In this document: positions 1-64,000 of the stretch, piece by piece | Layout: each line of letters starts with the position of its first letter | Position numbering within the stretch: position 1 is the stretch's first letter | NCBI GenBank assembly: GCA_963701025.1 | Contig: OY969557.1 | Span: 506,042-570,041 of the forward strand | Direction of reading: 5' to 3' | Source: an uncultured bacterium | GTDB lineage: Bacteria; Patescibacteriota; Minisyncoccia; Phycocordibacterales; PALSA-1337 | DNA length: 64,000 bases | Notes under the pieces: model-generated | Told to the model about the DNA's origin: nothing | What the model saw: the letters and a program-made list of their open reading frames with translations, nothing else | The model's database searches: none | Program-made: the position numbers and the translations under genes

Positions 1-5
1 ACGCC

Positions 6-401
6 TTGCCGGCTGTCGGCCGGGTCGGACCGCTCACTCTGGCGGCCTTGAACGGGCTCATCGCGTCCGGACAGCAGATCGACGTGTCCTCTCCGGTCAT
101 CTCGAATGTATCCGTAAACGCGGCCCAGACGTCGGCCACATTCACCTGGACGACCGATGAGATGGCGCGAGGCAAGGTCTATTATGATCGGGCGCCTATA
201 ACTGGATCAGACGCGACACAGTCGAAAATGGAACCTACTTTGGGAGCGCTATCTGTGGCTGACCAATCATTCGGAACGGCAAAATCAATCCTGGTGACCG
301 GTCTATCGGCCAATACCACTTACTACTACATAGTGGAGTCGACTGACCAGAGCGGAAACGTGTCGGTATCGACGCAAGGAAGCTTTAGGACCGCGATCTA
401 A
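6..401 (+). CDS. C-terminal fragment of a secreted Fn3-like repeat protein (5' end lies outside the window)
   Basis: The ORF is open to the left edge. An Fn3-like segment (TFTWTTDEMARGKVYYD...TTYYYIVESTDQSGNVS) resembles the repeats of the neighbouring NHL protein. Confidence 0.5.
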   Translation: MPAVGRVGPLTLAALNGLIASGQQIDVSSPVISNVSVNAAQTSATFTWTTDEMARGKVYYDRAPITGSDATQSKMEPTLGALSVADQSFGTAKSILVTGLSANTTYYYIVESTDQSGNVSVSTQGSFRTAI

Positions 402-430
402 TGCTGATGCGATGCCGCAAGAAAAGGTGC

Positions 431-466
431 GAGACCGCCTCATTCCTGGGCGGTCTTCGTTGTATA
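431..466. terminator. Bidirectional rho-independent terminator hairpin
   Basis: The sequence GAGACCGCC-tcattcctg-GGCGGTCTT has an 8-9 bp stem. It is flanked by an A-run upstream and a T-rich tract downstream, between convergent genes. Confidence 0.4.
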
Positions 467-484
467 ATTCCTTAACAATTCACT

Positions 485-2725
485 TCACTTGGGATTGATA
501 TACCTTCTTGTAATAGGCCCGAAATATCCGGTAGCGGGAATACTATGTTCTCTCTGAAATCTCACGAGGGTTTTCTTGGTCAAAGAGCCGAAAAAAGCGG
601 TTTCTTTGCCCGGGGAGCCGGAACCTGCGGCAGACAGGACATACCCGTGGCTATTGAGGTATTGTTGCAGGCTTTTAACGTCATCTCCGATATCCCCTAT
701 TGAAAGGTTCCGAGAGAAGATAGCTGGAGTGCAAGAGAAGCCCGAAGGACAACTAAGCACTGGTTGCAGGGCGAGACCGAGAGATACCAATGTTGAGAGA
801 TTGACATGACCACCACTCGAACCAGAATATACTGCTGTTGGAGCAGGATTGGCCGTATTGGTAGAACAGGTGGAGGTATTGAATGTAAGACCCGTGCTTG
901 AAGCTGCGCCTGTGGAATTAACAGCAAATGCTCTGAAGTAATAGCTGGTGCCGCAGGTGAGACTATTTACGCCTATCGAGAACAAGCCTGTGGGATAGTT
1001 GCCGGTCGTCGAGGCAATAGTTCCATATGAACCTGTATTTCCATATTCAAAGCCCCTTATTGTGGGGTTGACACCTCCTGTGTTTTCAATGGATCCATTG
1101 AGAGTTGCGGATGTTTGAGTCGCAGAAGATACGGGAAAAGCAATGATCGTCGGCACCGTGGTACTTGAGATAAATGTTCCCTCTCCGCTATAGGCTATGC
1201 CTTCAGGGTTAATCGCATAAGCCCTAAAATAATAGGTAGTATCTGGAGTGAGGCCAGTAAGGCTGACTGTGAATGATGTACCTGAGCCAAAGTCTCCCGT
1301 CTCAGGCGTGGTGGTGGCCCCGTAGCTTGAATCGGTACCATAGACGAAGCCATGTTCCGTGCTGTCAGCGGCACCAGTATTGTCGATGGAGCCGTCAATG
1401 GTAGCGGAGGTTTGGGTTATCGAATACGCCGAAGATGCACTTAAGGTAGGAATAAGGGAAGTAAAAAAAGTCTCCTCTGGACTATAGGCTAGACCTTCCG
1501 GACCTATGGCATAAGCTCTAAAGTGATAAGTGGTATTCGCGAGGAGGCCGCTAATATCGGCGGTAAATCCACCCACACCGAATTCTCCCGTTTCCGGCGT
1601 GGTGGTGGCCCCGTAGCTTGAATCGGTACCATAGACGAAGCCACGTTCTGTGGCATTTGCCCCTCCTATGTCATCGATGGAACCATTGAGGGTGAATGTA
1701 GAATAAACATCCTGAGCGCCATCGTTTGAGACGGCGACGGGAGTTTTAGTGAACTTTATAACGACATCCGAGAATGGGTCAGTTACATACAGATTATCGT
1801 CTGAATCTCGTGCCATTGCGCCATATGCATATATGTTTGGTCCAAAATTCCGCACAAAATTCTCGCTTAGATTAAACTCGACGATCCTATTATTAACGAT
1901 ATCCGCAATGTAGATATTGTTACTGCTATCAGTCGTAATACCGAATGGCGCAGAATATAATCCGATAAATTGGCCACCACCTGTTCCATACGAACCAAAC
2001 GCGGATAAGTAGTTGCCATTTGAGTCGAATTTCAGCACTCTTGATTTCAAAGAGCCATTATATCCGTCCGTAACATAGATGTTACCGAGTGAATCGGAAA
2101 CGATGCCGTATGGATTGAGAAACTCGTCATCTCCTGTCCCATAATGTCCCCATGACAGCAAGATATTCCCATTTGAATCGTATTTTTGTATCCGATCATC
2201 AACATAATTCGCGATATATACGTTATCTGAAGGATCAATTGCGATGCCATACGGCGGAGAGAAGTGGGTATTTGATTGCGAGCTAAGATCTCCCCATGAT
2301 AAGACGAAATTTCCGGAATCATCGAATTTCTTGACTGAACGATGAGCCGTATCGATCACATATATATGATCAGTTGAATCGATGGCTATACCGTAAGGAT
2401 TACCTATGCTGGTGGGGAAATATTCGGAATCCGCGCTATTGCTTCCAAATTGAGAGTCCCCGTCGCCATATGATCCCCATTCAAGCAGAAAATTACCGTT
2501 TGAATCGAACTTTTGTATACGGCCATTCATCGAATCCGCTACAAAGATATTTTTGGAAGAATCAACAGCTATCGCTATTGGTCGATCAAATTGACCCGGA
2601 TCTGTTCCGGGTGATCCAAAGGTGCTTATAGAATATGATGCTTGGGCTCTATCGGCTAAACAAAAAGTCCCTATAAAAAATACGGCGAACAAGATGCGTG
2701 AAATCGTACAATTATTTTTGATCAT
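485..2725 (-). CDS. Secreted NHL-repeat protein with three Fn3-like repeats and a C-terminal PG_binding_1-like peptidoglycan-binding domain
   Basis: There is an N-terminal signal peptide (MIKNNCTISRILFAVFFIGTFCLA) and multiple NHL-type repeats (YGIAIDSS.NIFVAD..N.RIQKFDSNGNF). Three roughly 90-aa Fn3-like repeats follow. The C-terminus (VKSLQQYLNSHGY...TGYFGPITRRYIN) matches the PG_binding_1 pattern. The likely start is the Met at 2725; the ORF runs to 2752. Confidence 0.7.
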   Translation of the reverse strand: MIKNNCTISRILFAVFFIGTFCLADRAQASYSISTFGSPGTDPGQFDRPIAIAVDSSKNIFVADSMNGRIQKFDSNGNFLLEWGSYGDGDSQFGSNSADSEYFPTSIGNPYGIAIDSTDHIYVIDTAHRSVKKFDDSGNFVLSWGDLSSQSNTHFSPPYGIAIDPSDNVYIANYVDDRIQKYDSNGNILLSWGHYGTGDDEFLNPYGIVSDSLGNIYVTDGYNGSLKSRVLKFDSNGNYLSAFGSYGTGGGQFIGLYSAPFGITTDSSNNIYIADIVNNRIVEFNLSENFVRNFGPNIYAYGAMARDSDDNLYVTDPFSDVVIKFTKTPVAVSNDGAQDVYSTFTLNGSIDDIGGANATERGFVYGTDSSYGATTTPETGEFGVGGFTADISGLLANTTYHFRAYAIGPEGLAYSPEETFFTSLIPTLSASSAYSITQTSATIDGSIDNTGAADSTEHGFVYGTDSSYGATTTPETGDFGSGTSFTVSLTGLTPDTTYYFRAYAINPEGIAYSGEGTFISSTTVPTIIAFPVSSATQTSATLNGSIENTGGVNPTIRGFEYGNTGSYGTIASTTGNYPTGLFSIGVNSLTCGTSYYFRAFAVNSTGAASSTGLTFNTSTCSTNTANPAPTAVYSGSSGGHVNLSTLVSLGLALQPVLSCPSGFSCTPAIFSRNLSIGDIGDDVKSLQQYLNSHGYVLSAAGSGSPGKETAFFGSLTKKTLVRFQREHSIPATGYFGPITRRYINPK

Positions 2726-2772
2726 GAAGACCGCCTGACTCATTACCGGCATCTAGATTGTAACATATGCCT

Positions 2773-3177
2773 TTATTCCGGTTTTCTTTCCCTCTCTCTT
2801 CTTTCTACTTCGTCTTCATCAAGGCCGAAATGATGAGCTACCTCATGCCAGACGGTCTCCTCTATGACTTGACGCACGGAAAGGCCGTCTTCTCGGGCGG
2901 CGCGGATGATGGGCAGACGATATAAGGTTATCTTGTCGGGCAGGTTGCCGTAACCATAGCCTTCGCCGCGAGCAGAAAGCGGCAGGCCGTGATACAGACC
3001 GAGAAGAGTCTCATTGTCCGGTAATTTCATATTCTTCCGGGTCGGCTCGTCAGGCTCTTCCTCAATAGTGATAGCCACATTGGCGATCATGGATCGGAAC
3101 TTGTCAGGCACGGGCGAGAAGCCGACGGAGGAGACGAGTTCTTCAAATTCGCCGTAGGACATAGATTCGGAGACCAT
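2773..3177 (-). CDS. Zincin-like metallopeptidase family protein (DUF1025/Zincin_1-like)
   Basis: An HExxH motif (WHEVAHHFG) sits in a roughly 130-aa acidic protein. The gene is co-oriented 20 nt upstream of the NHL protein gene. Confidence 0.5.
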   Translation of the reverse strand: MVSESMSYGEFEELVSSVGFSPVPDKFRSMIANVAITIEEEPDEPTRKNMKLPDNETLLGLYHGLPLSARGEGYGYGNLPDKITLYRLPIIRAAREDGLSVRQVIEETVWHEVAHHFGLDEDEVERRERERKPE

Positions 3178-3258
3178 GCGGAAAGTATATCAGTTTGACA
3201 AAATCTTTATACGCGCTAGCTTGTAGGCAAACAACGAACCATTGACAAAGGGGTTACC

Positions 3259-3705
3259 ATGAACGGAACATATGTGACTTTCGGGGAGATGCGCGCGCGG
3301 TTGGAGATCGACCTTATCGGCGGTTGCGTCGAAGTCCCGATGGCCGGCAAAATACATCGTGGCAGGCTCGATGACATCGATTGGTGGGAGATCGGGCACC
3401 CGCGTCGGATAGAATGGACGGAGGCCTTGATCTGGAACGACAAGTGGGCGTATTGGGAAGGAGCTACCGAAGGCTACCTCGATTTTCCCAAATCCAGCTA
3501 CGACTTCTTTGACGGTCCGTATCAAGCCGACAGCGGGGAATTCTTCTTTCTTTGTTACGGATGCAAGAGGACGCCCTATGTCACCGTCTTTCCGCGCGGA
3601 CTGGAGGCACCTGAATTTCCGGCCGACATGACGGCTTACTTCAAGCTTCATCAAAAAATAATGGGTCTTGACGATGAAAGGCTCAAAGCCGTGTTACGAA
3701 GATAA
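3259..3705 (+). CDS. Hypothetical Trp-rich protein
   Basis: An SD-like AAAGGGG lies 7 nt upstream of the ATG. A strong rho-independent terminator sits immediately downstream. It is preferred over the overlapping minus-strand ORF 3190..3654. Confidence 0.45.
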   Translation: MNGTYVTFGEMRARLEIDLIGGCVEVPMAGKIHRGRLDDIDWWEIGHPRRIEWTEALIWNDKWAYWEGATEGYLDFPKSSYDFFDGPYQADSGEFFFLCYGCKRTPYVTVFPRGLEAPEFPADMTAYFKLHQKIMGLDDERLKAVLRR

Positions 3706-3707
3706 GG

Positions 3708-3741
3708 CCGCTTCAAAAGCATGAAGCGGTCTTTTTTATTT
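3708..3741 (+). terminator. Rho-independent terminator
   Basis: Hairpin CCGCTTCA-aaagca-TGAAGCGG followed by TCTTTTTTATTTT. Confidence 0.6.
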
Positions 3742-4881
3742 TCCTTGCCGGCTTCGCGCGTCATTATGGCCCGTATCGTTTGTATTGCCGTCGTTGCGTC
3801 CGTGGTCGTTGCGCGCCGAAACGTCTTCGCCGCTTGCCCGGGCGGATGCCGCCAAATTGAGGATCGGGGCCGCTTCCTGGTCGAATAATCCGCTATCATG
3901 GGAATGCGTGCTTCTATCCGTTTCGCCGGACGTGCTGGAAGCAACCGTCGTATGAGCCTCGACTATCGTATTTTCAGTGCTCGTTGAGATTGTCTCATCG
4001 GCGCTTGTCGTGCCGGCGAATAACGCCGGATGAGCGATGGTGGTAGTGGAAGCATATCTCCCTAGAGACACAGATAATGTCGTACTTCCCTCCATGGTAT
4101 CTTTTCTCCGGTTATTATTCGAAGCCATTTCAGGCCTTCTATTAGATCTATCGCCGTATGAATGCGTAGCGACAGTAGCCGTCGAGCTCGCATGCGCCAC
4201 AGTCGTGGAGGATAATTCAGCGAGAGCCTCTTCAGTCGTCGTCCCGATGAGTGCGTCCAAATGCCGCGCGCGCTCGTTCATCCGTGCTTGGAAATCGATA
4301 CTGATCTTTTGGGCTGTCTGCGGATCAGACGACGCCACGGCGGCAAGAGCGATATTCAGTACCTGCGTATGAGCTACTATCAGATCCGAGAGTTCGGTCT
4401 GTTTCGCATGGTCGAGCTTGTTTTCCGCGGCAAGCGTCTCGCCCTCCTGCACGCGTCTATCGGTGAAATCAGCGGCAAGTTGCGCCTTGGACTCGGCTGA
4501 CGGTGCAATGGCGATGCGCAACGGCTCCGTCACGTCGACTTTAACAGGGTACAGAAGGTCACCCGGCAAGCTACTCTCCGCGGCGAGGGCGACGCCGCTT
4601 CCCGCGAGACTCATGATGAGAACTGCTATGACGGCATATGACCAGCGGTTGCGATCGATCCACGCGCTGAAAGAATACATAGTCCACGGGCTTTTGACTG
4701 GGGCCGCGGGCAATGGCCTGCGAGGCGCCGATGCGGGAGAATCGGACATGATCCTCGATAGCATGGCTTTCTTTTCTTCAGCAGTCATACTAACGCTCCT
4801 GATGATCCCCAGGGCTTTATCGAAATATGTATTGAAATCTCTGTCGGATTGTGGGTGGTTGTTATTCATGGCGGTTTTCAT
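3736..4881 (-). CDS. Membrane-anchored anti-sigma factor (DUF5667-like, PGDLLYPVK motif), Ser/Thr-rich C-terminal region
   Basis: The start overlaps the sigma factor stop (ATGA). There is one TM helix (AVIAVLIMSLAGSGVALAA) followed by a PGDLLYPVKV DUF5667-type motif. Confidence 0.55.
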   Translation of the reverse strand: MKTAMNNNHPQSDRDFNTYFDKALGIIRSVSMTAEEKKAMLSRIMSDSPASAPRRPLPAAPVKSPWTMYSFSAWIDRNRWSYAVIAVLIMSLAGSGVALAAESSLPGDLLYPVKVDVTEPLRIAIAPSAESKAQLAADFTDRRVQEGETLAAENKLDHAKQTELSDLIVAHTQVLNIALAAVASSDPQTAQKISIDFQARMNERARHLDALIGTTTEEALAELSSTTVAHASSTATVATHSYGDRSNRRPEMASNNNRRKDTMEGSTTLSVSLGRYASTTTIAHPALFAGTTSADETISTSTENTIVEAHTTVASSTSGETDRSTHSHDSGLFDQEAAPILNLAASARASGEDVSARNDHGRNDGNTNDTGHNDARSRQGK

Positions 4882-5450
4882 TCGTGTCTCTCGCGTTTGT
4901 CTCTCTGATCTTTTCCGGAAGGACTGTCATACCCGGCAAGACGCCGAAGTTCCTGTAATCCCCTGTTGATTCGAACTGACGCCGCGTTGGCCGTTATCCC
5001 GAGGATCTCGCCGATATCCGGCGGTGCGAGCCCTTCGACGAAACGCAAGTAAACGGCTTGCCTGTTCCCCGGACTCATTTCCCTTAGCTTTACCAGGAGG
5101 TATCGTCCTTCGGCGTCCATTTCCAAGTCGGCATAGTCTTTGCCGTCAGCCGGCTCGAAGTTTCCGTCGTTGTCAGGATTGAGCGCGTCTTCGACGGAGC
5201 TGAACGAGACGGCTTTTTTCTTACGATACCAGTCGATGATAAGACGGTGAGCGACCGTGAAGAGAAAAGCCTTCTCATTGTCTATACGCGTGCCGCGTGA
5301 CACGGTCTGCCACATGCGGCTGAAGGTCTCTTGGACGATGTCCAATGCCTGCTCACGGTCGGAGACTCGTACCAGGCAGAATCGGAATATGGAGTCGGCT
5401 TCAGCCTCATAGCAAGCGGTGAAGCGGCGTTGTAAGGATTCTTGATTCAT
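4878..5450 (-). CDS. ECF-family RNA polymerase sigma-70 factor
   Basis: Region 2 (DIVQETFSRMWQ) and region 4 (PGNRQAVYLRFVEGLAPPDIGEILGITANAASVRINRGLQELRR) are recognisable. The probable start is the Met at 5450; the ORF extends to 5504. Confidence 0.8.
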   Translation of the reverse strand: MNQESLQRRFTACYEAEADSIFRFCLVRVSDREQALDIVQETFSRMWQTVSRGTRIDNEKAFLFTVAHRLIIDWYRKKKAVSFSSVEDALNPDNDGNFEPADGKDYADLEMDAEGRYLLVKLREMSPGNRQAVYLRFVEGLAPPDIGEILGITANAASVRINRGLQELRRLAGYDSPSGKDQRDKRERHE

Positions 5451-5502
5451 GCGTAAAGACGGACAACGAGCCTGATTCTTACGAAAAAATACGGCTCTCA
5501 CC

Positions 5503-5548
5503 ATAAAAATACAACAGATGGAACGCGCCGTCCATAGCGGTTTTTATT
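5503..5548. terminator. Terminator hairpin after rplE (end of the truncated spc operon)
   Basis: ATGGAACGCGCCGTCCAT hairpin with T-rich flanks on both strands, immediately downstream of the rplE stop. Confidence 0.4.
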
Positions 5549-5566
5549 CTCCAAATATGTCAAAAA

Positions 5567-6127
5567 TCATTTCTTCGCCTTCTCCTCTTCCCTCTTCAGC
5601 GGCAATCCCAGATATTCCAAAAACGCTAAGGTGGTCTTCTTATCATGAGAAGTAGTGACGAGGGTGATACCCATACCGAAGACATCTTTCAAGTCCTCGT
5701 CCGATGTCTCGGCGAATATGGTGTGCTCCTTGACTCCGATAGTGTAATTGCCCATGGCGTCGACGGCAGTGCGGGGCAGACCGCGGAAGTCCTTGGTGCG
5801 GGGCAGAGCGATATTGATCAGGCGATCCATGAACTCGTCCATGCGCCTGCCACGGAGCGTGACCTGATAGGCGAGCGGGTCGCCGAGTCGCGTCTTGAAA
5901 GTAGCGATGGCTTTCTTGGCCACGCGTAGGGCCGGCTTTTGGCCGGTGATGCGGGACATGCGGTCGGCGATGAGATCGATCTTCTTCTTGTCCTTGACCG
6001 AGCCGAAGCCGGTGCCGACGACGACTTTGGAGAGGCGCGGGGCCTGCATCGGATTCTCGAGATGCAACTTGTCCTTCAGGGCTTTGAAGGATTCTTTATT
6101 GAGTTCTTGGACGGTTTTATGTGCCAT
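5567..6127 (-). CDS. rplE: 50S ribosomal protein L5
   Basis: Full-length uL5 sequence at the conserved position after rplX. Confidence 0.95.
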   Translation of the reverse strand: MAHKTVQELNKESFKALKDKLHLENPMQAPRLSKVVVGTGFGSVKDKKKIDLIADRMSRITGQKPALRVAKKAIATFKTRLGDPLAYQVTLRGRRMDEFMDRLINIALPRTKDFRGLPRTAVDAMGNYTIGVKEHTIFAETSDEDLKDVFGMGITLVTTSHDKKTTLAFLEYLGLPLKREEEKAKK

Positions 6128-6169
6128 GTTTTTTCTTAAATCGTAAATCTCATTTCCTGCATCTTCGGG

Positions 6170-6385
6170 TTAAATCTTTGCGACCTTGGAAGCAAAGATC
6201 GGCATGGCGCGATTGACGATCTGGCCTTTTTGATCCTGCCTCTTCCCTCGCTCGTGGCGTTTTACCATGTTCACCCCCTCGATGAGGATCTTGCCCTCGG
6301 CGGGAAAAGACTGGACAACCTTGCCGGTCTTGCCCTTGTCGTCGCCCGAGAGGATCTTCACCATGTCGCCGGTCTTGATATGCAT
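6170..6385 (-). CDS. rplX: 50S ribosomal protein L24
   Basis: KOW-domain uL24 (GDMVKILSGDDKGKTGKV). Confidence 0.95.
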   Translation of the reverse strand: MHIKTGDMVKILSGDDKGKTGKVVQSFPAEGKILIEGVNMVKRHERGKRQDQKGQIVNRAMPIFASKVAKI

Positions 6386-6430
6386 AGGAGTGAGTATGAA
6401 AGTATAAAGTATGCGGGTATGAGTGTATGG

Positions 6431-6802
6431 CTACACGATCTCTGCGGCGCGGGAAGCGATGGTCTTGAAGCCTGCTTCCGCCACTTCTCTGGGAATAGGC
6501 CCGAATACGCGCCCGGCTATCGGCTCTTTCTTGTCTTTCTCGATGATGACGACCGCGTTCTCGTCGAAACGTATGTATGAGCCGTCCTTCCGGCGGCTGG
6601 CCTTGGTCTGGCGGACGACGACCGCGTGGAGGACGTCTTTCTTCTTGACTGTCTTTCTCGGCTCGGCCTTCTGTACCGATAGGACCACTACTTCGCCTAG
6701 TTCGGCATAGCGCTTCTTGGAAGCGCCGAGCACCTTGAAGATGCGCCCGACCTTGGCACCGGAATTGTCCGCGATCTTGACTATGGAGCGGGGTTGGATC
6801 AT
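6431..6802 (-). CDS. rplN: 50S ribosomal protein L14
   Basis: MIQPRSIVKIADNSGAK... canonical uL14. Confidence 0.95.
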   Translation of the reverse strand: MIQPRSIVKIADNSGAKVGRIFKVLGASKKRYAELGEVVVLSVQKAEPRKTVKKKDVLHAVVVRQTKASRRKDGSYIRFDENAVVIIEKDKKEPIAGRVFGPIPREVAEAGFKTIASRAAEIV

Positions 6803-6832
6803 GGAGGTTAGGGTAGAGGGTGTAGGGTATAG

Positions 6833-7090
6833 TTAGGCAATCACTTTGAAGGCTTTGTTCTTCGACATCGGCCTGCAGGACTCGATAGTCGCCGTGTCAC
6901 CGATCTTCTTGGTATTGCCGGGATCATGCGCCATGAGCTTGGTCCTCTTGGTCTGGAACTTGTGATACTTTGCATGCTTGACGTAGCGCTCGATGACTAC
7001 TACCGTCGTGTCTTTCATTTTGTCCGACGAAACGACGCCGGTGAATGTCTGGCGTATCGTCTTTTGTTCGGCTGTTTTGGCGGTTGGCAT
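6833..7090 (-). CDS. rpsQ: 30S ribosomal protein S17
   Basis: Conserved uS17 sequence and operon position. Confidence 0.95.
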   Translation of the reverse strand: MPTAKTAEQKTIRQTFTGVVSSDKMKDTTVVVIERYVKHAKYHKFQTKRTKLMAHDPGNTKKIGDTATIESCRPMSKNKAFKVIA

Positions 7091-7151
7091 GTGAGCGCTG
7101 ATACTACTTGAAGTTTGTTGAAATGTCTAGCTAAAGGGAAACGGAAAATTT

Positions 7152-7358
7152 TTATTTTTGATTTTCTATCTTTACATTCATCGCCGTCAATATCCTGGCG
7201 ATGTCTTTCCGTATGGCCCTGCCCTCTTTTACATTCTTGGTCTTGGATCCCGTGGCGCCGAAACGGAATATGCGCAAAGACTCGCGCTTGTCGGCCGCGA
7301 GCTTAGCCAGGTCGGCTGGAGTCTTGCTGGTTATGTCCTTCATCTGTATAGCTTTCGT
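7152..7358 (-). CDS. rpmC: 50S ribosomal protein L29
   Basis: uL29-like 68-aa product starting at the internal Met (MTKAIQMKDITSKTPADL...). The ORF is open to 7400. Confidence 0.85.
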   Translation of the reverse strand, partial: TKAIQMKDITSKTPADLAKLAADKRESLRIFRFGATGSKTKNVKEGRAIRKDIARILTAMNVKIENQK

Positions 7359-7451
7359 CATAGAAAAAAGCTCGGTCGAGCTGTCCCGCCATGCTAACAA
7401 AAACGCGCCGGGGAGTCAAGGCGCGCCTGTGTTACGGGATATTATGCTCTT

Positions 7452-10379
7452 TTAAGCCCGCATCCTTCTCCAGATATAGAATCCGAGGCTGGCGAGAACG
7501 ACCAGGATGACAACGTAGACGTATATAGAATAGTTGACGCCAGCCCCTCCCACGGCGGCTACTTGAGAGGCGCCTGGTGTGCCCGGATTGCCCGTGGCAT
7601 TACCGGAATTCGATCCCGCGGAACCGGTGGAGTTGTTAGATAGCGCCGGGATAAGAGGTGCCCCAACTGGCGGTTGGGTACCTCCCGGAGTCAGGACAAG
7701 GCCGTTCGCGCCATTTCCGGCGGCGGAAATGAAGTTCTGACCGGAGCCAGCAGCAGCCGCGGCCGCATTACCCGCCGCGGCGAGAGCGACGGCAAACGGA
7801 ACGGCAGAAAAACCGCCGAATGACGATCCGCTACTGCCTCCGCCCCCGCTCAATTGCGGAGCGGGCGGATTATTGACAACTACGGTTCTTGTCACCTCCA
7901 CGGCGGGATTGCCGGCGGTATCAGTCGCGTTGTAGGCGACCGCGTATGTGCCGGCAACCGATGTGTTCACTATGTCGCCGCCGACTACAGCCGTAGTAGT
8001 TCCGTCGACGGCGTCGAACGCTGTGGCGCCTTGTTCAGTGTATTTATCGCCGACGGTCAGGCCAATTGACGCATCGCCGTTCAGGGTGATGACGGGAGGA
8101 ATTGTATCGACTACGGTCACGGAGAATGTAGAAGAAGAAATATTATTGCTCGAATCGGTAGCCGTGCATTTCACCGTGGTCGCACCAATGGTAAAGGTCG
8201 AGCCGGAAATCGGCGAACAGGCGGCTGTGGAATCTCCGCTATATGCATCATGTGCGGCCGGCGAATCATATGCTACTACAGCTCCAGAGGACGAAGCTGC
8301 TTCGGCAGTCACATCTTTGTGTGCGTCGATGGCCGGAGGTATGGTATCGACCGCATGAACGACCCTCACTACGGGAATAGCCACGTTCCCATGGCTATCT
8401 GTCACATTATAGATAACCGAATAATCGCCTATGACATTGCCGTCAACGGTGCTGGTCGTGGCAATCTGGCTCGTGAGATCCCCGTCTACACTGTCCGAGG
8501 CCGTGGCACCGGCGTCTACATATGTGGAAGGCGCTTGGATAGTCACGTCTGGGCTGCCGATGAGCGTTATTACCGGGGCTGTCGTGTCTTCGACAGTCAC
8601 TTTGAATGACGTAGGCGATGCATGGTTGCCGCTCGAGTCGACGGCATTGCAATCGACGGTGGTAGTGCCGAATGGAAAGGTCGAGCCGGAAGATGGGACG
8701 CAGACCACTGGTACGGGGCCGTCAACATCGTCCGTCGCCTTAGGAGGGACGTACGAAACGGCCGCTCCGGCGAGCGAGGTCGCCTCCACAGTCATGTCTC
8801 CAGGGCTCCCGCTGATGACCGGGGGAGTATTGTCGTATATGGTCATAGTCCCGGTCGCTTCGCCGGCGTAGTTGGGATCGGTCGAGCTTGCGTCTACTGC
8901 ATAACTGCCGAAAGCAGAGGGAGCAGTCGACGAGCCGTTATAGCTTATGGCCACCGACACACCGCCAGGCGTGGTGGAAGCCGTTACGATCTTCGGCGAG
9001 CCGTCATACGCTTGGCTCAAGCCATTCAAAGAGATGGCGACTGGCGCCGGGCCGATGGAAATGGAGAAGCTTTGGGTGGTGGATGATGTGCCGTTATCAG
9101 CGGTGACGGAAAAATTGGAGACACCGGCCGCGGTCGGAGTGCCGGAAATAGCCTCCGAGCGTCCGTCCGCGGCGGTCGAAAAGGAGAGACCGGCCGGCAA
9201 GGAGCCAGAAGACGTAGTGAAGGTGAATGGTCCGTCCGCCGAAGTAAACAGGTTCACAGACACCGGCCGTGGCAAATGCCCGTTCGAAAAAATCCGCTGA
9301 TACAGTGTGTTGACGGTGCCAGTCACCAAGGAAGACGGTGAGAGGCTGACCGGCATCGGGGCGACCGAGACGACCACGTTAAAGGTGCCGGTGCCCACCG
9401 CACCAAGCGTGCTCGTAGCGGTGCAGATGACTGTAGTCGTACCTGCAGGAAAGATCGAACCGGAAGCCGGATTGCACGCCACGGGGAGTGTGCCGCCGAA
9501 CACATATCCTGTAATGTAGTAGTCCGAATACGAAACACTTGTTCCATAAACCCCGCCGGCGGTAGCAGTAATATCTTGCGTAGGTATACCACCTATAGAA
9601 GGTATAGCTGGCGCGAATATCACAGATATGGTGTGATCGAAATGCTGCGGAGCGGGGAAACCGAGTCCGCTGTATCCGGCTGTACTAGTACCACCTCCAT
9701 TGAGCTGGCCATCAATGTAATCGGTATAGCTGTTGGCGATATAGCCAGGATCAGGTTCGAAGGTGATCGACTCGGAATTCCCAGAAGGAACGGTGAAGGT
9801 GCCGAGGGGCGATATCGTGCCATGTGGGCCGGCCGAGGTATTAAAGGTAACTGCGCCCGCAGAGGCGGCAGGAAAGAATAAAGCGTCGGGAGCCATGTTC
9901 GATATCGTCTTGAGGCTTGGAACAGGCGGTGTGCTCGATGGACCAACTGGGACGGCATCTGACGAACCGGAGGAAGTAGCAGAGGATGTAACACTAGTGT
10001 CGACAATAGTTGTCGTTGAAGTTGTTAATGCTGTAGTAGTCGTTGGTGCTGTAGTAGCGTCCCCGGCGTTAACGACCGCTGTCGATGTCGTTGCAACATA
10101 TCCGACAGGAGCTTGATCTGAAGATTGAACTAGGGAGCCAGCACTATCAGTAGTAACAGGGGTAGGATCAACGGGAGGCGTTGACGACACATCCGCAGGA
10201 GCGGATTGCGTGTCAGTAGAGACTGTTGGAGTGCCAGAAGAATCTGGAGCGGAGTCATCGGCATGCGTCACGAGCATCGGTATGTTGGCATACGAGCCGA
10301 CGAGAGCGATGATGACCACCGCTGAAAGCATTCTTGCGAGGGAAATATGGATATATTTCATAAAAGTCATGAAAAACAA
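7452..10379 (-). CDS. Large cell-surface protein (975 aa) with HYR/Ig-like (DUF5011-like) repeats, Thr/Ser-rich linker, Gly-rich region and C-terminal TM anchor
   Basis: There is an N-terminal signal/TM segment. Repeated PPVI(S/T)L..D.TV motifs resemble HYR/Ig-like domains. The C-terminus is YVYVVILVVLASLGFYIWRRMRA, a TM helix plus basic tail. The gene is inserted between rplP and rpmC. Confidence 0.7.
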   Translation of the reverse strand: MFFMTFMKYIHISLARMLSAVVIIALVGSYANIPMLVTHADDSAPDSSGTPTVSTDTQSAPADVSSTPPVDPTPVTTDSAGSLVQSSDQAPVGYVATTSTAVVNAGDATTAPTTTTALTTSTTTIVDTSVTSSATSSGSSDAVPVGPSSTPPVPSLKTISNMAPDALFFPAASAGAVTFNTSAGPHGTISPLGTFTVPSGNSESITFEPDPGYIANSYTDYIDGQLNGGGTSTAGYSGLGFPAPQHFDHTISVIFAPAIPSIGGIPTQDITATAGGVYGTSVSYSDYYITGYVFGGTLPVACNPASGSIFPAGTTTVICTATSTLGAVGTGTFNVVVSVAPMPVSLSPSSLVTGTVNTLYQRIFSNGHLPRPVSVNLFTSADGPFTFTTSSGSLPAGLSFSTAADGRSEAISGTPTAAGVSNFSVTADNGTSSTTQSFSISIGPAPVAISLNGLSQAYDGSPKIVTASTTPGGVSVAISYNGSSTAPSAFGSYAVDASSTDPNYAGEATGTMTIYDNTPPVISGSPGDMTVEATSLAGAAVSYVPPKATDDVDGPVPVVCVPSSGSTFPFGTTTVDCNAVDSSGNHASPTSFKVTVEDTTAPVITLIGSPDVTIQAPSTYVDAGATASDSVDGDLTSQIATTSTVDGNVIGDYSVIYNVTDSHGNVAIPVVRVVHAVDTIPPAIDAHKDVTAEAASSSGAVVAYDSPAAHDAYSGDSTAACSPISGSTFTIGATTVKCTATDSSNNISSSTFSVTVVDTIPPVITLNGDASIGLTVGDKYTEQGATAFDAVDGTTTAVVGGDIVNTSVAGTYAVAYNATDTAGNPAVEVTRTVVVNNPPAPQLSGGGGSSGSSFGGFSAVPFAVALAAAGNAAAAAAGSGQNFISAAGNGANGLVLTPGGTQPPVGAPLIPALSNNSTGSAGSNSGNATGNPGTPGASQVAAVGGAGVNYSIYVYVVILVVLASLGFYIWRRMRA

Positions 10380-10421
10380 GTCCTCGTATGACTAAAAATA
10401 TGGTTTTGCGGGGACAGGCGA

Positions 10422-10450
10422 ACCCTATCACACCTAGTAGTGCGTGTCAA
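10422..10450 (-). promoter_or_regulatory. Putative sigma70-like promoter for the 975-aa surface protein gene
   Basis: Minus-strand TTGACA, a 17-nt spacer, then TAGGGT, about 45 nt upstream of the ORF start. Confidence 0.3.
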
Positions 10451-10543
10451 GACAGCGTGTATATATATGGGGAGAAGCTGGGGACAGGACGGGGATAGCA
10501 AAAGCCTGCGGCTGGGCTATTTATCAAAAGTCACCAAAAGCGG

Positions 10544-10969
10544 CTACGCTCGGGCTACGATCTTGGTCTTCATGGGGAGCTTGGTGCCGGCCTTGCGAAG
10601 AGCTTCAGCGGCGACAACTGGTTCCACGCCATCGATCTCGAATATGATGCGACCCGGCCTGACTTCGGCGGTGAAGCCGACAGGCTCGCCTTTGCCCTTG
10701 CCCATTTTGACTTCAGCCGGCTTCTGGGTGAAGGGATGATCGGGGAAGACGCGGATCCAGACCTTGCCGGTCTTGCCGGCATTGTGCATGGCGGCTTTGC
10801 GGGCGGATTCGATCTGGTTGGAAGTGACGCGTCCATACTTCATGGCCTTAAGCCCGTACGAACCGAAAGAGACTTCAAGTCCGCGCGTCTCGGTCTTCAC
10901 GGCCTCCTTGGCCGCGTTCTTGCGCTTGGTGAACCATTTCCTATGCTTGACTTTCTTAGGATATAGCAT
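10544..10969 (-). CDS. rplP: 50S ribosomal protein L16
   Basis: Canonical uL16 ([11 protein letters not shown]...). Confidence 0.95.
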
Positions 10970-11032
10970 GTTGGTTAATTGAGGATTGGAATTGTAGATT
11001 GATAATTAATTTTCAATTTCAATTTTCAATTT

Positions 11033-11707
11033 TTAATTCGTTTTTTGATCCTTTTTAAATATCTCCCCTTTATATATCCACACCTTGATGCCTATGTCGC
11101 CATACGTCATATGGGCTTTTTCGCGAGCGAAGTCGATGTCGGCGCGCAGGGTCTGGAGCGGAACCTGGCCTTTCTTGAGCTCTTCGGTGCGAGCGATCTC
11201 GGCCCCGCCCAAGCGGCCGCCGAGACGGACGCGGATGCCCTTGACTTCCTTGTGAGCCATGACTTTCTCTATGGTCTGTTTCAGGACGCGGCGGAACGGC
11301 AGACGCTTTTCCAGAGCTTCGGCGATCATCATGCCGGTGATGGCGGCATTGGACTCCGGGCTCCGCACTTCCTCGACGTCGAGCTTGAGCTCCTTGCCGG
11401 CCAAGTCTATCTTGGCTTTGCGGATAAGAGTGATGATCTTCTCGCGAAGCTTGACGATGCCGTCGCCGGCCTTGCCGATGAGCATGCCGGGGCGCGACGT
11501 CTTGACGATAACGCGAATGCCCTTCTGGGTGCGCTCGATGTCGATGCCGCCGACGTAGAAGGAGCGGAGCTCTTTCTCCAGGAATTCGCGGATGATGATG
11601 TCGGTCTTGAGCGCAGTGCGATAGCTCTGGTCCGTAGCGAACCAGCGGCTCTTCCAGTCGCGGATGATTCCAAGCCTATGGGAATATGGATGTACGGTGT
11701 GGGACAT
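11033..11707 (-). CDS. rpsC: 30S ribosomal protein S3
   Basis: KH and S3-C domains; canonical uS3. Confidence 0.95.
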   Translation of the reverse strand: MSHTVHPYSHRLGIIRDWKSRWFATDQSYRTALKTDIIIREFLEKELRSFYVGGIDIERTQKGIRVIVKTSRPGMLIGKAGDGIVKLREKIITLIRKAKIDLAGKELKLDVEEVRSPESNAAITGMMIAEALEKRLPFRRVLKQTIEKVMAHKEVKGIRVRLGGRLGGAEIARTEELKKGQVPLQTLRADIDFAREKAHMTYGDIGIKVWIYKGEIFKKDQKTN

Positions 11708-11716
11708 GTTAGTAAA

Positions 11717-11745
11717 TGGAAAGTGGAAAGTGGAAAGTGGAAAGT
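11717..11745. repeat. Tandem heptad repeat (GGAAAGT)x4 on the plus strand, (ACTTTCC)x4 on the coding strand, filling the rplV-rpsC spacer
   Basis: Four perfect tandem copies, read directly in the sequence. The spacer is G-free on the mRNA strand. Confidence 0.9.
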
Positions 11746-11751
11746 TTCATA

Positions 11752-12132
11752 TTATTTTCTTGCGGGTTTATTACTATTCGCCACACTCAACTTTCCACCC
11801 TCGACTTTCGTAGCAAGCGTGATTGACACATGGCTGGTGCGTTTCTTGATGGGATGGGCGGAACCGCGGGAAACCGGCATATGGCGCTTGAGGACATAAC
11901 CCTGATCGACGCGGATCTCTTTTATGAAAAGGCTGGCTTTGTCGAGCTTGTGATTGTGGGAAGCGTTGGCCACGGCCGAGTCGATGAGATCGGAGAGCGG
12001 GTGCCGGGCTTTCTTCAACCCTTGAGCCAGGATGTTCTTGGCGTCACTAATGCTCTTGCCGCGGATCATGTTGGCCACGACACGGACTTTGCGGGGGGAG
12101 ATGCGATAATTCTTGAGGGATGCGGTGACCAT
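11752..12132 (-). CDS. rplV: 50S ribosomal protein L22
   Basis: Canonical uL22. Confidence 0.95.
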   Translation of the reverse strand: MVTASLKNYRISPRKVRVVANMIRGKSISDAKNILAQGLKKARHPLSDLIDSAVANASHNHKLDKASLFIKEIRVDQGYVLKRHMPVSRGSAHPIKKRTSHVSITLATKVEGGKLSVANSNKPARK

Positions 12133-12168
12133 GTTAGTGATTGAAAATTGGAATTGAAGATTGAAAGA

Positions 12169-12519
12169 TTATTTCTTGGCGCCGGCGTCGGTGGCGGCGG
12201 CTTTGGCGGCGGACGCGGCGGCGATCTCGGCCTCCTTGGCTTTCATCTCGATCTCCTTCTGCATCTTGCCGCCGTGGCGGACGAACTTCTTTGTGGGCGA
12301 AAATTCACCGAGGCGGTGTCCAACCATGTCCTCGGTGACCAGAACGTCGTTATGGATGCGCCCATTGTGGACGCCGAAGGTGAAGCCCACCATCTCCGGG
12401 GAGATCTGCGAGCGGCGCGCCCAGGTCTTTATGATACCGGCGGATGCCGGCTTTTTTCCCGCGATCTTCTTGAGGAGCCTCTCTTCGACGAAAGGCCCTT
12501 TTTTGAGCGAACGTGCCAT
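12169..12519 (-). CDS. rpsS: 30S ribosomal protein S19 with Ala/Lys-rich C-terminal tail
   Basis: uS19 core ([19 protein letters not shown]...) plus a roughly 25-aa AK-rich extension. Confidence 0.95.
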
Positions 12520-12669
12520 GTTCAATGAAAAATGCTCGAAGCGAGCGTGGAAGCCATAGTATCAGAGCCGGATTGGAGAGTCAAGAGAATGGCTAAGATA
12601 AAGGATGGGTAATAAAAAGCCGGGCCCATTTCTGAACCCAGCAACTGTGCTAAACCTGATTTTCAGCGA

Positions 12670-13122
12670 TTACGGCATGCCACCAAACATGTGTTCGCTC
12701 ACCAGATGAACGCCGCGGCCAACTGCGGCTCCGCGCTCATAATGCTTGGCAATGACGGCCATAAGCCCATAAAAGTAAGCCTTCCTGCCGTCAGTATCGA
12801 GTTGGAATTTGAATGTGGAACCGCACGCCTTGATGACACCACCAATCCGGGCAAAACCGCGAAGATGCTCAATGGGAACATCCAGAAAGACCTCTGCCAA
12901 TGGGTCGCTACGACCAGAACCGACTTTTTCCTTCGGGACGCCGAACATTTCAGCGAGATCATGAGCCGTGGCTGAACCAGGGGGCTTGTCCGACTGATGG
13001 AATTCGGCAAAGATAGACTTCGCGCCAAGAGATGTGACAGAGAAACTCAATTTCCGGAACGCGTCCATCACCGCGACCGTGAGCAGACCAAGGTTAGGGC
13101 CACTGTATACGACAGTCTTCAC
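12670..13122 (-). CDS. Hypothetical protein (150 aa), no confident family assignment
   Basis: Clean ORF co-oriented with the ribosomal protein operon, lying between rplB and rpsS. Its GC is similar to the host. Confidence 0.4.
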   Translation of the reverse strand: MKTVVYSGPNLGLLTVAVMDAFRKLSFSVTSLGAKSIFAEFHQSDKPPGSATAHDLAEMFGVPKEKVGSGRSDPLAEVFLDVPIEHLRGFARIGGVIKACGSTFKFQLDTDGRKAYFYGLMAVIAKHYERGAAVGRGVHLVSEHMFGGMP

Positions 13123-13181
13123 ATCCGATGGCCGCGTGGGATGTTATCCGAACGGATTTAAGCCGTTATTATAACTAATCC

Positions 13182-13736
13182 TTATTTAGCTACTGACCAT
13201 TTTTTTACCGTATTACCAAGCCATTTGAGTTGGCTGATGCGAAGTCGATTCAGTATTGGTAATAGATAAGATATCAAACCAGAGAAATCTTCAGACGGAC
13301 CACAAACCTCTTGTTCAATAATAAATGCAACATCTGCATCGAGCGGATCTATTTTTATACCGTAAAGTTTTTCCATTGATGAGTGCTGGTTGTCAATTTC
13401 TTGCGTCTTTTTTTCATGAAATGCGAACGCTAGTACAAAAAACTTCTTGGCTTCATCTGGCAAAGAATGCATAAGCTTTTCCTGAATTTTTTCTCCAAAA
13501 ATAGATAAATAACCGCCTTCAGGAGCGAGACACAAATAGAAAAGGTGCGCTCCAATTAGGCAGTTTATAAACTTCGATTTTATCTCATCATTACTCAAAA
13601 TACCGGTCCAGTCTGGTAAATCTTCCTTTTTCAATTCGGCCACCAATTTCGTAGAATTAATAGCCGACCACGACGGAAATTCGTTAAGAATAATTTCGGA
13701 GTCCTTATCTGTTTTTGATTTGGAAAACCATCCCAT
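13182..13736 (-). CDS. Hypothetical protein (184 aa), low-GC ORFan
   Basis: AT-rich compared with its surroundings. No recognisable motifs. Confidence 0.4.
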   Translation of the reverse strand: MGWFSKSKTDKDSEIILNEFPSWSAINSTKLVAELKKEDLPDWTGILSNDEIKSKFINCLIGAHLFYLCLAPEGGYLSIFGEKIQEKLMHSLPDEAKKFFVLAFAFHEKKTQEIDNQHSSMEKLYGIKIDPLDADVAFIIEQEVCGPSEDFSGLISYLLPILNRLRISQLKWLGNTVKKWSVAK

Positions 13737-13753
13737 AATGAATAGATTCTAGC

Positions 13754-13996
13754 TCATAATTGGCTGTATTCGCCGACCGCGCCTACAGCTCTTTCGGAAA
13801 GTGATGCGCAAGCCGCTTGGTAGATAATAGACAGTATATCAGAACAGATCATCTCCAGATAATCCTTATTGAAAGTCGAGGGTGTGATCGAGCTTCCAAT
13901 ATTCTTGCCTTGGTCCCACAACTCAAATCGTGACTGGCCGTCTTGTACTGGTTCCTCGTACATTCTCAACATTTCTTTTATCTCTGAAGACTTCAT
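13754..13996 (-). CDS. Hypothetical small protein (80 aa), low-GC ORFan
   Basis: AT-rich and tightly spaced upstream of the 184-aa gene. Confidence 0.3.
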   Translation of the reverse strand: MKSSEIKEMLRMYEEPVQDGQSRFELWDQGKNIGSSITPSTFNKDYLEMICSDILSIIYQAACASLSERAVGAVGEYSQL

Positions 13997-14058
13997 CAGA
14001 AAAATCTATCATACTGATATAAAAAAGTCACCAGCTCCTTTAAGCTCAATATCCCCCA

Positions 14059-14067
14059 TGCTATAAT
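14059..14067 (+). promoter_or_regulatory. Extended -10 element (TGCTATAAT) upstream of the histidine kinase gene
   Basis: TGnTATAAT lies about 25 nt upstream of the ATG at 14090. Confidence 0.4.
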
Positions 14068-14089
14068 TCCCCCACCAGTCTCTTTCTCC

Positions 14090-14908
14090 ATGACATCAGC
14101 ATATCTCATCAGCGTCTTTAGTCTCATGCAAAACAGCCCATATTCGATAGTGGCTACAGCCCTCGTCACAGCTCTCATCGCCGCCCTCATCATCCACATC
14201 CTCTGGCGGAAGCTCCGGGAGGACGAGAGATCGAAATACGAATTCATCACCATCATGGCCCACAAGTTCCGCACGCCGCTCACCCATATCAAATGGGTCT
14301 CCGAGGAGTTATCCGGCAACACCCAGGAAACGTCGACGCGCGAAGGCCTGAAAGAGATCCAGAAAGCCGACAAGAACCTGGTCGGCCTCACAACGACATT
14401 GATCGAGCTAACGGATTCTGATACGGACCACGCCTTGTATTCATTCGAAGCCACCGATCTGTGCGATTTCGTCAAGACGATCGGCGAGACGGCGAGGCGG
14501 ACCTTCCAGGAGAAGAACATCTTCTTCTCGGTCGCCTGCGACAGCGGCCCGGTATTCGCCAAGATAGACAGACCGCGCATGGAATTCGCCGTTCAAGTGC
14601 TCATGGACAATGCCTTCGCCTACACGCCGACGGGCAAGAAGGTGGAGATTTCGGTCGGCGGCTCCGGACACAATGCAGTCATATCGGTCAAGGACGGGGG
14701 CATCGGCATTCGGGAATCTGACGTGAAAAAGATATTCGGCAAATTCTTCCGGGCGGACAATGCCAGAGCCGCGGATACCGAGGGATTCGGCATCGGGCTC
14801 TATCTCGCCCGGTCAGTGGTCAAAAAACACAAAGGAAAGATCACGGCCTTCTCGGAGGGAGAAGGCCGCGGTTCGGTATTCAATATAATACTGCCCCGGT
14901 CGCGATAG
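14090..14908 (+). CDS. Orphan mini sensor histidine kinase (single TM, HisKA + HATPase_c, no sensor domain)
   Basis: H-box MAHKFRTPL. N, G1 and G2 boxes are present (DGGIGI, GFGIGLYL). One N-terminal TM helix. No response regulator lies nearby. Confidence 0.85.
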   Translation: MTSAYLISVFSLMQNSPYSIVATALVTALIAALIIHILWRKLREDERSKYEFITIMAHKFRTPLTHIKWVSEELSGNTQETSTREGLKEIQKADKNLVGLTTTLIELTDSDTDHALYSFEATDLCDFVKTIGETARRTFQEKNIFFSVACDSGPVFAKIDRPRMEFAVQVLMDNAFAYTPTGKKVEISVGGSGHNAVISVKDGGIGIRESDVKKIFGKFFRADNARAADTEGFGIGLYLARSVVKKHKGKITAFSEGEGRGSVFNIILPRSR

Positions 14909-14934
14909 ACGATAGGCGTGAGGTGCGCCGACAA

Positions 14935-15786
14935 CTAGAGCTTGGTCTTCTTCTTGCCGACTTGACGTCTGGAAACAATGAAGACGTTGGAATACTTCTT
15001 GGGCGTGCGGGTCTTCTGGCCCTTGCCGGCGGGCTTGCCCCAGCGGGTCTTGAGGCGGCGCAGACCGCGGCCGGTCCTCTGCTCGCCGCCGCCGTACGGG
15101 TGGTCGACGGGGTTCTGGGCCGAGCCGCGGACAGTCGGGCGTATGCCCATCCAACGGGTGCGTCCCGCTTTGCCGATATTGACCAGGCGATTCTCTTCGT
15201 TGGAGACGGCGCCTATGGTGGCCCAAGCGTCTTCATGGACCTTGCGGACTTCTGAAGACGGCATCTTGATGTGGGTGTAGCTCGCGTCATTGGCGACCAC
15301 CTGGCCGAACGATCCGGCCGAGCGGACAAGCTTGGCTCCGGAACCAGGTTTGATCTCGATGTTGAAGACGAAGGTGCCTACCGGGATCTTTTTGAGCGGC
15401 AAACGGTTGCCGGTCTCGATGGGAGCTGATTCGGACACCATGAATGAATTGCCTACTTTCATCGTTTTTGGCAGGAGGACATAGCGCTTTTCGCCGTCTT
15501 TGTAAGCGACGAGGCCGATATAGCCGGTGCGGAAAGGATCGTACTCGACGGTCTTGACCGTGGCGCGTATGCCTTTCTTGTCATAATTGAAATCGATCTT
15601 GCGATAAAGCTTGGCATGACCTCCGCCCTTGTGGCGGACGGTGATGCGGCCGAAGGAATTGCGTCCCATGTCGCGCTTCCAGCCATGGGTCAGAGGCTTG
15701 TACGGTTCCGACGCGGTCAAGTACTGCTTGAACGGCAGTACCGTCATATGGCGGCGAGATTTAGTTGTGGGGCGGAAGCTTTTCAT
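14935..15786 (-). CDS. rplB: 50S ribosomal protein L2
   Basis: Canonical uL2. Confidence 0.95.
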   Translation of the reverse strand: MKSFRPTTKSRRHMTVLPFKQYLTASEPYKPLTHGWKRDMGRNSFGRITVRHKGGGHAKLYRKIDFNYDKKGIRATVKTVEYDPFRTGYIGLVAYKDGEKRYVLLPKTMKVGNSFMVSESAPIETGNRLPLKKIPVGTFVFNIEIKPGSGAKLVRSAGSFGQVVANDASYTHIKMPSSEVRKVHEDAWATIGAVSNEENRLVNIGKAGRTRWMGIRPTVRGSAQNPVDHPYGGGEQRTGRGLRRLKTRWGKPAGKGQKTRTPKKYSNVFIVSRRQVGKKKTKL

Positions 15787-15834
15787 GTGATTATTGCTCT
15801 ATTTGTAGCATTAGGATAAATTCGTTGATTCGGA

Positions 15835-16344
15835 TTATACAAAATCGATCTTCTCGCCTTTCTTGACGGTCACGACCGCCTTGCGGAAACCGGCCACCCG
15901 GCCTTTCCGTCCGCGGAGGAAGACCATCTTGGCAGGAGCGTTCAGAACCGCGATCTTGACCGGAGTAACCTTGTACAAGGCTTTCACCGCCTTGCCTATA
16001 GACTGTTTGTTAGCTTCTCTCGTCACCTCGAAGGTATAGACCCCGCTCTGGCTTAAAAGGCCGGACTTTTCGGTGATGCGTGGACGGATGATAGCATCAG
16101 TCGCGCTCGAGAAAGAACCCGATGGCATAGCCATTGAAGCCTTGGCCGCGGCGGCGTCTTTGGTCACGACCGCGCGGGAGATCTTTTCCGGCTTTTCAGA
16201 TCCGAACTTCCTCGTATTCCTTGTGCCGGCGGCATTCGCCGAGGAGCGCGCCCGATCGGGAGCGGCGTTCTTGGCCAGCTCCGCGGTAGCTTGGATGTGG
16301 CTCTGCTCGTGCTTCTTGTCTTTTCTGAATCCGAAGAGTGGCAT
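15835..16344 (-). CDS. rplW: 50S ribosomal protein L23 with a roughly 75-aa Lys/Ala-rich N-terminal extension
   Basis: The uL23 core sits in the C-terminal ~95 aa. The extended start leaves only 47 nt to rplD, whereas the internal Met would leave 258 nt. Confidence 0.8.
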   Translation of the reverse strand: MPLFGFRKDKKHEQSHIQATAELAKNAAPDRARSSANAAGTRNTRKFGSEKPEKISRAVVTKDAAAAKASMAMPSGSFSSATDAIIRPRITEKSGLLSQSGVYTFEVTREANKQSIGKAVKALYKVTPVKIAVLNAPAKMVFLRGRKGRVAGFRKAVVTVKKGEKIDFV

Positions 16345-16391
16345 GGTAGTGAATGAAAATTTCTAATTGACCTAATTATCTAATTTCTAAA

Positions 16392-17063
16392 TTATGCTTC
16401 TTTGGCCATCTTGACGGTAAGGGCTTTCAACGACTCTTCCGGATTGGCCACGATGAGATACGTATGGTTCAGAACCGAAACGGGATTGATGTTGCGGAAT
16501 TCCTCCACCGAGACGTTGCCGAAATTGCGGAAGCTCTTCTCGACGGCGGATGACTTGGCGTCCATGGCTATGATGGCGGCATTGGTCGTCTTTGTGGCGA
16601 GCCTCTCATAGCCTTTTATCTTGGAAAGAGACGAGAGCATGGCCTTGGCGTCTTTGGCCTTGGGCGCGGACATATTGACCGCGTCGAGGAAAAGGATCTC
16701 GCCATCCTTCCATTTGCGGGAGAGGATGGTATAGAAAGCCTTGGTCTTGGCCTTCTTGTTGATCTTGCGCGAATAATTCTGGTCATTGCGCGGACCGTGA
16801 GCGACGCCGCCGCCGACCCAGAGTGGCGAACGGGTCGAACCGTGGCGGGCGCGGCCAGTGCCTTTTTGTTTCCACGGCTTCTTGCCGCCGCCGCGGACTT
16901 CGCCGCGGGTCTTGGTATGGGCGATGTTCATGCGCGAATTGGAATTCATCAGACGGACCACCTCGTGGACCAGGTCGGCGTTCCAGGGCAGGCCGAAGAC
17001 GCCTTCCGGGAGCTTGATTTTACCCGTCGATTTCCCTGTCTGATTATAGACTGTTGCTTCCAT
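16392..17063 (-). CDS. rplD: 50S ribosomal protein L4
   Basis: Canonical uL4. Confidence 0.95.
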   Translation of the reverse strand: MEATVYNQTGKSTGKIKLPEGVFGLPWNADLVHEVVRLMNSNSRMNIAHTKTRGEVRGGGKKPWKQKGTGRARHGSTRSPLWVGGGVAHGPRNDQNYSRKINKKAKTKAFYTILSRKWKDGEILFLDAVNMSAPKAKDAKAMLSSLSKIKGYERLATKTTNAAIIAMDAKSSAVEKSFRNFGNVSVEEFRNINPVSVLNHTYLIVANPEESLKALTVKMAKEA

Positions 17064-17153
17064 GAAAGAAAAAAGCTCTTGCGAGTCGTGCCGAGCATAG
17101 TAGCAGAGCCGTGAAGGAGAGTCAACAGCTAGGTGAAAGGCGCTGGCAGAAAT

Positions 17154-17215
17154 CTTGAGCGTTTCTTTATCAAATCTTAGGCGTTTTTTGATTACTTTTT
17201 GAGCGTTTCTTTATC
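17154..17215 (+). promoter_or_regulatory. Two direct repeats TTGAGCGTTTCTTTATC (17154-17171 and 17198-17215) upstream of the toxin gene; putative promoter/operator
   Basis: Direct repeats 44 nt apart. The second repeat lies 22 nt before the ATG. The same 17-mer recurs upstream of both comEC halves. Confidence 0.5.
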
Positions 17216-17236
17216 TCGATTTGATATGGTTAGAGG

Positions 17237-17545
17237 ATGAAAGTCATGCCGACAGAAGAAGTAGATGCCTTCATAGAGACCTGTGAGAAAAGGGTCCGTG
17301 CCAAAATCAGCAGACGTTTTCTAATGCTTGAAAAGTTTGGTCCTATGATCCGTATGCCTTATAGCAGATATATTCTCCCTGGAGTTTTTGAGCTTCGTAC
17401 AACAGGAAAAGACAACGTGCGGCTAGTTTATGCATTTATAAACGATAAGGCGGTCGTGTTCTATGCGTTTATAAAAAAGACCGAGGAGATAAGCGCCCAC
17501 GAGATAGGCTTAATAAAACAAAAGCTTAAGAACTTGCATTTATGA
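17237..17545 (+). CDS. Type II toxin, Gp49/RelE-like (HigB-like, DUF891 family)
   Basis: About 100 aa, toxin-first order, overlapping an XRE-HTH partner by ATGA. Confidence 0.6.
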   Translation: MKVMPTEEVDAFIETCEKRVRAKISRRFLMLEKFGPMIRMPYSRYILPGVFELRTTGKDNVRLVYAFINDKAVVFYAFIKKTEEISAHEIGLIKQKLKNLHL

Positions 17546-17847
17546 CTTATACGGCATATACTACCTTTATGAAAACAGTAAATTGGAGAGAGAGGCATGA
17601 GAAAGACATGGAAGACCCTGAATACAGAAGGGAGTGGGATGCTCTTGGGCTCGAATTCGATATTATCCACGCCATCATCCGCAAACGCATCAAGGACGAC
17701 ATGACCCAAGCCCAGTTGGCCAAAAAGATGCGCACCGGCCAGGCGACTATTTCGCGTTTGGAGTCTGGAACCTACAATCCTTCAGTGAAATTCCTTCGCA
17801 GACTGGCCAAGGCGTTAGACGCGGAGCTCACGATCAGGTTGGTGTGA
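17542..17847 (+). CDS. XRE-family HTH antitoxin (HigA-like)
   Basis: HTH motif (MTQAQLAKKMRTGQATISRLESG) and a 4-nt overlap with the upstream toxin. Confidence 0.7.
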   Translation: MTYTAYTTFMKTVNWRERHEKDMEDPEYRREWDALGLEFDIIHAIIRKRIKDDMTQAQLAKKMRTGQATISRLESGTYNPSVKFLRRLAKALDAELTIRLV

Positions 17848-17858
17848 TCTAAAATTAT

Positions 17859-18482
17859 TTAACCTACAATCTCCACCAGCGTTCCTCTCCTTCCCGGTAT
17901 CGCTCCGGCAACATACAGGATGTTCTCTTCCGGGTCAACGTGAGCGACCTTCAAGTTCTTGACGGTTATGCGATCAGAGCCCATGCGTCCGGCCATGCGC
18001 ATACCAGTCGGCACGCGGTTGCGCAGGCCGCCGCCGATCGAGCCCGGTTCGCGCTCGCTGTGCTTTTGGCCGTGGGAGCGCGGGCCTCCGTGGAAGCCGT
18101 GACGCTTGACCACGCCTTGGAAGCCCTTGCCTTTGGACACTGCTGAAACGACGACCACATCGCCTGCTTTGAACTGTGAAAGCTCTATCTTGTCGCCGAC
18201 CTTAAAAGAAGGAGTTGGGAGTAAGGAGGAAGGAGAAAGACGGAATTCCGACAGGGCGGCAAAGCTTCCAAGGTCTTTCCATTGGCCCTTTTGCGCCTTG
18301 TTGACGCGAACAGGATTGCGCGAACCTTCACCCACCTGGACAGCTTCATAGCCGTCGGCTTCCTTGGTCCTGACTTGGGTGACGATATTCCCGCGGGCGG
18401 CAACGAGCGTAACCGGAATAGCCGCTCCGGAGGCGTCGTAGATCTGGGTCATGTTCAATTTTCTTCCGAGGATGAATTTCAT
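17859..18482 (-). CDS. rplC: 50S ribosomal protein L3
   Basis: Canonical uL3. Confidence 0.95.
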   Translation of the reverse strand: MKFILGRKLNMTQIYDASGAAIPVTLVAARGNIVTQVRTKEADGYEAVQVGEGSRNPVRVNKAQKGQWKDLGSFAALSEFRLSPSSLLPTPSFKVGDKIELSQFKAGDVVVVSAVSKGKGFQGVVKRHGFHGGPRSHGQKHSEREPGSIGGGLRNRVPTGMRMAGRMGSDRITVKNLKVAHVDPEENILYVAGAIPGRRGTLVEIVG

Positions 18483-18494
18483 TGGAATATGTAA

Positions 18495-18529
18495 TGCGAA
18501 TCTACAAATAGTATCCGAATGCCACGAAT
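18495..18529 (-). promoter_or_regulatory. 35-nt promoter-like element upstream of rplC; near-identical copy upstream of rpsL
   Basis: 33 of 35 positions are identical to 30832-30866. On the coding strand it reads cATTCGGAtactatttgtagattcgCATTAC, i.e. a -35-like box, a 17-nt spacer, a -10-like box, then about 11 nt to the ATG. Confidence 0.5.
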
Positions 18530-18568
18530 TCGTAGCATTAGTGCGTATTCGCAGATTCGGATTATGCT

Positions 18569-18988
18569 CTACATCATCTTGACGTCGATGTTCACTCCCG
18601 ATGGCAAGCTCAAGTTCGTGAGAGCTTCGATGACTTTCGGGTTCGGGTTGATGATATCGATGAGCCGCTTGTGTACTCGCATCTCGAACTGCTCGCGGGC
18701 GTTCTTGTCGATGAAAGACGAACGGTTGACGGTGTATTTCTTGATCTCCGTTGGCAATGGCACCGGACCGAGGATTTCGACGTCATAACGCGACGCGGTA
18801 TCCATGATCTGGCGCAGGCTGGCATCCAGGATCTTGTGCTCGTAGGCACGAACGCGGATGCGCAAGTGAGGCAGGGCGCCTTCAGGCTTGGCCTTCTTGG
18901 CCCGGGGTGCTTTCAGCGCCGAAGCCTTCGAGGCGACTGCCGGCTTTGAATGGACCTCCTTCTTGGTTGTGGTCTTGGCTGTAGGCAT
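18569..18988 (-). CDS. rpsJ: 30S ribosomal protein S10 with a roughly 40-aa Lys/Ala-rich N-terminal extension
   Basis: The uS10 core begins at LRIRVRAYEHK. It is preceded by an AK-rich tail. Confidence 0.9.
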   Translation of the reverse strand: MPTAKTTTKKEVHSKPAVASKASALKAPRAKKAKPEGALPHLRIRVRAYEHKILDASLRQIMDTASRYDVEILGPVPLPTEIKKYTVNRSSFIDKNAREQFEMRVHKRLIDIINPNPKVIEALTNLSLPSGVNIDVKMM

Positions 18989-19068
18989 GATATGTAATCC
19001 TAATCTACGAATCTCATCCGAATGCCGCGAATATTCGTTGTATTCGTGCGATTATTCGTAGATTCGCA

Positions 19069-20256
19069 TTAAGCAATGATCTTGGTGACCACTCCGGCAC
19101 CGACGGTCTTGCCTCCTTCACGGACGGCGAAACGCATCTTTTCCTCGAGGGCGACGGGCGCGACGAGCTTGACCTTGAAAGTGACGGTGTCGCCCGGCAT
19201 GACCATCTCGACCTTCTCGGCGAGGGTCACTTCTCCGGTGACGTCGGTGGTGCGGATATAGAACTGGGGCTTGTAGCCGGTGAAGAACGGGGTGTGGCGG
19301 CCTCCCTCTTCCTTCTTCAAGACGTAGACTTCAGACTCAAATTCGGTGTGAGGCTTGACGGAACCGGGCTTGGCCAATACCTGGCCGCGGGATACATCGT
19401 CCTTGGCGGTGCCGCGCAGAAGCACGCCGGCGTTGTCGCCCGCCATGCCTTCCTTCAGGGACTTGTTGAACATCTCGATGCCGGTCATGACGGTCTTGGT
19501 GGTGTCGCGGAAGCCGACGATCTCGACTTCCTCGCCGACCTTGACCTTTCCGCGCTCGATGCGGCCGGTCACGACCGTGCCGCGGCCTTCGATGGAGAAG
19601 ATGTCCTCGATCGGCATGAGGAACGGCTTGTCAGTCTCGCGAACGGGCTCGGGGATATAAGTGTCGAGGGCGGCCATGAGCTCGTCGATCTTGGCTGTCC
19701 ATTCGGCCTTGCCTTCGAGGGCGCCGGTGGCCGAACCGCGGATGACCGGGACATTCTTGCCGTCGAACTGGTTCTTGGTCAGGAGCTCGCGCACTTCCTC
19801 TTCGACCAGGTCGATGAGGTCTTTTTCCGGTACGATGTCGCACTTGTTGAGGAATACCACGATCTTCGGCACGCCAACCTGGCGGGCCAGAAGGACGTGC
19901 TCGCGGGTCTGCGGCATGACGCCGTCAGTGGCGGAAACGACCAAGATGGCCCCGTCCATCTGGGCGGCGCCGGTGATCATGTTCTTGATGAAGTCGGCGT
20001 GTCCCGGACAGTCGATGTGGGCGTAGTGGCGGGTCGGAGTCTCGTACTCGACGTGCGAGAGCGATATGGTAACGGTCTTGGTGGCATCGCGGACGGTGCC
20101 TCCTTTGGTGATGTCCGCGTAGGCCTTGACGTTGGCCAGGCCTTTCTTGGCCTGGACGGCCAAGATAGCGGCGGTCAAAGTCGACTTGCCGTGGTCGATG
20201 TGACCGATGGTGCCGACGTTGACGTGCGGCTTGGTGCGATTGAATTCTGCTGCCAT
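19069..20256 (-). CDS. tuf: Elongation factor Tu
   Basis: [16 protein letters not shown] and NKCD motifs. Full length, 395 aa. Confidence 0.98.
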
Positions 20257-20447
20257 AGTATTTGCTTAGTGCTTTGGCTTGTGGCGCGTGGTCCGCAGGT
20301 AAGCGGGCGAAGCGTCAAGAGCCAAAGATAATGTTGTTAATAGTTAATAAAGCGCCGGGTAGGCGTATGGGGAAGAGCATAGCATATGCCCCAAAAACGC
20401 GCAAATCTTCTGAGTACACCCGCTTTAGTTGACTAAAGCGCCTTATA

Positions 20448-21902
20448 TTATTGGACGATATTGAACACTCCATCGCTCGAATCGCAATTACTTGTGCCTG
20501 ATTGACAGATCTGGACGCTATATTGGCCGTCGGGAACGGTACCGACGTCACCGGTTCCACCATTACCATTTATATTACTGTATTGGCCCACATCCCAACT
20601 ATATGAATCCTGGTTGATTGCTATGCCTGTAGCTATCGTATATGGCGCGAGCATATACATCGGACACATCGAACCGGCCGGGCACGGTGCTTGATACGGC
20701 ACGAGCTTCAAGTCAGCCGTCGTTGCGGCGAAATAATACGGCGATGTCCAGACGATATTCTGCGTCGTTCCACGCGCCCACGCTTCTCCGCCGTTGGGAG
20801 AGATTATTCTCAAAGGACTAACCGCCGTTGAACCGGTGACATTGACCGTCGAGGTCGTTTGAGCTTGCAGACCCGCATTATCCCTGACAGTGAAAGTGAT
20901 CATGTATGTGCCTGGGTTCGAATAGACGTGAGTGAAGGAAGTACTCTGGATGAAAGCCATCGCCATAGCAGGAGTGGCGCAGGTCGCCGGATAGTTGCAA
21001 TTCGGCGAATCTCCCCAATTCACGGAATAACTCAATACCCCATTGGCCGGATCGCTGGCGTGAATAGTCCATGTGCCCGTCTGATTGACAGAGAGCGACG
21101 TCGGCGCATCTATGCCGCTAATGACCGGCGTTTGACCATTCGTTACCCCATTCGTAGTGATCGTGAAATAATTATCGCTGTCATCGCACTGCGAACCATT
21201 CGTGAGACAAATCTGGATCTTGTATTGGCCAGAGGCTATTGGCGTCATTTGATCAGGACAAGATGTCGCGAACGCATCACATGGTATTGCCAAAGGTACT
21301 GAATTTCCAACATTCCAGGCATACGAATCAGAACCAAGGTTGACCCCGCTCGCAATAGTCAGAGGCGCACGCACCGCGATCATGCATCTGATCGGCTGAC
21401 CGGGCTCCGCACAGGCCGGCACAGGAAATTCAAGTCTGATGTCTCCCGTCTGATTGAGCGCGCCCGGCGTGCCGGTCCACGTGATGTACTGCGTCGTTCC
21501 GGTTTGCCACGTCTCGCCGCCATTTGGCGAAATGACTCGGAGAAAATCGGTCGGATTGTTATCGTTGTTACCGCCGCCGTTCAATATCTGGCGGGTCAAG
21601 GGCCCAAAGAAGCCGAAGGCCGGAAGACTGACGGATGTCTGATATCTGATGAGAGCGGCTTTGGTCTGCGAGCCGAAGTAGCCTTTTGCGGCACTGCCGG
21701 AACTGATGGCCGGTATGTCATAGCCGTTCGAGATGAGCCACGTCTGGAGATTGACCACATCCTGCCCGGAACTGCCGACGGTTAAGTTGTTCGAGAATGT
21801 GTAGTCTTGGGCATAGACGCTCGATTTGGCGCCGGCGACAAGGGCGATAGCGATAATGGCAATGGCAACGGCAATGGCGGTAAAAATGAGATATTTTTTC
21901 AT
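20448..21902 (-). CDS. Secreted surface protein with N-terminal PG_binding_1-like domain, repeated beta-sandwich modules (ISPNGGE.W..GTTQ.I.W) and a PKD-like domain
   Basis: Probable start MKKYLIFTAIAVAIAIIAIALVAG (signal/TM); the ORF is open to 22007. PG-binding pattern LTVGSSGQDVVNLQTWLISNGY...FGPLTRQIL. PKD-like segment YSVNWGDSP. Confidence 0.7.
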   Translation of the reverse strand: MKKYLIFTAIAVAIAIIAIALVAGAKSSVYAQDYTFSNNLTVGSSGQDVVNLQTWLISNGYDIPAISSGSAAKGYFGSQTKAALIRYQTSVSLPAFGFFGPLTRQILNGGGNNDNNPTDFLRVISPNGGETWQTGTTQYITWTGTPGALNQTGDIRLEFPVPACAEPGQPIRCMIAVRAPLTIASGVNLGSDSYAWNVGNSVPLAIPCDAFATSCPDQMTPIASGQYKIQICLTNGSQCDDSDNYFTITTNGVTNGQTPVISGIDAPTSLSVNQTGTWTIHASDPANGVLSYSVNWGDSPNCNYPATCATPAMAMAFIQSTSFTHVYSNPGTYMITFTVRDNAGLQAQTTSTVNVTGSTAVSPLRIISPNGGEAWARGTTQNIVWTSPYYFAATTADLKLVPYQAPCPAGSMCPMYMLAPYTIATGIAINQDSYSWDVGQYSNINGNGGTGDVGTVPDGQYSVQICQSGTSNCDSSDGVFNIVQ

Positions 21903-22023
21903 GCTGATGATGACGGATGAAATGGATAATTGTTTCAGACCAATGATAGCTCCTAATCGCCAAAATAGGAAGAGAAAACCGCCCCGAGGAGGGCGGCTTT
22001 CTGACACAAGAGCTTATTCGCTA

Positions 22024-25000
22024 TTAATGAGTCGCGTACCACTGATTGACCGCCGCATTGACGGCGTCCCAGATGGAGGCGGTGTAGTTTGTTTGCGGCA
22101 ACAAGGCCGTCGCGCTCACTCGAAGTCCGCTAAGCCCTTGGGTAATGGAACTCGCTTGAAGGCTGCTCGGGCTCGTTCCGTAATTTATCTGGTTGACCTG
22201 GAAAGAGGAGAAGCCTGCAGTGCCCGAAGACATGATCGTGCCATTGTAGGTGAACTGACGAGATGAACCGGCGGGGATGACGTAAGAACCATTGCTAGCT
22301 GTCGGATTGGTATCACCGGACAGGTTACCCGGGTTCGTTATAACGCCGGCAATAGGTAGATTCAGTGTGGCAGGTCCTGTGTTCGTGATACCGAGGGATG
22401 TGGACGGATTTGAACTGATATATATGGTGCTGTTAGCGGCAGTAAGCGTGAAGGAGTAGCTGACGTTATAACCAGTGGTGATAGCGACGCCACCGACATT
22501 GCTCGTGATCGGCGAACCGAGGACGGCTGATGTATTGCTGACTTGGACCACACTAGAGACGAATGTGATGGGGCTCCCGCTAAGATTTGCATTTGTCACT
22601 TGGACGGTATTGTACGACTGATCCACGATCACAACATTCGAGTTATTAGCCGCAAGGCTTACCGTAGCGCTGGAACCGTTTAGGGCACCACTTGAATCAG
22701 CGGCAACTGTACCAGAGATGGTGACCGGAATATTGCTACTAGCCGGCAACGGGATACTGATATTGGTGAACGAAACAGACGAACCATTGATAGAGCTTGC
22801 CGAGTAAGTGAGGCCGCCAGCCTTGACCTGGATATCGGAGAATAGGCTAGAAACGGAAGCGCCAGTCGTGTTTATGTTCACATTGAGAGAGTTGAGGGTA
22901 GCGGGTGCGTTCTGGACATTGATGTCGAAGACAGCGAGAGGAACATTATTAGTCTGGGCCGTGGTCGATATTTGTACCATGCCCGCAAGCGGCGAGGAGG
23001 CGTCAAGCGAGAGGGTGGCCGTTGCGGGATTGTTGGTATTTCCAGAAGTTACAGTGAAGGAATTAGACATGGCTTGAGCGCAGGAATAATTCGTACATGG
23101 GGCACCTTGATTGGTACGCTGAACAACCTGTACAAAATAAGATCCTGCTGGAACACTAGAAGGGATAATGAATGATACCGTCTGTTGATTTCCACTTATG
23201 CCAGTTACATTACCGAGTGCATAGATTGGTGATCCCTCTCCTCCAGCATAATCCAGGTTAATCAGATATTGATCTCCCTGTGATGGATTAGAGAACGTGA
23301 CACTCAACTGACTGCCAACTTGAAAAGTTTGTCCTCCTGTTGGAGACACGATACCTACACTTGGTGCATTACCAGTTATAGTCACGTTAAATTCTCCACA
23401 GCTTGTTGTGCTTATGTATGCGCCCGCAGGACAAACAGCTATAGTATATGTACCGTTTGGAATGTTAGAGATCCCTTTCCAATTACCTGATGCTGAGCCG
23501 ACATTCCACTGGAACCAACCACTATTCGGGTACGATGAGGCGAATGGATAATAAGTACTTCCAATCTCAAGATAAATATCGACGGTGGATACATTTCCAG
23601 AAGATGTCCATGTCCATGATCCAAGAGTGGATTGTTGCCAAGTGACACTACTTGAAGGAGAGGTGATTTTGATAGATGACTGGGTGGTCGTCACGGTCAC
23701 CGGCGCGGGAGTGATCGATGAAGCCGGAATCTGCGCCGTCAGAGACGTTCCATCGGTGAATTGGACATAGAGAGTACCACCGGGGAATTGCGAGCGTTCC
23801 GGCTGGCCGTACATGGACAATGTGTGCGTTCCGGCCGTGAAGGATAGCGGTACGTCATAGCTGTGGTTAAGCTGGACGCCATTCTCGTATATCACCAACG
23901 GATAGAGTCCGAAGGCCGATCCGGTGAACCAGCGTTCCCAATTATTACCGTCAGACAGATATATCCATTGAGCGGTCTTCGCCGTCGGCAGAGTCATGAC
24001 GGCGGTCCAATCCCAATCGTTCGAGGTGAAGCCTGTGCCGTTCGACGTGCCCGGTCCGAGAATGCCATATGTGCCGGCCATGTCGCTCGAAGCGCTGGCT
24101 ACGTAAGCATATAGGGATCCCTGCGACTGCGTGGTAGACGGAGCCGGGGCCGGAAAACCGGTTTGATAGGAGCAGGTATAGCCAGCGGGACATGATGGGG
24201 TCGTATTCGTGCTTCCAACCTGTACCGAAGCGCTCGTATGCGCGGTCAGGCCGGCGGCATTTTGAACAGTAAAGACGACATTGTAAGTTCCGGCCATTTT
24301 GTAGACATGACTGAAAGTCGATGTCTGGACGGATGAGCTCTTCATCGCGGAAGGTGTTAGCGCTTCGACGATGGTATCGCCCCAATTGACCGAGTAGGTC
24401 AATGAGCCATTCTGCGGATCGGACGCATTGACCGTCCACGTGCCCATCTGGCCGACATTGAGAGATGTCGGGAATGTGCCGCCGGAGATGACGGGGGGTT
24501 GAGGAGCAGTAGTCTGCGCCAGCGTGATCGTGAAATAATTGTCGCTCGAGTCATGGATCCCTATGACTGCAGGATTGCCATAATCGGAAGCCAACAGGAC
24601 TTTATATTGCCCGGCAATGATGGTTCTCGGAATATTGGTACATTGATAATTCTTACCGAGAGTAGCCGTGAAATAACCTTGGCTGACCGGAGCGCTTCCT
24701 AACAAGCATGTTCCACCATCAGCAAAATTAAGGTAGACATACACATTCCCTGTGAGACCTGATGATATCCATGTCGTCCTAAAATCTACATTTTTCACAC
24801 CGAGACTTATTTGTTCCCCTCCATTGGGATAGGTAACGGTGATGGAAGGCTGGGTGGTGCCTAATGGATTAACAACAAGACTACCGGTCGTTAACTTATT
24901 ATTGTTCGAGTCATACACATAAACCGTGTATTGACCGATAGCAAGCGCCGGCGATACAGTCACTGACCAATTACCGTTTATGACTGAAATCAAACCGCTA

Positions 25001-26340
25001 CCATATATCTTGTCACCGCCATTGCTCCCACTTAAAACAATTCCGACTTGAGTCGTACCATTAGCTGTACCCGATATAGTGGGTGTCAAAGAAGTGGTCT
25101 GCACGCTACTGGTGATAGTGGCAGATGATTGAGTTTGCACGCCACCGAATGTCACCGTGACTTGGAGACTTTGCAGGCCGGAGGTGATAGAGTACCCATT
25201 AACATTGTTTGGATTTGTACTGTAATTGATATCTGCAACCTGAACAATATTGGCTCCGCCAACCGTAGCGGAAGCACTACTCACCGTACCGTTAAATGTA
25301 AACTGGCGTGAAGCGCCCGGAGGAATCATCCAGTAGCTCGATGTGTCGCCAGCCAAAGAGGCTGGGTTCGCCATTATAGCACCTTTATCTGGGCTTGCAT
25401 TCCCATTCTTACTGGCAAAGTCAAGCATTATCGCGCTGGTGAGATATATCGGACTATTCCCTGCCGTCAGGGTGAAGGCAAAAGTAACTGGATAACTTGA
25501 GATGATTCCATTGGTTCCAACAGTAGGTGATCCAAGTGAAGCAGATGTATTGCTGACTTGAACACCGTTGTTGCTGACGGTAGAAGACGCTAGAGTGAAG
25601 TTATTACTTAAACCTTTTATAACAATAAATCCTTTCTCGTTATTAGTATTTACAGGCACGATTACGTGTGCCTCGATGTCTACTTCATATTGGCCTGGAG
25701 AAATTGGATATCCTTGCACGATCTCCGGCAGAGTAGTGTTCCAAGAAAATTGTCCGCTGCTTGCATTCAGACCGCTTGCAATCTCATCCACAATGACACC
25801 ATTAGCACTATTAACAAGATATATATACGTCTCAGAGTTAGAGGGAATATTTTGTGTCGACCATTGAATTGTAAAATTCTGACCTTGTGTAATAGTCTCT
25901 CCTCCTTTTGGATTCACAACCGTTACCGACGATTGTGTCGGATTCGTCGTTGTGCACGATCCATTGAGCGCGGCGCGAGTCAGGGCTCCGAAATATCCGG
26001 TAGCCGGGATGCCAACGCTGGCCTGATATTTGGCCACAGCGCCGGCGGTCTGGTAGCTGTAGACGCCTCTCTGCTGGCGGCCGGAAGACAAAGCCGGGAT
26101 ATCGAAACCGTTGCCCAAAAGCCACGTCTGCAAAGCGACGACGTCAGGACCCCTGCTGCCTATGGTCAGGTTAGTCGACCAGACATAGCAGGAAGAAGCT
26201 CCTCCGCCCCCACCGCCTACCGACACGGGAGTCGATATCGGCGCAATGACTTGGGCTTGTACCGAGACATACGAAAAAGCAACGATCGCGAGAGAGAATG
26301 CCGCGACCGGAACGACGAGCGAGAACAAGGCTCTTTTCAT
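22024..26340 (-). CDS. Giant secreted surface protein (1438 aa) with N-terminal PG_binding_1-like domain, long Ser/Thr/Asn-rich beta-repeat region and a PKD-like domain
   Basis: Signal peptide. PG-binding pattern (GSRGPDVVALQTWLLGNGF...GYFGALTRAAL). YSVNWGDT PKD-like motif. Paralogous architecture to the 20448-21902 gene. Confidence 0.75.
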   Translation of the reverse strand: MKRALFSLVVPVAAFSLAIVAFSYVSVQAQVIAPISTPVSVGGGGGGASSCYVWSTNLTIGSRGPDVVALQTWLLGNGFDIPALSSGRQQRGVYSYQTAGAVAKYQASVGIPATGYFGALTRAALNGSCTTTNPTQSSVTVVNPKGGETITQGQNFTIQWSTQNIPSNSETYIYLVNSANGVIVDEIASGLNASSGQFSWNTTLPEIVQGYPISPGQYEVDIEAHVIVPVNTNNEKGFIVIKGLSNNFTLASSTVSNNGVQVSNTSASLGSPTVGTNGIISSYPVTFAFTLTAGNSPIYLTSAIMLDFASKNGNASPDKGAIMANPASLAGDTSSYWMIPPGASRQFTFNGTVSSASATVGGANIVQVADINYSTNPNNVNGYSITSGLQSLQVTVTFGGVQTQSSATITSSVQTTSLTPTISGTANGTTQVGIVLSGSNGGDKIYGSGLISVINGNWSVTVSPALAIGQYTVYVYDSNNNKLTTGSLVVNPLGTTQPSITVTYPNGGEQISLGVKNVDFRTTWISSGLTGNVYVYLNFADGGTCLLGSAPVSQGYFTATLGKNYQCTNIPRTIIAGQYKVLLASDYGNPAVIGIHDSSDNYFTITLAQTTAPQPPVISGGTFPTSLNVGQMGTWTVNASDPQNGSLTYSVNWGDTIVEALTPSAMKSSSVQTSTFSHVYKMAGTYNVVFTVQNAAGLTAHTSASVQVGSTNTTPSCPAGYTCSYQTGFPAPAPSTTQSQGSLYAYVASASSDMAGTYGILGPGTSNGTGFTSNDWDWTAVMTLPTAKTAQWIYLSDGNNWERWFTGSAFGLYPLVIYENGVQLNHSYDVPLSFTAGTHTLSMYGQPERSQFPGGTLYVQFTDGTSLTAQIPASSITPAPVTVTTTQSSIKITSPSSSVTWQQSTLGSWTWTSSGNVSTVDIYLEIGSTYYPFASSYPNSGWFQWNVGSASGNWKGISNIPNGTYTIAVCPAGAYISTTSCGEFNVTITGNAPSVGIVSPTGGQTFQVGSQLSVTFSNPSQGDQYLINLDYAGGEGSPIYALGNVTGISGNQQTVSFIIPSSVPAGSYFVQVVQRTNQGAPCTNYSCAQAMSNSFTVTSGNTNNPATATLSLDASSPLAGMVQISTTAQTNNVPLAVFDINVQNAPATLNSLNVNINTTGASVSSLFSDIQVKAGGLTYSASSINGSSVSFTNISIPLPASSNIPVTISGTVAADSSGALNGSSATVSLAANNSNVVIVDQSYNTVQVTNANLSGSPITFVSSVVQVSNTSAVLGSPITSNVGGVAITTGYNVSYSFTLTAANSTIYISSNPSTSLGITNTGPATLNLPIAGVITNPGNLSGDTNPTASNGSYVIPAGSSRQFTYNGTIMSSGTAGFSSFQVNQINYGTSPSSLQASSITQGLSGLRVSATALLPQTNYTASIWDAVNAAVNQWYATH

Positions 26341-26563
26341 GGTTTTGTGTGATTACTAGGCTGATTAATAGATAATGGACGATATCCAAATACTCATTCG
26401 AGTATACTCCTGCCCCCTGTTTTCACAATAGACGTTGTTAACACCGATGATACAAGGAGAAAGCGACGCTCGCCGTCAGGCAAACATCGCTTGGGTAGTG
26501 GAAACATTATAGCACCACAGCACCATTTGGGAAGGGTGGTTATCCACATGCAAAATTCTGTCT

Positions 26564-28732
26564 TTATTTCCTCTTCTCCACGATCTCCAGAGCAACGTTA
26601 GCCGGAACGACCTCGTAGTGATCGAATTCCATCTGGGCAGATCCTTGGCCGGACGTCATGGAACGCAATTGGGTGGTATAGCCGAACATCTCCGACAACG
26701 GGACTTTGGCGATGATGGAGATGACTTGGCCCTTTGGATTACTGCCCTCGATAAGGCCTCGCTTGGAGGCGATGGAGCCGTTGACGTCGCCCATGTACTT
26801 CTCGGGACAGACGACTTCGAGCTTCATGATGGGTTCGAGGATGACGGGTTTGGCGCGCTTGGCGGCGTCCTGGAAGGCCTGGCTGGCGGCGATCTTGTAG
26901 GCGATCTCGGACGAGTCGACGTCATGGTACGAGCCGAAAGTCAGCTCGCAGGAGATGTTGACCATCTTGAAACCGGCGACGATGCCGCGATCCATGAGCT
27001 TCGCGCACGCCTTTCTCCACGGCCGGGATGAATTCGTTGGGGATGACGCCGCCTTTGATGGAGTTGATGAATTCGAAATCGTCATAGCGGTGAATATTCT
27101 TGGGTATCTTCTCACCTTCCGGCCATGGCTCCATGGGCTTGAGAGTGAGTCTGACGTGACCATACTGGCCTTTGCCACCGGTCTGCTTGATGTATTTATG
27201 CTCGGCCTCGGCGGTGCCGAGTATGGTCTCGCGATACGCCACTTGCGGTTCGCCGACGTTGGCTTCGACGCCGAATTCGCGCTTCATGCGGTCGACCATG
27301 ATTTCGAGGTGGAGCTCGCCCATGCCGGAGATGATGGTCTCGCCCGTTTCCTGGTTGGATGAGATGCGGAATGTCGGGTCTTCATTGCCAAGCTTGCGCA
27401 GAGCCATGCCCATCTTCTCCTGGTCGGCCTTGGTCTTTGGCTCGATGCGAAGAGAGACGACCGGCTCCATGAATTTGATGACTTCGAGAATGATCGGATT
27501 GTTTTCGTCGCAGAATGTATTTGAAGTGAGGGCATCCTTTAGTCCGACGGCCGCGGCGATCTCGCCGGCGAAGACCTTCTTGACCTCTTCGCGCTTGTCG
27601 GCTTGGAGGCGGACGATGCGGCCGAGGCGCTCTTTCTTGCCGGTGGTGGAGTTGTATATATAGGTGCCGGCTTCGATGGTGCCGGAATAGACGCGGAAGA
27701 AGGTCAGTTGGCCGACGAAGGGGTCGTTCTGAAGCTTGAAGGCCAGGGCGCAGAAAGGTTCGCTGTCGCTGGCATGGCGGACGACTTCTTCGCCTGTGTC
27801 CGGATTGATGCCGTGAACAGGCGGCATGTCGAGTGGGCGACGGCAGATAATCGACGACGGCGTCGAGAACGAGCTGCACGCCGATATTCTTCAGAGCCGA
27901 ACCGGTGAAGACCGGGAAGATCTTGTTGGCGATGAACCGCGGCGCGGGCTACGCGCTTGAATTCGTCTATCGAAATCTCCTTGCCGTCGAGATAATTCTG
28001 CATGGCGACATCATCGTGTTCGACGACTTTCTCGATCATCTCGGCGCGGTATTTCTTCGCATCCGCCATAAGCTCCTCCGGAATCTCTTTCTCCACTATC
28101 TTATTTCCCATCTCGCCCTCGAAATAGTAGGCTTTCATGTTCAAAAGATCGACGACGCCCTTATGCTCGCCTTCGAGGCCGATCGGTATCTGGAATCTGA
28201 CGGCGTTCTTGTTCAGGCGCTCGAGTATGGACTTGTATGATTTCTCAAAAGAGGCGCCTGTGCGGTCGAGCTTGTTGATGAAGCAGAGGCGCGGCACCTT
28301 GCCCTCGTCGGCATAGCGCCAGTTGGTCTCCGACTGCGGCTCGACGCCGGCCACGCCGTCGAATACCACGACCGCGCCGTCAAGGACGCGCAGTGAGCGC
28401 TTCACTTCCACAGTAAAGTCGATGTGTCCCGGAGTGTCGATGATGTTGAACCGGACTTTCTTGGAGACATCGGGCTTGCCGTCGGCGCCTTTGACGCCGT
28501 TCATGTATGTCGGGTTCCAGAAGCAGGTGATGGCGGCGGCCGTGATGGTGATGCCGCGCTCGCGCTCCTGTTCCATCCAGTCCGTGACCGTGTCGCCTTC
28601 GTGCACCTCGCCGATCTTGTGCGTCATGCCCGTATAGAAGAGGATGCGCTCCGAAGTCGTGGTCTTGCCCGCGTCGATGTGGGCGATGATGCCAAAGTTA
28701 CGGACTGATTCGAGCGGATAGTCGCGGTTCAT
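26564..28732 (-). pseudogene. fusA: Elongation factor G (fusA) interrupted by three +1 frameshifts, near 27934, 27835 and 26995
   Basis: The G domain through domain V are recovered only by switching frames three times. RAAV|[11 protein letters not shown] needs an extra base removed at about 27934. LPSP|LDMPPVHG needs one C removed from a CCC run at about 27835. VREA|MDRGIVAGF needs an extra base removed at about 26995. Confidence 0.85.
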
Positions 28733-28834
28733 TGAGGTTTGGGCTTATAAATTGTCTGGGCTAAATAAAAAAGCAGTGGCTGCTTAGTGGATGGTACTAT
28801 ACGTGAAAAGGCGGGAATAATCAAATAATTATCT

Positions 28835-28866
28835 TTGCGGCTCATTTCCACCATTTGAGCCGCGAG
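28835..28866 (+). repeat. 32-nt hairpin repeat TTGCGGCTCATTTCCACCATTTGAGCCGCGAG, copy 1 (downstream flank of the toxin-antitoxin cassette and upstream of fusA)
   Basis: Inverted repeat GCGGCTCA...TGAGCCGC around a TTTCCACCATTT loop. Confidence 0.8.
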
Positions 28867-28879
28867 CAACTGATGATAC

Positions 28880-29161
28880 TCAATTATTCCCCAACCAGAC
28901 TCTGTAGATCCAATCATGCGTACCGCAAGTCATGAATGCCACGGTATCTTTGTCCACGAATTTGAAGGCGATACGATAAGTGGAATCTATCCGGATGGTC
29001 CAAATCTGCTTGCCTTTTGGTTCCAGTTTCTCGGTGTGCAAAGAAGGATAGAACGGGTTGTACCGGAACAGGCGCTCCTGTTTCTCTGCTTTCTTCTGGA
29101 CTTCAACGGGCAGGAGCTTATAGCGCCTTTTGAATTCATCGGTTACAACGACCTTCCACAT
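28880..29161 (-). CDS. Type II toxin, RelE/YafQ-like mRNA interferase
   Basis: 93 aa with a C-terminal TCGTHDWIY segment like the YafQ/RelE GTH motif. It is preceded by a small antitoxin-like gene. Confidence 0.55.
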   Translation of the reverse strand: MWKVVVTDEFKRRYKLLPVEVQKKAEKQERLFRYNPFYPSLHTEKLEPKGKQIWTIRIDSTYRIAFKFVDKDTVAFMTCGTHDWIYRVWLGNN

Positions 29162-29166
29162 GGAAT

Positions 29167-29373
29167 TTAGGCGCGAAGTTCCCTAAGGCTGTTGATGCGC
29201 GTCGCTCGGCCGGTGCGTATGTCTCGTTCGGCTCTATCTATGCTCTGAAGAAAAGACTTGTTGAACATGCCGAATTCGGCCGCCATCCGCTCGAAGCGAT
29301 TAGCATCGAAACTGACGGAGACTGTCCGTGCTTTCTTGCCTTTGGCTACTTTCATGCGCATATTCATGCGCAT
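29167..29373 (-). CDS. Putative antitoxin partner (small, basic; family unclear)
   Basis: 62-68 aa ORF whose stop is 6 nt before the toxin start. The alternative start is the Met at 29355. Confidence 0.4.
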   Translation of the reverse strand: MRMNMRMKVAKGKKARTVSVSFDANRFERMAAEFGMFNKSFLQSIDRAERDIRTGRATRINSLRELRA

Positions 29374-29404
29374 ATTGTATCAAGACGCGTGAAATACGCA
29401 ATCC

Positions 29405-29436
29405 TTGCGGTTCATTTCCACCATGTGAGCCACAAG
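29405..29436 (+). repeat. 32-nt hairpin repeat, copy 2 (upstream flank of the toxin-antitoxin cassette)
   Basis: TTGCGGTTCATTTCCACCATGTGAGCCACAAG matches copy 1 at 27 of 32 positions (31 of 36 with 4 extra flanking nt), about 570 bp away in direct orientation. Confidence 0.8.
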
Positions 29437-29866
29437 AAAAGAAAACTTGCACCAGAACATGCCTAAAAACATTTTCAATATTGACCTTCAAAAATTTTCC
29501 GTTAAACTTATAGGGTATGCTCTATAAATATTATCGTATTACATATCATCAGACTGACAGGATCGCCCAGATTTTCGGGGATTTAGGGGTCGTATGCCTA
29601 GCATCTGTAGCAATCCCCTCGCTTTTCAATGATTTTAATATTTTCGCCATATCGTTCGGAATCATACTTTCTTTATTCTTCTTATGCCTGACATAATCAT
29701 CGTCTATCTATTCTTCGCAGTTATAGGACTGGGCTTCATACTATTGACTCTGCCTACTATGATCGCCCGCCGTATCGTTGAGCAGCAAAAGAGAGAGGGT
29801 CTATACAAAACAAAAAAGTAAGCCTACGCCTGCTTTTTTGATGTTCCAAATTGGAATTTCAAACGA

Positions 29867-30337
29867 CTACCACGCGAAGTGGGCGAAGGCCTTGTTGGCC
29901 TCGGCCATCTTGTGGACGTTCTCGCGCTTCTTGACGGCTTCGCCTTCGTTCTTGGAGGCGGCGATGATCTCGTCGGCGAGCTTCAAGTGCATGGGCTTGC
30001 CTTTCTTGCCGCGGGCGGCTTCGACGATCCATTTCATGGACAGCGCGTTCTTGCGCTCGGGACGGACTTCGCGAGGAACCTGGTAGTTGGCTCCGCCGAC
30101 GCGGCGAGAACGAACCTCCATGGCCGGGGTGGTGTTCTTGAGGGCGAGCTCGAAGACTTCAATCGGATTCTCGACTTTGGCCTGCTCCTTTATAGCGTTC
30201 ATACAGCCATAGACGATGGTGCGGGCGGTCGACTTCTTGCCCTCCTGCATGACATAGTTGATGAGCTTGGCGACCTTGAGCGAATCGAAAGTCGAATCGG
30301 GCTTGAGATCTCTCTTTATGTTTGTTTTTCTGCGCAT
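29867..30337 (-). CDS. rpsG: 30S ribosomal protein S7
   Basis: Canonical uS7. Confidence 0.95.
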
Positions 30338-30404
30338 GTTATTGGAAAGTCGAGAGTGGAAGGTGGAAAGTAGTGATTTCTACTCTCTACCTTCTACTGT
30401 CTAA

Positions 30405-30824
30405 TTACGCTTTTACTGCTTTCGGCTTCTTGTTTCCATACTGGCTGCGGCCTTTACGGCGCTTCTCCACTCCGGCGCAGTCGAGGACGCCGCGGACGAT
30501 GGAATAGCGCAGACCAACGTCTTTGACGCGGCCACCGCGCAGGAGGACCACGGCGTGCTCCTGCAGGTTGTGGCCCTCGCCCGGTACATAAGCCGTCACT
30601 TCGACGCCGTTGGAAAGGCGCACGCGGGCGATCTTGCGGATGGCGGAGTTAGGCTTTTTCGGTGTCTTGGTCGTCACTTTGACGCAAACGCCGCGCTTGA
30701 AAGGCGCGGGAATATAGCTCGGCCGATTCTCGATCGAGTTAAACGTGCGGGTGAGAGCGATCGACTTCGACTTCCTCTGGAAGCGTACGCGATTTCTTTT
30801 TGTAAGCTGATTGATTGTGGGCAT
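30405..30824 (-). CDS. rpsL: 30S ribosomal protein S12
   Basis: Canonical uS12 (PTINQL...). Confidence 0.97.
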
Positions 30825-30831
30825 AATATAA

Positions 30832-30866
30832 TACGAATCTACAAATAGTATCCGAATGCTACGAAT
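30832..30866 (-). promoter_or_regulatory. 35-nt promoter-like element immediately upstream of rpsL (near-leaderless)
   Basis: Coding strand reads cATTCGGAtactatttgtagattcgTATTATattATG. A TTCGGA box, a 17-nt spacer and a TATTAT box end 3 nt before the ATG. Confidence 0.5.
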
Positions 30867-31039
30867 AATTGTGTGTCCGTGTGAACTTCTTCACCATTTT
30901 CGGCTCGAGCGAGCCTGAATGATTACTCATACGGAACTGGTAATTGGTTTTTGAGCCCCCTTGGGCAGTGGGGAGACTTTAGCATACAAAGAATTGTGAG
31001 GCAAGGATACTTTATATTTTAAGATGAGAATGTTATTGT

Positions 31040-31225
31040 ATGGACATGTGGCCTTATAACAAAAAATGCCCGAAATGTGGAGGTAGGCTACGGACAGAAT
31101 CAGCCGTTCTTGCTATTTATAATCACGTCTTCAAGATCACGGCCAAGAGCTATTATTCCTGCGTAGAGCCTGAATGTGAAATCAAGCACATACCGTTTTT
31201 TCCCTCTGAATTAGAAGACTTATAA
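31040..31225 (+). CDS. Small CxxC...CxxC zinc-ribbon-like protein (hypothetical)
   Basis: 61-aa ORF with CPKCGG and CVEPEC pairs, in an AT-rich region. Confidence 0.3.
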   Translation: MDMWPYNKKCPKCGGRLRTESAVLAIYNHVFKITAKSYYSCVEPECEIKHIPFFPSELEDL

Positions 31226-31256
31226 TAAAATGTGCCATCTCTTAAAAATTAAGTAT

Positions 31257-32012
31257 ATGAAAAAATATTTCCTTGTCTGTTTACTAATAGGTCTCATAAC
31301 TTTTGGCATATCTACTATTAGGACTGTCATAGCAGATGCTTTTGTTTACTCAAGTCCAACAGGACATTATTCATTGACTTTACCTAGTGGATGGATACGG
31401 ACTTCACAATATACACTTGCACAAAAGATCAGTAATGCTGTGCAACAAGGTGGAGTACAAGCGCCAGAAAACTATATCGGATTTCAAGCTTCGAGTAGCA
31501 CTTTTCCTTCTATGACAATTTATGAATTTCCCACAGACAACGCTTCTTATTCTCAAATCAAACAAGAGCTTAGCAGTGGCGTGAACCAAAGAATACCTCC
31601 AGTCAATGAAAAATATCCAGGACTAAATGCCGCCTTTGGCGAGCCGTTTATAGACAAAAACCGTAACATGGTCTTTATCAACTTAACGGCTAATGTACCT
31701 GGTGTTGGTGCCGCGCATGCGCTAGAGGTATATGTTTTGGGTAAGAATATAGATCTAAGTCTAGATTTTTATTCATTAGAAAGTGATTACCCGAACGAAC
31801 TTCCTGTCTTTGATTCAATCATAAATTCTTTTCAATTTGAAAATGGATACGAATACGACCCATCTGCTGTACAGAATGTGGACACCAAAAAATACTCTAT
31901 CTGGATAGGCACAGGCACGATAATTCTTTTTGGTGTATGGCAAGCATTTAGGAAAAAGAAGTCACCAGGCTCTAAGAAAAACGGAGAAGTTAAACCATCC
32001 TCACACCAGTAA
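31257..32012 (+). CDS. Hypothetical exported protein with N-terminal signal and C-terminal TM anchor, in an AT-rich island
   Basis: MKKYFLVCLLIGLITFGIS signal peptide. C-terminal IWIGTGTIILFGVWQAF TM helix plus a KK-rich tail. Low GC. Confidence 0.5.
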   Translation: MKKYFLVCLLIGLITFGISTIRTVIADAFVYSSPTGHYSLTLPSGWIRTSQYTLAQKISNAVQQGGVQAPENYIGFQASSSTFPSMTIYEFPTDNASYSQIKQELSSGVNQRIPPVNEKYPGLNAAFGEPFIDKNRNMVFINLTANVPGVGAAHALEVYVLGKNIDLSLDFYSLESDYPNELPVFDSIINSFQFENGYEYDPSAVQNVDTKKYSIWIGTGTIILFGVWQAFRKKKSPGSKKNGEVKPSSHQ

Positions 32013-32027
32013 ATAATAGGCCTAGAT

Positions 32028-32267
32028 TCACCCCTCCCTATTCCATTCTCTCTTTGAAATCCCCGCCTGCCGTAAGATTTCGGCCAGTAGATACTTTGAG
32101 ATATCGCCAGTATGAGGATTTGGTATCCGGACTTTGAGCGGTCCTTTTGACATGAACAAGTGACGTCCACCGGAATATGGGCCATCGAAACCGAAAACGC
32201 GGAACCTGCGGATAAGCTCACGCGGAGAAACGCTCCTAAGCATGTCGGAATTGTTTCCGCTTATCAA
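32028..32267 (-). CDS. hicA: HicA-family mRNA interferase toxin
   Basis: 79 aa, LIRRFRVFGFDGPYSGGRHLFMSKG...HTGDISKYLLAEILRQAGI is a HicA/YcfA pattern. Confidence 0.7.
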   Translation of the reverse strand: MISGNNSDMLRSVSPRELIRRFRVFGFDGPYSGGRHLFMSKGPLKVRIPNPHTGDISKYLLAEILRQAGISKREWNREG

Positions 32268-32481
32268 AAGAGAATGACAAACCGGTCACGCGTTCGCCGG
32301 AACGGACTTTGACCATGAGCCAATCCTCCAAAACTTCTTGCAATTCGCGACGGCATGCTTCGAGGCTTCGGGCGCTAGCCCAGACGCCGCGTAAGGCTTT
32401 GATCTCGCCAAAATAGCTCCTGTTAGGAAGGATCTTATATGAAGCCGTATCGAGTTTTGAGCTTATAAATGAAGAAAGCAT
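32236..32481 (-). CDS. hicB: HicB-family antitoxin (UPF0150-like)
   Basis: YFGEIKALRGVWASARSLEACRRELQEVLEDWL matches the HicB core. It overlaps hicA by 32 nt. Confidence 0.6.
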   Translation of the reverse strand: MLSSFISSKLDTASYKILPNRSYFGEIKALRGVWASARSLEACRRELQEVLEDWLMVKVRSGERVTGLSFSFDKRKQFRHA

Positions 32482-32526
32482 GATATCGATATTATATACT
32501 GACGGACAGTGAAAGTAAATCTTTTC

Positions 32527-33153
32527 CTACATCCCCATCCCGGTAAACAGCTGGAACACCCACGGTATGACGGGCGCCACGACTTGCCAGAGAAAGAAGA
32601 CGACGATGAGGATAAAGATCGGCGCGTATCGCTCCATGATCATTCTCGCTCGGCCGTATTGGTCCGGCATGACGGCGAATAACAGCTTCGATCCATCGAG
32701 CGGCGGCAGAGGGATGAGATTGAAGACGGCCAATATTATATTGATGATGACGATATACGAGATGATGGTGACGAATGGAGCCATGGCCGCGGCGGAAGCG
32801 GCATCGACGATGCTGCCGGCGGTGAAGCGGAGGATAGTGCCGAAGACGAAAGCGATGAGAAGATTCGAAGCCGGGCCGGCGGCGGCGATGAGGAATTCGC
32901 CTTGGCGCTTGTTCTTGAGATTGTAGGGATTATACGGCACCGGCTTGGCCCAGCCGAAGGTGAAACCGAAGAGCGAGGTGATGAGCGGCACGATGACGGA
33001 GCCGATTGGGTCGATATGCTTCAGCGGATTGAGGGTAAGCCGCCCGGCCAGGCGCGCTGTGGGATCGCCTAGGCGGTCGGCCATAAGGCCATGAGAGAGC
33101 TCATGGAAGATGACGGAGATTATGAGTATAGCTATGGATAGAATGACAAGCAT
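32527..33153 (-). CDS. Site-2 protease family (peptidase M50) membrane metalloprotease
   Basis: HELSH motif in TM1, multiple TM helices, and an LDGSKLL motif. Confidence 0.8.
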   Translation of the reverse strand: MLVILSIAILIISVIFHELSHGLMADRLGDPTARLAGRLTLNPLKHIDPIGSVIVPLITSLFGFTFGWAKPVPYNPYNLKNKRQGEFLIAAAGPASNLLIAFVFGTILRFTAGSIVDAASAAAMAPFVTIISYIVIINIILAVFNLIPLPPLDGSKLLFAVMPDQYGRARMIMERYAPIFILIVVFFLWQVVAPVIPWVFQLFTGMGM

Positions 33154-33222
33154 GAAAAAATTGACCTGATTTCTAATTACCTAATTGACCTGAACATCAA
33201 TCAATGATAGCATGCCTCCACT

Positions 33223-33468
33223 ATGGCAAAAGTATGCGACATCACCAAGGTAGGATCGGTCGTCGGTGGCCGCTATTCCAACCGCACCCGTGCCACGCAG
33301 TTCAACCCCTGCGGCAATGTCCGTCGCTACCCCAATCTCCAGAAGAAGAAAGTCTACGTGCCCGAACTGAAGAAGTCTTTCTCTCTCACCGTCTCCGCCC
33401 GCGGCCTCCGCACCATCCAGAAGAAAGGCCCGTTCCGCGCCTTGAAGGACGCCGGCATCATCAAATAG
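33223..33468 (+). CDS. rpmB: 50S ribosomal protein L28
   Basis: MAKVCDITKVGSVVGGRYSNRTRATQ... bL28 pattern. Confidence 0.9.
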   Translation: MAKVCDITKVGSVVGGRYSNRTRATQFNPCGNVRRYPNLQKKKVYVPELKKSFSLTVSARGLRTIQKKGPFRALKDAGIIK

Positions 33469-33637
33469 GTCCGAGCCTGACCTGTTATATCGTTTTGATA
33501 AACTAGCAGTGGTTGAGGATTTCTGAGCAGTGGAAATACGGATTCCACGGATGAAATATTCTATGGAGGGACGTCCGGCCTCCCGGAAATATCCTTTAGT
33601 TTCCTGTAGGTCTTCCGATCTATAGGGAACGCGGAAA

Positions 33638-33666
33638 CGACCCGATTTTGATCGGGCGTTTTTGTT
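33638..33666 (+). terminator. Rho-independent terminator downstream of rpmB
   Basis: CGACCCGAT-tttg-ATCGGGCG hairpin followed by TTTTTGTT. Confidence 0.5.
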
Positions 33667-33780
33667 ATCTCGACCACGGCTTCCTTCGCCTTTCCGTTCA
33701 TTTTCGCGATGATGAAGCTATTCTTTCTCTTGGAAGAGTTATCCGCGATCTTGGAAGGGCTGCGTATGATATCGGGAATT

Positions 33781-34743
33781 TCAAATACGATGGGGGATAC
33801 GGATATCTACCCCATCCGAAACTATCTTGACTGTTCCCTTCTCCTTTATATTGAATCTCTTGTCGTCAAGGATGGAGTAGAGCGGATCCACTTTTTTATT
33901 CTTTGATGAAGAATCTTTTGAAGTTGCGGATTTTTTCGGCGAAGCGTTCATAGTCTGCGAATAGAGGAGATACTCCGGCTTCATCTTATTTATAAGCTCG
34001 GCCGACAATGATCCGGCCAAAGCGCTGTGCGTCACGACCAGAACATTCGCACCCAGCGTATTATCAGAAATCGAATCAGACGAAGATGCGGCTGAAGATA
34101 CTAAAAATTTCTGCACTTTCGTCGTGGCATTGCCGAGCAACATGACCGAGGTCCCGCCATACGATATTTTCATGATGATCTCCGGCGCGCTGGCTTTCGA
34201 ATAGGCGAAAGCGTTGATGGCTGGAAAAAGTATATCCGCTTTCACTCTCTGCCCGCCTATTTTTTGGCCGAAATCGAGCGTGCCTCCGGCCGAAACTTCT
34301 TCCAAAGGGATTTTGAGGCGTTTGGCCGTATCGAGAAATACTCCATATATCTGGTCCGTCGAGCTTGCCAAACCCAATGATTGTAATGAAACCGCTGGCA
34401 CAACGACTCTATCGACGGAATATCGTTCAAGGATATCGATGAGCCCGGAGACGTCTTTACCATTTGCATCAGTAGCTATGACAGTGTCGATCCGACGCGA
34501 ATAAAATGGCAAGATGCCGGTCAATTCACGGATGACTTCGGCATTCCCTCCTCCATTTATCAAGATCCTCGCGTCATCGGGCGTGCGGATGAAGACCGAT
34601 GAACCGCTTTTCAAATCGAAAACGTATATTTCGAGCAGGGGTTGCCGGTGCTTTTCGTTCCAGACATAACCAGCCATGCCGCAGGCTAGGGCCGTGGCGG
34701 CGGCGCCGATGAGGAAAGGCTTCGAGGCGATCTTAACTGTCAT
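33781..34743 (-). CDS. ComEC C-terminal metallo-beta-lactamase domain protein, encoded separately with its own N-terminal TM helix
   Basis: LEIYVFDLKSGSSVFIRTPDDARILINGGG matches the Lactamase_B region of ComEC/Rec2. The N-terminal TM is FLIGAAATALACGMAGYVW. Confidence 0.7.
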   Translation of the reverse strand: MTVKIASKPFLIGAAATALACGMAGYVWNEKHRQPLLEIYVFDLKSGSSVFIRTPDDARILINGGGNAEVIRELTGILPFYSRRIDTVIATDANGKDVSGLIDILERYSVDRVVVPAVSLQSLGLASSTDQIYGVFLDTAKRLKIPLEEVSAGGTLDFGQKIGGQRVKADILFPAINAFAYSKASAPEIIMKISYGGTSVMLLGNATTKVQKFLVSSAASSSDSISDNTLGANVLVVTHSALAGSLSAELINKMKPEYLLYSQTMNASPKKSATSKDSSSKNKKVDPLYSILDDKRFNIKEKGTVKIVSDGVDIRIPHRI

Positions 34744-34765
34744 GCCTCAAGCTTACCGGCCGGCG

Positions 34766-34810
34766 ATAAAGAAACGCTCAAAAAAGGCTCAAGAAACGAT
34801 GAAGATCTGA
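34766..34810. promoter_or_regulatory. 45-nt element upstream of the comEC-MBL gene (contains the TTGAGCGTTTCTTTATC motif on the coding strand); near-identical copy at 36946-36990
   Basis: 40 of 45 positions are identical between the two copies. Both sit 20-25 nt upstream of a comEC-half start codon. Confidence 0.5.
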
Positions 34811-34908
34811 TAAAGAAATGCCTAAGAAAAGTGCTATAATAGCCGCGCATCAATGGGTTTATTTATTAAAATATGTTTTATAACAGATATAACTAACAAA
34901 AATAATCT

Positions 34909-35505
34909 ATGAAAACATTCGCCCCAAAAAATTTCAATATCCCGGCCCTCAAGGGCATCTCAGCCAAGACTATCGAGGAGCACTTGAAGCTCTATCAAGG
35001 CTACGTCAAGAACGCCAACGGAGTCCACGACATGCTCGTCAAATTCATGGCCGATCCTGCTGGTAACGCCTATGTCATAGGCGAGCTTCATCGGCGCTTC
35101 AGCTTTGAATACAACGGCATGAGGAATCACGAGGTCTACTTCGCCGCGCTCGAAGGCGGAGCCAAACCGTTGGCATCCGGAAGCGCGCTTAAAAAAGCCA
35201 TCGAGGCCGAAGCAGGCTCTTTCGACGGCTTCCTGGGAGCTTTCAAGGATCTGGCCCTTACTCGCGGCATCGGTTGGGCCGTACTCTGGTGGGACCGCAA
35301 AGACGAGCGTCTGCTCGCTTCATGGATAGACGAACAACATCTGGGCGAGCTCAATGATTGCGCCATGATCCTCGCCATCGACATGTGGGAGCATTCTTAT
35401 GTCGCCGACTACCAGCCGTCGGGCAAGAAGCAGTATGTCGAAGATTTTCTGGCGAACGTAAACTGGGAAGTGGTGGAGGGGAATTTTAGGGAGACGCAGG
35501 CGTAG
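34909..35505 (+). CDS. Fe/Mn-type superoxide dismutase family protein
   Basis: DMWEHSYVADY and NVNWEVV C-terminal signature plus the NH..F motif. The N-terminal His cluster is partly substituted (EEHLKLY). A TGcTATAAT extended -10 lies at about 34832. Confidence 0.75.
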   Translation: MKTFAPKNFNIPALKGISAKTIEEHLKLYQGYVKNANGVHDMLVKFMADPAGNAYVIGELHRRFSFEYNGMRNHEVYFAALEGGAKPLASGSALKKAIEAEAGSFDGFLGAFKDLALTRGIGWAVLWWDRKDERLLASWIDEQHLGELNDCAMILAIDMWEHSYVADYQPSGKKQYVEDFLANVNWEVVEGNFRETQA

Positions 35506-35506
35506 T

Positions 35507-36922
35507 TTAAATCTTGTTAGGCACCCACGTTTTTTCAACAGCTGTTCGTCTTCCCCTCCTCTTCACCAGCACAAACCCGATCAAAAACACCGCGTAAAAA
35601 CCCGCCACCCACCATCCGGAGAAAGCCGGCAGATATACCGCAGCGAACGGCAATCTGGCAAAATGTTCGACTATGAAAAGCTCGTAGGATAGAAGCAGAT
35701 GCGCGCCCCAACCCATGACTTGCGAGGCGAGCGCGGATACAAATCCCGCGGCGCCGGTCAGAAAGACGGCGAGCATCGTTATGGGGACTAGGGGCAATAC
35801 GAGCATATTTGCCGCTACTCCGATGATGGAGAGCTGACCCATAATGTAGAGAATGAAAGGCGAGACGAATATCTGGGTGGAGACCGTGGCGGCGATGATG
35901 CCGCGGACGCCGAATGCGTCAGGGATGAAAGCCAGTCGCTCTTCTATGGGTTTCGCCAATATGATGAGCCCGAAGGTGGCAAGGAACGACAATTGGAATG
36001 AGGCGTCATATAGCAATATCATCGGATTCTGGATGAGCATGACCAGTCCGGCGAAAGACAGCGACCTTATGATGCTGTAGTCTCGGCGCATGAGATCGGC
36101 AGAAAGCGCTATGCCTGACATAAAACAGGAACGCACGACCGTGGCTCCGCCGCCGACCAGGATACCGAAAAGGACTATGCCCAAAGCGCCTATGGCGATA
36201 CCCCAAACCCGTGGCAGGAATGAGAGCAGACGGCGCATAGCCACCGCCACGATGGTTATGTTAAAACCGGACAAGACGACGATGTGGATCAAGCCGACTG
36301 TGCGGAAATCATTGAGCAGGTCCGTGCCCAGAGCGGCCTTTTCGCCCACGACCAGTCCCGCCGCCAAGGCCGAGTGCGGTTCGCCGAGAGCGCCGTTCAG
36401 ATTGTCCACAAAAGCGCGCTTGATCTTGAGCAGGAAGGACGTGATAGATTGGCCCTTATCGGCTTCGGCCAAAGATACCGTTGAGCTCTTCATCTCATAG
36501 AAGATGTCGTCCTTGGCCAGATAATTCCGGTAATCGAACGGCCTGCCACTGCCGCTGGCGAAATTGACCGGCGCAAGCAATTTCCCCGAAAATGATACGG
36601 TCTCCCCGTAATGGAACCTCGGATAGAGCTTGGTCTTCATGCGTACGAGCATGCCGCTGGGACATTCAGTGGCGCTTGCCGGAGAAGTCCCTGGAGAAGT
36701 GCCGCTAGTCGAAATATTCTGCGGCGACAATTTTTCAGCCTCTACGATCAAGATCTGGCCTGTGTCGGTGAATGACGGATCTTGAGTGATCGTGCCGGTG
36801 CCGCGTATCTGTTGTTTCAGGCATGAGCCCATATCTGGCGGATGTATGCCAAACGAAAAAATCAGACGGATGAGAGCCGCTCCGCCGAAAATCGTCCAGA
36901 AGATAAAGACTCTCCGGTTCAT
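35507..36922 (-). CDS. comEC: ComEC/Rec2 DNA-uptake channel (DUF4131 + Competence domains), lacking the MBL domain
   Basis: Polytopic membrane protein with a ComEC competence-domain pattern. Its stop lies 2 nt from the sodA-like stop on the opposite strand. Confidence 0.8.
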   Translation of the reverse strand: MNRRVFIFWTIFGGAALIRLIFSFGIHPPDMGSCLKQQIRGTGTITQDPSFTDTGQILIVEAEKLSPQNISTSGTSPGTSPASATECPSGMLVRMKTKLYPRFHYGETVSFSGKLLAPVNFASGSGRPFDYRNYLAKDDIFYEMKSSTVSLAEADKGQSITSFLLKIKRAFVDNLNGALGEPHSALAAGLVVGEKAALGTDLLNDFRTVGLIHIVVLSGFNITIVAVAMRRLLSFLPRVWGIAIGALGIVLFGILVGGGATVVRSCFMSGIALSADLMRRDYSIIRSLSFAGLVMLIQNPMILLYDASFQLSFLATFGLIILAKPIEERLAFIPDAFGVRGIIAATVSTQIFVSPFILYIMGQLSIIGVAANMLVLPLVPITMLAVFLTGAAGFVSALASQVMGWGAHLLLSYELFIVEHFARLPFAAVYLPAFSGWWVAGFYAVFLIGFVLVKRRGRRTAVEKTWVPNKI

Positions 36923-36945
36923 GGAGGGCCATTGTACTCGTCCAA

Positions 36946-36990
36946 GATAAAGGAACGCTCAAGAAAGCCTCAAGAAACGATGAAGATCCG
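36946..36990. promoter_or_regulatory. Second copy of the 45-nt element, upstream of the comEC channel gene
   Basis: GATAAAGGAACGCTCAAGAAAGCCTCAAGAAACGATGAAGATCCG aligns with 34766-34810. Confidence 0.5.
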
Positions 36991-37031
36991 CTCAAATTTC
37001 ACTGAAGATCTGCTTGCTTGCCTATAATCGG

Positions 37032-37864
37032 CTAGAATGCGCCGAATTCATCGATTATTCTCTGCTCGTCTTCGAGATCGACCGACTTTTTATGCTTGGC
37101 GCCTTTAATTCCCTTGACCCGTTTCTCGCATTCCGGCCATGAATGATGGACTTCGATGACGCCACCGACCATGCTCACGTATGAATACGCTTTGGTCCGC
37201 CGGCTGGCTGACGAGCGAGAGGAAGCCGACTTCTTTTTCTCCAAGTCGGCCTCGTTGTGCGAGATGTCCAATATATCCGGCAAGTCATAGCCGCCGATAG
37301 CGTACCTTTATACAAGGCAATCTTCCTTCCGTCGGCAAAAGCCGTGGCGATGTGATCGCACCTCTCATTGCCTAGAATCCCGATGTGACCGCCGACATAT
37401 TTCCACTCGATGTTTCCGCCGGATGATTTGACGGCGCCGGCGACATCATCCAGTTTTTTCCAAAGGTCTGCGTTCAATACGCTTTTCCTCGCCTTGGTCT
37501 TCCAGCCATTCTTCTTCCAAGAGTGAATCCACCTCGTTATTCCGTTGATGACGTAAGAGGAGTCTATGTAGAGGATGATTCGTACGCCCTTTGATTCTTT
37601 GCCTTGTAACTCGCATAGCGCGTGTGTCGCCGCCATGAGCTCCATCCTATTATTCGTCGTGTCTTTTTCGCCACCGCCAAACTCTGTAACCTTCGCGGCC
37701 TTATTTGCGGCCTTGTTTTTATTTTTTCCGACGACCATTCTTCCGCTGGCTGGCGGATTTCCATTTTCAATGACGATCGCTCCCCAGCCGCCTGGACCCG
37801 GGTTTCCGCGAGATGAGCCGTCAGTGAAGATGGTGACGGGATTTTTATTATTCATAGATGTCAT
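37032..37864 (-). CDS. rnhA: RNase HI with C-terminal Cauli_VI-like hybrid-binding domain; reading frame broken by one frameshift near 37300
   Basis: RNase H fold motifs (TDGSS..., MELMAA, DSSYV, NERCDHIATAFA). After ...ALYKG the frame shifts to ...YAIGGYDLPDILDISH...YSYVSMVGGVIEVHHSWPECEKRVKGIKGAKHKK, a Cauli_VI/HBD pattern. Consistent with a 1-nt deletion in a TT run. Confidence 0.7.
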
Positions 37865-38105
37865 GGTCTCTTATTTGGTAAAATCTCGCCATGCCTTTGC
37901 CTTCAAACTTGAATATGATGCGAAACTTGAAATTAACAGAGAAAGCATACCGTCCCGCAAGCCTGCCCGACAGTTTATGAGTCTTCAATTCGACATCAAA
38001 AGGGTCCTTTTTGAAAATCGATTCCTTCTCCCCTGTCAAAATCTTTACTGCGCTCGGCAATCTCCTGAATTGCTTGACGAATTTGGAATGAAAAAAGATG
38101 TGCAC
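37848..38105 (-). CDS. RelE/ParE-family toxin
   Basis: 85 aa with KLSGRLAGRYAFSVNFKFRIIFKFE...RFYQIRDHDIY. Confidence 0.65.
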   Translation of the reverse strand: MHIFFHSKFVKQFRRLPSAVKILTGEKESIFKKDPFDVELKTHKLSGRLAGRYAFSVNFKFRIIFKFEGKGMARFYQIRDHDIYE

Positions 38106-38115
38106 GCGTGCAATT

Positions 38116-38334
38116 CTATCTTATATCGCGCACTGAATCAAAATGCTTCCAATTCTTTCCTTGCTTGAAATCTTTGTCCGCCCTATCTAACTCCATCGCC
38201 AACCTCTCGGTATTCCACATCCTCAAAATATGCCGGAAGAACTCGCTCGTTGAAGCGAAGCGGCCGGCCTTGACCTCCTTTTTGACTTCAGCGGCCAGAG
38301 AAGCGGGTAACGATATGTTGATGACGGAGCGCAT
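38116..38334 (-). CDS. ParD/RHH-type antitoxin
   Basis: 72 aa with ISLPASLAAEVKKEVKAGRFASTSEFFRHILRMW, a ribbon-helix-helix pattern. It lies 10 nt upstream of the toxin. Confidence 0.6.
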   Translation of the reverse strand: MRSVINISLPASLAAEVKKEVKAGRFASTSEFFRHILRMWNTERLAMELDRADKDFKQGKNWKHFDSVRDIR

Positions 38335-38394
38335 AATGGTGTGTATTATTTGTAATATATTGTATTACAAGCATAGCAAAAGGGTTTTTTATTG

Positions 38395-40212
38395 TCAATC
38401 AATTACGTCTACGACTCGAAGACGCAATTCCGTCCTCCCCCGGAACATGGACTTCTCGACGGACGCGATCAGATCGACAGGCTTATTCACCTCGACTTTT
38501 TTGGCCCATTTATTCTCCACGCCGAAGAACGAGATGGCGGGGATCTTAACGCCGTTAGATTTCTTGAACATAAGCTCGATATGCTCGCTCCCCTTGCCAA
38601 ACCGACGTACAGCTATGGGCGCAACCCCTTTAAAAAGAAAGACCGGCTTGGCATTACCGAAGCCGAACGGCGCAAGCTGATTGATGTCTTTTTGGAGGTT
38701 CCAATCAACGTCATTTATCGAAAGTTCCAAATCTATCATGTCGTCATCCGTCTGACCATTCGAATCTTTGATTTCGGATTTCGTGCCTAGGATCTCGTGC
38801 TCCAGATTTCGGATCTTCTCCTGCGCCTCATTCATATGCTTCTCCAGGAAATGGACCGAATCGTTGGCCACGGCGAACCCTCCGGAATATCGGTGACCGC
38901 CGAATTGGGTGAGCACCCCCGCGGGCACGGCGCGCATGATCTCGACGACATTGGACCGGCCTTCGGAACGGCATGAACCCTTGATGGCATTGTCGCCGTC
39001 GCGGCCCCAGAGGAAGACCGGCCGGCTGAACTCTCCGGCGCAGGCATTGGCCACCAAGCCCAAGAGCGACGGACGCCAGTCCGGGTTGCCCAAGACGATA
39101 ACCGATGGAAATGAAGCGGCGTCGTGTCCGTGCCGGCCGTGCAGTGTCTTCTTCACTTCCTTGACCAGCGACGCGACCATGCCCTTGCGTTCATCGTTGA
39201 CGGCGTCGAGGCGGTCGGCGAATATCCGCGCGTCGGCGTCGTTGTCAGCCGTAAGCAGACTGAAGGCGTCCATGGGCGCGCCCATGCGCGAGGCGGCATT
39301 GATGCGCGGCGTCACCATGAATGCGACATCGTCTTCGGTCAGGTGCCGCTGGGCTATCTTCAATTTTTCAAGCAGACGGACCAATCCTTTGCGCGGGCTT
39401 TTACGCAGGACTTCGAGGCCGTAATAGGCGAAAACGCGATTCTCGCCGACGAGAGGCACCATGTCGGACAAGGTGGCCAGCCCTACCATGTCCAGAAGCC
39501 ATTTTTCATGACCATCCTTGAGGCCGAGATCTATACCGAGTATTTTTGCTTTTTTCAGGACGGCCTGGATGAGCTTGAAAGCCACGCCGGCGCCGCAGAT
39601 ATCCTTGTCCGTATAGGCGCAATCGGTTTGCTTGTGATCCACGATGGCGAAAGCCGGAGGCAGTCCTCCGCCAGTCGCTCCGCCAGCTGGCGGATGATGG
39701 AGCAGAGGCGGCTCGTGATGGTCGGTGATGATGACGTCCATTTTCAATGCATTGGCGCGCTCTACCGGCGTCACATCGGATATGCCGCAGTCAACGGTTA
39801 TGATCAGATTTACCTTTTCACCGGCCAATTGCTCGATGGCCTCGACATTCAGGCCGAAACCTTCGTCGTGGCGGTGCGGGATGTATATGGAAAAGTCCTT
39901 GAAGCCGATCCGAGTGAAAAAGTCATGCCAGATGACCGCCCCCGGTATGCCGTCGGCGTCATAGTCCGCGTAAATGGCTATGCGTTCGTCGTCGCGGATA
40001 GCTTTTATGACGCGACTGGCGCTCTTTTCCGCGTCTTTCAACAAAAACGGGTCATGAGTGTCGCGAATATAGTCCGGCGCGAGGAACTTCTTGGCCGTCT
40101 CCGCGTCTTTTAGCCCTCTATGATGCATGAGATGCGCCAGCAGAGGCGAGAAGCCGGCCAGTCTGGCTTGCTCGTCGTTGGAAAGAGGCCGGCGGATGGA
40201 ATATGCGGACAT
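38395..40212 (-). CDS. recJ: Single-stranded-DNA-specific exonuclease RecJ (DHH/DHHA1)
   Basis: DHH motif (ITDHHEP) and a DHHA1 C-terminal region. Start at the Met at 40212; the ORF is open to 40374. Confidence 0.85.
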   Translation of the reverse strand: MSAYSIRRPLSNDEQARLAGFSPLLAHLMHHRGLKDAETAKKFLAPDYIRDTHDPFLLKDAEKSASRVIKAIRDDERIAIYADYDADGIPGAVIWHDFFTRIGFKDFSIYIPHRHDEGFGLNVEAIEQLAGEKVNLIITVDCGISDVTPVERANALKMDVIITDHHEPPLLHHPPAGGATGGGLPPAFAIVDHKQTDCAYTDKDICGAGVAFKLIQAVLKKAKILGIDLGLKDGHEKWLLDMVGLATLSDMVPLVGENRVFAYYGLEVLRKSPRKGLVRLLEKLKIAQRHLTEDDVAFMVTPRINAASRMGAPMDAFSLLTADNDADARIFADRLDAVNDERKGMVASLVKEVKKTLHGRHGHDAASFPSVIVLGNPDWRPSLLGLVANACAGEFSRPVFLWGRDGDNAIKGSCRSEGRSNVVEIMRAVPAGVLTQFGGHRYSGGFAVANDSVHFLEKHMNEAQEKIRNLEHEILGTKSEIKDSNGQTDDDMIDLELSINDVDWNLQKDINQLAPFGFGNAKPVFLFKGVAPIAVRRFGKGSEHIELMFKKSNGVKIPAISFFGVENKWAKKVEVNKPVDLIASVEKSMFRGRTELRLRVVDVID

Positions 40213-40235
40213 GGACAAAGTATAGCAGGAGATTC

Positions 40236-40265
40236 GGGTCAAATGGTGGAAATGAGCCGATTGGG
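40236..40265 (-). repeat. Third copy of the TTTCCACCATTT hairpin motif (inverse orientation), between recJ and the HIT gene
   Basis: The minus strand reads CCCAATCGGCTCATTTCCACCATTTGACCC. The 20-nt core is identical to copy 1. Confidence 0.7.
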
Positions 40266-40278
40266 TTAAAATATTTCC

Positions 40279-40689
40279 ATGAAAGACTGTATCTTCTGCA
40301 AGATAGTCAAAAAGGAGATACCGGCGAATATAGTCTATGAGGATAGCACCGCTTTGGCTGTGTTGGATATACATCCGTCAGCGCCGGGCCATACCATGGT
40401 CATACCGAAGAAACACGGTTTTTCGATATTGGATTATTCCAGCAAAGAGCTAGGCGCGCTCATGGACACGGTCAAGAAAATGGCGGAGGCATTGGAAGAG
40501 ACCTTGCAATGCGATGCCATAACCATTGGCATCAATCACAAGGAGAAAAAAGGCGTTCCGCACCTGCACATACACTTGATCCCGCGCCGTGACGATGACG
40601 GTGGCCAACCTATCCAAGGAGTAGTCGATAAAGACGGTGAGAAAAGTATCGGCGAAATGGCCGACAAGATCATCTCGATCTTGCGTTGA
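40279..40689 (+). CDS. HIT-family (histidine triad) hydrolase
   Basis: HLHIHLIPR histidine triad and an N-terminal CIFCKI motif. Confidence 0.85.
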   Translation: MKDCIFCKIVKKEIPANIVYEDSTALAVLDIHPSAPGHTMVIPKKHGFSILDYSSKELGALMDTVKKMAEALEETLQCDAITIGINHKEKKGVPHLHIHLIPRRDDDGGQPIQGVVDKDGEKSIGEMADKIISILR

Positions 40690-41845
40690 GCGCCTCGATC
40701 CCAGGCAAGGTGCCCTGGGCCAGGAAATCCAACATCGCTCCGCCGCCGGTTGAAACGAAGGTGAACCGGTCTTCGATGCCGAGCCGCGATATGGCCGATA
40801 ATGTGTCTCCGCCGCCGACTATCGAGCGCACATTTTTATCTGAAACAGTCCTATCAGCAATATTTTTCGCCAATGCCTCTGTTCCTTCAATAAATCCTCT
40901 CTCGAACAAACCAAGTGGACCGTTCCAGAGAATGAACCGCGCCGCGTCTATCTTTTCCTTGAGCGCCGAAAGCGTCTTCGGGCCGGAGTCGAGGATAGTA
41001 TCGCTCGTGCCCATGGCATCTACGCTCTTTTCCGAATGATCCTGGATGATGGCGTCGACCGGGATCATGATGTTCGGCTGGCCGATCGCATCGGAAATAT
41101 CGTCGGTGCCGTCGGAGATCTTGGACATGCCGATCTCATGGCCTTGAGCTTTCAAAGCGTCATTGGCCAAAGCACCGCCGATGAAGACCGTGTCGGCGGT
41201 CTTGGTGAATTTCTTGATGAGAGGCAATTTCGTGTCGAACTTCGCCCCGCCTAGCACGAAGACGAACGGATGAGACGGGTTGAAGGCGGCGCTCAATTGC
41301 TTGACCTCTTCTTCGAACTGAAGGCCGGCATAACTGGGAAGAAATCGCGTGATAGCACAGACGGAAGCGTGCTCGCGATGCGAAACAGAGAAGGCGTCAT
41401 TGACGTATATATCCCCGAGCGAGGCTAGCTGTTCCGCGAATTTCGCGTCATTCTCCTTTTCGCCGGGATTTTCCCGGATATTTTCCAGAAGGATCATCTC
41501 ACCGTCTTTCAAAGACTCGGCCGCTCCAAAAGCGGAGGAAAGATTCTTGATGAATGTCACCGGCAGGCCTTTTTTCTTCAAGTAATCGGCGACCTGAGTC
41601 AGAGTCGGCTTTTTAGCCAAAGGATTTTTCGTTTCCACCAAACCTTCGGCGACTTCGATGTGACTGATGAGGATCAGCCGCGCGCCCTTCTTGCGCAGAA
41701 AATCGATAGTCGGCAGAGCTTTGCGGATGCGAAAGTCATCTTTGATAGCGCCATTTTCCATCGGCACATTGAAATCAACGCGCACTAGAGTCTTGACGCC
41801 TGAAAGATGCTGTATGTCGGCGAGCGTCTTCATGATTTGTGGCAT
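40670..41845 (-). CDS. pgk: Phosphoglycerate kinase
   Basis: Full-length PGK pattern (RVDFNVP...). Confidence 0.95.
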   Translation of the reverse strand: MPQIMKTLADIQHLSGVKTLVRVDFNVPMENGAIKDDFRIRKALPTIDFLRKKGARLILISHIEVAEGLVETKNPLAKKPTLTQVADYLKKKGLPVTFIKNLSSAFGAAESLKDGEMILLENIRENPGEKENDAKFAEQLASLGDIYVNDAFSVSHREHASVCAITRFLPSYAGLQFEEEVKQLSAAFNPSHPFVFVLGGAKFDTKLPLIKKFTKTADTVFIGGALANDALKAQGHEIGMSKISDGTDDISDAIGQPNIMIPVDAIIQDHSEKSVDAMGTSDTILDSGPKTLSALKEKIDAARFILWNGPLGLFERGFIEGTEALAKNIADRTVSDKNVRSIVGGGDTLSAISRLGIEDRFTFVSTGGGAMLDFLAQGTLPGIEALNARSR

Positions 41846-41869
41846 TCGGGTAACATTCGTATATTCGTA

Positions 41870-42634
41870 TTACGCCTTATCCACCGCTTTCAGCAATTCG
41901 ACGAAGCCGGGCGTATTGACGCTCTCGCGGCCGACGAGCAGGCCGTCGACTCCTCCGACGGTCATTATGTCCGGAGCGTTCCGATGCGTGACCGAACCGC
42001 CATAGAGGACTTTGGCCTTGAGGCCGGCGTCCGAGCCGAAAATATCGGCGAATATCTTTTTCACGAAAATGGACATCTCGCGTACATCTTGCGGCCGCAT
42101 GGCCTCTTTGGCTCCGATAGCCCAGACCGGCTCGTATGCCAAGACGATGCGGCCGGCTGATTTCGCCGGTACATTCGCGAAGGTATTCTTGATCTGGCTT
42201 CTCAACGCATCGAGATACGAGCCGTTCTCATCGCGAACGGTTTCGCCGACGCAGACGATAGGAATCAACCGAGCATCGAGGACCGCTTTCAGCCTTCGCG
42301 AGACCGTCTCGTCGCTGTCGCCCGCCTTCCGTTCCTCGGAATGGCCGACGATGACGTATTCGACGCCGGCATCACGGAGCATGACGGCGCTCACTTCTCC
42401 GGTATGGGCTCCGCTTTCTTCATATGAGACCGATTGCGCTGCCATATGGAAATTCTTGGCCGGCTTTCGCGGCGAACAAGGGACGATGAAGGGAAACGGC
42501 GGAGCGATGACGACCTCGGTGCCCCTCAAATCCGACGCCGCGCGCCTGACCTTGCGGGCGATCTTCCTGGCCTCGTCCAGAGTGCCGGGATTCATCTTCC
42601 AATTGCCGACGACGAGTTTTTTAGACATGGACAT
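41870..42634 (-). CDS. tpiA: Triosephosphate isomerase
   Basis: VIVGHSERR-like and AYEPVWAIG motifs. Confidence 0.95.
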   Translation of the reverse strand: MSMSKKLVVGNWKMNPGTLDEARKIARKVRRAASDLRGTEVVIAPPFPFIVPCSPRKPAKNFHMAAQSVSYEESGAHTGEVSAVMLRDAGVEYVIVGHSEERKAGDSDETVSRRLKAVLDARLIPIVCVGETVRDENGSYLDALRSQIKNTFANVPAKSAGRIVLAYEPVWAIGAKEAMRPQDVREMSIFVKKIFADIFGSDAGLKAKVLYGGSVTHRNAPDIMTVGGVDGLLVGRESVNTPGFVELLKAVDKA

Positions 42635-42692
42635 AGTATAACAGGAGCTTTAATACCGCGACATGGTGCTCTACGCGAAGATCAAGCGGAAA

Positions 42693-44264
42693 TCACTGTA
42701 GCTGTTGCCAAGAAATGACTTGATATTGAGTTGTCGCTTGGGGGAATGAGGGCGGCGGGCCGTAAAGAAGATTCCCATCATAATTGATAGTGCGTGTTTG
42801 GTAACCACTCACAAGAGTCCCATTTGAATCTTCCCAAGCAAAGCCATATCTAACGGCAGTAGCAATCATCCCATAAAGGGTGAGTGAGGTGCGTTTGTAT
42901 AAGGATGAGCCGCAACTTTGGGCGTAATAAAATCTCCCCACGCGGCCATTCTCCGCCACCAACGCGCCGTCAATTTCATAATTATCGTCACTTACCAGTC
43001 CGGAATTAACATTGCCTTGTGATATCAAGCCTATGACATCAGTGCCATCGGCATGCGTGTATTTCAGATTCGTATTTATAGTGACGTTCGTATAATTATT
43101 TCCGCTTGTTGCGCCGATATTGGCGGATACGACTGTCACGCGAGCATTGCTGACAATGCCGTCAACCCAAACATTATCGTTAACAAAAAGAACGTCCTTG
43201 GCCGGAATCGACCATGAACCATCGGTATTTGGGCCGACGATCTTGGTTTCCGAGGCGCCAGTTTGATTAGAACCGACAAGATTATTGATGCTCCATGTTC
43301 CCCAATTGGTTCCTGTGTTCCACAACGTCTGACTCTGCGCCGTGCTATCGCTCCCACAGTTGCCCGGCGCAGATTGGAGCGCTGTGACCTTATACATGTT
43401 ATACGTCGTTATGCTATTCAAGACTTCAAAGACGATATGGTATCCGTAAGCACCCGACGCTGCCCAGCACGGTGAGGACCCGGAGGTTGAACATGGGCTA
43501 CCACCATTATTTGTGGCGATGTTTTGTAGGCTGGTTAAGCTCGCCGTCAAACTACTAAAATCAAAAGCGGGCACGGAAACCTGTCTCCCTGACGCAAAAA
43601 TGTCTAACCTTGTCGGGAGCGTCGTCGGTGAGGCAGGATCACCGTTGGGATAGGTAGTAGTGGCAACACATGTATGCACAGCCCATGAATTCGCAGTCGT
43701 ACATGATGAAGAATCTGGATCTGTATATGTCGTCAATGCGCTAGAAACGAGATTATGGGCGACTCCGTCAAAATGGATGCCTTTATTGGATTGAACGGGC
43801 CCATTGACAGTGGTACCGGAACCAAAATTCATATTATCATCCGCAATGACAGCGAATTTTGCCAATGACGGTATGGCGAGAGATTCCTGAACTTTACGAG
43901 TAATCGTGGACGAGGCGAGCGTGCCGACAGAAAGTATCTTGACAACAGTCGACCCCGTGAGCGGCGGGGTAATGGTCAAAGAATAGGTACCTAGCAAATC
44001 TCCGTCGCGATTATAGAAATAATGAACGTAGGGTCCGGAAGTTGTCGTCCCGTCTTTGTAGTCGTTTGGTGATTGTGCCAGATGCCACTGGTAATAATCC
44101 ACGCCGACTTCGGCTATCTGGAGGGCCTGTTCTCTGGCCGCCACGGTACGAATGCCGGTGAGCATGGCCGCACCCCAGTTGGTGAGACCGGTGATGATGG
44201 TGACCGCTATTGCGGCAAAAACGATGACACTCAATAATATATCTCCTCTATTTTTATTAGTCAT
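42693..44264 (-). CDS. PilX-N-like pilus assembly/minor pilin protein (523 aa)
   Basis: N-terminal NRGDILLSVIVFAAIAVTIITGL...ALQIAEVG resembles the PilX N-terminal domain. It overlaps the upstream pilin gene. Confidence 0.5.
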   Translation of the reverse strand: MTNKNRGDILLSVIVFAAIAVTIITGLTNWGAAMLTGIRTVAAREQALQIAEVGVDYYQWHLAQSPNDYKDGTTTSGPYVHYFYNRDGDLLGTYSLTITPPLTGSTVVKILSVGTLASSTITRKVQESLAIPSLAKFAVIADDNMNFGSGTTVNGPVQSNKGIHFDGVAHNLVSSALTTYTDPDSSSCTTANSWAVHTCVATTTYPNGDPASPTTLPTRLDIFASGRQVSVPAFDFSSLTASLTSLQNIATNNGGSPCSTSGSSPCWAASGAYGYHIVFEVLNSITTYNMYKVTALQSAPGNCGSDSTAQSQTLWNTGTNWGTWSINNLVGSNQTGASETKIVGPNTDGSWSIPAKDVLFVNDNVWVDGIVSNARVTVVSANIGATSGNNYTNVTINTNLKYTHADGTDVIGLISQGNVNSGLVSDDNYEIDGALVAENGRVGRFYYAQSCGSSLYKRTSLTLYGMIATAVRYGFAWEDSNGTLVSGYQTRTINYDGNLLYGPPPSFPQATTQYQVISWQQLQ

Positions 44265-44881
44265 AGGTTGTTTTTGAGGTTGCGCAGATTGGTCTGAACC
44301 GTATAGGTAATCGGTGCCGGCGATCGGTTCGGGTCAAGATCAATGATGATATTTATCTTGACCAGACGGACTGCCGCCGTCGATATCGGTTGGGCTAGAG
44401 GCGAGCTCGTACCATTATAATTAGTATCGAAGTATTGGAAAACAGGCGTCGTGTTCCCATTGCGAACATTTGTGATCAGCGTCGTAGTTATCGGACTGCC
44501 CGCATAACCAAGAGGCGCGCCGGACGGCTGAATGACCGATCTTGTCAGAGTCGTACCATTGAGTGAATAGGTGATTTGTTCCGTCTGTCCGTCATTATCA
44601 GGGTCAGAGAAGAAAGAGATACTGGTACTACCGGTACTAACCAACGCATATGCTCCGTTCACGCCCGGAGCCGTCTCGCGCAATTCCGTGAGCATGGTTT
44701 TCAGGATGACTTGAGCGTTCTGCGCTGTGGCAAAAGAGTTGGAGATCTCGCCTTGATATATGAAGGTGTTCGCCTCGAATGTTCCGACGGCGGCGATGAC
44801 CGTCACGAATATGGCGAGAGTGATAAGCACTTCGACGAGAGTCATGCCTCGTCCGACCCTCTGAATTTCATTCTCCATTAT
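44261..44881 (-). CDS. Type IV pilin-like protein (class III prepilin signal)
   Basis: RGMTLVEVLITLAIFVTVIAA has the G/MTLVE prepilin peptidase site. Start assumed at MENEIQ...; the ORF extends to 44911. Confidence 0.65.
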   Translation of the reverse strand: MMENEIQRVGRGMTLVEVLITLAIFVTVIAAVGTFEANTFIYQGEISNSFATAQNAQVILKTMLTELRETAPGVNGAYALVSTGSTSISFFSDPDNDGQTEQITYSLNGTTLTRSVIQPSGAPLGYAGSPITTTLITNVRNGNTTPVFQYFDTNYNGTSSPLAQPISTAAVRLVKINIIIDLDPNRSPAPITYTVQTNLRNLKNNL

Positions 44882-44911
44882 TCTGTGCATGATCGTGTGT
44901 GATTTTATCAT

Positions 44912-46820
44912 TTATGGCCCGATCGACACCGGTTGCTGTTGCCAACCGCTACTGATGCCCACCGAAGAGATCGTAGTCGTGGCATACCCAGGCTTTCCGA
45001 CCGATATAGTGTAGCCGTTTGCGCTCGTGAATAGTCCCTGAAAGAGGACTTGTCCCGGCGGTATGCAACCGGATGTATAAGAAAACGTCACATCAGAGAC
45101 GCTTGGCGTGACCGTGGCGGTATTAGTCGTGAGATACGCCATGTAGCGCGAAAATTCATTGTTATTGCTTACACCGTTGATCGCTCCGCCAGGAACAGTG
45201 AAGTAGGTATTGTGCGTTCCATCTGGGCCGAGATAATCCGACCACGAGAACGTAGAAGTCGAGGTCGGTTTTGTTGCAAACTGGAATTTGACCGGCATCG
45301 GACCTGTGAGGAGCGCTTGGCTGGCCGGCTTCCAAGACAGTGTGTAAAAATTGCTGGTTGTACCGGTGTCAAAAACCGATGATTCAAGGGTGCCGGTCGC
45401 CGTAGTGTTATATGGATCGCCGATCGCATTCCAATGCAACTGTATGTTCCCTGAAGATGACGCCGTAGCCGTGTCTACGCCACCACTATTAGTACTGGAA
45501 TATGCGCTTTGGTCAATATAGAGGCCATTTTGAATAGGACCATGTGACCAATCCGTCTGCGAAAGATACCCCACTCCTGTTGTCTGAAACTGGTCATACG
45601 CGCCGTTCGAGAGCTCGACTGTCGCTCCAGAAACCGGCAATTTGCTTACCTTGTCAGCAACGGACACCATGAGGCTGTTACCGCTCTTCGGCACGACAAC
45701 CAATTGTATATTTTGGGAATTATTCGGATTGAGCGCGAACGGACTTGGAGGATTGATCCCTTCGACATCATATGTGGTATCAGTCGGCGTGATTGTATAC
45801 GTATCCCATTCCATAGAATTCATGTCGAGAGCGCCACCAGCTCCAGTTGATAGATTCGTTGAGGGATATTTGAGGATGAGTGACGGAGTAGTTGCTATGG
45901 TCTTTGATCCCGCCAGAGAAAAGTGATAGTTGGATATGGCTACGCATGTAGGATTGACGCTTGTGAAATGCAATGAACTTAATCGATCTATGGCAAAGCT
46001 GATACTGGTCACTTGCTGATTGATAACATTCGCATCAGGCTTGGAAGGAGTAGGACCGGCCAATCCACCTGCGGCATATGTCCGGTCTGTCGAATAGCCC
46101 GGTTTAGCTACCGTGATCCGGTACATATTCGCGCCCGGCGCCACACCGATGATGTTCAGCGTGCCGTTATTGTCCGTAAAATCATGGTCCTGGACAGTCG
46201 AGGTGGCCAGGCTCTGCAGCGTCGTCGAAGCGTCTTCCACCGGATTGCCGTTGGCATCTATAACATTGATGACGACTGCTCCCCCATTCGATGCCGACTG
46301 CAGATTGGCCGGAGAGACTTGTCCCGTCAGGATAACCGGCTGGAAATCCTTGCAGGTCGGGCATTCGACGTCTACTTCGACCAGCTTGTCGCTGGCCTGG
46401 AGCTGGATACTCGTCGCCAAATTGATATTGCGGACGGTCAGAGGTGACCGTGAACGTATATCCGCCGCGCGTGAGCGTCTGCGTCTGCGGCAGGATGCCG
46501 AGAGGAATGCCGTTCGTCAGACCGACGGACACATAGGGCATGTTCCTGACGATCTCGAATTGCTCGTCGGCCAATTCGACTGCCAGCGTTCTCGCCTGAC
46601 TTCCGCTCGCCAACTGTATCAGGCTCGTAAAAGCGCCGTATGAGGCGATCCCCACTACCAAGAATAGCGCCGTGCCTACGAGGACCTCAACGAGGCTGAA
46701 GCCCTCGTGGAAAACAACGGGTTGAGGGGACCCTGCGAGCGCGTCGGCGCGAGCACGAGGAATTTTCCAGCAGGAAAATATCCGTGTCCCTGAAGCCTGT
46801 TGTTTTCCACGAGGATTCAT
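44912..46820 (-). CDS. Large pilin-like protein (prepilin signal GFSLVEVLV) with a single +1 frameshift near 46435
   Basis: The N-terminal ORF (46182..46820) and the 502-aa ORF (44912..46420) join if one nucleotide is removed after ...TVTSDRP. Confidence 0.6.
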
Positions 46821-46823
46821 GAA

Positions 46824-48044
46824 CTAATTGATAGCATTCACCAGCGAATACATCGGACTGATCATGGAGACCGCGAAGAAACCGACGGCCGCGCCGATGA
46901 CGAGCATCAGGAACGGCTCGATCACCGTGGACATGTCCTTCGTCTTCTGGTCTACGTCTTCTTCGTAATAACGGGCGACGCCCTGGAGCATCTCTCCCGT
47001 CTTGCCAGTCTCTTCGCCGACCGAGAGCATTTCGACGAAGAAGGCCGGAAAGAGCTTTTCGTGCTCGCTGAAGACCTTGGACATGAGATCGCCCTTCTTG
47101 ATGGCTTCGCCCGCCTGGACCAGGACCGCCCGGAAATGGACGTTCTGGACCACCGCCGCGGTGATCGACATGGACTCGACTATATCGACCCCGGATCCGA
47201 TGAGCGATGACAGGGTACGGGCCGTCCGGGCGGTATTGACTTCTTGGACCAAGCTACCGATGATCGGTATCTTCAGCATGACGGCGTGTATGACATTCTT
47301 GCCGGAGGGCTTGCGCGACCACCAGACATAAGCCCCGATAACGATGACTAGCGCGAGGAAAACGAACAGGCCCTGGTGCTGGACCGTATCGCTTATATCC
47401 AATATTACCTGCGTGGTGAAAGGCAGTTGGACGTGAAGGCTGGTGAAAGTGCTCAAAAGAGTCGGTATGACGAAGATGAACATCAGTATGGCTATGATGA
47501 TCATGGCGCAAAGGATGATCGCCGGATACATCATGGCGCCACGGATGCGCCGCTCAAGGGCGAATGTGCTCTCCATCTGGGTAGCCACAGCTTTGAGTGA
47601 ATCGGCTAGCGTGCCCGACTGCTCGCCGGCATGGACCATGGATATGAGTAGAGCGGAAAAGACTTTCGGATGGTGCGACAATGCCTCGGCGAACGTCGTG
47701 CCGCGGTTCACGTCGGATATGACGGCGGTGATGACTTCGGTCAAGGCTTTGTTATGCGACTGTTTCTGCAGGACGGCGAGGGCTCGCGAGAGAGCCAAGC
47801 CCGCTTCGAGCATCGAACCAAGGTTGCGGGCGAAGTTGATCTTGTCTATTGCTTTCACATGCTTCAAAAAGCCGATATTGAGGTTCATTTTCAGGCCTTT
47901 GCGGGCAGTCTTTTCTTCCACGGAGACCAGCTCGTCTCCGCTTTCTCGGATGATGCGGTAGAGCTCGTAGCGGTCGGCGGCGTCCCGTTCGCTCGAGTAG
48001 ACTTCCCCGCCGGGCTTTTTCGCTTTGAAGGTGAAATGAGACAT
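46824..48044 (-). CDS. pilC: Type IV pilus assembly platform protein PilC (GspF family)
   Basis: Two GspF repeats and three TM segments, 406 aa, intact. Confidence 0.9.
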   Translation of the reverse strand: MSHFTFKAKKPGGEVYSSERDAADRYELYRIIRESGDELVSVEEKTARKGLKMNLNIGFLKHVKAIDKINFARNLGSMLEAGLALSRALAVLQKQSHNKALTEVITAVISDVNRGTTFAEALSHHPKVFSALLISMVHAGEQSGTLADSLKAVATQMESTFALERRIRGAMMYPAIILCAMIIIAILMFIFVIPTLLSTFTSLHVQLPFTTQVILDISDTVQHQGLFVFLALVIVIGAYVWWSRKPSGKNVIHAVMLKIPIIGSLVQEVNTARTARTLSSLIGSGVDIVESMSITAAVVQNVHFRAVLVQAGEAIKKGDLMSKVFSEHEKLFPAFFVEMLSVGEETGKTGEMLQGVARYYEEDVDQKTKDMSTVIEPFLMLVIGAAVGFFAVSMISPMYSLVNAIN

Positions 48045-48215
48045 TATCGCTCTTGATTTTAGCTCGGAATGAGGTTGTGGACAACCGCTTGACTTTTAGC
48101 GAGCGTTCGCATAGGATTTAGCCATGAAAGGCTGGGGAGAGAGCGTGATGCCGCGAGCCGGCCTTTCTCCCCAAAAGAGCGTGTCCTAGGTCTAGGGCCC
48201 GCTCTTTTGGGTTTT

Positions 48216-48896
48216 CTACCATATTTTCCGGAGATACTTCTTATCGATGACTTTGCGTAAATCCTTGTTCTTGCCGGTAAAATGGTCTTTGAGCGCGCCG
48301 CTTATTAGGTCTGACATCTGCATGGCATTCACGTATTCGGAGTTCACGTGAGTGATATGTCTTATCCGTCGAATAGTCTTGGTGTTCACTCTGTCTAAAA
48401 GATACTTGTTGAAATTATCGAATTTACCTTTGAACATGCGCCTGTCCGCTCGATCGATGACGACTTCAGCTTCAATTAAATTCTGGATTTTCGCCGTGAA
48501 TAGAACAAGCTTTGACAGATTGTAGTCGTCAAAAATATTGTGGAGCTTGGCGTCATCTTTCACGGCAAACTTGCCTTTATATTTAGCCTTGTCGATCAAG
48601 CGATAATATACGGTAATGCCTAGCTGATTGATGATATCCAGCAATTCTTCGTACATATCCAAAGGGATGATAGTCGATTTTATCTCGCTCTTGAAGCCGA
48701 ACTTATTCCTTATCTCCATGATCTTGTTTTCCAAGGCAAAAAGCTTCGCGGAATCCAGATAAACGGCGGAGAGTATGTAGAAAAGACTGGATCCTGTAGG
48801 AATTTTGTTGCCGGCGGCATCAATATCAAAAGGCTTGCCGGGATCTCCGGATTCGTCGACGAAGATGTAATGTTGCGCGTTTGCCATGCGCGACAT
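48216..48896 (-). CDS. DUF3800 domain protein (AT-rich island)
   Basis: N-terminal YIFVDESGDPG is a DUF3800 hallmark. Low GC. Confidence 0.6.
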   Translation of the reverse strand: MSRMANAQHYIFVDESGDPGKPFDIDAAGNKIPTGSSLFYILSAVYLDSAKLFALENKIMEIRNKFGFKSEIKSTIIPLDMYEELLDIINQLGITVYYRLIDKAKYKGKFAVKDDAKLHNIFDDYNLSKLVLFTAKIQNLIEAEVVIDRADRRMFKGKFDNFNKYLLDRVNTKTIRRIRHITHVNSEYVNAMQMSDLISGALKDHFTGKNKDLRKVIDKKYLRKIW

Positions 48897-48912
48897 TGTA
48901 GCATTTATCTAT

Positions 48913-49197
48913 TTACCTTTGTCGATATTCCGTCAATATCTCCTGCGGCGACTTTCCTTTGAGCGCTTTGTGCGGAAAATAATTCCAAGCGTCGGTAACT
49001 GTTTCCAATACATTGCTCAAGTTTTCTATGTCGCCATCGTCGAACATAGCGATGATGTGCTGAAAATCGTCATTGTCTTCTTCTAGGTATATTGAAACAA
49101 TCACGTCGTCCACGCTAAAATCGCTGTTCGTCTCTTTCAACAATTCTGCAAGCTCCATTTTGAGCTCGGTGCGGCGAGCAAGGATGGGTTGGGACAT
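48913..49197 (-). CDS. Hypothetical acidic protein (94 aa), AT-rich island
   Basis: Clean ORF between the DUF3800 gene and the R-M gene. No recognisable motif. Confidence 0.35.
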   Translation of the reverse strand: MSQPILARRTELKMELAELLKETNSDFSVDDVIVSIYLEEDNDDFQHIIAMFDDGDIENLSNVLETVTDAWNYFPHKALKGKSPQEILTEYRQR

Positions 49198-49209
49198 ACG
49201 AGCCGTGTT

Positions 49210-52048
49210 TCATGATTCGACGATCTTTATCTCCTCATCATTAAGCCCGTAAATCCTGTAAACTTCCTCGTCGACCTTCTTTTCGGTCTTGGATATTTCT
49301 TCCCTCATCGCCAGCCAATCATCAGAATTTTCAGCCAGCTTGCTAAGTTCTTTATGCAGAAGAAGTGTCTTATCGACTAAGGAGACGACGGCTTTTTGTT
49401 GTTCTTTGTTTCCCACGCATATCGGTATATCTAGAAGCGGACCTTTGTCGACTTGGAGTAGGTCACCCAGTTGTTTGCCTTTATTTTTCAGCCAAAAGTA
49501 TGAGAGTCTAGAATTTAGTATTCCCGTAAGATATTTCAGATCAACCCTGTCGGTCTTTATGAAATTCAAAGCACGCGAGCCGTAATACGGGTCGTTGGTG
49601 TAATAGAAACTTGGGAATTTGACTCTAACTCCACAAACAATTTTGGGACCTTTCTCAAAAAACTTCTCGTCACGTTCTCTATGAAGATAAAAGAATGGTT
49701 TATCCGGAGTACCATACTTTATCTTGGCCTCCTTCAGTACCTCTTCATATGGCTCAAAGTGTTTAAAAATGTTCGGATATTTACTTAGTTTTTTATCTTT
49801 GAAATTCTTGTCACAAATATAGAAAATGTAATAGGTTGATTCACCGCCTTCATATTTCCCTGATGCAGTATAAAATTGCTTGAGAAATTTTTGTTCATCG
49901 TCGTTATACCTACTGATGTCTTTCTCGAGAAAATATTTATCGGGCGCAGCCACTATACCTTGTCCGACCTCCTTTTCCGTAAGCTCAAAATTCTTCTTGT
50001 TCTTTATCTTATCGAAAATCGAGTTGGATTCAGTCTTGGCAAAAGTTATATTGCCTCCTATAAGTTTTTTGGGTTCAATCTCGATCTTCGTCTTTCCTTC
50101 GATCATATCGGCTACCAATTTGTCTTCCGCGACATTCTTGTCGGTAACCTTCAAATAATTCACTTCGTATTTTTCGCCCGGTTTCTTCTTTTCAAAGACA
50201 AATATCATAGTCTGTATACCGGCTTCCTGAAAAATCTTGTAATCGCAAAAATCAATAAATGTCTTCAACTCCCCATCTTTTAATGTCTTGTCCCTAAAGA
50301 TGCTGGCTCCAGCGTTTGTGACCCAGTTATTCGGCGCGATAAAGCCCAATCTACCACCTCCTTCTTTTAGAAGATCAATCGCGACACAAGCGAACATGGT
50401 CCAAATGTCCATTTTTCCTTGGTAATACGGACTTTCATGCAAACCGTCAAATGCCGCTTTATTGACGAATTCCTTGATATACGGTGGATTTCCAATGATC
50501 ACGTCGAATCCTCCCTGCTTGAATACCACTGGGAACTCTTCCCGCCAATTGAACGCCTTCTTGTCGCGCCAATTCGCTCCGAATCTGTCTTTCAATTCAG
50601 AGTCCGTGCCCGAGACTAGGGAATTGCCATTCTTTATGTTACCTCCAAGGTTAGGTAGCTTTATCTTTGCGTCAAAAGTATTCAAAAGAAGATTGAGGCG
50701 GGCGATTTCAACCGCCTGTTGATCGAGATCGACGCCGTAAATATTCTGCTCCAGCACTCGTGACCGCAGGAGCGGATCTTTGGGATCGCTTCCGAATCCT
50801 TCGTATTTCTTCAAGACCAAATCAAAAGCAGAGACTAGAAAGGAGCCAGACCCGCAGGCCGGATCAAGTATTTTCACTTCTTGCAGATCGGCAATAGTCC
50901 GACATGAATCCAGCACTGGGCCCAAGGTGTTTTTCACGATGTACTCGACGACAAATTTGGGGGTATAATAGATGCCCTGTTCTTTTCGCTTGCGCAGATT
51001 CTGGCTTCCTTCCGCGCTTGTGCCGTCTTTTTTCTTTTCCTTGGATTTTTGTAGCCTGTAACCAAGATAATTTTCATAAACACTGCCAAGTACGTCCGCT
51101 GGTATGATCGAAAAATCATATTCAAAATAGGTGTCGCGGCCGTATAAAATCTCTATAACTTCCTTTGTGGCGTCGTTGTATTCTTCCCATTTCTCGAATG
51201 GATGTTCGGAAAATAGATTCGAGTTATATATCTTGTCCAACTCACGGAACTTACCGATCATGGCTTGATACAAGCTTCCTTCATTTTTACCGGCCGTCCT
51301 GTCCGCTAGCCACTGGTGCAACATCGGTCTTAATGTCGGCGGTTCGATCTTCCTGTCCTCCGCCACCCGTATAAAAACCATCCTGTCGATTAAGCTTCTG
51401 AACCTCCTCGTCGATCAGATGAGAATCGACTCCGGTATTCCATATTTCAAAGGCCTTAGTCAGTAGACCTCGGCATTCATTCATGTCCTTGGACAGGCTC
51501 TCGGTCACTGAAACCTTTTGCGCTTTTTTGCCGTGTTGCTCGGCTTCTTTATCAATGAGAGACTGCCCGAAAGATTCTTTGGATAAAAGCCAGAGTTGAT
51601 CGAATCTGCTCTCGTACTCCGAGCTTGAGATCTCAAAATATTTTTTGCTGAACAGACTCTTGTCCGGACTTAAAGCATTGAATACGATCGTCGTCTCGAA
51701 GTTCGAAAGAATTGCCCATGTAACGCCCTTATTCCACGAATAACGAATGGCTTGTTGGGCATACTCGTCATCATGCATCTTGTCCGTTTTGAGCGGCTTT
51801 GCTTCAAGATAGAATTTTATAAAGCCGTTAAGGTAGAAACCATAGTCGACTCGCTTACCAGATATCTGCTCTTCCGCCGTGACTTCGGCCCGGTTAGACA
51901 CGTCCCAACCGAGTGCCTCAAAAAGCGGTAAAATAAAGTCTTTCTTAGTGTCTTCTTCGCTGAAGTCTCTAATTTTATTAGCGGCTTTGATGTCGTCATA
52001 TTTTTCCACGAGATCCTGAACTGCCAGTCTTGCTTCATCTTTGGTCAT
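49210..52048 (-). CDS. Type IIG restriction-modification enzyme (N-terminal PD-(D/E)xK nuclease + N6-adenine methyltransferase + target-recognition region), one frameshift near 51380
   Basis: N-terminal part: SEEDTKKDFILPLFEALGWD...VDYGF...LEAK (nuclease). C-terminal part: DPACGSGSFL (motif I) and IIGNPPY (motif IV). The two ORFs overlap by about 95 nt in different frames. Confidence 0.7.
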
Positions 52049-52087
52049 ATGTATTCAGAATCTTAACATGTAAAACCTCCCCAATAA

Positions 52088-53837
52088 CTATTCGCTCACC
52101 ACCCTCAACACCTCCTCTATCGTCGTCAGCCCTTCCGCGCATTTATATATGCCATCCTCCAGCATGGTCAGCATGCCCTCTTTCTTGGCCTGAACCTCTA
52201 TCTCGCGTCGAAGTGGCGCTCTTTCATGATGAGGTCTTTGATGCTCTGGCTCATCTTCAAGACCTCATGGATGCCGACGCGGCCCTTGAAGCCGTCGTCA
52301 TCGCGCCCCGGCCGACCGGCTTTGTAGAACTATATGTCTTTCCAAGTCATCGCTCTGCTTGACGATCTTTTCCGTCTTGAGGGCGTCCAGGACGCGGTTC
52401 AGGTCCACGAGCTTCTCCAACTGGGCGAACTCGGCCTTGGACAAGGCATATGCTGCCTTGGTGTCGGTCAGACGGCGGACCAGGCGCTGGCCGATGACGA
52501 TATCCAGAGTCGAGACCAGCAGGAACGGCTCGACTTTCATGTCGAGGAGGCGCGGGATGGCGCCGGCGGCGCTATTGGTGTGCAAGAGTCGAGAGCACCA
52601 AGTGGCCGGTCAGGGAAGCATTGACGGCCAAGAGCGGCCGTCTCGTTGTCGCGGATCTCTCCGACCATGATGATGTCCGGATCCTGGCGGACCAGAGTGC
52701 GTATGCCCTGGGCGAAGGAGAAGCCGATCTCCGGCCTGACCTGGGTCTGGTTGATGCGGGCCATCTGGTATTCGATCGGGTCCTCGATGGTGGAGATGTT
52801 CACGTCAGGCGTGTTCAGGATATCGAGCATGGTATAGAGCGTCGTCGTTTTGCCGGAGCCGGTCGGGCCGGTGGTCAGTATCATGCCCGTCGTCTGGTTC
52901 AGGGCTTTGTGGATGCGCTCCAAGGCTCTCGCCGTGGAAGTGCAGGATACTCCAGAGTGAAGCCGGATATGCTCTCGCGCAGGAGGCGCATGACGATCTT
53001 TTCGCCATAGTATGTCGGCAGTATGGACACGCGGAAGGAGACTTTCTCGTTGGTCAGGTCGACTTTGAAACGGCCGTCCTGCGGCAGGCGCTTCTCGTCG
53101 AGCTTCAGATTCGAGAGCACCTTGATGCGCGCGGACACGGACGGCCCGGCGGCTTTCGCGGCAGGACCATGGCGTCATGCAAGAGGCCGTCGATGCGGTA
53201 GCGCACGAGCACCTGTTCTTCCATCGGCTCGATATGGATGTCAGATGCGTTCTGCAATATGGCGTGCTTGACCAGCGTGTCCACGATGCGCACCACCGGC
53301 AGATCGTCGGCCAGCTTCTTCAGGTCTTCTTCCGATGCCGCTTCCCCCTTTTCCTCCGAGATCATCTTCAGGGTCTCCGTTTCCTTCTGGATGATATCGC
53401 CGAACTCCGCTTTGAGCGACTTCTGGTATTGGACCAGCGCGTCCTTGACCGAATCGCTGTCGGTCAGGCGCGGCAATATCTTCAGGTTCACCTTCTTCTT
53501 GATGAAGTCGATGGCCGACAGGTCGTTCACGTCCAGCATGGCCACTTCCAGCGAGACGTCGTTCTTCTTGAAAGCGACGATGTTGTGACCGCGGGCGATC
53601 GGCTCGGGTATGAGCGAGAGCACCTCGAACGGCAGTTTTCTTGCCTTTAAGATCCACGAACGGGATGCCCAGCACGTACGCCTGCATGCGCCGCAGATTG
53701 TCCGCGGTTATCTTGCCTTGGCGTGACGAGCGTATCGCCCAGGCGCTTATTCTTTTTATCCGCCTCTGTTCTTGGCATTCTCCAGGTCGTCCTTGGTTAC
53801 GAGACCGGAGTCGAGGATGAATTTATAGAGCTGGGTG
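52088..53837 (-). pseudogene. pilB: Type IV pilus assembly ATPase PilB/GspE, heavily degraded (at least 8 frameshifts)
   Basis: The T2SSE N-terminal domain, Walker A ([12 protein letters not shown]), Asp box, Walker B ([10 protein letters not shown]), His box ([11 protein letters not shown]) and the C-terminus are each recovered in a different frame. Two sites resolved at nucleotide level are +1 insertions (CTT[g]GCC and CTT[g]CAC on the coding strand). Confidence 0.8.
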
Positions 53838-53894
53838 TCTTCGATGAGCATTATGCCCTATATTCTATCAGATAATTGGTTTGGTGTTATAATG

Positions 53895-54431
53895 AAGCCA
53901 ATGACACGTTTGCAACAATTATTACTCTTTATTCTGGATAGGGCCCAAAAAGAAGGTAAGTCTGAATTGTCCCAGTTTCAACTCTTCAAAATACCCTATC
54001 TTTTGCAAGTATATTCCTTGAAATACGCGGGAACCCCTTTTATCGCGGACGCATATTTCGTCAGGGAAAAGAACGGACCAATCTCCATAGAGATATATAC
54101 GGCGCTGAAGAATCTGGAATCAGACGGTTATGTTAAAAAAGAGATTAGGGAAAACAAAGAATACGGTTTCCCCAAACATGCATTCAGCCTTAGTAAAGAT
54201 ATACCAAAACTTGATTTTGACGCGGGTGAAATCATCTTTTTGGATAATTTCCTTTCAGAATTACTCCCGTTGACTCAGGCAAAGCTGAAAGAGAAAGCTT
54301 ACGCAACCGAGCCGATGCAGGAGATCCAAGGAAGAGAAAAGAAGGGGCGTGTACTAAAGGGCGCTCCGTTAAATTTTGCCAGCATTTCAGTCGATCCTGA
54401 CGTGGTGGACTCGTATTCAGATGAATTTTAA
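53895..54431 (+). CDS. Panacea-domain (DUF4065/SocA-like) putative antitoxin
   Basis: MTRLQQLLLFILDRA...FQLFKIPYLLQVYSL...YFVREKNGPISIEIY matches the Panacea pattern (KLQKLLYFA...GPV). The ORF is open from 53835. Confidence 0.6.
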   Translation, partial: KPMTRLQQLLLFILDRAQKEGKSELSQFQLFKIPYLLQVYSLKYAGTPFIADAYFVREKNGPISIEIYTALKNLESDGYVKKEIRENKEYGFPKHAFSLSKDIPKLDFDAGEIIFLDNFLSELLPLTQAKLKEKAYATEPMQEIQGREKKGRVLKGAPLNFASISVDPDVVDSYSDEF

Positions 54432-54852
54432 TGTCGGGGATATATTATATTTTGATCAGTACCAATTCACGGATACTGGAGAACTAAAGCCTCATTTCGG
54501 ACTTGTCTTACTGCCTGAACGAGCCACCGAATACCAGAACAGCGTCTTGTGCTCCGTGATCACATCAAAGGAACCTCGAGTATGGGGTCTCTTACTCTTA
54601 CAAGCGTCTTATCCGTGTTTCAGATGCGATTCGTATGCGTGTTTCGACAGAAAAGATCTCGTATCAAAAAGTGGCCTTAGCAACAAGAGCCAACCTGTCG
54701 GCTCATTAACTAAAGGAGATTTAGTAAAAGCCTTTAAGATACTCCGGAAATCTCTTTTCGTGATCAGCGATCTGGGAAAAAGTCCATACTTCAGAGCAGC
54801 TATCATATATCAATGGAAGGTCGCGTTAGGTATGACTTCTAGTTTATATTGA
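54424..54852 (+). CDS. Putative toxin partner of the Panacea-domain protein (family unknown; weak MazF/PemK-like N-terminus)
   Basis: Its ATG overlaps the upstream stop (ATGAATTTTAATG). N-terminal VGDILYFDQYQF...HFGLVLLP is reminiscent of the MazF GDI...RP.LV segment. Confidence 0.4.
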   Translation, partial: NFNVGDILYFDQYQFTDTGELKPHFGLVLLPERATEYQNSVLCSVITSKEPRVWGLLLLQASYPCFRCDSYACFDRKDLVSKSGLSNKSQPVGSLTKGDLVKAFKILRKSLFVISDLGKSPYFRAAIIYQWKVALGMTSSLY

Positions 54853-54996
54853 TTAGGTCATACCTGAACCATTACGGTCAATTTACCAAAATGGTTTCAC
54901 TATGTTCTAATTTTCCGGCGGTTTTTTGTAAGAAAAAACCACGCAAGCTGTTAAGCGAGCGTGGTGAAGGTTCTTGAACTCCCTCAAACGTAAGGA

Positions 54997-56253
54997 CTAT
55001 TTGACCGTCAATCTGCTCTCAACCCTTTCGAGCACTTCGATGTAAAAACGGAATGGCAATGAGATGCCATCCTTCACACACCGATTGTTGAACAGGTTGA
55101 TGCGGTAATTGACGCTATTCATCCAAATGTTGAGAAGTTGCTCGTCCCGAACATTCGGGTGAACGACGAAGTTCGGAGTATCGTTGCCAGGACATCTCCA
55201 AACGGCGCCGTCATAGTGGATATATAAGCCATGAGTCAACTGATTGCATGGAGCTAGCCCGATGTATGGATGGGCTCCTTCGTGTTTCAATTGCTCTAGA
55301 CTCATAACACCGCGCTCGATCGTCCAAGCATAGACATCGACTGCCATATCAATGTAATCCTGTTCGAATTTGGCGTCGTGCGCAGACTTGACCAACTTGT
55401 GCCCTTTGCCGCTAACCATGGTCGGCGGGATATACACCGGGATGTTTCTTTCCACTCCCCAACGATATATCTCGAATGCGCCGTCGATGTTCTGTGCCGT
55501 AACAGGCGCACAAGCAATGACGATCCTCTGCTTCATCAGATCAGCATTCATTCCGGCCTCGCACAAACGTTCGACAGCTATATTGCGGGCCAGATGGTAA
55601 TCGAACTCCTGACCGAATTCCCTTTTGTTCTGGGGAATGAATACGCCATTCTCGAAGGCGGGGTCAAATGAACGGCCGCCGACTAAGAACGTAGTGTTTG
55701 GATATGACACCAGACGCCGAACCAATTCCTCCGAACCGATACCGAGGTAATGCTGGGACAAAGCGTCATTGCCCATGATCGCACCCTTAGTGAATATTCC
55801 AACCACGATATCCCGTTCAGCGAACCCATCGAGGATTTGGAACAACTCCGGGTTCGCCAGTAGCTCTCCCGGACCGAGGAATTTCACCGATTCAAGGCCA
55901 AGCTCCTTTGCCTGGTCTATGACATTCATGACCTCGGCTAGGCTCATTATCGGATTGTGCAGTTCGGCATTGTTGAAACAGCCGGGGCACTGATGTGGAC
56001 AGGGATAATTCTGGCTGAATAACCCCTTGGCCTCCTCGGGCGTGGCTGCGCCATTTATCATGGCGGCAAAGTCCGCACGAGGGATATTTATGTCCAAGGT
56101 AAGCATCTTTTTGACCAGCTTATCTCTGATATTGACCGTTTCACCGATCCGGTCTTCTGGATAGCTCCACTTGTGGACCATCAATCGGAATCCTTCCGGA
56201 ATCTTGCCTTTCGGCGGCAAAACCGGAGGGACATTTGGAAACTGATTTTTCAT
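54997..56253 (-). CDS. Radical SAM domain protein of unknown substrate
   Basis: CPHQCPGC (Cx3Cx2C) cluster. SD AAGGA before the ATG at 56253; the ORF track extends to a TTG at 56277. Confidence 0.7.
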   Translation of the reverse strand: MKNQFPNVPPVLPPKGKIPEGFRLMVHKWSYPEDRIGETVNIRDKLVKKMLTLDINIPRADFAAMINGAATPEEAKGLFSQNYPCPHQCPGCFNNAELHNPIMSLAEVMNVIDQAKELGLESVKFLGPGELLANPELFQILDGFAERDIVVGIFTKGAIMGNDALSQHYLGIGSEELVRRLVSYPNTTFLVGGRSFDPAFENGVFIPQNKREFGQEFDYHLARNIAVERLCEAGMNADLMKQRIVIACAPVTAQNIDGAFEIYRWGVERNIPVYIPPTMVSGKGHKLVKSAHDAKFEQDYIDMAVDVYAWTIERGVMSLEQLKHEGAHPYIGLAPCNQLTHGLYIHYDGAVWRCPGNDTPNFVVHPNVRDEQLLNIWMNSVNYRINLFNNRCVKDGISLPFRFYIEVLERVESRLTVK

Positions 56254-56433
56254 ATTATCCTTTCTTGTTGATTTCAAAGATCAACACGTTGTTTTTGTTT
56301 TCTGACTTGACTACCTGAACATAGTATAGCATTATAATACATTCCTGTCAACGGAAATCGTCAATAAAATCATCATATTTCCTTTATTAATCAATATATT
56401 TACCAATATCAACATATTTTTGTGGAATGTTAT

Positions 56434-56461
56434 TGACACAAACAATTATTTTGATAGAATT
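56434..56461 (+). promoter_or_regulatory. Sigma70-like promoter (TTGACA-N17-TAGAAT) giving a near-leaderless trmB-like transcript
   Basis: TTGACAcaaacaattattttgaTAGAAT ends 8 nt before the ATG at 56470. Confidence 0.5.
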
Positions 56462-56469
56462 GATACACA

Positions 56470-57246
56470 ATGCAAAATAAAAACGCACAATTAAAATTCA
56501 CTCTTCAGTCATTCGGATTCGGAGACAAAGAGTGCAGCGTATATTTCGCTTTATTGGAATTGGGCAGAGGTACAGTCACTGAGATATCAAGGAAGGCTGG
56601 CATAAACAGGACGACCGGCTATGATATCCTCGCTTCCCTCGGAACCAAGGGTCTAGTTAATATTTCGGGTAAGGAACCAAAACAAGAATATATAGTCGAG
56701 TCCCCGGACGCACTGATGAAGTATCTTGAAGATCAATCAGCTCAATTGGCCGAGAATATCAAGAAGGCAAAGGAAACCGTGGCCGAGCTCAAGTCTATGC
56801 AGGCCTTGGAAAATCGTCCGAAGATAAAATTTTACGAAGGCACGGAAGGATTGCGCAATGTCTACGAGGACACACTCACTTCTTCCGAGAAAATACTGGC
56901 TTATGCTTGCATCGATGACATGCACAAGGCTTTGCCTGATTATTTTCCTGAATATTACAAAAGACGCGCAAAAAACGGCATCTCTATCCGTGGCATCGTA
57001 CCCAAAACCAAGGCTGGTATCGAGCGAGCCAGTCACAACGAGGAGGAAAAACGCGAGATCGCTTTCGTCCCTGCCGATAAATATTACTTCTCGCCGGAAA
57101 TAAACATCTACGACAACAAGATTATGATTGCCTCATGGAGAGAAAAGCTCGGCATTATCATCGAAAGCGCAGAGATAGCCGACGCCATGAAGAAGATCTA
57201 TAGCCTTGCTTGGGCAGAGGCTAAACGATTAAGCAATAACGCCTAA
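56470..57246 (+). CDS. TrmB-family transcriptional regulator
   Basis: N-terminal wHTH (ECSVYFALLELGRGTVTEISRKAGINRTTGYDILASLGTKGLV) plus a TrmB C-terminal domain. Confidence 0.8.
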   Translation: MQNKNAQLKFTLQSFGFGDKECSVYFALLELGRGTVTEISRKAGINRTTGYDILASLGTKGLVNISGKEPKQEYIVESPDALMKYLEDQSAQLAENIKKAKETVAELKSMQALENRPKIKFYEGTEGLRNVYEDTLTSSEKILAYACIDDMHKALPDYFPEYYKRRAKNGISIRGIVPKTKAGIERASHNEEEKREIAFVPADKYYFSPEINIYDNKIMIASWREKLGIIIESAEIADAMKKIYSLAWAEAKRLSNNA

Positions 57247-57391
57247 AAACACCATTCATGCGAAAAAGCTCATTCTGTAAACTAAGCTTGCGCTCTTTTG
57301 TATATATGATAGATTACTCCCATCAGCTCTGTTCGCCAGACCGGCGGACATTTTAGTTAGAGGCCCGAAAACTTAATAACAATTAAATAAC

Positions 57392-58540
57392 ATGTTCGAC
57401 CTCAAAGTCATAAATAGCGTCGTCCAACAGCTCGAGGAAGAGCGCGGCATCCCGCGCGAAAAGACCCTTGAGGCCATTGCCATGGCCTTGGCCACCGCTT
57501 ACAAGAAAGAATACGGCAAGAAAGGCCAGATCGTCCGCGCCTCATTCGACGCGAATACCGGCACGGTCGAATTTTGGCAGGTCAAGGTGGTCGTAGACCG
57601 CAACCAGGTCATCATGGAAGGCGATCCGGAGCCGGAGGAGGACCTGAAGGACGCCAACGTGGACGACATCAAGATCCGCTTCAACCCGGAACAGCACATG
57701 CTGCCGGAAGATGCCAAGAAGATCAAGCGCGACGCCGTCGTCGGCGACGAGCTGGTCTTCCCTCTGGAAACCAAGGCCGATTTCGGCCGCATCGCCGCCC
57801 AGACGGCCAAGCAGATCATCATCCAGAAGATCCGCGAAGCCGAGAAAGTCTCGGTCATGGGCGAATACGGCGAGAAAGAAGGCGAGATCGTGGCCGGCAC
57901 GGTCGAGCGCGTCGAACGCGGCACCGTATTCATCAATATGGGCCGCGCTCTCGGCGTCATCCCCTACGAGGAGCAGATCCCGAGCGAGCGCTGGAAGACC
58001 GGCGACCGCATCCGCGCCTATCTCTACGCCGTGGAGGAGACGCCAAAAGGCATAGTACTAAAGCTCTCTCGCGCCCATCCGCGATTCCTGGCCAAGCTCT
58101 TCGAGACCGAAGCGCCGGAGATCGCCGCCGGCACCGTCGAGATCAAGGCCATCGCCCGCGAAGCCGGCTCTCGCTCAAAGGTCGCCGTCGTCTCGCATGA
58201 TCCGCACATAGACCCCATCGGCTCCATGGTCGGCCAGCGCGGCGTCCGCGTCTCGACCGTGACTAGCGAGCTTTCCGGCGAGAAGATAGACATCGTCGAA
58301 TGGAACGAGGATCCAGCCCTTTTCATCGAAGAGGCTCTATCCCCCGCCGAAGTCGTATCCCTCGAGCTCGATGAACGAGAGCATCGCGCCATCGTCACCG
58401 TCACCGAAGACGAGCAATCATTGGCCATCGGCAAAGGCGGCCAGAACGTCCGCCTGGCGGCCAAATTGACGGGCTGGAAGATAGACATAAGGTCCGATAG
58501 CAGCGAAGAGGCCGTGGAATCAGAAGCCGTGGAGGCGTAA
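57392..58540 (+). CDS. nusA: Transcription termination/antitermination factor NusA
   Basis: N-terminal, S1 and KH1/KH2 domain patterns; 382 aa. Confidence 0.95.
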   Translation: MFDLKVINSVVQQLEEERGIPREKTLEAIAMALATAYKKEYGKKGQIVRASFDANTGTVEFWQVKVVVDRNQVIMEGDPEPEEDLKDANVDDIKIRFNPEQHMLPEDAKKIKRDAVVGDELVFPLETKADFGRIAAQTAKQIIIQKIREAEKVSVMGEYGEKEGEIVAGTVERVERGTVFINMGRALGVIPYEEQIPSERWKTGDRIRAYLYAVEETPKGIVLKLSRAHPRFLAKLFETEAPEIAAGTVEIKAIAREAGSRSKVAVVSHDPHIDPIGSMVGQRGVRVSTVTSELSGEKIDIVEWNEDPALFIEEALSPAEVVSLELDEREHRAIVTVTEDEQSLAIGKGGQNVRLAAKLTGWKIDIRSDSSEEAVESEAVEA

Positions 58541-58553
58541 GATACCATTATCC

Positions 58554-58958
58554 ATGATTCCTTTCTTCAATATCCCCGACATATTCAATTTCCCCCAGCA
58601 TGTCCGGAACAGCTATGAGATACGGCGCGAGCACGCTACCGACAACGGCAATTACCGCAATTCTCTTTTCGTCGTTCCGCTCGAACAATCATTGGCAAAT
58701 CTGAACAAGATCGAGACGCTCATAGAGTCGCGCATGGACAAAGACGCCGCTTCAGGCACGGACATGACCGATGCCGGCCTTTTGCTCGTTATCGCCCAGC
58801 AGAGTCTGGCAAACGCCGTGAATGCCGTAGGCGAAGCCACTTCCACCGGGAGCGGGGGCCTACACCCCGCGTTCGTGAATGCGCATTTTGCACTAAATGA
58901 CGCCAAAGACGCTCTCAATACGGTTGTCGACGCCATAGCAACGGCCGAGAACGAATAA
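58554..58958 (+). CDS. Hypothetical protein (134 aa)
   Basis: ORF immediately downstream of nusA. No recognisable motif. Confidence 0.4.
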   Translation: MIPFFNIPDIFNFPQHVRNSYEIRREHATDNGNYRNSLFVVPLEQSLANLNKIETLIESRMDKDAASGTDMTDAGLLLVIAQQSLANAVNAVGEATSTGSGGLHPAFVNAHFALNDAKDALNTVVDAIATAENE

Positions 58959-58960
58959 AA

Positions 58961-59185
58961 ATGGAACCGACGCAAGACAAAGGCATAGGACCGATCATAG
59001 GGACGCTCGTCATCGTCATCGTCCTTTTTATCGCCGCCATATACGTCTTTGCCTCACATATAAACCGCCAATCTGCCATCGACGCTTCCCTCTACGCCAC
59101 ATCGACGCCCCAATTCCAGACCATCACCAATAACGCCGACGACGTGCGGTCATTGAAGAACGACCTTAATAATTCCGTTAAGTAA
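58961..59185 (+). CDS. Small membrane protein (74 aa, one TM)
   Basis: IIGTLVIVIVLFIAAIYVFA TM helix. Tightly spaced between neighbouring genes. Confidence 0.35.
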   Translation: MEPTQDKGIGPIIGTLVIVIVLFIAAIYVFASHINRQSAIDASLYATSTPQFQTITNNADDVRSLKNDLNNSVK

Positions 59186-59190
59186 CCAAC

Positions 59191-60291
59191 ATGAGCGAGC
59201 AGAACAAGCCGGCACAGCCCGATGTCCCGACATCGTATGTTTCAGCGGCCGTTAAGCCCATCGAGAAGTCGCGCGTGGAGATTCAGGGCTCTATTGCGCC
59301 GGAAGTCTGGGAAAAATACCGCCCGCAGGCACTCAAACATATCAACGAGCACGTCACCGTGGACGGTTTCCGCAAGGGCATGATCCCGGATAATATCCTC
59401 GTCGCCAAAGTCGGCGATATGGCCGTCTTGGAAGAGATGGCCGAACTCGCCCTTTCCAGAGCGTATGTGGATATCATCATAGGTAACAGGATAGACGCCA
59501 TCGGCAAGCCGGAGATACAAGTAACGAAGCTGGCCATAGATAATCCTCTGGAATTCAAGATAATCACCGCCGTAGTGCCTGAAGTAAAATTGCCGGATTA
59601 TAGGAAGCTCGCCCAAAAAGAAGTTGCGAAACAAAATCAGGAAGATGTGAAGGTGACAGATAAAGATGTAGAGGATACAATTCTCCGTATAAGAAAATCG
59701 CGCGCGTCCCACGAAGGCCACGATCACGCTACGATGACGCCCGAAGAACACGAGAAGGCAGTGGAGGCCAGCCTGCCGGACTTGACCGACGACTTTGTGA
59801 AAACGTTAGGCGATTTTGCTGATGTCCCGGATTTCAAAAACAAGCTCTCGGCTATGGTGGCCGAGGAAAAACGCCAAACTGCCATAGAGAAGATGCGTAT
59901 CCGTATCGCCGACGCTATCACAGACGCTTCAAAAGCCGACTTGCCTGACATCATGACCGAGAGCGAGCTTCATCGTACCGAGGACCAATTCAAGGCCGAC
60001 ATGGAGCGGATGGGCGTCAAATTGGAGGATTATCTAAAGCACGCAAAGAAAACTATCGAGGAGATCCGGGCCGAATGGAGGCCTCATGCCGAAAAGAAGG
60101 CCAAACTGCAATTGGTTCTGAACTTGATAGCGAAAAAAGAGAACATCAAGCCTGATGTCGCCGAAGTCGAGGCTGAAGTGAGCCATATCATAGAGCACTA
60201 CAAAGAAGCCGACCGGGAGCATGCCAAGGCGTATGCCGAGACGATTATCACGAATGAAAAAATATTTCAGTTTCTGGAGAGTCAAAAATAA
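59191..60291 (+). CDS. tig: Trigger factor (short form, reduced or absent PPIase domain)
   Basis: Ribosome-binding signature VDGFRKGMIP. Only 366 aa. Confidence 0.85.
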   Translation: MSEQNKPAQPDVPTSYVSAAVKPIEKSRVEIQGSIAPEVWEKYRPQALKHINEHVTVDGFRKGMIPDNILVAKVGDMAVLEEMAELALSRAYVDIIIGNRIDAIGKPEIQVTKLAIDNPLEFKIITAVVPEVKLPDYRKLAQKEVAKQNQEDVKVTDKDVEDTILRIRKSRASHEGHDHATMTPEEHEKAVEASLPDLTDDFVKTLGDFADVPDFKNKLSAMVAEEKRQTAIEKMRIRIADAITDASKADLPDIMTESELHRTEDQFKADMERMGVKLEDYLKHAKKTIEEIRAEWRPHAEKKAKLQLVLNLIAKKENIKPDVAEVEAEVSHIIEHYKEADREHAKAYAETIITNEKIFQFLESQK

Positions 60292-60326
60292 GAGAACACA
60301 TGAAACAAAATAGCAAGTGAAATCGC

Positions 60327-61106
60327 TTATCGGGCGAAGATCACCTCCGACAGGGCGGCAATGACGGCAGTTTCAGCCCTTAATATCTGTGGCCCGAGAC
60401 AGACAGTCTCAATTCCATTCTTGTGAAACAGATCTATCTCATCCATAGACCAACCGCCTTCAGGGCCAATGAATACGGCAATGGGGATATCTCGGGGGAC
60501 ATCCTGTGGATTGAAGGCTTTGGCGTCGGTATGGAAGGCAATTTTTGCCCACTTTAGTTGACTAAAGTGCTTTGAATCAGACATGCCTTCTCCCCCCATT
60601 AGTGATTCAACTGTCTCTTTTAGATCCATTATCTGATGAATGGCCGGAACATTTCCCCTTCCAGACTGTTCACTCGCCTCAACCGCTATTTTGATCAATC
60701 GCTTTTCACTCAAAGATTTCTTCTCGCTCCTTTCGGCCATTATCGGGATTATATGCGTCACCCCCAATTCAGCGGCTTTTTCTACTATCCATTCAAAGGT
60801 GTCTTTCTTGACCACTGCCGCGCACAAGTAAATATCGCGCGCCGGCATGTAACGGCTCCTCGTCGAAGTTACCACGTCAAAAGCGACAAGATTCTTGTCA
60901 TCTTTCGCCTTGCCGGCGGATGACCCGGCAGATGACTCGCCTATCCGGCACTCATAATCAAAGCCCGAGCCGTCAAAGACGACCACCGAATCTCCCGCCT
61001 TCAGACGAAAAACCCGCCGCACCTGATTGGCCAGCTCGGCGGAATGAACAGAGAACTTGGTTTTATCGCCGACCTGCTCGTCAATGAAGAAACGATGCAA
61101 TCTCAT
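60327..61106 (-). CDS. rsmE: 16S rRNA methyltransferase RsmE-like
   Basis: N-terminal MRLHRFFIDE PUA-like region and a C-terminal SPOUT-type region. Confidence 0.7.
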   Translation of the reverse strand: MRLHRFFIDEQVGDKTKFSVHSAELANQVRRVFRLKAGDSVVVFDGSGFDYECRIGESSAGSSAGKAKDDKNLVAFDVVTSTRSRYMPARDIYLCAAVVKKDTFEWIVEKAAELGVTHIIPIMAERSEKKSLSEKRLIKIAVEASEQSGRGNVPAIHQIMDLKETVESLMGGEGMSDSKHFSQLKWAKIAFHTDAKAFNPQDVPRDIPIAVFIGPEGGWSMDEIDLFHKNGIETVCLGPQILRAETAVIAALSEVIFAR

Positions 61107-61141
61107 ATTCGTAGCATTCGAATGCTATTTGTGGATTCGGA

Positions 61142-61738
61142 TTACTTCTTCGTATCCGTGACCTGGTCTATTATGCCGTATTTCTTGGCCTCTTCGGCGT
61201 CCATGAAGAAATCGCGGTCGACGTCTTTCTCGATCTTATTCAAAGTCTGCCCGGTGTTCTTGGCCAGTATCTTATTGGTCAATGCCCGTGTCTTGATGAT
61301 ATGTTTGGCGGTAATCTCGATATCCGAAGCTTGACCTTCGACACCGCCAAGGGGCTGGTGGATCATTATCTCTGAATTCGGCAGAGCCAAGCGCTTCCCT
61401 TTTGTACCGGAAGAAAGGATTACCGCAGCCATGGAGGCAGCTATACCGACGCATACCGTGGAAACGTCATTTTTGATGTGATTAATCGTATCAACAACAG
61501 CAAGACCAGCCGTAACCGACCCGCCTGGAGAATTAATATATAGCGAAATCTCCTTCTTCGGATCTTCCGACTGCAAAAAGAGCAGCTGGGCGATGACGAT
61601 ATTGGCCACCGTGTCGTCGATGGGACCGCCGAGGAAGACTATATTATCCTTGAGCAGGCGCGAGTATATGTCATAGGCGCGCTCGCCGAAGGTCGATTTT
61701 TCTATGACGGTCGGGATAAGTATGGACATGGCAGGCAT
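61142..61738 (-). CDS. clpP: ATP-dependent Clp protease proteolytic subunit
   Basis: Catalytic Ser (GIAASMAA) and His (IMIHQPLGG) motifs. Confidence 0.95.
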
Positions 61739-61887
61739 TGTAGCATATAATACCCTCGTTATTCAATTTAATTTCGATACCGCCGTACGGACTGCCGTGA
61801 TCCCCCAACTTATGACACTCAATCTTAACAAGCCACAGATTCATACGTTACTTTCACCATAGTTCGTAGTGGCGGATCGCATCCGCA

Positions 61888-63421
61888 ATGTATTCATTAA
61901 AACTGATCGCCGTATTCCTGGCCATCGCCGGAATAGCAGGCATCGCCATAGGATATTACCTCCGGCTGATCATCTCTCTCGGCAAGAAAGGCTCGATGGA
62001 GCTCGAGATCAAGGAGATGCTCCTTGCCGCCAAGGAAGAAGCCAAGAAGATCACCATCGACGCCGAAGCCAAGGCCTCCCAGAGCGCGGAGGAGATGAAA
62101 AAAGAGATAAAAGAGAAAGAGGAGAAGAACAAGCACGCGGAAGAGCGTCTGATCAAGAAGGAGGACCTTTTGGATAAGCGCCAGAGCGATCTAGACAAGG
62201 AAGTCGAGTTGGTCAAAACCCGCGTGGCGGAGATAAAAGCCATACGAGATCAGGCCGACAAGCTTGAAGGACGATCGCAAACAGGCCTTGGAAAAGGTAG
62301 CCAAGCTCACGGCCGATGAAGCAAAACAGGAGATCATCAAGTTGGTCGAGAAGCAGTCAGAGGAAGACATCCTCGTTCGCATGAATAAGCTGGACACGCA
62401 GGGCGAAGAGATGCTCGACCGGAAGGCCCGCGACATTCTGGCCATATCCATACAACGCCTTGCTTCTTCCGTCGCCTCCGACGTCATGTCCACCGTCGTG
62501 CCCATACCGAGCGACGACGTCAAAGGCAAGATCATCGGCAAGGAAGGCCGCAATATCAAGGCCTTCGAGCGCGCCACCGGCGTGGAAGTCATGGTGGACG
62601 ACACCCCAGGCGCCATCACCATATCCTCATTCGATCCTGTGCGTCGCCATACCGCCCGCATCGCCCTCTTGGAGCTCATCAAAGACGGCCGCATTCAGCC
62701 GGCCAAGATAGAGCAGATCGTGGAAAAGGCCAAGCAGGAGATCAATAAGACCATAAAGGAAAAAGGCGAACAGGCCGCCTACGAATGCGGAGTGCTCGGC
62801 CTTGATCCCCGCATACTGCTTATCCTGGGCAGGCTTCATTTCCGCACAAGCTACGGCCAGAACGTCCTCATGCACTCCGTCGAGATGGCCCATATCGCCG
62901 GCATGATAGCCGAGGAGCTCGGCGCCAACGTCCAGGTGGCCAAAGCCGGCGCTCTCCTCCATGATATCGGCAAAGCCCTCGACCACGAAGTCTCCGGCAC
63001 TCATGTCGAGATCGGCCGCCGCATCCTCCAGAAGTTCGGCGCTTCCGAGGACATCGTCAAGGCCATGCAGGCCCACCATGAAGAATATCCATACGAGACC
63101 ATCGAATCCCGCATCGTCCAGACGGCTGACGCCATATCCGGCGCCCGCCCCGGCGCCCGCCGCGACAACATAGAGAATTACCTCAAGCGCCTCGGCGACC
63201 TCGAAGCCACCGCCAACTCATTCCCCGGCATAGAAAAGTCCTACGCTCTCCAAGCCGGCCGCGAAATCCGCGTCTTCGTCAAACCAGAGGCCATCGGCGA
63301 CGTCGAAGCCAAGGAATTGGCCCGCAATATCGCCTTGAAGATAGAAAAGGATCTGAAATATCCTGGTGAAATAAAAGTTACGGTTATAAGGGAGACGAGG
63401 ACGATAGAGTTTGCTAGGTAA
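61888..63421 (+). CDS. rny: Ribonuclease Y (TM + coiled coil + KH + HD) with one frameshift near 62265
   Basis: ORF 61888..62319 (TM plus coiled coil) and ORF 62264..63421 (KH plus HD: GKEGRNIK, LLHDIGK) join as ...QADKLE|KDDRKQALEKV if about 1 nt is restored. Confidence 0.85.
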
Positions 63422-63603
63422 AAATGTTATAATATGGCCATGAATAAGCATTGGTCAGTCAATGAAACGGAACTTATTAAGAATCCGGAGGCACACGCCA
63501 TCTGGAAGCGGATGTAATCAGGTGTAATTCGTGGCCTATTGCTTAAAATAGCCCTTAAAGTACAATTAGAGCCATATTACTAATATAAATAACAATAAAA
63601 CAC

Positions 63604-63855
63604 ATGGCAACTAAGAACTCCGCATTCATGAAGCCTATGACAGTCAGCGCCGATTTGGCCGCAGTAGTAGGCAACGGTCCTATGCCTCGTTCAGAAGTCG
63701 TGAGTAAGCTTTGGGTCTACATAAAGGCCAACAACCTCCAGGACGCCAAGGACAAGCGCGTTATCAATCCTGACGAGAAGCTTGGGAAGGTTCTGGGCAA
63801 TGCGCCTATAAATATGATGAAAATGGGTGGAGCAGTGTCAAAACACCTCTCCTAA
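63604..63855 (+). CDS. SWIB/MDM2-domain protein
   Basis: RSEVVSKLWVYIKANNLQDAKDKRVINPDEKLGKVLG matches the SWIB core. Confidence 0.65.
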   Translation: MATKNSAFMKPMTVSADLAAVVGNGPMPRSEVVSKLWVYIKANNLQDAKDKRVINPDEKLGKVLGNAPINMMKMGGAVSKHLS

Positions 63856-63924
63856 CACCCCTATTGCCTAAAAAACGGCTTAACGTATAATGTAAGCCAC
63901 ATTACCAGCATTAACTAAATAATC

Positions 63925-64000
63925 ATGAATAAAGCTAGCATTGTAGAGGCAGTCCACGGCGTTCTCGGCGGTACCAAGGTCCAAGCCGAGCAAGCGGTTG
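63925..64000 (+). CDS. hup: DNA-binding protein HU (N-terminal fragment; continues beyond the window)
   Basis: MNKASIVEAVHGVLGGTKVQAEQAV matches the HU N-terminus. Confidence 0.8.
   Translation, partial: MNKASIVEAVHGVLGGTKVQAEQAV

Follow-up and report, generated by a model that had tools for sequence, protein, structure and literature searches.

Putative envelope proteins encoded in the spacers of a fragmented ribosomal gene cluster in a Paceibacteria-like member of the Patescibacteria

In the 64,000-nucleotide stretch of DNA analysed here (the window), genes for very large, presumably secreted proteins are found among and beside the translation genes of the str and S10 clusters. This raises the question of whether such genes are members of the ribosomal operons or occupants of the gaps between them, and which function their products serve. 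The source organism is, to judge from its sequence, a member of the Patescibacteria, class Paceibacteria-like. The explanation favoured here combines a fragmented cluster, envelope proteins made from transcription units of their own, an old block between fusA and tuf, and a 975-aa gene specific to this genome; taken as a whole, it is fairly probable.

Four surface-protein genes and their modules

All four genes and their translation neighbours lie on the minus strand. The NHL surface protein gene (485..2752) encodes 755 aa from the first ATG and 745 aa from the likely start. The 975-aa surface protein gene (7452..10379; 975 aa from a TTG, 972 aa from a probable start at the ATG at 10370) adjoins rplP (L16; 10544..10969; recognised by translation, 60–84% identity to relatives) on its upstream side and parts it from rpmC (L29; 7152..7400, likely start 7361; recognised by translation and by tblastn to the rpmC of relatives). 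The fusA gene (26564..28732; intact in relatives) and tuf (19069..20256; 85–90% identical to Patescibacteria tuf) form the upstream and downstream edges of a second insertion, which holds the 1438-aa (22024..26340) and 484-aa (20448..21902) genes, both read from ORF translations. The ORF map of the window thereby gives the minus-strand orders rplP, 975 aa, rpmC and fusA, 1438 aa, 484 aa, tuf, as in the preliminary description, which had located all four ORFs correctly; its lengths of 745, 975 and 1438 aa stand, but its 485 aa included the stop codon and becomes 484 aa. Its protein features hold as well: a hydrophobic N-terminal segment occurs in all four proteins, the NHL, HYR, Ig-like and PKD calls are matched by Pfam, and PG_binding_1 exceeds the Pfam threshold in each of the three proteins said to carry it.

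The NHL protein contains a predicted signal peptide, a six-bladed NHL β-propeller (NHL repeats at E 7e-26 in Pfam; PDB sequence matches to the propellers of TRIM71 and PknD), three fn3-like domains and a C-terminal PG_binding_1 (44.8 bits, where the cutoff is 23). In the 975-aa protein, the predicted signal peptide is followed by an S/T/P-rich linker, MBG_3, three HYR and two Bact_surface_Ig-like domains (105 bits for Bact_surface_Ig-like), a G/A/S/N-rich linker and a C-terminal anchor, whose helix corresponds to a transmembrane window at residues 939–969. The HYR repeats are internal to the protein; Pfam finds no PG_binding_1, and a recognised sorting signal was likewise not found. Residues ~440–860 match giant adhesin-like HYR/Bact_surface_Ig-like/MBG proteins of many phyla at 40–55% identity, amounting to tens of thousands of proteins; however, this match is at the domain level, and the N-terminal 440 residues, the C-terminal linker and the anchor have no counterpart there.

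The 484-aa protein has a predicted signal peptide, an N-terminal PG_binding_1 (39.6 bits), a Kre9-like β-sandwich, a PKD domain and a second Kre9-like β-sandwich. The Pfam threshold for Kre9_KNH is reached solely in the 1438-aa protein, whereas the two β-sandwiches of the 484-aa protein are called Kre9-like from the conserved SPNGGE motif and the AF2 model. Across 36 orthologues, these two domains contain eight invariant or near-invariant cysteines. The AF2 model (pLDDT 80) predicts a helical PG_binding_1, itself above pLDDT 90, and three β-sandwiches. The 1438-aa protein possesses a predicted signal peptide, an N-terminal PG_binding_1 (37.7 bits), several Kre9_KNH-like β-sandwiches, a Big_13-like domain and PKD. 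An N- and C-terminal module is duplicated internally, both ends matching the same regions of one homologue (L083_1358), and about one third of the protein receives no assigned domain. A Patescibacteria family named at NCBI 'peptidoglycan-binding protein' or 'PKD domain-containing protein' (e.g., P0123, P0131 and P0158) contains full-length orthologues of the 484-aa protein, with the domain order PG_binding_1, β-sandwich, PKD, β-sandwich in common, and the 1438-aa protein shares modules with the 900–1500-aa members of this family. No member of this family is characterised, and the size and domain order of the large partner differ in every genome.

The two insertions in relatives

The 484-aa family is a large Patescibacteria family, with 229 homologues at E ≤ 1e-8, many of them full-length at 55–63% identity. 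In the three nearest genomes found (L085, L088/L089 and L170), whose tuf is 88.6–90% identical to that of the window, compared with 84% for the closest named match, Candidatus Taylorbacteria, orthologues at 57–62% identity lie between fusA and tuf, immediately upstream of tuf. The rest of the gap in these genomes is filled by variable PG_binding_1/Kre9_KNH proteins; homologues of the 1438-aa protein measure 900–1500 aa and carry PG_binding_1 and PKD. The fusA–tuf gap spans 445–4954 bp in Paceibacteria-like relatives. Outside this group it is mostly 32–224 bp across phyla, the three exceptions being larger, at 394, 783 and 5958 bp. The preliminary description had considered that absence from all relatives would imply a recent, strain-specific acquisition. 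For the fusA–tuf pair, the presence in three genomes speaks otherwise, and sequence comparison indicates that this insertion is old. For the 975-aa gene, the comparison fits the strain-specific case: an insertion between rplP and rpmC is absent from 61 of 61 related loci with both genes found and from GTDB relatives too, and homology searches return domain-level homologues alone, with no full-length orthologue. The 975-aa gene thus looks like a genome-specific insertion.

Studies of Gammaproteobacteria and Bacilli describe how small sets of unrelated genes enter the spacers of ribosomal clusters, which fragment later; most of the invaded sites there lie between operons (2019, PMC6735719). Compared with these cases, the breaks found here also fall inside classical operons (fusA/tuf, rplC/rplD, rplB/rpsS and rplP/rpmC), recur across a Patescibacteria clade and are followed in three instances by extended −10 motifs.

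Promoter-like and terminator-like sites

Position within the str and S10 operons had been taken to guarantee high co-transcription with translation genes. In its full form, this explanation makes the surface genes true operon members with very high expression, encoding adhesins by which an episymbiont grips host peptidoglycan; as a whole, it is rather unlikely. The surface and translation genes do share a strand and are closely spaced, no hairpin or terminator stands between the 975-aa gene and rpmC, and the 484-aa family recurs beside str-cluster genes, before tuf in the three genomes and upstream of rpsL in a further one (L086), an adjacency that may have been selected for co-expression and not simply inherited. 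However, candidate signals lie between the genes. A promoter-like site with an extended −10 (TGCTATAAT; 26506..26533) lies upstream of the 1438-aa gene, just past the fusA stop codon, and another (TTGACA, 17 nt, TG-n-TAGGGT; 10422..10450) precedes the 975-aa gene. A strong terminator-like hairpin of 13 pairs, seven of them G–C, is located between the 1438- and 484-aa genes (21973..22002). The 484-aa gene is separated from tuf by a spacer (20262..20441) in which a hairpin comes right after the stop codon (20420–20441), together with the promoter-like TGCTATGCT and, ahead of tuf, a conserved leader that has a hairpin too. This succession of hairpin, promoter-like site and leader is repeated in L085, L088 and L170; the leader hairpin shows three compensatory pairs, and classical terminators occupy the same position in L003 and L004.

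These calls are consensus matches, and, counted overall, neither sigma-70-like nor terminator-like sites exceed shuffled expectation. The strict motif TTGAC-N14-17-TGnTAnnAT occurs five times in the window, where 0.15 sites are expected. Of these five, three stand directly before the ribosomal genes that come next after interruptions: rpmC (7391..7419; immediately 5' of the gene, just past the 975-aa stop codon), rpsS (12556..12584; after the 2.4-kb rplB/rpsS interruption) and rplD (17097..17125; after an opposite-strand toxin–antitoxin pair). The putative tuf promoter of the window is one base off the strict motif, and the same extended −10 motif precedes tuf in seven relatives and rpsS in five (L004, L009, L010, L011 and L040). 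In addition, GC3 is 0.43–0.59 in the four surface genes, far below the 0.65–0.84 of the ribosomal-protein genes and tuf. A single transcript is ruled out because opposite-strand genes, namely the toxin–antitoxin pair and a histidine kinase, interrupt the cluster. Some read-through is possible, since the hairpin that follows the 484-aa gene lacks a T-tract and no hairpin follows the 975-aa gene. The ribosomal cluster appears to be split into short units with their own promoters; the case is therefore an ordinary one, in which accessory envelope genes occupy gaps, and not one of operon hitch-hiking.

Probable tethering to the cell wall

The part of the explanation just discussed that concerns host attachment draws on cultivated Patescibacteria, which are reported to be episymbionts. 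Methanogenic archaea, however, lack peptidoglycan. Such archaea are the hosts reported for two Paceibacteria/Parcubacteria lineages (PMC9763046 among the sources). Genes for peptidoglycan synthesis (Mur ligase and PBP) stand next to homologues, so that the lineage very probably builds its own wall, and PG_binding_1 fits tethering to that wall at least as well as attachment to the wall of a host.

PG_binding_1 (PF01471) is the wall-targeting module of SleB, Zn D-Ala-D-Ala carboxypeptidase and L,D-transpeptidases. The same helical module is present here and passes the Pfam threshold, but its fusion partners are non-catalytic Ig-like arrays or an NHL propeller instead of an enzyme. That the proteins degrade or remodel walls, their own or those of prey, is very unlikely, although the module is common in wall hydrolases, JGI names the homologues 'peptidoglycan hydrolase-like protein with peptidoglycan-binding domain', and the domain-free portions of the 1438-aa protein may hide an activity. 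Weak partial SleB matches are confined to the binding module and reach 16–23 bits against a cutoff of 236, and no catalytic domain emerged for the four proteins from searches of Pfam, NCBIfam and PDB sequences. The full 484-aa model, a PG_binding_1 bundle with β-sandwiches, returns non-enzymatic Ig/fn3 arrays alone in Foldseek, among them adhesion molecules, SGBP-B and EA1, an S-layer protein of Bacillus anthracis (PDB 8opr; rank 49). EA1 likewise joins a wall-binding module to tandem β-sandwiches; compared with EA1, no SLH domain is present here, and the fold match is generic.

Three 1-nt insertions, located near 27935, 27836 and 26998, disrupt the fusA frame, and pilB and RNase Y in the window are also frameshifted; these are probably assembly errors and suggest a long-read assembly with indel errors. 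Misassembly of the fusA–tuf block is nevertheless unlikely, because an independent short-read Logan contig (L001, run ERR11718638) reproduces it from the fusA 3' end through the 1438- and 484-aa genes to the tuf upstream region, matching window positions 20314–26897 without mismatches and with one 1-nt indel, an extra T in the window at ~21970, just 3' of the 13-pair hairpin. With three other genomes sharing this arrangement, and 975-aa junctions free of repeats or breaks (the short-read support being that of the fusA–tuf block), a chimeric or error-prone contig that placed unrelated surface genes inside the cluster is scarcely credible.

In the favoured explanation, the str-S10-spc cluster of this small-genome member of the Patescibacteria would consist of short modules instead of long operons (rpsL-rpsG, fusA, tuf-rpsJ-rplC, rplD-rplW-rplB, rpsS-rplV-rpsC-rplP and rpmC-rpsQ-rplN-(rplX)-rplE), most with a promoter-like site ahead, and accessory genes would occupy the spacers, each surface gene apparently forming its own transcription unit. 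The fusA–tuf block would have been vertically inherited in the clade, keeping the tuf-proximal gene of the 484-aa family, and its distal large partner would have changed fast through domain shuffling. The 975-aa gene would have split rplP from rpmC upon insertion, after which rpmC would use its own promoter. The four proteins would be exported through Sec as extracytoplasmic envelope proteins, three of them tethered non-covalently to peptidoglycan by PG_binding_1 and the 975-aa protein held by its C-terminal membrane helix, with strings of Ig-like, PKD, HYR and Kre9-like β-sandwiches or the NHL propeller displayed outward. They would act as structural surface or adhesion modules and not as enzymes; their most likely role is that of envelope or adhesion proteins anchored to the wall of the cell itself.

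Gene order and sequence reliability of the interrupted cluster

On the minus strand, the cluster runs rpsL, rpsG, a HigB-like toxin cassette, fusA, the 1438-aa ORF (22024–26340), the 484-aa ORF (20448–21902), tuf, rpsJ, rplC, rplD, rplW, and rplB; after a 2.4-kb break, it resumes with rpsS, rplV, rpsC, rplP, the 975-aa ORF (7452–10379), rpmC, rpsQ, rplN, and rplE, followed by an ECF sigma factor, an anti-sigma protein, a zincin-like peptidase, and the NHL ORF (485–2752; 745/755 aa). All four surface genes share the strand of the operon genes that they adjoin. The spc operon ends at rplE, and the interval 2773–5567 encodes the ECF sigma factor, the anti-sigma-like protein with a DUF5667 domain, and the zincin-like peptidase immediately ahead of the NHL gene; the sigma/anti-sigma pair could be a candidate regulator of that gene. 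The nearest kin of the tuf product and the ribosomal proteins are Patescibacteria. An exact look-up of the window tuf returned no record; it is 81–85% identical to its best GTDB matches, one of them a Candidatus Taylorbacteria, and 88.6–90% identical to its counterparts in the related loci described below. The source contig is 876 kb long, and the ComEC, RecJ, type IV pilus, and pilin genes elsewhere in the window fit a Patescibacteria genome. Rfam and tRNA scans of the whole window gave no match.

An independent short-read contig (L001; Logan, run ERR11718638) spans 20314–26897 with 0 mismatches and one single-base indel, an extra T at ~21970 in the window, and a chimeric assembly of the fusA–tuf block is therefore unlikely. 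In fusA (26564–28732, minus strand), the frame is broken by three single-base insertions near 27935, 27836, and 26998, and the gene is intact in relatives. Similarly, the type IV pilus ATPase gene pilB (T2SSE/MshEN; 52048–53687) and the RNase Y gene rny (61888–63421) appear as overlapping ORFs in different frames. Together with the extra T, these frameshifts are most simply read as likely indel errors of a long-read assembly; a fusA pseudogene is the alternative explanation of the broken frame. The four surface genes are free of this problem, and two of them are confirmed by the short-read contig. A type IIG restriction-modification gene of the Eco57I/MmeI-like kind, with a low GC content (0.42), occupies 49210–52048, and a frameshift may separate it from an ORF with an HSDR_N domain.

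Putative transcription signals around the surface genes

The preliminary description held that placement inside the str and S10 operons guarantees high co-transcription with translation genes. At the sequence level, this claim is contradicted by promoter-like sites, hairpins, opposite-strand genes, and low GC3. A single transcript of the whole cluster is argued against by its interruptions, namely a toxin–antitoxin pair, a histidine kinase, and a toxin cassette. The Gp49/HigB toxin and HTH_3 antitoxin pair (17237–17847, plus strand) lies between rplC and rplD. The 2.4-kb interruption between rplB and rpsS (12525–14935) holds a HisKA/HATPase_c histidine kinase (14090–14908, plus strand), convergent with rplB, and three unassigned ORFs on the minus strand; the 150-aa ORF among these (12670–13122) has homologues upstream of rpsS in two related loci (L090 and L103). 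Between rpsG and fusA, a HigB/RelE-like toxin gene (28880–29161) with a small ORF upstream forms a cassette (28831–29439) bracketed by 39-nt direct repeats (28831–28869 and 29401–29439; 85% identical), each capable of forming a hairpin.

The window contains five matches to the extended −10 pattern TTGAC-N14–17-TGnTAnnAT, where 0.15 would be expected. Three of these sites immediately precede rpmC, rpsS, and rplD, each the first ribosomal gene after an interruption. Seven loci of relatives carry the pattern ahead of tuf, and five carry it ahead of rpsS. The promoter-like site TGCTATAAT (26506–26533, minus strand) precedes the 1438-aa gene, and a 13-pair hairpin with seven G-C pairs (21973–22002, minus strand) comes after it. 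Upstream of the 975-aa gene is a promoter-like TTGACA-17-TAGGGT with TG (10422–10450, minus strand), and the rpmC copy of the extended −10 pattern (7391–7419, minus strand) lies between this gene and rpmC; read-through from the 975-aa gene into rpmC is possible.

The spacer between the 484-aa gene and tuf contains a hairpin (20420–20441, minus strand), the promoter-like TGCTATGCT, and a leader (20262–20390) that is conserved in four related loci (L085, L088, L089, and L170). Within this leader, the pairing of a long hairpin is kept by compensatory changes (three pairs across five sequences), and the hairpin may act as a regulatory or stabilising 5′ element; the leader has no Rfam match. Two further relatives, L003 and L004, carry classical terminators at the equivalent place. 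Codon usage also separates the two gene sets, with a GC3 of 0.65–0.84 in the ribosomal-protein genes and tuf, and of 0.43, 0.51, 0.57, and 0.59 in the four surface genes. Genes of one operon would have no promoters or terminators between them, and the surface genes appear to be set apart from their neighbours by putative signals of both kinds. The tuf–rpsJ spacer (18988–19069) is an imperfect palindrome rich in CGAAT (AATCTACGAAT...ATTCGTAGATT), possibly a structured leader of the S10 genes.

The two insertion sites in relatives

Absence of the insertions from all relatives had been named beforehand as the sign of a recent, strain-specific acquisition, and the two sites differ in this respect: the fusA–tuf block is found in L085, L088/L089, and L170, whereas the 975-aa insertion between rplP and rpmC occurs in 0 of 61 loci. 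In all 61 related metagenome loci with both genes, rplP leads directly to rpmC (gap −62 to +96 bp), and the tblastn-mapped loci of GTDB relatives have no insertion at this junction. With the 975-aa protein as query, word-based and exhaustive HMMER searches gave matches confined to its repeat domains (residues ~440–860), and a metagenome scan yielded no relatives. The sole size-matched hit, P0377, is an HYR/Ig array and was rejected as an orthologue. No flanking repeats or target-site duplications surround the gene. Twelve relatives (L003, L004, L112, L113, L122, L123, L126, L128, L139, L141, L144, and L148) leave no room for rpmC, the gene for L29, between rplP and rpsQ (gap ~0–47 bp); L29 seems to have been lost or moved in a portion of this radiation.

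Gap sizes were obtained by tblastn of the window ribosomal proteins onto 80 tuf-anchored loci. The fusA–tuf gap measures 445–4954 bp in Paceibacteria-like relatives; in non-Patescibacteria it is mostly 32–224 bp, and three gaps are larger (394, 783, and 5958 bp). Likewise, the rplB–rpsS gap does not exceed 149 bp outside the clade; inside the clade, it holds 0.5–5.3 kb of variable genes, and in L005, rplJ–rplL occupy this junction. The contents of the gaps in relatives are variable and often envelope-related. In L002 (5122–9909), the fusA–tuf gap encodes an 897-aa secreted protein, a PMT-family protein mannosyltransferase, and a GT2 glycosyltransferase. Among the gap contents of L004 are a Kre9_KNH protein of 437 aa, a pilin, and further proteins with signal peptides; those of L003 include a Big_7 protein of 1439 aa that carries PG_binding_1 at its C-terminus. 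A PMT and GT2 pair also adjoins P0003, a homologue of the 1438-aa protein, in another locus, and such neighbours hint at O-glycosylation of the S/T-rich surface proteins. By eye, positions 1–250 of L003 resemble the C-terminal end of a transposase, upstream of a truncated 1438-aa-like ORF that precedes tuf, which would suggest mobile-element activity at this junction.

The 484-aa family comprises 229 matches at E ≤ 1e-8, many of them full-length with 55–63% identity. Since orthologues stand directly upstream of tuf, within the fusA–tuf gap, in L085, L088/L089, and L170, the fusA–tuf insertion appears to be a clade-level feature. A strain-specific insertion had been considered from the contexts of three 1438-aa homologues (P0002, P0003, and P0004), which lie outside ribosomal clusters, and is overturned by these 484-aa orthologues in a conserved block. 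The rest of the gap is filled by differing PG_binding_1/Kre9_KNH proteins, of 388, 615, and 623 aa in L085, 1058 and 233 aa in L088/L089, and 1083 and 183 aa in L170. The orthologue precedes tuf in three of the six contexts examined, and the others differ: in L086, it is found ahead of rpsL, and its surroundings otherwise keep the gene order of the window; L083 has a large and a small protein (1358 and 530 aa) encoded as a pair outside fusA–tuf, the smaller sharing 61% identity with the 484-aa protein; and in L171, a more distant homologue is likewise outside. Judged from these loci, the tuf-proximal 484-aa gene is apparently stable and its distal partner remodelled.

The gene order fits the invasion–separation pattern described for the ribosomal operon cluster of Gammaproteobacteria and Bacilli (PMC8046335). 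Unlike those cases, the breaks here also fall inside classical operons and recur in a Patescibacteria clade. A literature search found no paper describing a fusA-[PG-binding]-tuf block; for Patescibacteria, insertions into ribosomal operons and surface proteins that bind peptidoglycan were mentioned in passing at most.

Domain architecture and predicted role of the surface proteins

The domain calls of the preliminary description for the four proteins are borne out by Pfam, including PG_binding_1 (PF01471) in three of them: against a curated gathering cutoff of 23 bits, the domain scores 44.8 bits in the NHL protein, 39.6 in the 484-aa protein, and 37.7 in the 1438-aa protein, and the 975-aa protein has no PG_binding_1 match. 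The NHL protein combines NHL repeats (89 bits), fn3-like domains, and a C-terminal PG_binding_1. In a PDB sequence search, its residues 44–334 align to the six-bladed propellers of TRIM71, Thin, PknD, and the designed Pizza6, and a six-bladed NHL-repeat β-propeller is thus predicted. Convergent with this gene, an ORF at 6–401 (plus strand) encodes the C-terminal end of a further protein with the same fn3-like domain (Pur_ac_phosph_N); the window edge truncates this protein, which would be the fifth of surface type. The 975-aa protein contains HYR, Bact_surface_Ig-like, and MBG_3 domains, and its C-terminus consists of a transmembrane helix and a basic RRMRA tail; it has no visible LPXTG and no NCBIfam or Pfam match to sorting domains of the sortase, exosortase, or rhombosortase types, such as PEP-CTERM or GlyGly-CTERM. 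The 484-aa and 1438-aa proteins both possess an N-terminal PG_binding_1 and PKD domains, and of the two, Kre9_KNH is called by Pfam in the 1438-aa protein only. All four N-termini, as read from the sequence, resemble putative signal peptides, with a basic n-region, then ~20 residues of hydrophobic segment, and an A-x-A-like site; in the 484-aa protein, the segment could be an uncleaved anchor.

For the 484-aa protein, an AlphaFold (AF2) model computed from 36 orthologues (mean pLDDT 80) places a helical PG_binding_1 bundle ahead of three β-sandwiches. The helices span residues 47–58, 64–67, 78–90, and 101–107 (block pLDDT 88–96), and the modelled fold agrees with the small helical bundle of PG_binding_1 domains. 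Among the 36 orthologues, eight cysteines (C164, C173, C232, C239, C407, C413, C466, and C473) are either invariant or kept in 90% or more, and their conservation in the two Kre9-like domains fits an extracytoplasmic location. Foldseek matches of the model are tandem Ig/fn3 arrays, including adhesion molecules, the glycan-binding SGBP-B, macroglobulin domains, and the EA1 S-layer protein, with no enzyme-like match.

The most economical reading is that the four proteins are wall-tethered surface or adhesion proteins, with the membrane helix as the predicted tether of the 975-aa protein. We favour anchorage to the cell's own wall over attachment to a host wall, since the binding module sits at a terminus next to the export signal, homologues adjoin peptidoglycan-synthesis genes, and methanogenic archaea, the reported hosts of two Paceibacteria/Parcubacteria lineages, lack peptidoglycan. 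The abstract of PMC9763046 is among the sources for these hosts. In a bolder reading, which we regard as quite improbable, the 484-aa family would supply a major part of a wall-bound envelope or S-layer-like coat in the Paceibacteria clade, its stable tuf or rpsL position and fast-evolving partner would be selected to couple coat supply to growth rate, and the broken ribosomal cluster would serve as a preferred landing pad for envelope genes. Pfam gave no SLH match, as an S-layer anchor, in the four proteins. NCBIfam gave no family-level match; CPR_pilus_PamR, at 19.7 bits against a cutoff of 300, reflects generic PKD/fn3 similarity and was rejected. The peptidoglycan hydrolase suggested by COG3409-type naming is unlikely, as Pfam, NCBIfam, and PDB sequence searches revealed no catalytic domain in any of the four proteins, nor did the fold search with the 484-aa model.

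The proteins are members or relatives of uncharacterised Patescibacteria families that NCBI names "peptidoglycan-binding protein". The preliminary observation is confirmed, and its interpretation is supported in part: the fusA–tuf block finds its counterpart in relatives, guaranteed co-transcription is contradicted at the sequence level, and the 975-aa insertion is shared by 0 of 61 loci. If this account is correct, it calls for caution: the cluster consists of modules with apparent promoters of their own and spacers that collect accessory genes, so a Patescibacteria gene that stands beside ribosomal genes need not belong to their operon. Meanwhile, the fusA-[PG-binding genes]-tuf block would provide a clade-level marker, and the 484-aa PG-binding family with its variable large partner offers candidate components of the little-known envelope and host contact of Paceibacteria.

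Follow-up and report, generated by a model that had tools for sequence, protein, structure and literature searches.

In the ribosomal protein (r-protein) operon studied here, which belongs to a member of the Paceibacterota (Parcubacteria, CPR), six intergenic spacers carry tracts nearly devoid of G on the mRNA strand, made up to varying degrees of tandem units of mostly 7 nt, and these arrays stop 7–18 nt upstream of the AUG. The reading that we prefer, with a probability of about 0.5, is that the arrays were born by slippage, were purged of G beside the start codon, and would serve an initiation that is independent of Shine-Dalgarno (SD) sequences. Judged from the sequences, G-free heptad spacers fit what is already known of such initiation, and no new mechanism would have to be invoked.

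The window, that is, the whole stretch of 64,000 nucleotides that was analysed, was compared with a lineage set of 160 related loci, the closest of which have S3 amino-acid identities of 86–87%. The r-protein genes in question, assigned with Pfam, are all on the minus strand.

Composition and repeat structure of the spacers

The spacer sequences and repeats quoted by the sequence-only reading are all present exactly as given in mRNA sense (Table 1). One of them, rpsL-rpsG, is real but lies outside the interval 6386–12168 to which it had been assigned. The other five sum to 218 nt and contain 5 G against 68 C (p = 3e-15 for G versus C), which bears out the G depletion that had been claimed. The remaining intergenic DNA of the window has ca 23.5% G and ca 23.5% C; it is hence not G-poor in general, and the G deficit of the five spacers relative to it has a binomial p of ca 1e-18. 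Four-fold codon sites have 20–24% G, so that a bias of mutation does not by itself account for the depletion. Other spacers in this operon do contain G, at 11% in rpmC-rpsQ and 21% in both rplX-rplE and tuf-rpsJ, and the fact that several lack both G-freeness and repeats counts against our preferred explanation.

Repeats were assessed using TRF and by periodicity against composition-preserving shuffles. The tandem construction proposed for all six spacers is strong in three of them, rplV-rpsC, rpsC-rplP and rpsL-rpsG, which have period 7 at p ≤ 0.003 (0.002, 0.002 and 0.003, respectively); in rplV-rpsC, TRF finds 4.1 copies with 100% match, four of them perfect ACTTTCC units. It is marginal in rpsQ-rplN (period 7, p ca 0.02–0.03, 0.018 in one test) and in rplN-rplX (period 8, p ca 0.03–0.04, 0.028 in one test), and weak in rpsS-rplV, where the ungapped p is ca 0.16–0.2 and TRF, allowing indels, gives period 7 with 4.6 copies and a score of 34. 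There are at least six different repeat units within the window. The suggestion of a separate unit for every spacer is right in that the units differ, but an ACTTTCC-type unit, found at three sites of the 64-kb window, is common to rplV-rpsC and rpsL-rpsG, and a TTCAA/CAATTC-type unit is common to rpsS-rplV and rpsC-rplP.

Table 1. Positions of the spacers, their repeat arms and the promoter-like sites in the window.
Feature	Position	Strand	Description
rplN-rplX spacer	6386-6430	minus	45 nt, 1 G; CAUAC-type 7-8-nt units; 3' end CACUCCU-AUG
TRF array in rplN-rplX	6393-6413
rpsQ-rplN spacer	6803-6832	minus	30 nt, 0 G, 53% C; three ACCCU-containing heptads; 3' end AACCUCC-AUG
Promoter-like site, rpmC	7391-7419		equivalent to the site upstream of rpsS
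rpsC-rplP spacer	10970-11032	minus	63 nt, 3 G, all 3 in the 5' half; 3' end AACCAAC-AUG
G-free 3' arm of rpsC-rplP	10977-11002		UCAAUCUACAAUUCCAAUCCUCAAUU
5' arm of rpsC-rplP	11006-11031		AAUUGAAAAUUGAAAUUGAAAAUUAA
rplV-rpsC spacer	11708-11751	minus	44 nt, 1 G; UAUGAA, then ACUUUCC x4, then AUUUACUAAC-AUG
Complement of the purine-rich arm	11726-11746		in the ACUUUCC array of rplV-rpsC
TRF array at the rplV 3' end	11781-11809
Purine-rich 5' arm	11789-11809	minus	GAAAGUCGAGGGUGGAAAGUU; within the last 58 nt of rplV
rpsS-rplV spacer	12133-12168	minus	36 nt, 0 G; degenerate TTCAA-type 6-7-nt units; 3' end ..CACUAAC-AUG
Promoter-like site	12556-12584	minus	TTGACT-17-TACTAT, TG extension; upstream of rpsS
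Promoter-like site, rplD	17097-17125		equivalent to the site upstream of rpsS
rpsL-rpsG spacer	30338-30404	minus	entire spacer 15% G; AUG preceded by a 14-nt G-free tail (..UUUCCAAUAAC)
Pyrimidine arm of rpsL-rpsG	30352-30373		ACUUUCC-type
Partner arm of rpsL-rpsG	30380-30401		GUAG-type heptads

Start codons without Shine-Dalgarno sequences

None of the six quoted spacers contains an SD sequence, GGAGG-type or other. The start codons of the window match those of homologues, and no SD emerges once the starts have been verified in this way, so that the earlier statement on this point holds. In the window as a whole, GGAG, GAGG or AGGA is found at positions -20 to -3 of only 5 of 69 genes, and in the lineage SD-like 4-mers precede 2.9% of 1422 unique r-protein starts, compared to 9.8% in the control. 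These 1422 starts have 2–10% G over positions -15 to -1, with A at -6 in 70%, A at -3 in 43% and a pyrimidine at -1 in 93% of the cases. The corresponding values for the 22 closest genomes are 85% for A-6, 62% for A-3 and 72% for C-1, and the start context of the clade is ACUAMC-AUG, which is Kozak-like.

In 189 long spacers, 19 ATG triplets fall in the final 30 nt, while 56 ± 7 are expected from composition, and NTG triplets number 88 there against 125 ± 9 expected. At most one G is present in this segment in 47 spacers and at most one C in only 5, whereas G and C are not skewed in this way over the first 30 nt (20 and 14 spacers, respectively). The poverty in G next to the start is strand- and position-specific, which is what is expected for a feature of initiation at the RNA level. 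From these data, the start signal is a short A/U/C-rich tract that is nearly devoid of G and of other AUGs, in a Kozak-like context (A-6, A-3, C/U-1). The anti-SD motif has been detected in only 48% of Parcubacteria, where bS21 is also frequently lost (PMC9297842). The 64-kb window and the 160 related loci contain no rRNA.

In the mechanism that we propose, replication slippage and local duplication would generate the arrays, and selection on the mRNA strand would strip G near the start codon, whereby G-C and G-U pairing would be lost. The removal of G would also eliminate all AUG, GUG and UUG decoys. The tract could then be bound by a 30S subunit, or by a ribosome fresh from termination on the upstream gene, which would reach the only AUG by diffusion. 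In rplV-rpsC and rpsL-rpsG, and weakly in rpsC-rplP, a purine-rich partner arm may sequester the tract.

Inverted repeats and folding

The tracts had been presumed to be unstructured, and this agrees with rpsS-rplV, rpsQ-rplN and rplN-rplX, for which no partner arm is found (inverted-repeat z = -0.4, -0.1 and -0.5; fold z = +0.88, +0.43 and +0.12, respectively). All in all, the folding of three or four of the six tracts does not exceed that of shuffles. The presumption fails for rpsL-rpsG, rplV-rpsC and rpsC-rplP, whose tracts are the 3' arms of inverted repeats (z = 6–8; 0 of 200 shuffles). It is important to point out that this ability of three of the six tracts to pair with an upstream arm, in one case in a very stable stem, counts against our preferred explanation.

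The rpsL-rpsG spacer forms a stable stem-loop of -25.9 kcal/mol (z = -5.4, 0 of 200 shuffles; inverted-repeat z = 7.4). In rplV-rpsC, the partner arm encodes the variable L22 tail and pairs with the ACUUUCC array through 18 Watson-Crick and 2 G.U pairs with 1 mismatch (z = 6.2, 0 of 200 shuffles); the fold has an MFE of -30.7 (z = -1.85). Since this arm is located inside rplV, the stem would be opened by ribosomes reaching the end of rplV, and the initiation of rpsC would thereby be coupled to the translation of rplV. The rpsC-rplP spacer is an imperfect heptad palindrome (z = 7.9), and its RNA fold is weak (MFE -10.1, z = +0.55) because 5 A.C mismatches stand beside the 20 Watson-Crick pairs. 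The tuf-rpsJ and rpsJ-rplC spacers of the window are imperfect palindromes too.

Across the lineage, significant inverted repeats are found in 77 of 208 long spacers. On the sense strand they have 108 A.C mismatches against 55 G.U pairs (p = 4e-5), and in 59 of the 77 cases the sense strand folds less stably than the antisense strand, which means that the destabilised version is the mRNA. The sense-strand hairpins average ca -30 kcal/mol, and many spacers are thus not unstructured overall, which is a further point against our preferred explanation; the last 6–15 nt upstream of the AUG usually lie outside the stem.

Heptad arrays across the lineage

The spacers of r-protein operons in the relatives are mostly short, with a median of 10 nt, and long ones are exceptional. 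Significant periodicity is found in 82 of 278 long spacers, with period 7 in 62 of them, while shuffles give a flat distribution of periods. Periods 7, 14 and 21 account for 78 of 179 non-coding TRF arrays, and coding DNA has multiples of 3 instead. Co-directional arrays end at most 18 nt from the start codon in 37 of 60 cases, and complementary heptads are also present in about half of the periodic spacers. The repeat units vary both among the spacers of one genome and among genomes, with no common motif, and arrays are gained and lost among close relatives. This turnover and the genome-specific units fit a mutational origin, and in itself the 7-nt unit would probably be a side effect of mutation rather than a signal. 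According to the summary in PMC4679880, no other long simple repeats are as common in prokaryotes as heptanucleotides, for which slippage of the polymerase has been given as the cause (Mrazek et al. 2007).

The conservation of units across genomes, raised by the sequence-only reading, is partial. Most orthologous junctions are without arrays, but the rplV-rpsC array has orthologues in the relatives L085 and L083, with the ACUUU core retained in L085, and an AATTANN array is kept in L033, L041, L055 and L121, where the length of 42 nt, the phase and the AATTA core are constant and the two other unit positions vary. The dominance of period 7 (62 of 82) and this conserved AATTA array are observations that speak against our preferred explanation, in that slippage alone may not suffice.

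An alternative that we consider unlikely is that the arrays are neutral or selfish elements, palindromic or tandem and of the REP, BIME or MITE kind, which invade permissive intercistronic gaps or expand there, with no role in initiation and at most an effect as stem-loops on mRNA stability or processing, the G-poverty near the AUG being a mere footprint of a general start-context constraint. Most relatives do have spacers of 1–10 nt at the same junctions, and between L119 and L121, with an rpsC nucleotide identity of 90.6%, an entire block is present or absent (4 versus 42 nt). Near-identical elements of 80–100 nt recur in at least five operon spacers of L037, 77 of the 208 long spacers have inverted repeats, and the operon of the window is tolerant of insertions, as it also houses foreign genes. 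Such elements would not, however, account for a G-freeness that spans 30–45 nt in the window, far past the start context of ca 15 nt, nor for the strand and position asymmetry (at most one G in 47 spacers versus at most one C in 5) or the conserved length and phase of the AATTANN array.

The period itself could be functional, each heptad being the register for an OB-fold protein that binds single-stranded RNA, such as a bS1 of 3–4 domains or a cold-shock protein, and the array a multivalent site for recruitment or melting. We regard this as distinctly unlikely. The prevalence of period 7 over the flat shuffles, the frequent multiples of 7 among the non-coding arrays, their ends close to start codons, the constancy of the AATTA array in four genomes and the ACUUU core of the L085 orthologue would all agree with it, and 3–4 S1 domains are found in most CPR bS1 proteins (PMC9297842), while S1 and Csp have been suggested as binders of the TAACTGA repeats, which are analogous (PMC4679880). 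A phased binder, on the other hand, is difficult to reconcile with units that are unlike between spacers and genomes and share no motif, or with the array-free state of most orthologous junctions. The complementary heptads in half of the periodic spacers would be needless for such a protein, and heptamers are, according to the survey cited in PMC4679880, the commonest class of simple repeats in many unrelated bacteria.

Little credence is also given to the broader idea that, in anti-SD-less Paceibacterota, the 7-nt period acts as a substitute for the SD in cis, either by phased, multivalent docking of the shortened bS1 (3–4 domains) or of a Csp-type OB-fold protein, or by a two-armed helix 6–15 nt upstream of the AUG that would fill the platform cleft in which the SD/anti-SD helix normally sits. 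The 16S helix h26, which contacts the SD/anti-SD helix, is unusually conserved in Parcubacteria, for a reason that is not known (PMC9297842).

The rplV-rpsC mini-ORF

The sole G of the rplV-rpsC spacer belongs to an AUG from which a 13-codon ORF runs to a UAA located 1 nt upstream of the rpsC AUG. The spacer could therefore be a translated relay cistron, in which ribosomes restart at the AUG 1 nt past the rplV UAA, translate 13 codons across the ACUUUCC array, terminate and restart at rpsC; they would melt the stem with the rplV 3' end, and the UAA-C-AUG geometry of the relatives with a 1-nt spacer would be preserved. This concerns rplV-rpsC only, and we think it improbable. The ORF fills the spacer exactly, and the orthologous spacers of L085 and L083 repeat the arrangement, in that each has a single G, which is part of an AUG close to the 5' end, and a UAA in the same frame that precedes the rpsC AUG by 1 nt; the three ORFs measure 42, 42 and 45 nt, a difference that is a multiple of 3, and in most relatives the spacer is a single 'C'. 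However, the three cases are of common ancestry, and open frames come cheap in G-free sequence, where UAA is the only possible stop. Spacer-filling ORFs occur in 9 of 251 spacers in the lineage, compared to 4.0 ± 2.0 in shuffles, and AUG triplets are altogether absent from the other five spacers that were quoted.

Re-coded pairing and transcription

A re-coded SD/anti-SD interaction, in which an altered 16S 3' tail would pair with a pyrimidine-rich leader motif, has very little to recommend it: the canonical motif is missing in about half of Parcubacteria, as cited above, and ACUAMC is conserved directly before the AUG in the clade, but the repeat units have no sequence in common and the conserved motif occupies positions -6 to -1. 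These positions are inside the mRNA channel, where the AUG is too near for a helix of the SD type. In other bacteria, A-3 and A-6 act without base pairing (PMC6847099).

The promoter-like sites inside the operon suggest that it is split into several transcription units, with the G-free repeat spacers located inside the units. A role of the spacers in transcription itself, as a rut-like Rho-loading tract for polarity or as an internal promoter in an A/T-rich spacer, is hardly credible, since the composition of the RNA (68 C, 5 G), the three or four unstructured tracts and the one promoter-like match in rpsC-rplP (TTGAAA-16-AATTAT) are set against tracts of 30–63 nt that fall below the typical rut length (ca 60–80 nt, C-rich, G-poor, unstructured), promoter-like matches that are not enriched (14 versus 9.6 ± 3.3 expected), clear operon promoters (TTGACT-17-TACTAT) that sit elsewhere, and a G depletion that is anchored at the start codon.

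Comparison with known systems

The tandem construction had been taken to be undescribed, which is too strong. Heptamer repeats before SD-less starts, r-protein operons included, are known as the TAACTGA direct repeats of marine Beggiatoaceae, some cyanobacteria and Bacteroidetes (MacGregor 2015, PMC4679880). In both systems, tandem 7-nt units (2–6 copies for TAACTGA) are intergenic and end a few nt before the start, canonical SD sequences are rare, and internal junctions of r-protein operons are among the sites. For TAACTGA, a post-transcriptional role has been proposed, in which the binding protein might be S1 or Csp (PMC4679880). That system has one G-containing unit genome-wide, whereas the CPR bacteria have many units per genome and lineage, tracts that are G-free on the mRNA strand and, in about half of the periodic spacers, added complementary heptads that form an inverted repeat. 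The host here is a CPR lineage, and the 16S of Beggiatoaceae predicts normal SD usage (PMC4679880). TAACTGA dimers are absent from the window, even at two mismatches, and from the 160 loci, and no description of heptad arrays at SD-less starts in CPR bacteria was found in the literature.

For SD-independent initiation in Flavobacterium johnsoniae, the A-3/A-6 context, the under-representation of AUG and the dependence on low structure have been established experimentally (Baez et al. 2019, PMC6847099). The CPR lineage shares with Bacteroidia the mRNAs without SD, the A-3/A-6 context and the scarcity of AUGs near the start, and also the proposed mechanism, in which the 30S subunit lands on an unstructured initiation region and then diffuses laterally. 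Bacteroidia retain the anti-SD, sequestered by bS21, bS18 and bS6 (PMC7797042), whereas many Parcubacteria seem to have lost the motif (PMC9297842). The CPR lineage differs further by the strong pyrimidine at -1 and, in the window, by G-free tracts that extend over 30–45 nt and are made of tandem repeats.

The T7 gene 10 epsilon, TMV omega and CA repeats are A/U- or CA-rich, G-poor, unstructured and partly repetitive leaders, bound by S1, that raise initiation without an SD, and omega is G-free and composed of short direct repeats. In contrast to the CPR spacers, these enhancers are viral or act in SD-using hosts, and they are not known to follow a heptad rule or to be intercistronic. REP/BIME, Correia and BOX elements are intercistronic imperfect palindromes, with several similar copies per genome, whose stem-loops could affect mRNA decay or processing. 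Some of the CPR spacers, three of the six quoted ones among them, are likewise imperfect palindromes between co-transcribed genes, but here the arms are themselves tandem heptads, many copies are single-armed, the copy on the AUG side is G-depleted, and there is no sign of a transposase-dependent origin.

The cyanobacterial STRR sequences, attributed to Mazel et al. in 1990, are reportedly also 7-nt, mostly intergenic tandem repeats. The long heptanucleotide SSRs (Mrazek et al. 2007, via PMC4679880) resemble the arrays in being the dominant non-coding class, mostly intergenic and sporadic in phylogeny, with an origin by slippage proposed. Neither class is known to be specifically tied to start codons, G-free composition or SD loss. 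In Haemophilus influenzae hmw, according to the accounts in PMC8262952 and PMC12721329, a phase-variable array of heptanucleotides separates the promoter from the start codon, and its length alters expression via the structure and processing of the 5'-UTR. These are contingency loci for surface proteins with long, strain-variable arrays, while the present arrays have 3–5 units and precede r-protein genes.

Heptads at SD-less starts are thus already known elsewhere, and what appears to be new here, judging from the literature searched, is the CPR host, the many G-free units and the inverted pairing. The results support the view that in this lineage translation starts without Shine-Dalgarno pairing, and that these spacers occupy the place of the SD sequence.

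Results and Discussion

The spacers of interest lie between minus-strand genes, identified with Pfam, of a ribosomal-protein operon of the S10/spc type, and tuf, rpsJ, rplC, rplD, rplW and rplB lie upstream of this region. The best relatives of its S3 protein are uncultured Paceibacterota (Parcubacteria, CPR) MAGs, some of them labelled Taylorbacteria, with amino-acid identities of 76–87%. No tRNA or Rfam family was found in the 64-kb window. The operon is broken up by foreign genes and has three internal promoter-like sites (TTGACT-17-TACTAT), which delimit the transcription units that contain the G-free repeat spacers. In the str/S10/spc cluster, non-ribosomal genes intervene at four places (see table). 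Two of the promoter-like sites, of the form TTGACT-17-TA(C/G)(T/C)AT, stand ahead of rpsS and rpmC, each downstream of a foreign-gene insertion, and the third precedes rplD. The leaders of these promoter-proximal genes have a common design, with a short GC stem (e.g. GCUCGcuuCGAGC), a U-run and an 8–13-nt G-free tail that abuts the AUG. They look like terminators or attenuators, or like the layout of stem plus G-free tail found in the repeat spacers.

Positions of genes, spacers and other features in the window
Feature	Positions	Strand	Description
rplE	5567-6127	-	Pfam
rplX	6170-6385	-	Pfam
rplN-rplX spacer	6386-6430		
rplN	6431-6802	-	Pfam
rpsQ-rplN spacer	6803-6832		
Complement of rpsQ-rplN spacer	6803-6835	+	reads GGAGGTTAGGGTAGAGGGTGTAGGG
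rpsQ	6833-7090	-	Pfam
rpmC	7152-7361	-	Pfam
rpmC leader	7362-7395	-	
Interruption, rplP to rpmC	7452-10379		975-aa Ig-like/HYR/MBG surface protein
rplP	10544-10969	-	Pfam
rpsC-rplP spacer	10970-11032		
rpsC	11033-11707	-	Pfam
rplV-rpsC spacer and mini-ORF	11708-11751	-	
rplV	11752-12132	-	Pfam
Array region in rplV	11781-11809		L22 tail
Partner arm in rplV	11789-11809		purine arm
rpsS-rplV spacer	12133-12168		
rpsS	12169-12519	-	Pfam
rpsS leader	12520-12560	-	
Interruption, rplB to rpsS	12670-14908		small hypothetical genes, plus-strand histidine kinase
CGAAT-type units	15787-15834		
AATTAG/GGTCAATTAG-type units	16345-16391		rplD-rplW spacer
rplD leader	17064-17100	-	
TTGAGCGTTTCTTTATC-like repeat	17150-17224		rplD promoter region
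CGAAT-type units	18483-18568	-	
CGAAT-type units	18989-19068	-	
Interruption, fusA to tuf	20448-26340		two large PG-binding/PKD proteins
fusA (EF-G)	26564-28732	-	
Interruption, rpsG to fusA	28880-29161		HigB/RelE-like toxin
rpsL and rpsG	29867-30824		
rpsL-rpsG spacer	30338-30404		
CGAAT-type units	30825-30900	-	
AATTAG/GGTCAATTAG-type units	33154-33222		divergent region, M50 peptidase gene and rpmB
TTGAGCGTTTCTTTATC-like repeat	34754-34803		upstream of 33781-34743
TTGAGCGTTTCTTTATC-like repeat	36943-36992		upstream of ComEC-like gene
CGAAT-type units	41846-41869		
CGAAT-type units	61107-61141		

The mRNA-sense sequences quoted in the sequence-only reading for six spacers match the window exactly. 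Five of these spacers lie in the range 6386-12168 to which all had been assigned, but rpsL-rpsG does not. The five comprise 218 nt in total, made up of 74 T, 71 A, 68 C and only 5 G. Elsewhere in the window, intergenic DNA consists on average of 23.5% G and 23.5% C, so it is not equally G-poor; the deficit of the five spacers relative to it has p ~1e-18, and that of G versus C inside them p = 3e-15. Four-fold synonymous sites contain 24% G overall and 20% in the ribosomal-protein genes, and the spacers are 67% A+T compared to ca 21% at the ribosomal-protein four-fold sites. Mutational or codon bias alone can therefore not explain the 2% G of the spacers. In the same operon, the rpmC-rpsQ, rplX-rplE, tuf-rpsJ and rpsJ-rplC spacers are not G-free.

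As had been claimed, no SD-like core precedes the verified starts of the quoted spacers, and GGAG, GAGG or AGGA occurs at −20 to −3 in just 5 of 69 genes of the window. Mis-called starts concealing an SD are ruled out, since alignments to homologues and Pfam start at residues 1–6, which makes the start codons secure.

The tandem periodicity was scored against composition-preserving shuffles. Period 7 is strong (p ≤ 0.003) in rplV-rpsC, with four perfect ACTTTCC units, rpsC-rplP and rpsL-rpsG, marginal (p ~0.02–0.04) in rpsQ-rplN and rplN-rplX, and weak in rpsS-rplV unless indels are allowed. The idea that each spacer has its own unit is true in part only, because ACTTTCC-type units are found in two spacers and TTCAA/CAATTC-type units in two. 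It is important to point out that fusA needs three frame switches (near 27925, 27835 and 27030), located by aligning it with the EF-G (713 aa, intact) of L029, one of the related loci. Recoding or a pseudogene may account for them, as may indels of the assembly. Local indel errors are therefore possible in the window, and its exact repeat copy numbers are subject to this caution.

The tracts had been presumed to be unstructured. This is consistent with rpsS-rplV, rpsQ-rplN and rplN-rplX, for which no partner arm is present within −100 to +80 nt and folding is no better than for shuffles, but the other three are 3′ arms of significant inverted repeats. In rpsL-rpsG, GUAG-type purine heptads pair with ACUUUCC-type heptads (−25.9 kcal/mol, z = −5.4). 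The rplV-rpsC array pairs with an arm within the last 58 nt of rplV through 18 Watson-Crick and 2 G.U pairs; the C-terminal tail of L22, which is variable (TKVEGGKLSVAN here), is encoded by this purine arm. The rpsC-rplP spacer is a heptad palindrome with five A.C mismatches, because of which the RNA scarcely folds (−10.1 kcal/mol, z = +0.55). Strong stem-loops are found in tuf-rpsJ and rpsJ-rplC, built from CGAAT-type units (−27 and −32 kcal/mol, z = −3.6 and −4.6). Between the stem and the AUG there is always a G-poor tail of ca 7–18 nt.

The window contains additional repeats. The CGAAT-type units form a second spacer family, with a ~40-nt motif (GCAUUCGGAUACUAUUUGUAGAUUCG.AUUA.AU) that is common to rplC, rpsJ and rpsL directly upstream of their AUGs. 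The TTGAGCGTTTCTTTATC-like element, a dispersed 11/22-nt tandem repeat, occurs in three intergenic regions upstream of unrelated genes and may be a regulator-binding array. Units of 8 nt (AATTAG/GGTCAATTAG-type) occur at two sites. The complement of the rpsQ-rplN spacer is a telomere-like run that could potentially form a G-quadruplex on the template strand; G-runs are absent from the other spacers.

Start context and repeats across the lineage

To place these spacers in context, 15 ribosomal-protein genes were located by tblastn in 160 related loci and the window. The spacers between them are usually tiny, with a median of 10 nt, and those of up to 50 nt contain 4–9% G versus 14–20% C. The ribosomal-protein starts of the lineage lack SD sequences and have a Kozak-like context. 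At 1422 unique starts, G amounts to 2–10% across −15 to −1, A is found at −6 in 70% and a pyrimidine at −1 in 93%, and SD-like 4-mers occur in 2.9%, compared to 9.8% in a control window. The 22 closest genomes have a sharper context, ACUAMC-AUG (A-6 85%, U-4 65%, A-3 62%, C-1 72%), variants of which terminate all six window spacers.

The depletion of both G and AUG is strand-specific and anchored at the start codon. G is 6% at −5 to −1 and climbs to ca 15% beyond −20 in the 189 unique spacers that are 40 nt or longer. At most one G is found in the last 30 nt of 47 of them and at most one C in 5, the corresponding numbers for the first 30 nt being 20 and 14. Counted over the last 30 nt, there are 19 ATG triplets, compared to an expectation of 56 ± 7.

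The longer spacers are dominated by period 7 and are frequently palindromic. Periodicity reaches p ≤ 0.01 in 82 of 278 unique spacers of 25–200 nt, 62 of these having period 7, whereas shuffles give a flat distribution. With TRF, periods of 7, 14 and 21 account for 78 of 179 non-coding arrays, and coding arrays have multiples of 3. Start codons lie within 18 nt of the end of 37 of 60 co-directional arrays. Inverted repeats are significant in 77 of the 208 spacers with 35 nt or more. Their non-Watson-Crick positions on the sense strand are A.C in 108 cases versus G.U in 55 (p = 4e-5), which rules out RNA hairpins maintained in the mRNA through G.U wobble, and the antisense fold is the stronger one in 59 of the 77.

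In two related loci, L003 (CTAATAA units) and L008 (CCATTAA units), the heptad arrays extend into the 3′ end of rplV, where they encode the last L22 residues and provide the UAA stop. Spacers of 130–180 nt recur in distant relatives at rpsC-rplP (L015, L023) and rplN-rplX (L035, L042), and also at rplX-rplE (L041) and rpmC-rpsQ (L027). They have a long-range stem, e.g. ACCCCnCCC...GGGnGGGGU or ACCCUGUUAAAU...AUUUAACAGGGU, followed in L015 and L035 by a conserved GAUUUUUAUACUC...GUUAAAAAUC motif ahead of the AUG, and could be structured leaders or internal promoter elements. In L037, two families of near-identical elements (~80 and ~100 nt) occupy seven consecutive ribosomal-protein spacers from rpsS-rplV to rplX-rplE, which indicates recent intragenomic spread or homogenisation.

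Arrays are gained and lost rapidly, and the units are mostly not conserved among relatives. They vary widely between genomes (AAATACT, CCATTAA, CTCTACT, AATTANN and others), and recognisable orthologues exist just for the rplV-rpsC array, in L083 and L085. Most relatives have 1 nt at this junction, whereas the window and L083 and L085 have 44–48 nt and share UAUGAA..(ACUUUNN)n..UUACUAAC. Similarly, rplN-rplX is 4 nt in L119 versus 42 nt in L121, at 90.6% nucleotide identity in rpsC. Among the other loci, pairs that are identical or nearly so showed no differences in heptad count, and the loci compared include no near-identical relative of the window organism. In the window, L085 and L083, the rplV-rpsC spacer is also filled by a conserved mini-ORF of 13–14 codons, which opens with an AUG directly behind the rplV stop codon and closes with a UAA 1 nt ahead of the rpsC AUG. 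The sole G of each of these spacers sits in the mini-ORF AUG.

Interpretation

Heptamer repeats at SD-less starts have a precedent. TAACTGA direct repeats end a few nt ahead of such starts, ribosomal-protein operons included, and S1, Csp or CsrA were proposed as their binders (MacGregor, PMC4679880). Heptanucleotides are cited there as the commonest long simple repeats, ascribed to polymerase slippage by Mrazek et al. (2007). Membership in the TAACTGA family was rejected for the arrays studied here. The repeats had been thought undescribed, which is not the case in general; for CPR bacteria, our literature search found no published account. The data suggest a likeness to SD-independent initiation in Bacteroidia. 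In SD-less Flavobacterium, initiation is tuned by A-3/A-6, low structure and AUG avoidance, and the 30S subunit was proposed to bind an unstructured region and then diffuse laterally (Baez et al., PMC6847099). The Paceibacterota data point to a similar G-poor, AUG-free tract that may have little structure, with A at −3/−6, and differ in the strong pyrimidine at −1.

We favour, at a probability of about one half, a reading in which slippage-born arrays are purged of G at the mRNA level for SD-independent initiation. Slippage products would lengthen spacers that are normally minimal, and selection on the mRNA would remove G beside the AUG, to leave a tract without pairing or decoy starts that permits SD-independent initiation or re-initiation. 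A purine arm, where present, would mask the tract, and in rplV-rpsC upstream translation would reopen it. The observation made by the sequence-only reading is confirmed, and its interpretation as initiation-assisting tracts finds partial support.

That the arrays are neutral or selfish repeats is unlikely, though the strongest of the alternatives. A 42-nt AATTANN array that four genomes share with unchanged length, phase and core argues against pure neutrality. A phased array bound by an OB-fold protein would use the 7-nt register, and most CPR bS1 proteins have 3–4 domains (Tsurumaki et al., PMC9297842); we consider this improbable. Slightly more doubtful still is a translated relay through the mini-ORF, confined to rplV-rpsC; as a general rule, relay mini-ORFs are rejected, with 9 in 251 spacers versus ca 4 expected. 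Rho or promoter functions and a re-coded anti-SD are both very unlikely. The anti-SD motif was detected in no more than 48% of Parcubacteria, with an overlap with the uL1-less group (PMC9297842). No 16S gene was located here, as the window has no Rfam hit and the conserved 16S 3′ motif occurs in none of the 160 related loci; exact-protein matches by which the contig could be extended were likewise not found.

Conclusions

Heptanucleotide arrays abutting SD-less starts and Bacteroidia-like SD-independent initiation are already known and are here combined; new are that the host is a CPR bacterium, that many different units occur, that the composition is G-free and that heptads form palindromes. 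If the arrays are merely slippage debris under a composition filter, they illustrate known principles neatly and go no further. Heptad arrays and palindromes recurrently fill the longer ribosomal-protein spacers, for which we found no description in this lineage. They offer natural insertions for asking if SD-less initiation needs just an unstructured, decoy-free tract, if translational coupling persists over gaps of 30–60 nt and if the 7-nt register is the trace of a binding protein. Gene calling in CPR genomes, and the prediction of their start sites, can make direct use of the start-context data. Paceibacterota make up a huge, uncultured share of bacterial diversity, in many of which the anti-SD has seemingly been lost, and the comparison suggests that their start selection follows the logic of Bacteroidia.

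Follow-up and report, generated by a model that had tools for sequence, protein, structure and literature searches.

The window analysed here is a 64,000-nucleotide stretch of the genome of a member of the Patescibacteria (Paceibacteria, 'Ca. Taylorbacteria'-like). Its ribosomal gene cluster is opened between rplB and rpsS by a gap of 2,409 bp (positions 12526-14934), in agreement with the ~2.4 kb given by an earlier reading of the DNA alone (the sequence-only reading). The gap contains three co-oriented minus-strand ORFs (o80, o184 and o150) and one plus-strand ORF for a 272-aa histidine kinase, and all four genes named in that reading were located (Table 1). The identity of rplB is 79-95% across 80 relatives; the real start of rpsS is probably the ATG at 12519. 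A contig of ERR11718638 (Logan, a separate assembly) is 100% identical over 2,740 nt (window 15051..12312) including all junctions, and this assembly is not fully independent if the same run fed the metagenome-assembled genome.

Table 1. Genes and predicted signals in and around the rplB-rpsS gap, listed from rplB to rpsS (window positions).
Feature	Position	Strand	Description
rplB (L2)	14935..15786	-	end gene of the upstream unit rplD-rplW-rplB; Pfam Ribosomal_L2_N 6e-30, L2_C 3e-48
terminator-like 12-bp hairpin + U-rich tract	14842..14870	-	65 nt past the rplB stop, inside the 3' end of the kinase gene; consensus scan
histidine kinase, 272 aa	14090..14908	+	Pfam HisKA, HATPase_c; convergent with rplB; antisense to the r-protein genes
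predicted extended -10 of the kinase gene, TGcTATAAT	14059..14067	+	read from the sequence; ~22 nt upstream of the kinase ATG
o80, 80 aa	13754..13996	-	remnant of the 5' part of a class I SAM-methyltransferase gene
o184, 184 aa	13182..13736	-	intact orphan gene; predicted soluble all-alpha protein
o150, 150 aa	12670..13122	-	remnant of the 3' part of a divergent DapB-like reductase gene, coding for a DapB_C-type domain
intrinsic-terminator-like hairpin, 10 bp then UUUUUAUUA	12619..12642	-	closes the o80-o184-o150 stretch; scan; fold -21.4 kcal/mol, z = -2.1
predicted rpsS promoter: TTGACT, 17-nt spacer ending TGa, TACTAT	12556..12584	-	scan
conserved leader element GCTCG-CUU-CGAGC + U-run	12534..12546	-	between promoter and rpsS start; RNA hairpin or DNA palindrome
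rpsS (S19)	12169..12525	-	leads the downstream unit rpsS-rplV-rpsC-rplP; Pfam Ribosomal_S19 7.8e-32

The mean GC content of the window is 51.3% and 58-60% is reached by the ribosomal genes only; the background of 55-58% assumed earlier is therefore not that of the window. The 61 long ORFs have a mean GC of 52.9% (sd 5.7). A trough of 37-43% across 13100-14100 spans two of the gap ORFs, and the contrast between the parts of the gap is sharp (37% vs 54-55%). Elsewhere in the window fusA is broken across three reading frames, which suggests possible indel errors in the assembly.

The kinase belongs to the HisKA class of sensor kinases according to its HisKA (PF00512, 2.6e-6, 27.8 bits against a cut-off of 26.9) and HATPase_c (PF02518, 1e-21) domains. 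A ~19-aa N-terminus is followed by one transmembrane helix, the single hydrophobic segment of the protein (residues ~20-38), and then directly by DHp/HisKA and HATPase_c, with no sensor domain between the segment and the H-box. In 30 orthologues of the same layout the H-box motif 'EFITI-AHKFRTPLT' and the residues of the N, G1, F and G2 boxes (DNAFAYTP, DxGIGI, FxKFFR and GFGIGL) are conserved to at least 90%. The best NCBIfam matches (PnpS, WalK and PhoR) are far under their cut-offs, e.g. 141 bits vs 400. A phmmer search of the 64-kb window with CheY, PhoB and the response regulator of a relative as queries (E<=1) revealed no receiver domain, and a receiver protein is present in only two related gaps (L049 and L051). 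The description of the kinase as sensor-less and single-TM, and as lacking a response regulator in its vicinity, is thus borne out, as is, at the level of a sequence match, the extended -10 element ahead of it; the 52 nt around this element are 81% identical to the sister genome L009.

An antisense orthologue of the kinase lies in the rplB-rpsS gap in 33 of 63 ingroup loci (42-68% identity, host-like composition); the orientation is antisense in every locus that carries it, and in the smallest ingroup gaps (~1,040-1,100 nt) the kinase is the sole occupant. Kinase distances correlate with r-protein distances (Mantel r = 0.48, a value reached in none of 999 permutations). The kinase looks like an old, lineage-wide and vertically inherited resident of the gap and not like a part of a recent insert, because relatives carry the antisense orthologue at the same position with host-like composition.

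The first of the small ORFs, o80, consists of codons 1-58 of a methyltransferase gene and an unrelated tail of 22 codons. Its residues 1-58 are 79% identical to a 224-aa protein of L009, where the gene is intact and where Methyltransf_11/23/25 matches are found from residue ~64 on (Methyltransf_11 starts at residue 67). The DNA homology stops at ~13824-13828, ahead of the GxGxG SAM motif, and the corresponding motif of L009 ('ILSIGCGNA') lies past this breakpoint. Lacking SAM-binding motif I, o80 is a fragment and not a member of the methyltransferases; among related loci it matches L009 only, as a part of the longer gene. Most likely o80 is a pseudogene, and its product is presumed to be non-functional.

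The remnant nature of o150 is less obvious. Searches with the single sequence returned only o150 itself, with no Pfam or NCBIfam match, and the link to DapB was obtained only by searching related loci with tblastn and by means of a family profile. The protein aligns to residues ~94-235 of the 247-288-aa proteins L015, L043 and P0008-P0010 (32-41% identity) and is devoid of the N-terminal NAD(P)-binding third (~95-100 aa); the 59 nt upstream of it lead directly into the o184 stop. The family profile matches PDB HTPA reductases at 6.7e-7 to 8e-6 (7t34 6.7e-7, 5ua0 2e-6), and P0010 matches PF05173 (DapB_C) at 3e-5 with 24.4 bits, below the gathering threshold of 27; TIGR00036 gives only E = 0.23. 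In a low-confidence model of o150 (pLDDT 58) nearly all of the top ~40 Foldseek PDB matches are DapB. A topoisomerase match of a three-sequence o150 profile was discarded as spurious. By profile for the full-length relatives and by fold for the o150 model, the family resembles the DapB (HTPA) reductases of plant/cyanobacterial type (PDB 7t34, 5ua0, 5u5i); the C-terminal DapB_C domain is present in o150, the N-terminal dinucleotide-binding, NAD(P)H-binding domain is absent, and the family is very divergent. The GC content of o150 is host-like (53.9%). Relatives are found in only two related loci (L015 and L043), on the rplB side of the kinase and not on the rpsS side, so that positional orthology is uncertain. 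We presume that o150 is non-functional. A stand-alone function may nevertheless be retained, because both the His and the Lys of the 'E-x-H-x-x-x-K' region of DapB are kept and the divergence (32-41% identity) is not clearly above that of the fast-evolving kinase.

Between these two remnants lies o184, which has the lowest GC content among the 61 long ORFs of the window (36.9%, GC3 34%). It looks like the only intact foreign gene of the gap and like a recent acquisition. The product is predicted to be a soluble all-alpha protein, and no known fold was matched by it. It belongs to a small orphan family of 16 members in variable or mobile regions of other Patescibacteria and has no homologue in the related rplB-rpsS loci. 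Genes of 172 and 212 aa downstream of o184 homologues were considered as o150 relatives and turned out to be unrelated to o150. No match at E<=0.1 was found in PADLOC or PHROG for o80, o150, o184 and, depending on the library, 3-6 o184 family members.

These assignments change the earlier picture of three proteins without a recognisable motif: o80 can be recognised as a fragment of a methyltransferase and o150 as one of a DapB-like reductase. The GC trough over two of the ORFs is borne out, and one of them, o184, does look foreign. Confident homology to housekeeping proteins had been named as a result that would speak against the insertion; o80 and o150 are indeed fragments of ordinary enzymes, but o184 has no such homology. 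The structure-model comparison (Foldseek) proposed together with it leads to DapB for o150.

The gap was then compared across relatives. In 17 outgroup loci rplB and rpsS are separated by 14-165 nt with one exception, whereas 33 of the 38 closed ingroup gaps are of at least 800 nt; in 21 further ingroup loci no rpsS is found within at least 800 nt of the available sequence past rplB. The expectation that the two genes are contiguous elsewhere is thus confirmed for the outgroup, but the same kinase is found lineage-wide at this very position in the ingroup. The 176 gap ORFs fall into 17 small clusters and 78 singletons. Among the products are an HlyD/ABC/FtsX transporter, an aminotransferase, an Orn/DAP decarboxylase, a DEAD helicase, a reverse transcriptase, a double-receiver regulator, a pilin-like protein, a cupin and a methyltransferase. 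The gap of L009, whose rplB is 95% identical, harbors the kinase, a 306-aa ORF, the methyltransferase and the cupin. The trio o80-o184-o150 was found together nowhere else. A full-text literature search gave no account, for CPR/Patescibacteria, of an S10 operon that is interrupted or of a kinase embedded in an operon.

Putative transcription signals bracket the gap genes. The region past rplB (14826-14934, minus strand) folds with -36.3 kcal/mol (z = -2.5) and a 12-bp stem; this hairpin and the one after o150 probably act as terminators. Of 56 related loci, 54 have the rpsS promoter module irrespective of the size of the gap, including gaps of only 67-165 nt with no insert, and the same regular expression gives 0-1 matches at six other intra-operon junctions used as controls. 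In the leader, the pattern GCTC-N3-6-GAGC with a T-run is nearly invariant in 37 aligned sequences (34 ingroup rpsS leaders, that of L083 and the rplD and rpmC leaders of the window). Covariation of the leader hairpin is weak: the 4-bp core is invariant and the few changes are mostly G-U-compatible. No Rfam leader family was found at 5000-21000 (cmscan, E<=1), the sole match (tfoR, 23.7 bits vs a gathering threshold of 70) being at chance level. Consensus matches and folds suggest that rpsS is transcribed independently from its own promoter and that the S10 genes of this lineage do not form a single operon.

The ribosomal cluster of the window is interrupted at least five times, with non-ribosomal genes at rplC|rplD, rplB|rpsS and rplP|rpmC, and is divided into at least three promoter-led units (rplD-rplB, rpsS-rplP and rpmC-rplE). 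Similar promoter and leader modules follow the two other interruptions, at 17125(-) before rplD and at 7419(-) before rpmC. Where the rplC|rplD gap is large, a matching promoter precedes rplD in all seven loci (six relatives and the window) and the GCTC..GAGC pattern with a T-run in six of them, the copy of the window being degenerate (ACTCGCAAGAGC). Promoter-like matches before rplD in relatives with a tiny gap were regarded as false positives, namely conserved rplC coding sequence with a 'VDP...YV' motif (our translation).

Traces of integration were sought as well. The 64-kb window is free of tRNAs, and tRNA-targeted integration was rejected on this ground; no recombinase domain is present among the gap ORFs (Pfam), and no target-site duplication was found at the gap. 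The sole direct repeat is of 11 nt (TAATCCTTATT, 13176-13186 and 13860-13870) and lies off the homology breakpoints. It was rejected as an insertion scar or target-site duplication: one of the copies is native to the methyltransferase gene and lies 34 nt within the homologous block, and by our estimate ~0.3 such pairs are expected by chance, so that its occurrence is within chance expectation. With no integrase, att repeats or tRNA and with atypical composition in o184 only, the gap does not qualify as an integrative element or a genomic island.

We consider the gap, with a probability of about 75%, to be a patch of gene turnover made up of an inherited antisense kinase, two remnants of enzyme genes and one acquired orphan, at a junction where rpsS restarts transcription. 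Direct observations are the identities of the genes and their truncations, the phylogenetic distribution, the conservation of the promoter and the composition; the order of events is a reconstruction. With an rpsS promoter of its own, DNA between rplB and rpsS would have no polar effect on the downstream ribosomal genes. We infer that the junction is a tolerated site of gene gain and loss, because nothing downstream would need read-through. An ancestor of the ingroup would have placed the minimal single-TM sensor-less kinase in the gap, antisense and convergent with rplB, and many descendants including this genome would have inherited it, the content around it turning over fast. The patchwork seen here would then comprise the 5' stump of the methyltransferase gene, ~70 nt of filler, o184 and the 3' two-thirds of the DapB-like gene. 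In the simplest history a replacement or deletion event introduced o184 and also removed the 3' part of the methyltransferase gene, the adjacent cupin gene and the 5' portion of the reductase gene. The terminator-like hairpins after rplB and after o150 would bracket the patch, and rpsS would restart from its own promoter.

It is possible, if rather unlikely, that o184 is the last gene of a prophage or integrative element that once lay between the methyltransferase and DapB-like genes and was mostly deleted with parts of both flanks; this is a sub-hypothesis on the arrival of o184 and is compatible with the turnover patch. The link of o184 to mobile elements consists of neighbours in a few metagenomic contigs. 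The homologue P0004 adjoins a large serine recombinase (Resolvase and Recombinase domains), and genes for a terminase and for a DNA methylase lie at a distance of a few genes; P0006 is located 3' of an amidase-like ORF and a small membrane protein (read from the sequence, with no domain match); P0013 is beside two toxin-antitoxin pairs (PIN/RHH and RES/Xre). The lowest GC of the window between two truncated genes would also fit such a relic. However, other members are found in ordinary chromosomal contexts, one after a RelA_SpoT-domain gene (rpoC/RelA_SpoT context) and another next to TspO, o184 and its relatives have no match in PHROG, BFVD or phage tblastn searches, and in the gap itself neither a recombinase or other phage gene nor an att-like repeat or a tRNA is left.

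The promoter and leader sequences invite a broader reading, which we regard as unlikely: that a portable module (TTGACT-N14-TGn-TAnnAT followed ~10 nt on by GCTC-N3-6-GAGC and a U-run) lets the ribosomal super-operon be cut into independent units, that it is a real regulatory element (e.g. an attenuator or autogenous-control site) and that the antisense mini-kinase, kept in dozens of species between two units of this kind, is tied functionally to ribosomal-gene transcription and not just tolerated at the site. Slightly less probable still is that the kinase is kept at the site by coupling to ribosomal-protein transcription, either by convergence with rplB via the shared hairpin or through an unlinked response regulator acting on the promoter/leader modules. 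Its antisense orientation in all 33 loci, its position within 300 nt of rplB in 20 of them and within 300 nt of rpsS in 13, the rplB terminator-like hairpin inside its 3' coding end and the unusual conservation near the promoter and the GCTC-N4-GAGC element would be consistent with this. Nevertheless, about half of the ingroup loci have lost the kinase and kept the rpsS promoter, many loci have several kb of unrelated genes between the kinase and rplB or rpsS, outgroup genomes with no gap kinase possess the promoter/leader module too, and no response regulator is linked.

The sequence-only reading had seen a single inserted accessory cassette in the S10 operon, possibly a small selfish or defence module or a lineage-specific regulator of ribosome biogenesis. 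The genes are adjacent within a highly expressed cluster, the three small ORFs share one orientation and a terminator-like hairpin at their end, and the kinase has weak, partial PADLOC matches to PDC-M43B (best 4.8e-12). Against one functional module inserted as a unit, the distribution data show that the parts travel separately: the kinase occurs in 33 related loci with no small ORFs, o184 in none of these loci, o80 matches L009 only, o150 relatives occur in two loci, and none of the o184 homologues elsewhere is accompanied by a kinase, methyltransferase or DapB gene. Two of the three small ORFs are truncated enzyme genes, the GC content differs (37% vs 54-55%), the small ORFs have no PADLOC or PHROG matches, and the kinase matches are restricted to the part of the ATPase domain common to all such kinases. 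Four genes with four different histories thus replace the single cassette, the proposed functions find no support, and this explanation, very improbable by now, is largely refuted by the distribution. Least probable of all is that the low-GC segment results from chimeric assembly or faulty binning: the genome was assembled from a metagenome, GC drops abruptly across the segment and fusA is split, but the ERR11718638 assembly is identical from rplB through all gap genes into rpsS, and the flanks of o184 are locus-specific remnants matching the sister genome and clade relatives.

The turnover patch may be compared with known systems. Intramembrane-sensing kinases of the BceS/LiaS type are of the HisKA/HATPase_c class and have no extracytoplasmic sensor domain. 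The gap kinase shares with them HisKA and HATPase_c with intact H, N, G1, F and G2 boxes and a negligible extracellular part; it differs in having one TM helix instead of two and no adjacent OmpR-type regulator. The MacB-like HlyD/ABC/FtsX transporter in the gap of several relatives recalls the kinase-transporter pairing of Bce; transporter and kinase share one gap in only four relatives (L023, L031, L066 and L068), and the window lacks a homologue of this transporter and thus a Bce module. We know of no described kinase family located inside a ribosomal gene cluster.

Hotspots of gene gain and loss ('flexible' or integration hotspots) occur between conserved core genes. As in these, the rplB/rpsS pair flanks highly variable content across dozens of species, with atypical-GC genes, gene remnants and occasional mobile genes (reverse transcriptase). 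In contrast to them, the gap lies inside an operon normally among the most conserved in bacteria, has here no tRNA, integrase or repeat signature, and contains a long-lived resident, the kinase. The order of eleven ribosomal genes given in PMC1924603, Table 2, is preserved in the window; unlike there, the cluster is in at least three promoter-led units with non-ribosomal genes between them and no Rfam leader.

Our analysis corrects the reading of the locus as a mystery cassette in the S10 operon to an inherited kinase, two gene stumps and one orphan gene. Its overall significance is modest: ordinary genome plasticity and a small point of comparative genomics on the operon structure of Paceibacteria. 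In such gaps a short 'hypothetical' ORF is often a piece of a gene, a point of relevance to annotation. Binning and phylogeny widely rely on the synteny of the ribosomal cluster, from which this clade deviates. Small leads for further work are the conserved promoter/leader module and the 16-member o184 family. In a sizeable clade of Patescibacteria the near-universal adjacency of rplB and rpsS has long been broken and the junction is a site of gene turnover, which bears on how the transcription of ribosomal genes is laid out in streamlined genomes.

The 2,409 bp between rplB and rpsS, two genes with strong Pfam matches in a ribosomal super-cluster on the minus strand, enclose four open reading frames: a mini histidine kinase gene and three small minus-strand ORFs, o80, o184 and o150. 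The sequence-only reading was right on the separation itself, on these four genes and on the GC trough, and all junctions of the gap are 100% identical in a second assembly (Logan, ERR11718638). GC content falls to 37–43% across 13100–14100, and o184, at 36.9%, has the lowest value among the 61 ORFs of the window (mean 52.9%, sd 5.7). The fusA gene (EF-G; 26564–28732, minus strand) is split into at least three overlapping frames (27704–28732, 27382–27879/26922–27827 and 26564–27178), which reflects either assembly indel errors or a fusA pseudogene; some indel errors may therefore exist in the assembly, but the rplB-rpsS gap is confirmed by the second one.

Coordinates of the features in and around the interrupted ribosomal cluster (window positions).
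Feature	Position	Strand	Description
rplB	14935-15786	-	strong Pfam match
Kinase gene	14090-14908	+	272 aa; HisKA and HATPase_c domains
Hairpin after rplB	14870-14842	-	12 bp, predicted; putative terminator
o80	13754-13996	-	80 aa
o184	13182-13736	-	184 aa
o150	12670-13122	-	150 aa
Hairpin after o150	12642-12619	-	10 bp with U-run, predicted; putative terminator
rpsS	12169-12525	-	strong Pfam match
Interruption rpsG/fusA	28880-29373	-	small toxin-antitoxin-like pair, overlapping ORFs of 68 and 93 aa
Interruption fusA/tuf	20448-26340	-	two large PG_binding_1/PKD proteins, 519 and 1,438 aa
Interruption rplC/rplD	17237-17847	+	Gp49/HigB-like toxin (102 aa), HTH_3 antitoxin-like gene (101 aa)
Interruption rplB/rpsS	12526-14934	+ and -	kinase gene (+); o80, o184, o150 (-)
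Interruption rplP/rpmC	7452-10379	-	975-aa surface protein; Bact_surface_Ig-like, MBG_3 and HYR domains, C-terminal TM
Interruption after rplE	3736-5504	-	ECF sigma factor (208 aa), DUF5667 protein (381 aa)
Module before rplD	17052-17125	-	TTGACT-N14-TGn-TAnnAT, GCTC-N3-6-GAGC, T-run; degenerate copy
Module before rpsS	12511-12584	-	TTGACT-N14-TGn-TAnnAT, GCTC-N3-6-GAGC, T-run
Module before rpmC	7346-7419	-	TTGACT-N14-TGn-TAnnAT, GCTC-N3-6-GAGC, T-run

For comparison, an rplB probe was used to fetch 80 species-level loci (79–95% rplB identity) from Patescibacteria MAGs whose labels read Paceibacteria, Parcubacteria or 'Ca. Taylorbacteria'. All cluster genes were mapped by tblastn, and the loci were divided by a neighbour-joining tree of rplD, rplW and rplB which, being built from three proteins, is a rough guide only. 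In the 17 outgroup loci rplB and rpsS are spaced by 14–165 nt, with one exception. Among the 63 ingroup loci, 33 of the 38 closed gaps measure 800–5,000 nt, and 21 further loci show no rpsS in the at least 800 nt available beyond rplB. The 176 gap ORFs pooled from all loci fall into 17 small clusters and 78 singletons. Those identified encode an HlyD/ABC/FtsX transporter, an aminotransferase, an Orn/DAP decarboxylase, a DEAD-box helicase, a reverse transcriptase, a double-receiver regulator, a pilin-like protein, a cupin and a methyltransferase. In this respect the junction behaves like the classical gene-flux hotspots between core genes. Genes of an evidently mobile kind are few at this site; one is the reverse transcriptase (RVT_1) of locus L084 (8528–9595), with a 123-aa relative in L025 (9133–9504), which may belong to a group II intron or a retron.

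The comparison shows that the kinase does not belong to a recent insertion. Orthologues with 42–68% identity lie at the same junction in 33 of the 63 ingroup loci, antisense every time, and this count is a lower bound as many loci stop short of rpsS. The smallest such gaps, of about 1,040–1,100 nt, contain the kinase gene and nothing else. The distances between the kinases follow those between the ribosomal proteins (Mantel r = 0.48, with none of 999 permutations equally high). The antisense orthologues together with these distances identify the kinase as an old, vertically inherited resident of the junction, lost in some sub-clades. All orthologues share one layout, in which a short N-terminus is followed by a single TM helix (residues about 20–38 in the window protein) leading directly into the H-box, with no sensor domain; the catalytic motifs are at least 90% conserved, and within the HisKA class the protein is unremarkable. 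The window gene is preceded by a TGcTATAAT element at 14059–14067, and no receiver domain is encoded within the 64-kb window. The protein is very probably a functional kinase whose regulator is encoded elsewhere. A trio of HlyD, ABC ATPase and MacB/FtsX permease genes occupies the gap in L023, L031, L066 and L068, as well as in L010, L013 and L084, and it adjoins the antisense kinase wherever the entire gap is visible. The MacB-like transporter sharing the gap with the kinase in the first four gives a weak hint of a Bce-like transporter-kinase partnership; the Bce-like arrangement, with transporter and regulator beside the kinase, does not occur in the window.

Two of the three small ORFs are pseudogene-like fragments of ordinary enzymes. 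The gap of L009, the sister genome with 95% identical rplB, holds the kinase gene followed by genes for a 306-aa protein, a 224-aa SAM methyltransferase and a 115-aa cupin. The 306-aa frame (7952–8872), which gives no match in Pfam or NCBIfam, is found in the sister genome only; 42 nt stand in its place in the window. Over its residues 1–58, o80 shares 79% identity with the N-terminal end of that L009 methyltransferase. The DNA homology (window 14013..13826) ends at about 13824–13828, before the SAM-binding motif, and the frame then runs through 22 unrelated codons to a stop; o80 is the stump of a gene's 5' end. A word-index search with o150 returned only o150 itself; the protein nevertheless aligns with residues about 94–235 of 247–288-aa proteins at 32–41% identity, and of these full-length homologues some share the gap in L015 and L043 while others come from further metagenomes (P0008–P0010). 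One of them, P0010, matches DapB_C (3e-5), the family profile matches the HTPA reductase structures 7t34 (6.7e-7), 5ua0 and 5u5i, and the low-confidence predicted structure of o150 retrieves DapB structures almost exclusively. The family is a divergent DapB, and o150, which misses the N-terminal dinucleotide-binding third, is the stump of a gene's 3' end. Eight relatives (L015, L043, L028, L029, L032, L034, L066 and L074) carry an aminotransferase and an Orn/DAP decarboxylase gene in the rplB-rpsS gap; in L015 (7013–10712) and L043 (6936–10578) the DapB-like gene joins the pair in a lysine/DAP-type gene set, and its setting there is therefore metabolic.

The reading frame of o184 is intact, and none of the 80 related loci contains a homologue. 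Its family counts 6 members in a collection of 5.8 billion sequences and 16 representatives among 1.84 billion clusters. A soluble nine-helix bundle is predicted (pLDDT 81), with no significant structural or profile match. Five stretches of a giant protein of 2,382 aa (P0021) match the N-terminal part of the family profile (positions 14–62). The neighbourhoods of the homologues have nothing in common and are for the most part accessory. One homologue adjoins a large serine recombinase, near which a terminase and a methylase are encoded; others follow a RelA_SpoT-domain gene, or an amidase-like ORF and a small membrane protein (these two assigned from sequence, without domain match), or lie beside TspO or beside toxin-antitoxin pairs of the PIN/RHH and RES/Xre types. 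These contexts make a decayed prophage or island a plausible source of o184, but phage databases lend it no support. The rplB-rpsS gap contains neither a recombinase nor a target duplication, and the window no tRNA. The history of the gap probably began with an ancestral ingroup order of rplB, antisense kinase and rpsS promoter. The common lineage of the window genome and L009 would have gained the methyltransferase and cupin genes, which have 37% GC in L009, a genome whose rplB and kinase genes have about 50%. In the window genome, a replacement or deletion event would have introduced o184 and deleted the 3' end of the methyltransferase gene, the cupin gene and the 5' end of the DapB-like gene.

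The gap is not a singular event but one of at least five interruptions of the cluster in the window. The rplC/rplD toxin-antitoxin pair, whose toxin gene has 40.8% GC, has no homologue across the 80 related loci, and its insertion is therefore recent. The two rpsG/fusA ORFs look like another such pair, the 93-aa protein resembling, by inspection of its sequence, RelE/ParE-type toxins. A large rplP-rpmC gap recurs in a single relative, L021. The spc operon ends at rplE, where the ECF sigma factor and DUF5667 genes take the place of rpsN/rpsH/rplF; the DUF5667 protein is possibly an anti-sigma factor. Promoter-like sites precede the surface protein gene (10450, minus strand) and tuf (TTGCGC-N14-TGc-TATGCT, about 20403–20375). 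Low-complexity Ala/Lys-rich segments are present in S19 (C-terminal tail), L23 (rplW, 15835–16344; N-terminal extension of about 80 aa) and, if the start call is right, S10 (rpsJ, 18569–18988; N-terminal extension of about 40 aa).

The predicted rpsS promoter consists of TTGACT and TAnnAT, separated by 17 nt of which the last three are TGn. It is present in 54 of the 56 loci with rpsS visible, even in outgroup loci with gaps of 67–165 nt; its regular expression gives 0–1 matches at six control junctions within the cluster. In the outgroup loci L076, L079, L081, L082, L086 and L088 the -10 hexamer (TAGTAT) lies about 7–11 nt before the ATG, and this closeness suggests that the rpsS mRNA of several outgroup genomes is leaderless or nearly so. 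In the ingroup, a GCTC-N3-6-GAGC element that hardly varies, with a T-run after it, stands downstream of the promoter. The window carries this promoter and leader three times, each directly after a non-ribosomal interruption. A matching promoter precedes rplD in all seven loci with a large rplC-rplD insertion (six relatives and the window), and the hairpin pattern with T-run in six of them, the window copy being degenerate (ACTCGCAAGAGC). The modules match no Rfam family, and the invariant core of the hairpin gives a covariation analysis that does not separate RNA structure from DNA palindrome; the module may act as leader hairpin, attenuator or operator. A reading in which it serves as a genuine, portable element of regulation, with the kinase functionally coupled to ribosomal-gene transcription, is improbable.

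A full-text literature search returned no description of an interrupted S10 operon or an operon-embedded kinase in CPR/Patescibacteria. From these patterns we infer that rpsS-rplP is transcribed independently throughout the lineage; insertions between rplB and rpsS would therefore be tolerated, being non-polar, and those at other points of the cluster would persist only with a restart module downstream. What is unusual is the location within the S10 cluster and the long persistence of the break and its antisense kinase across dozens of species.
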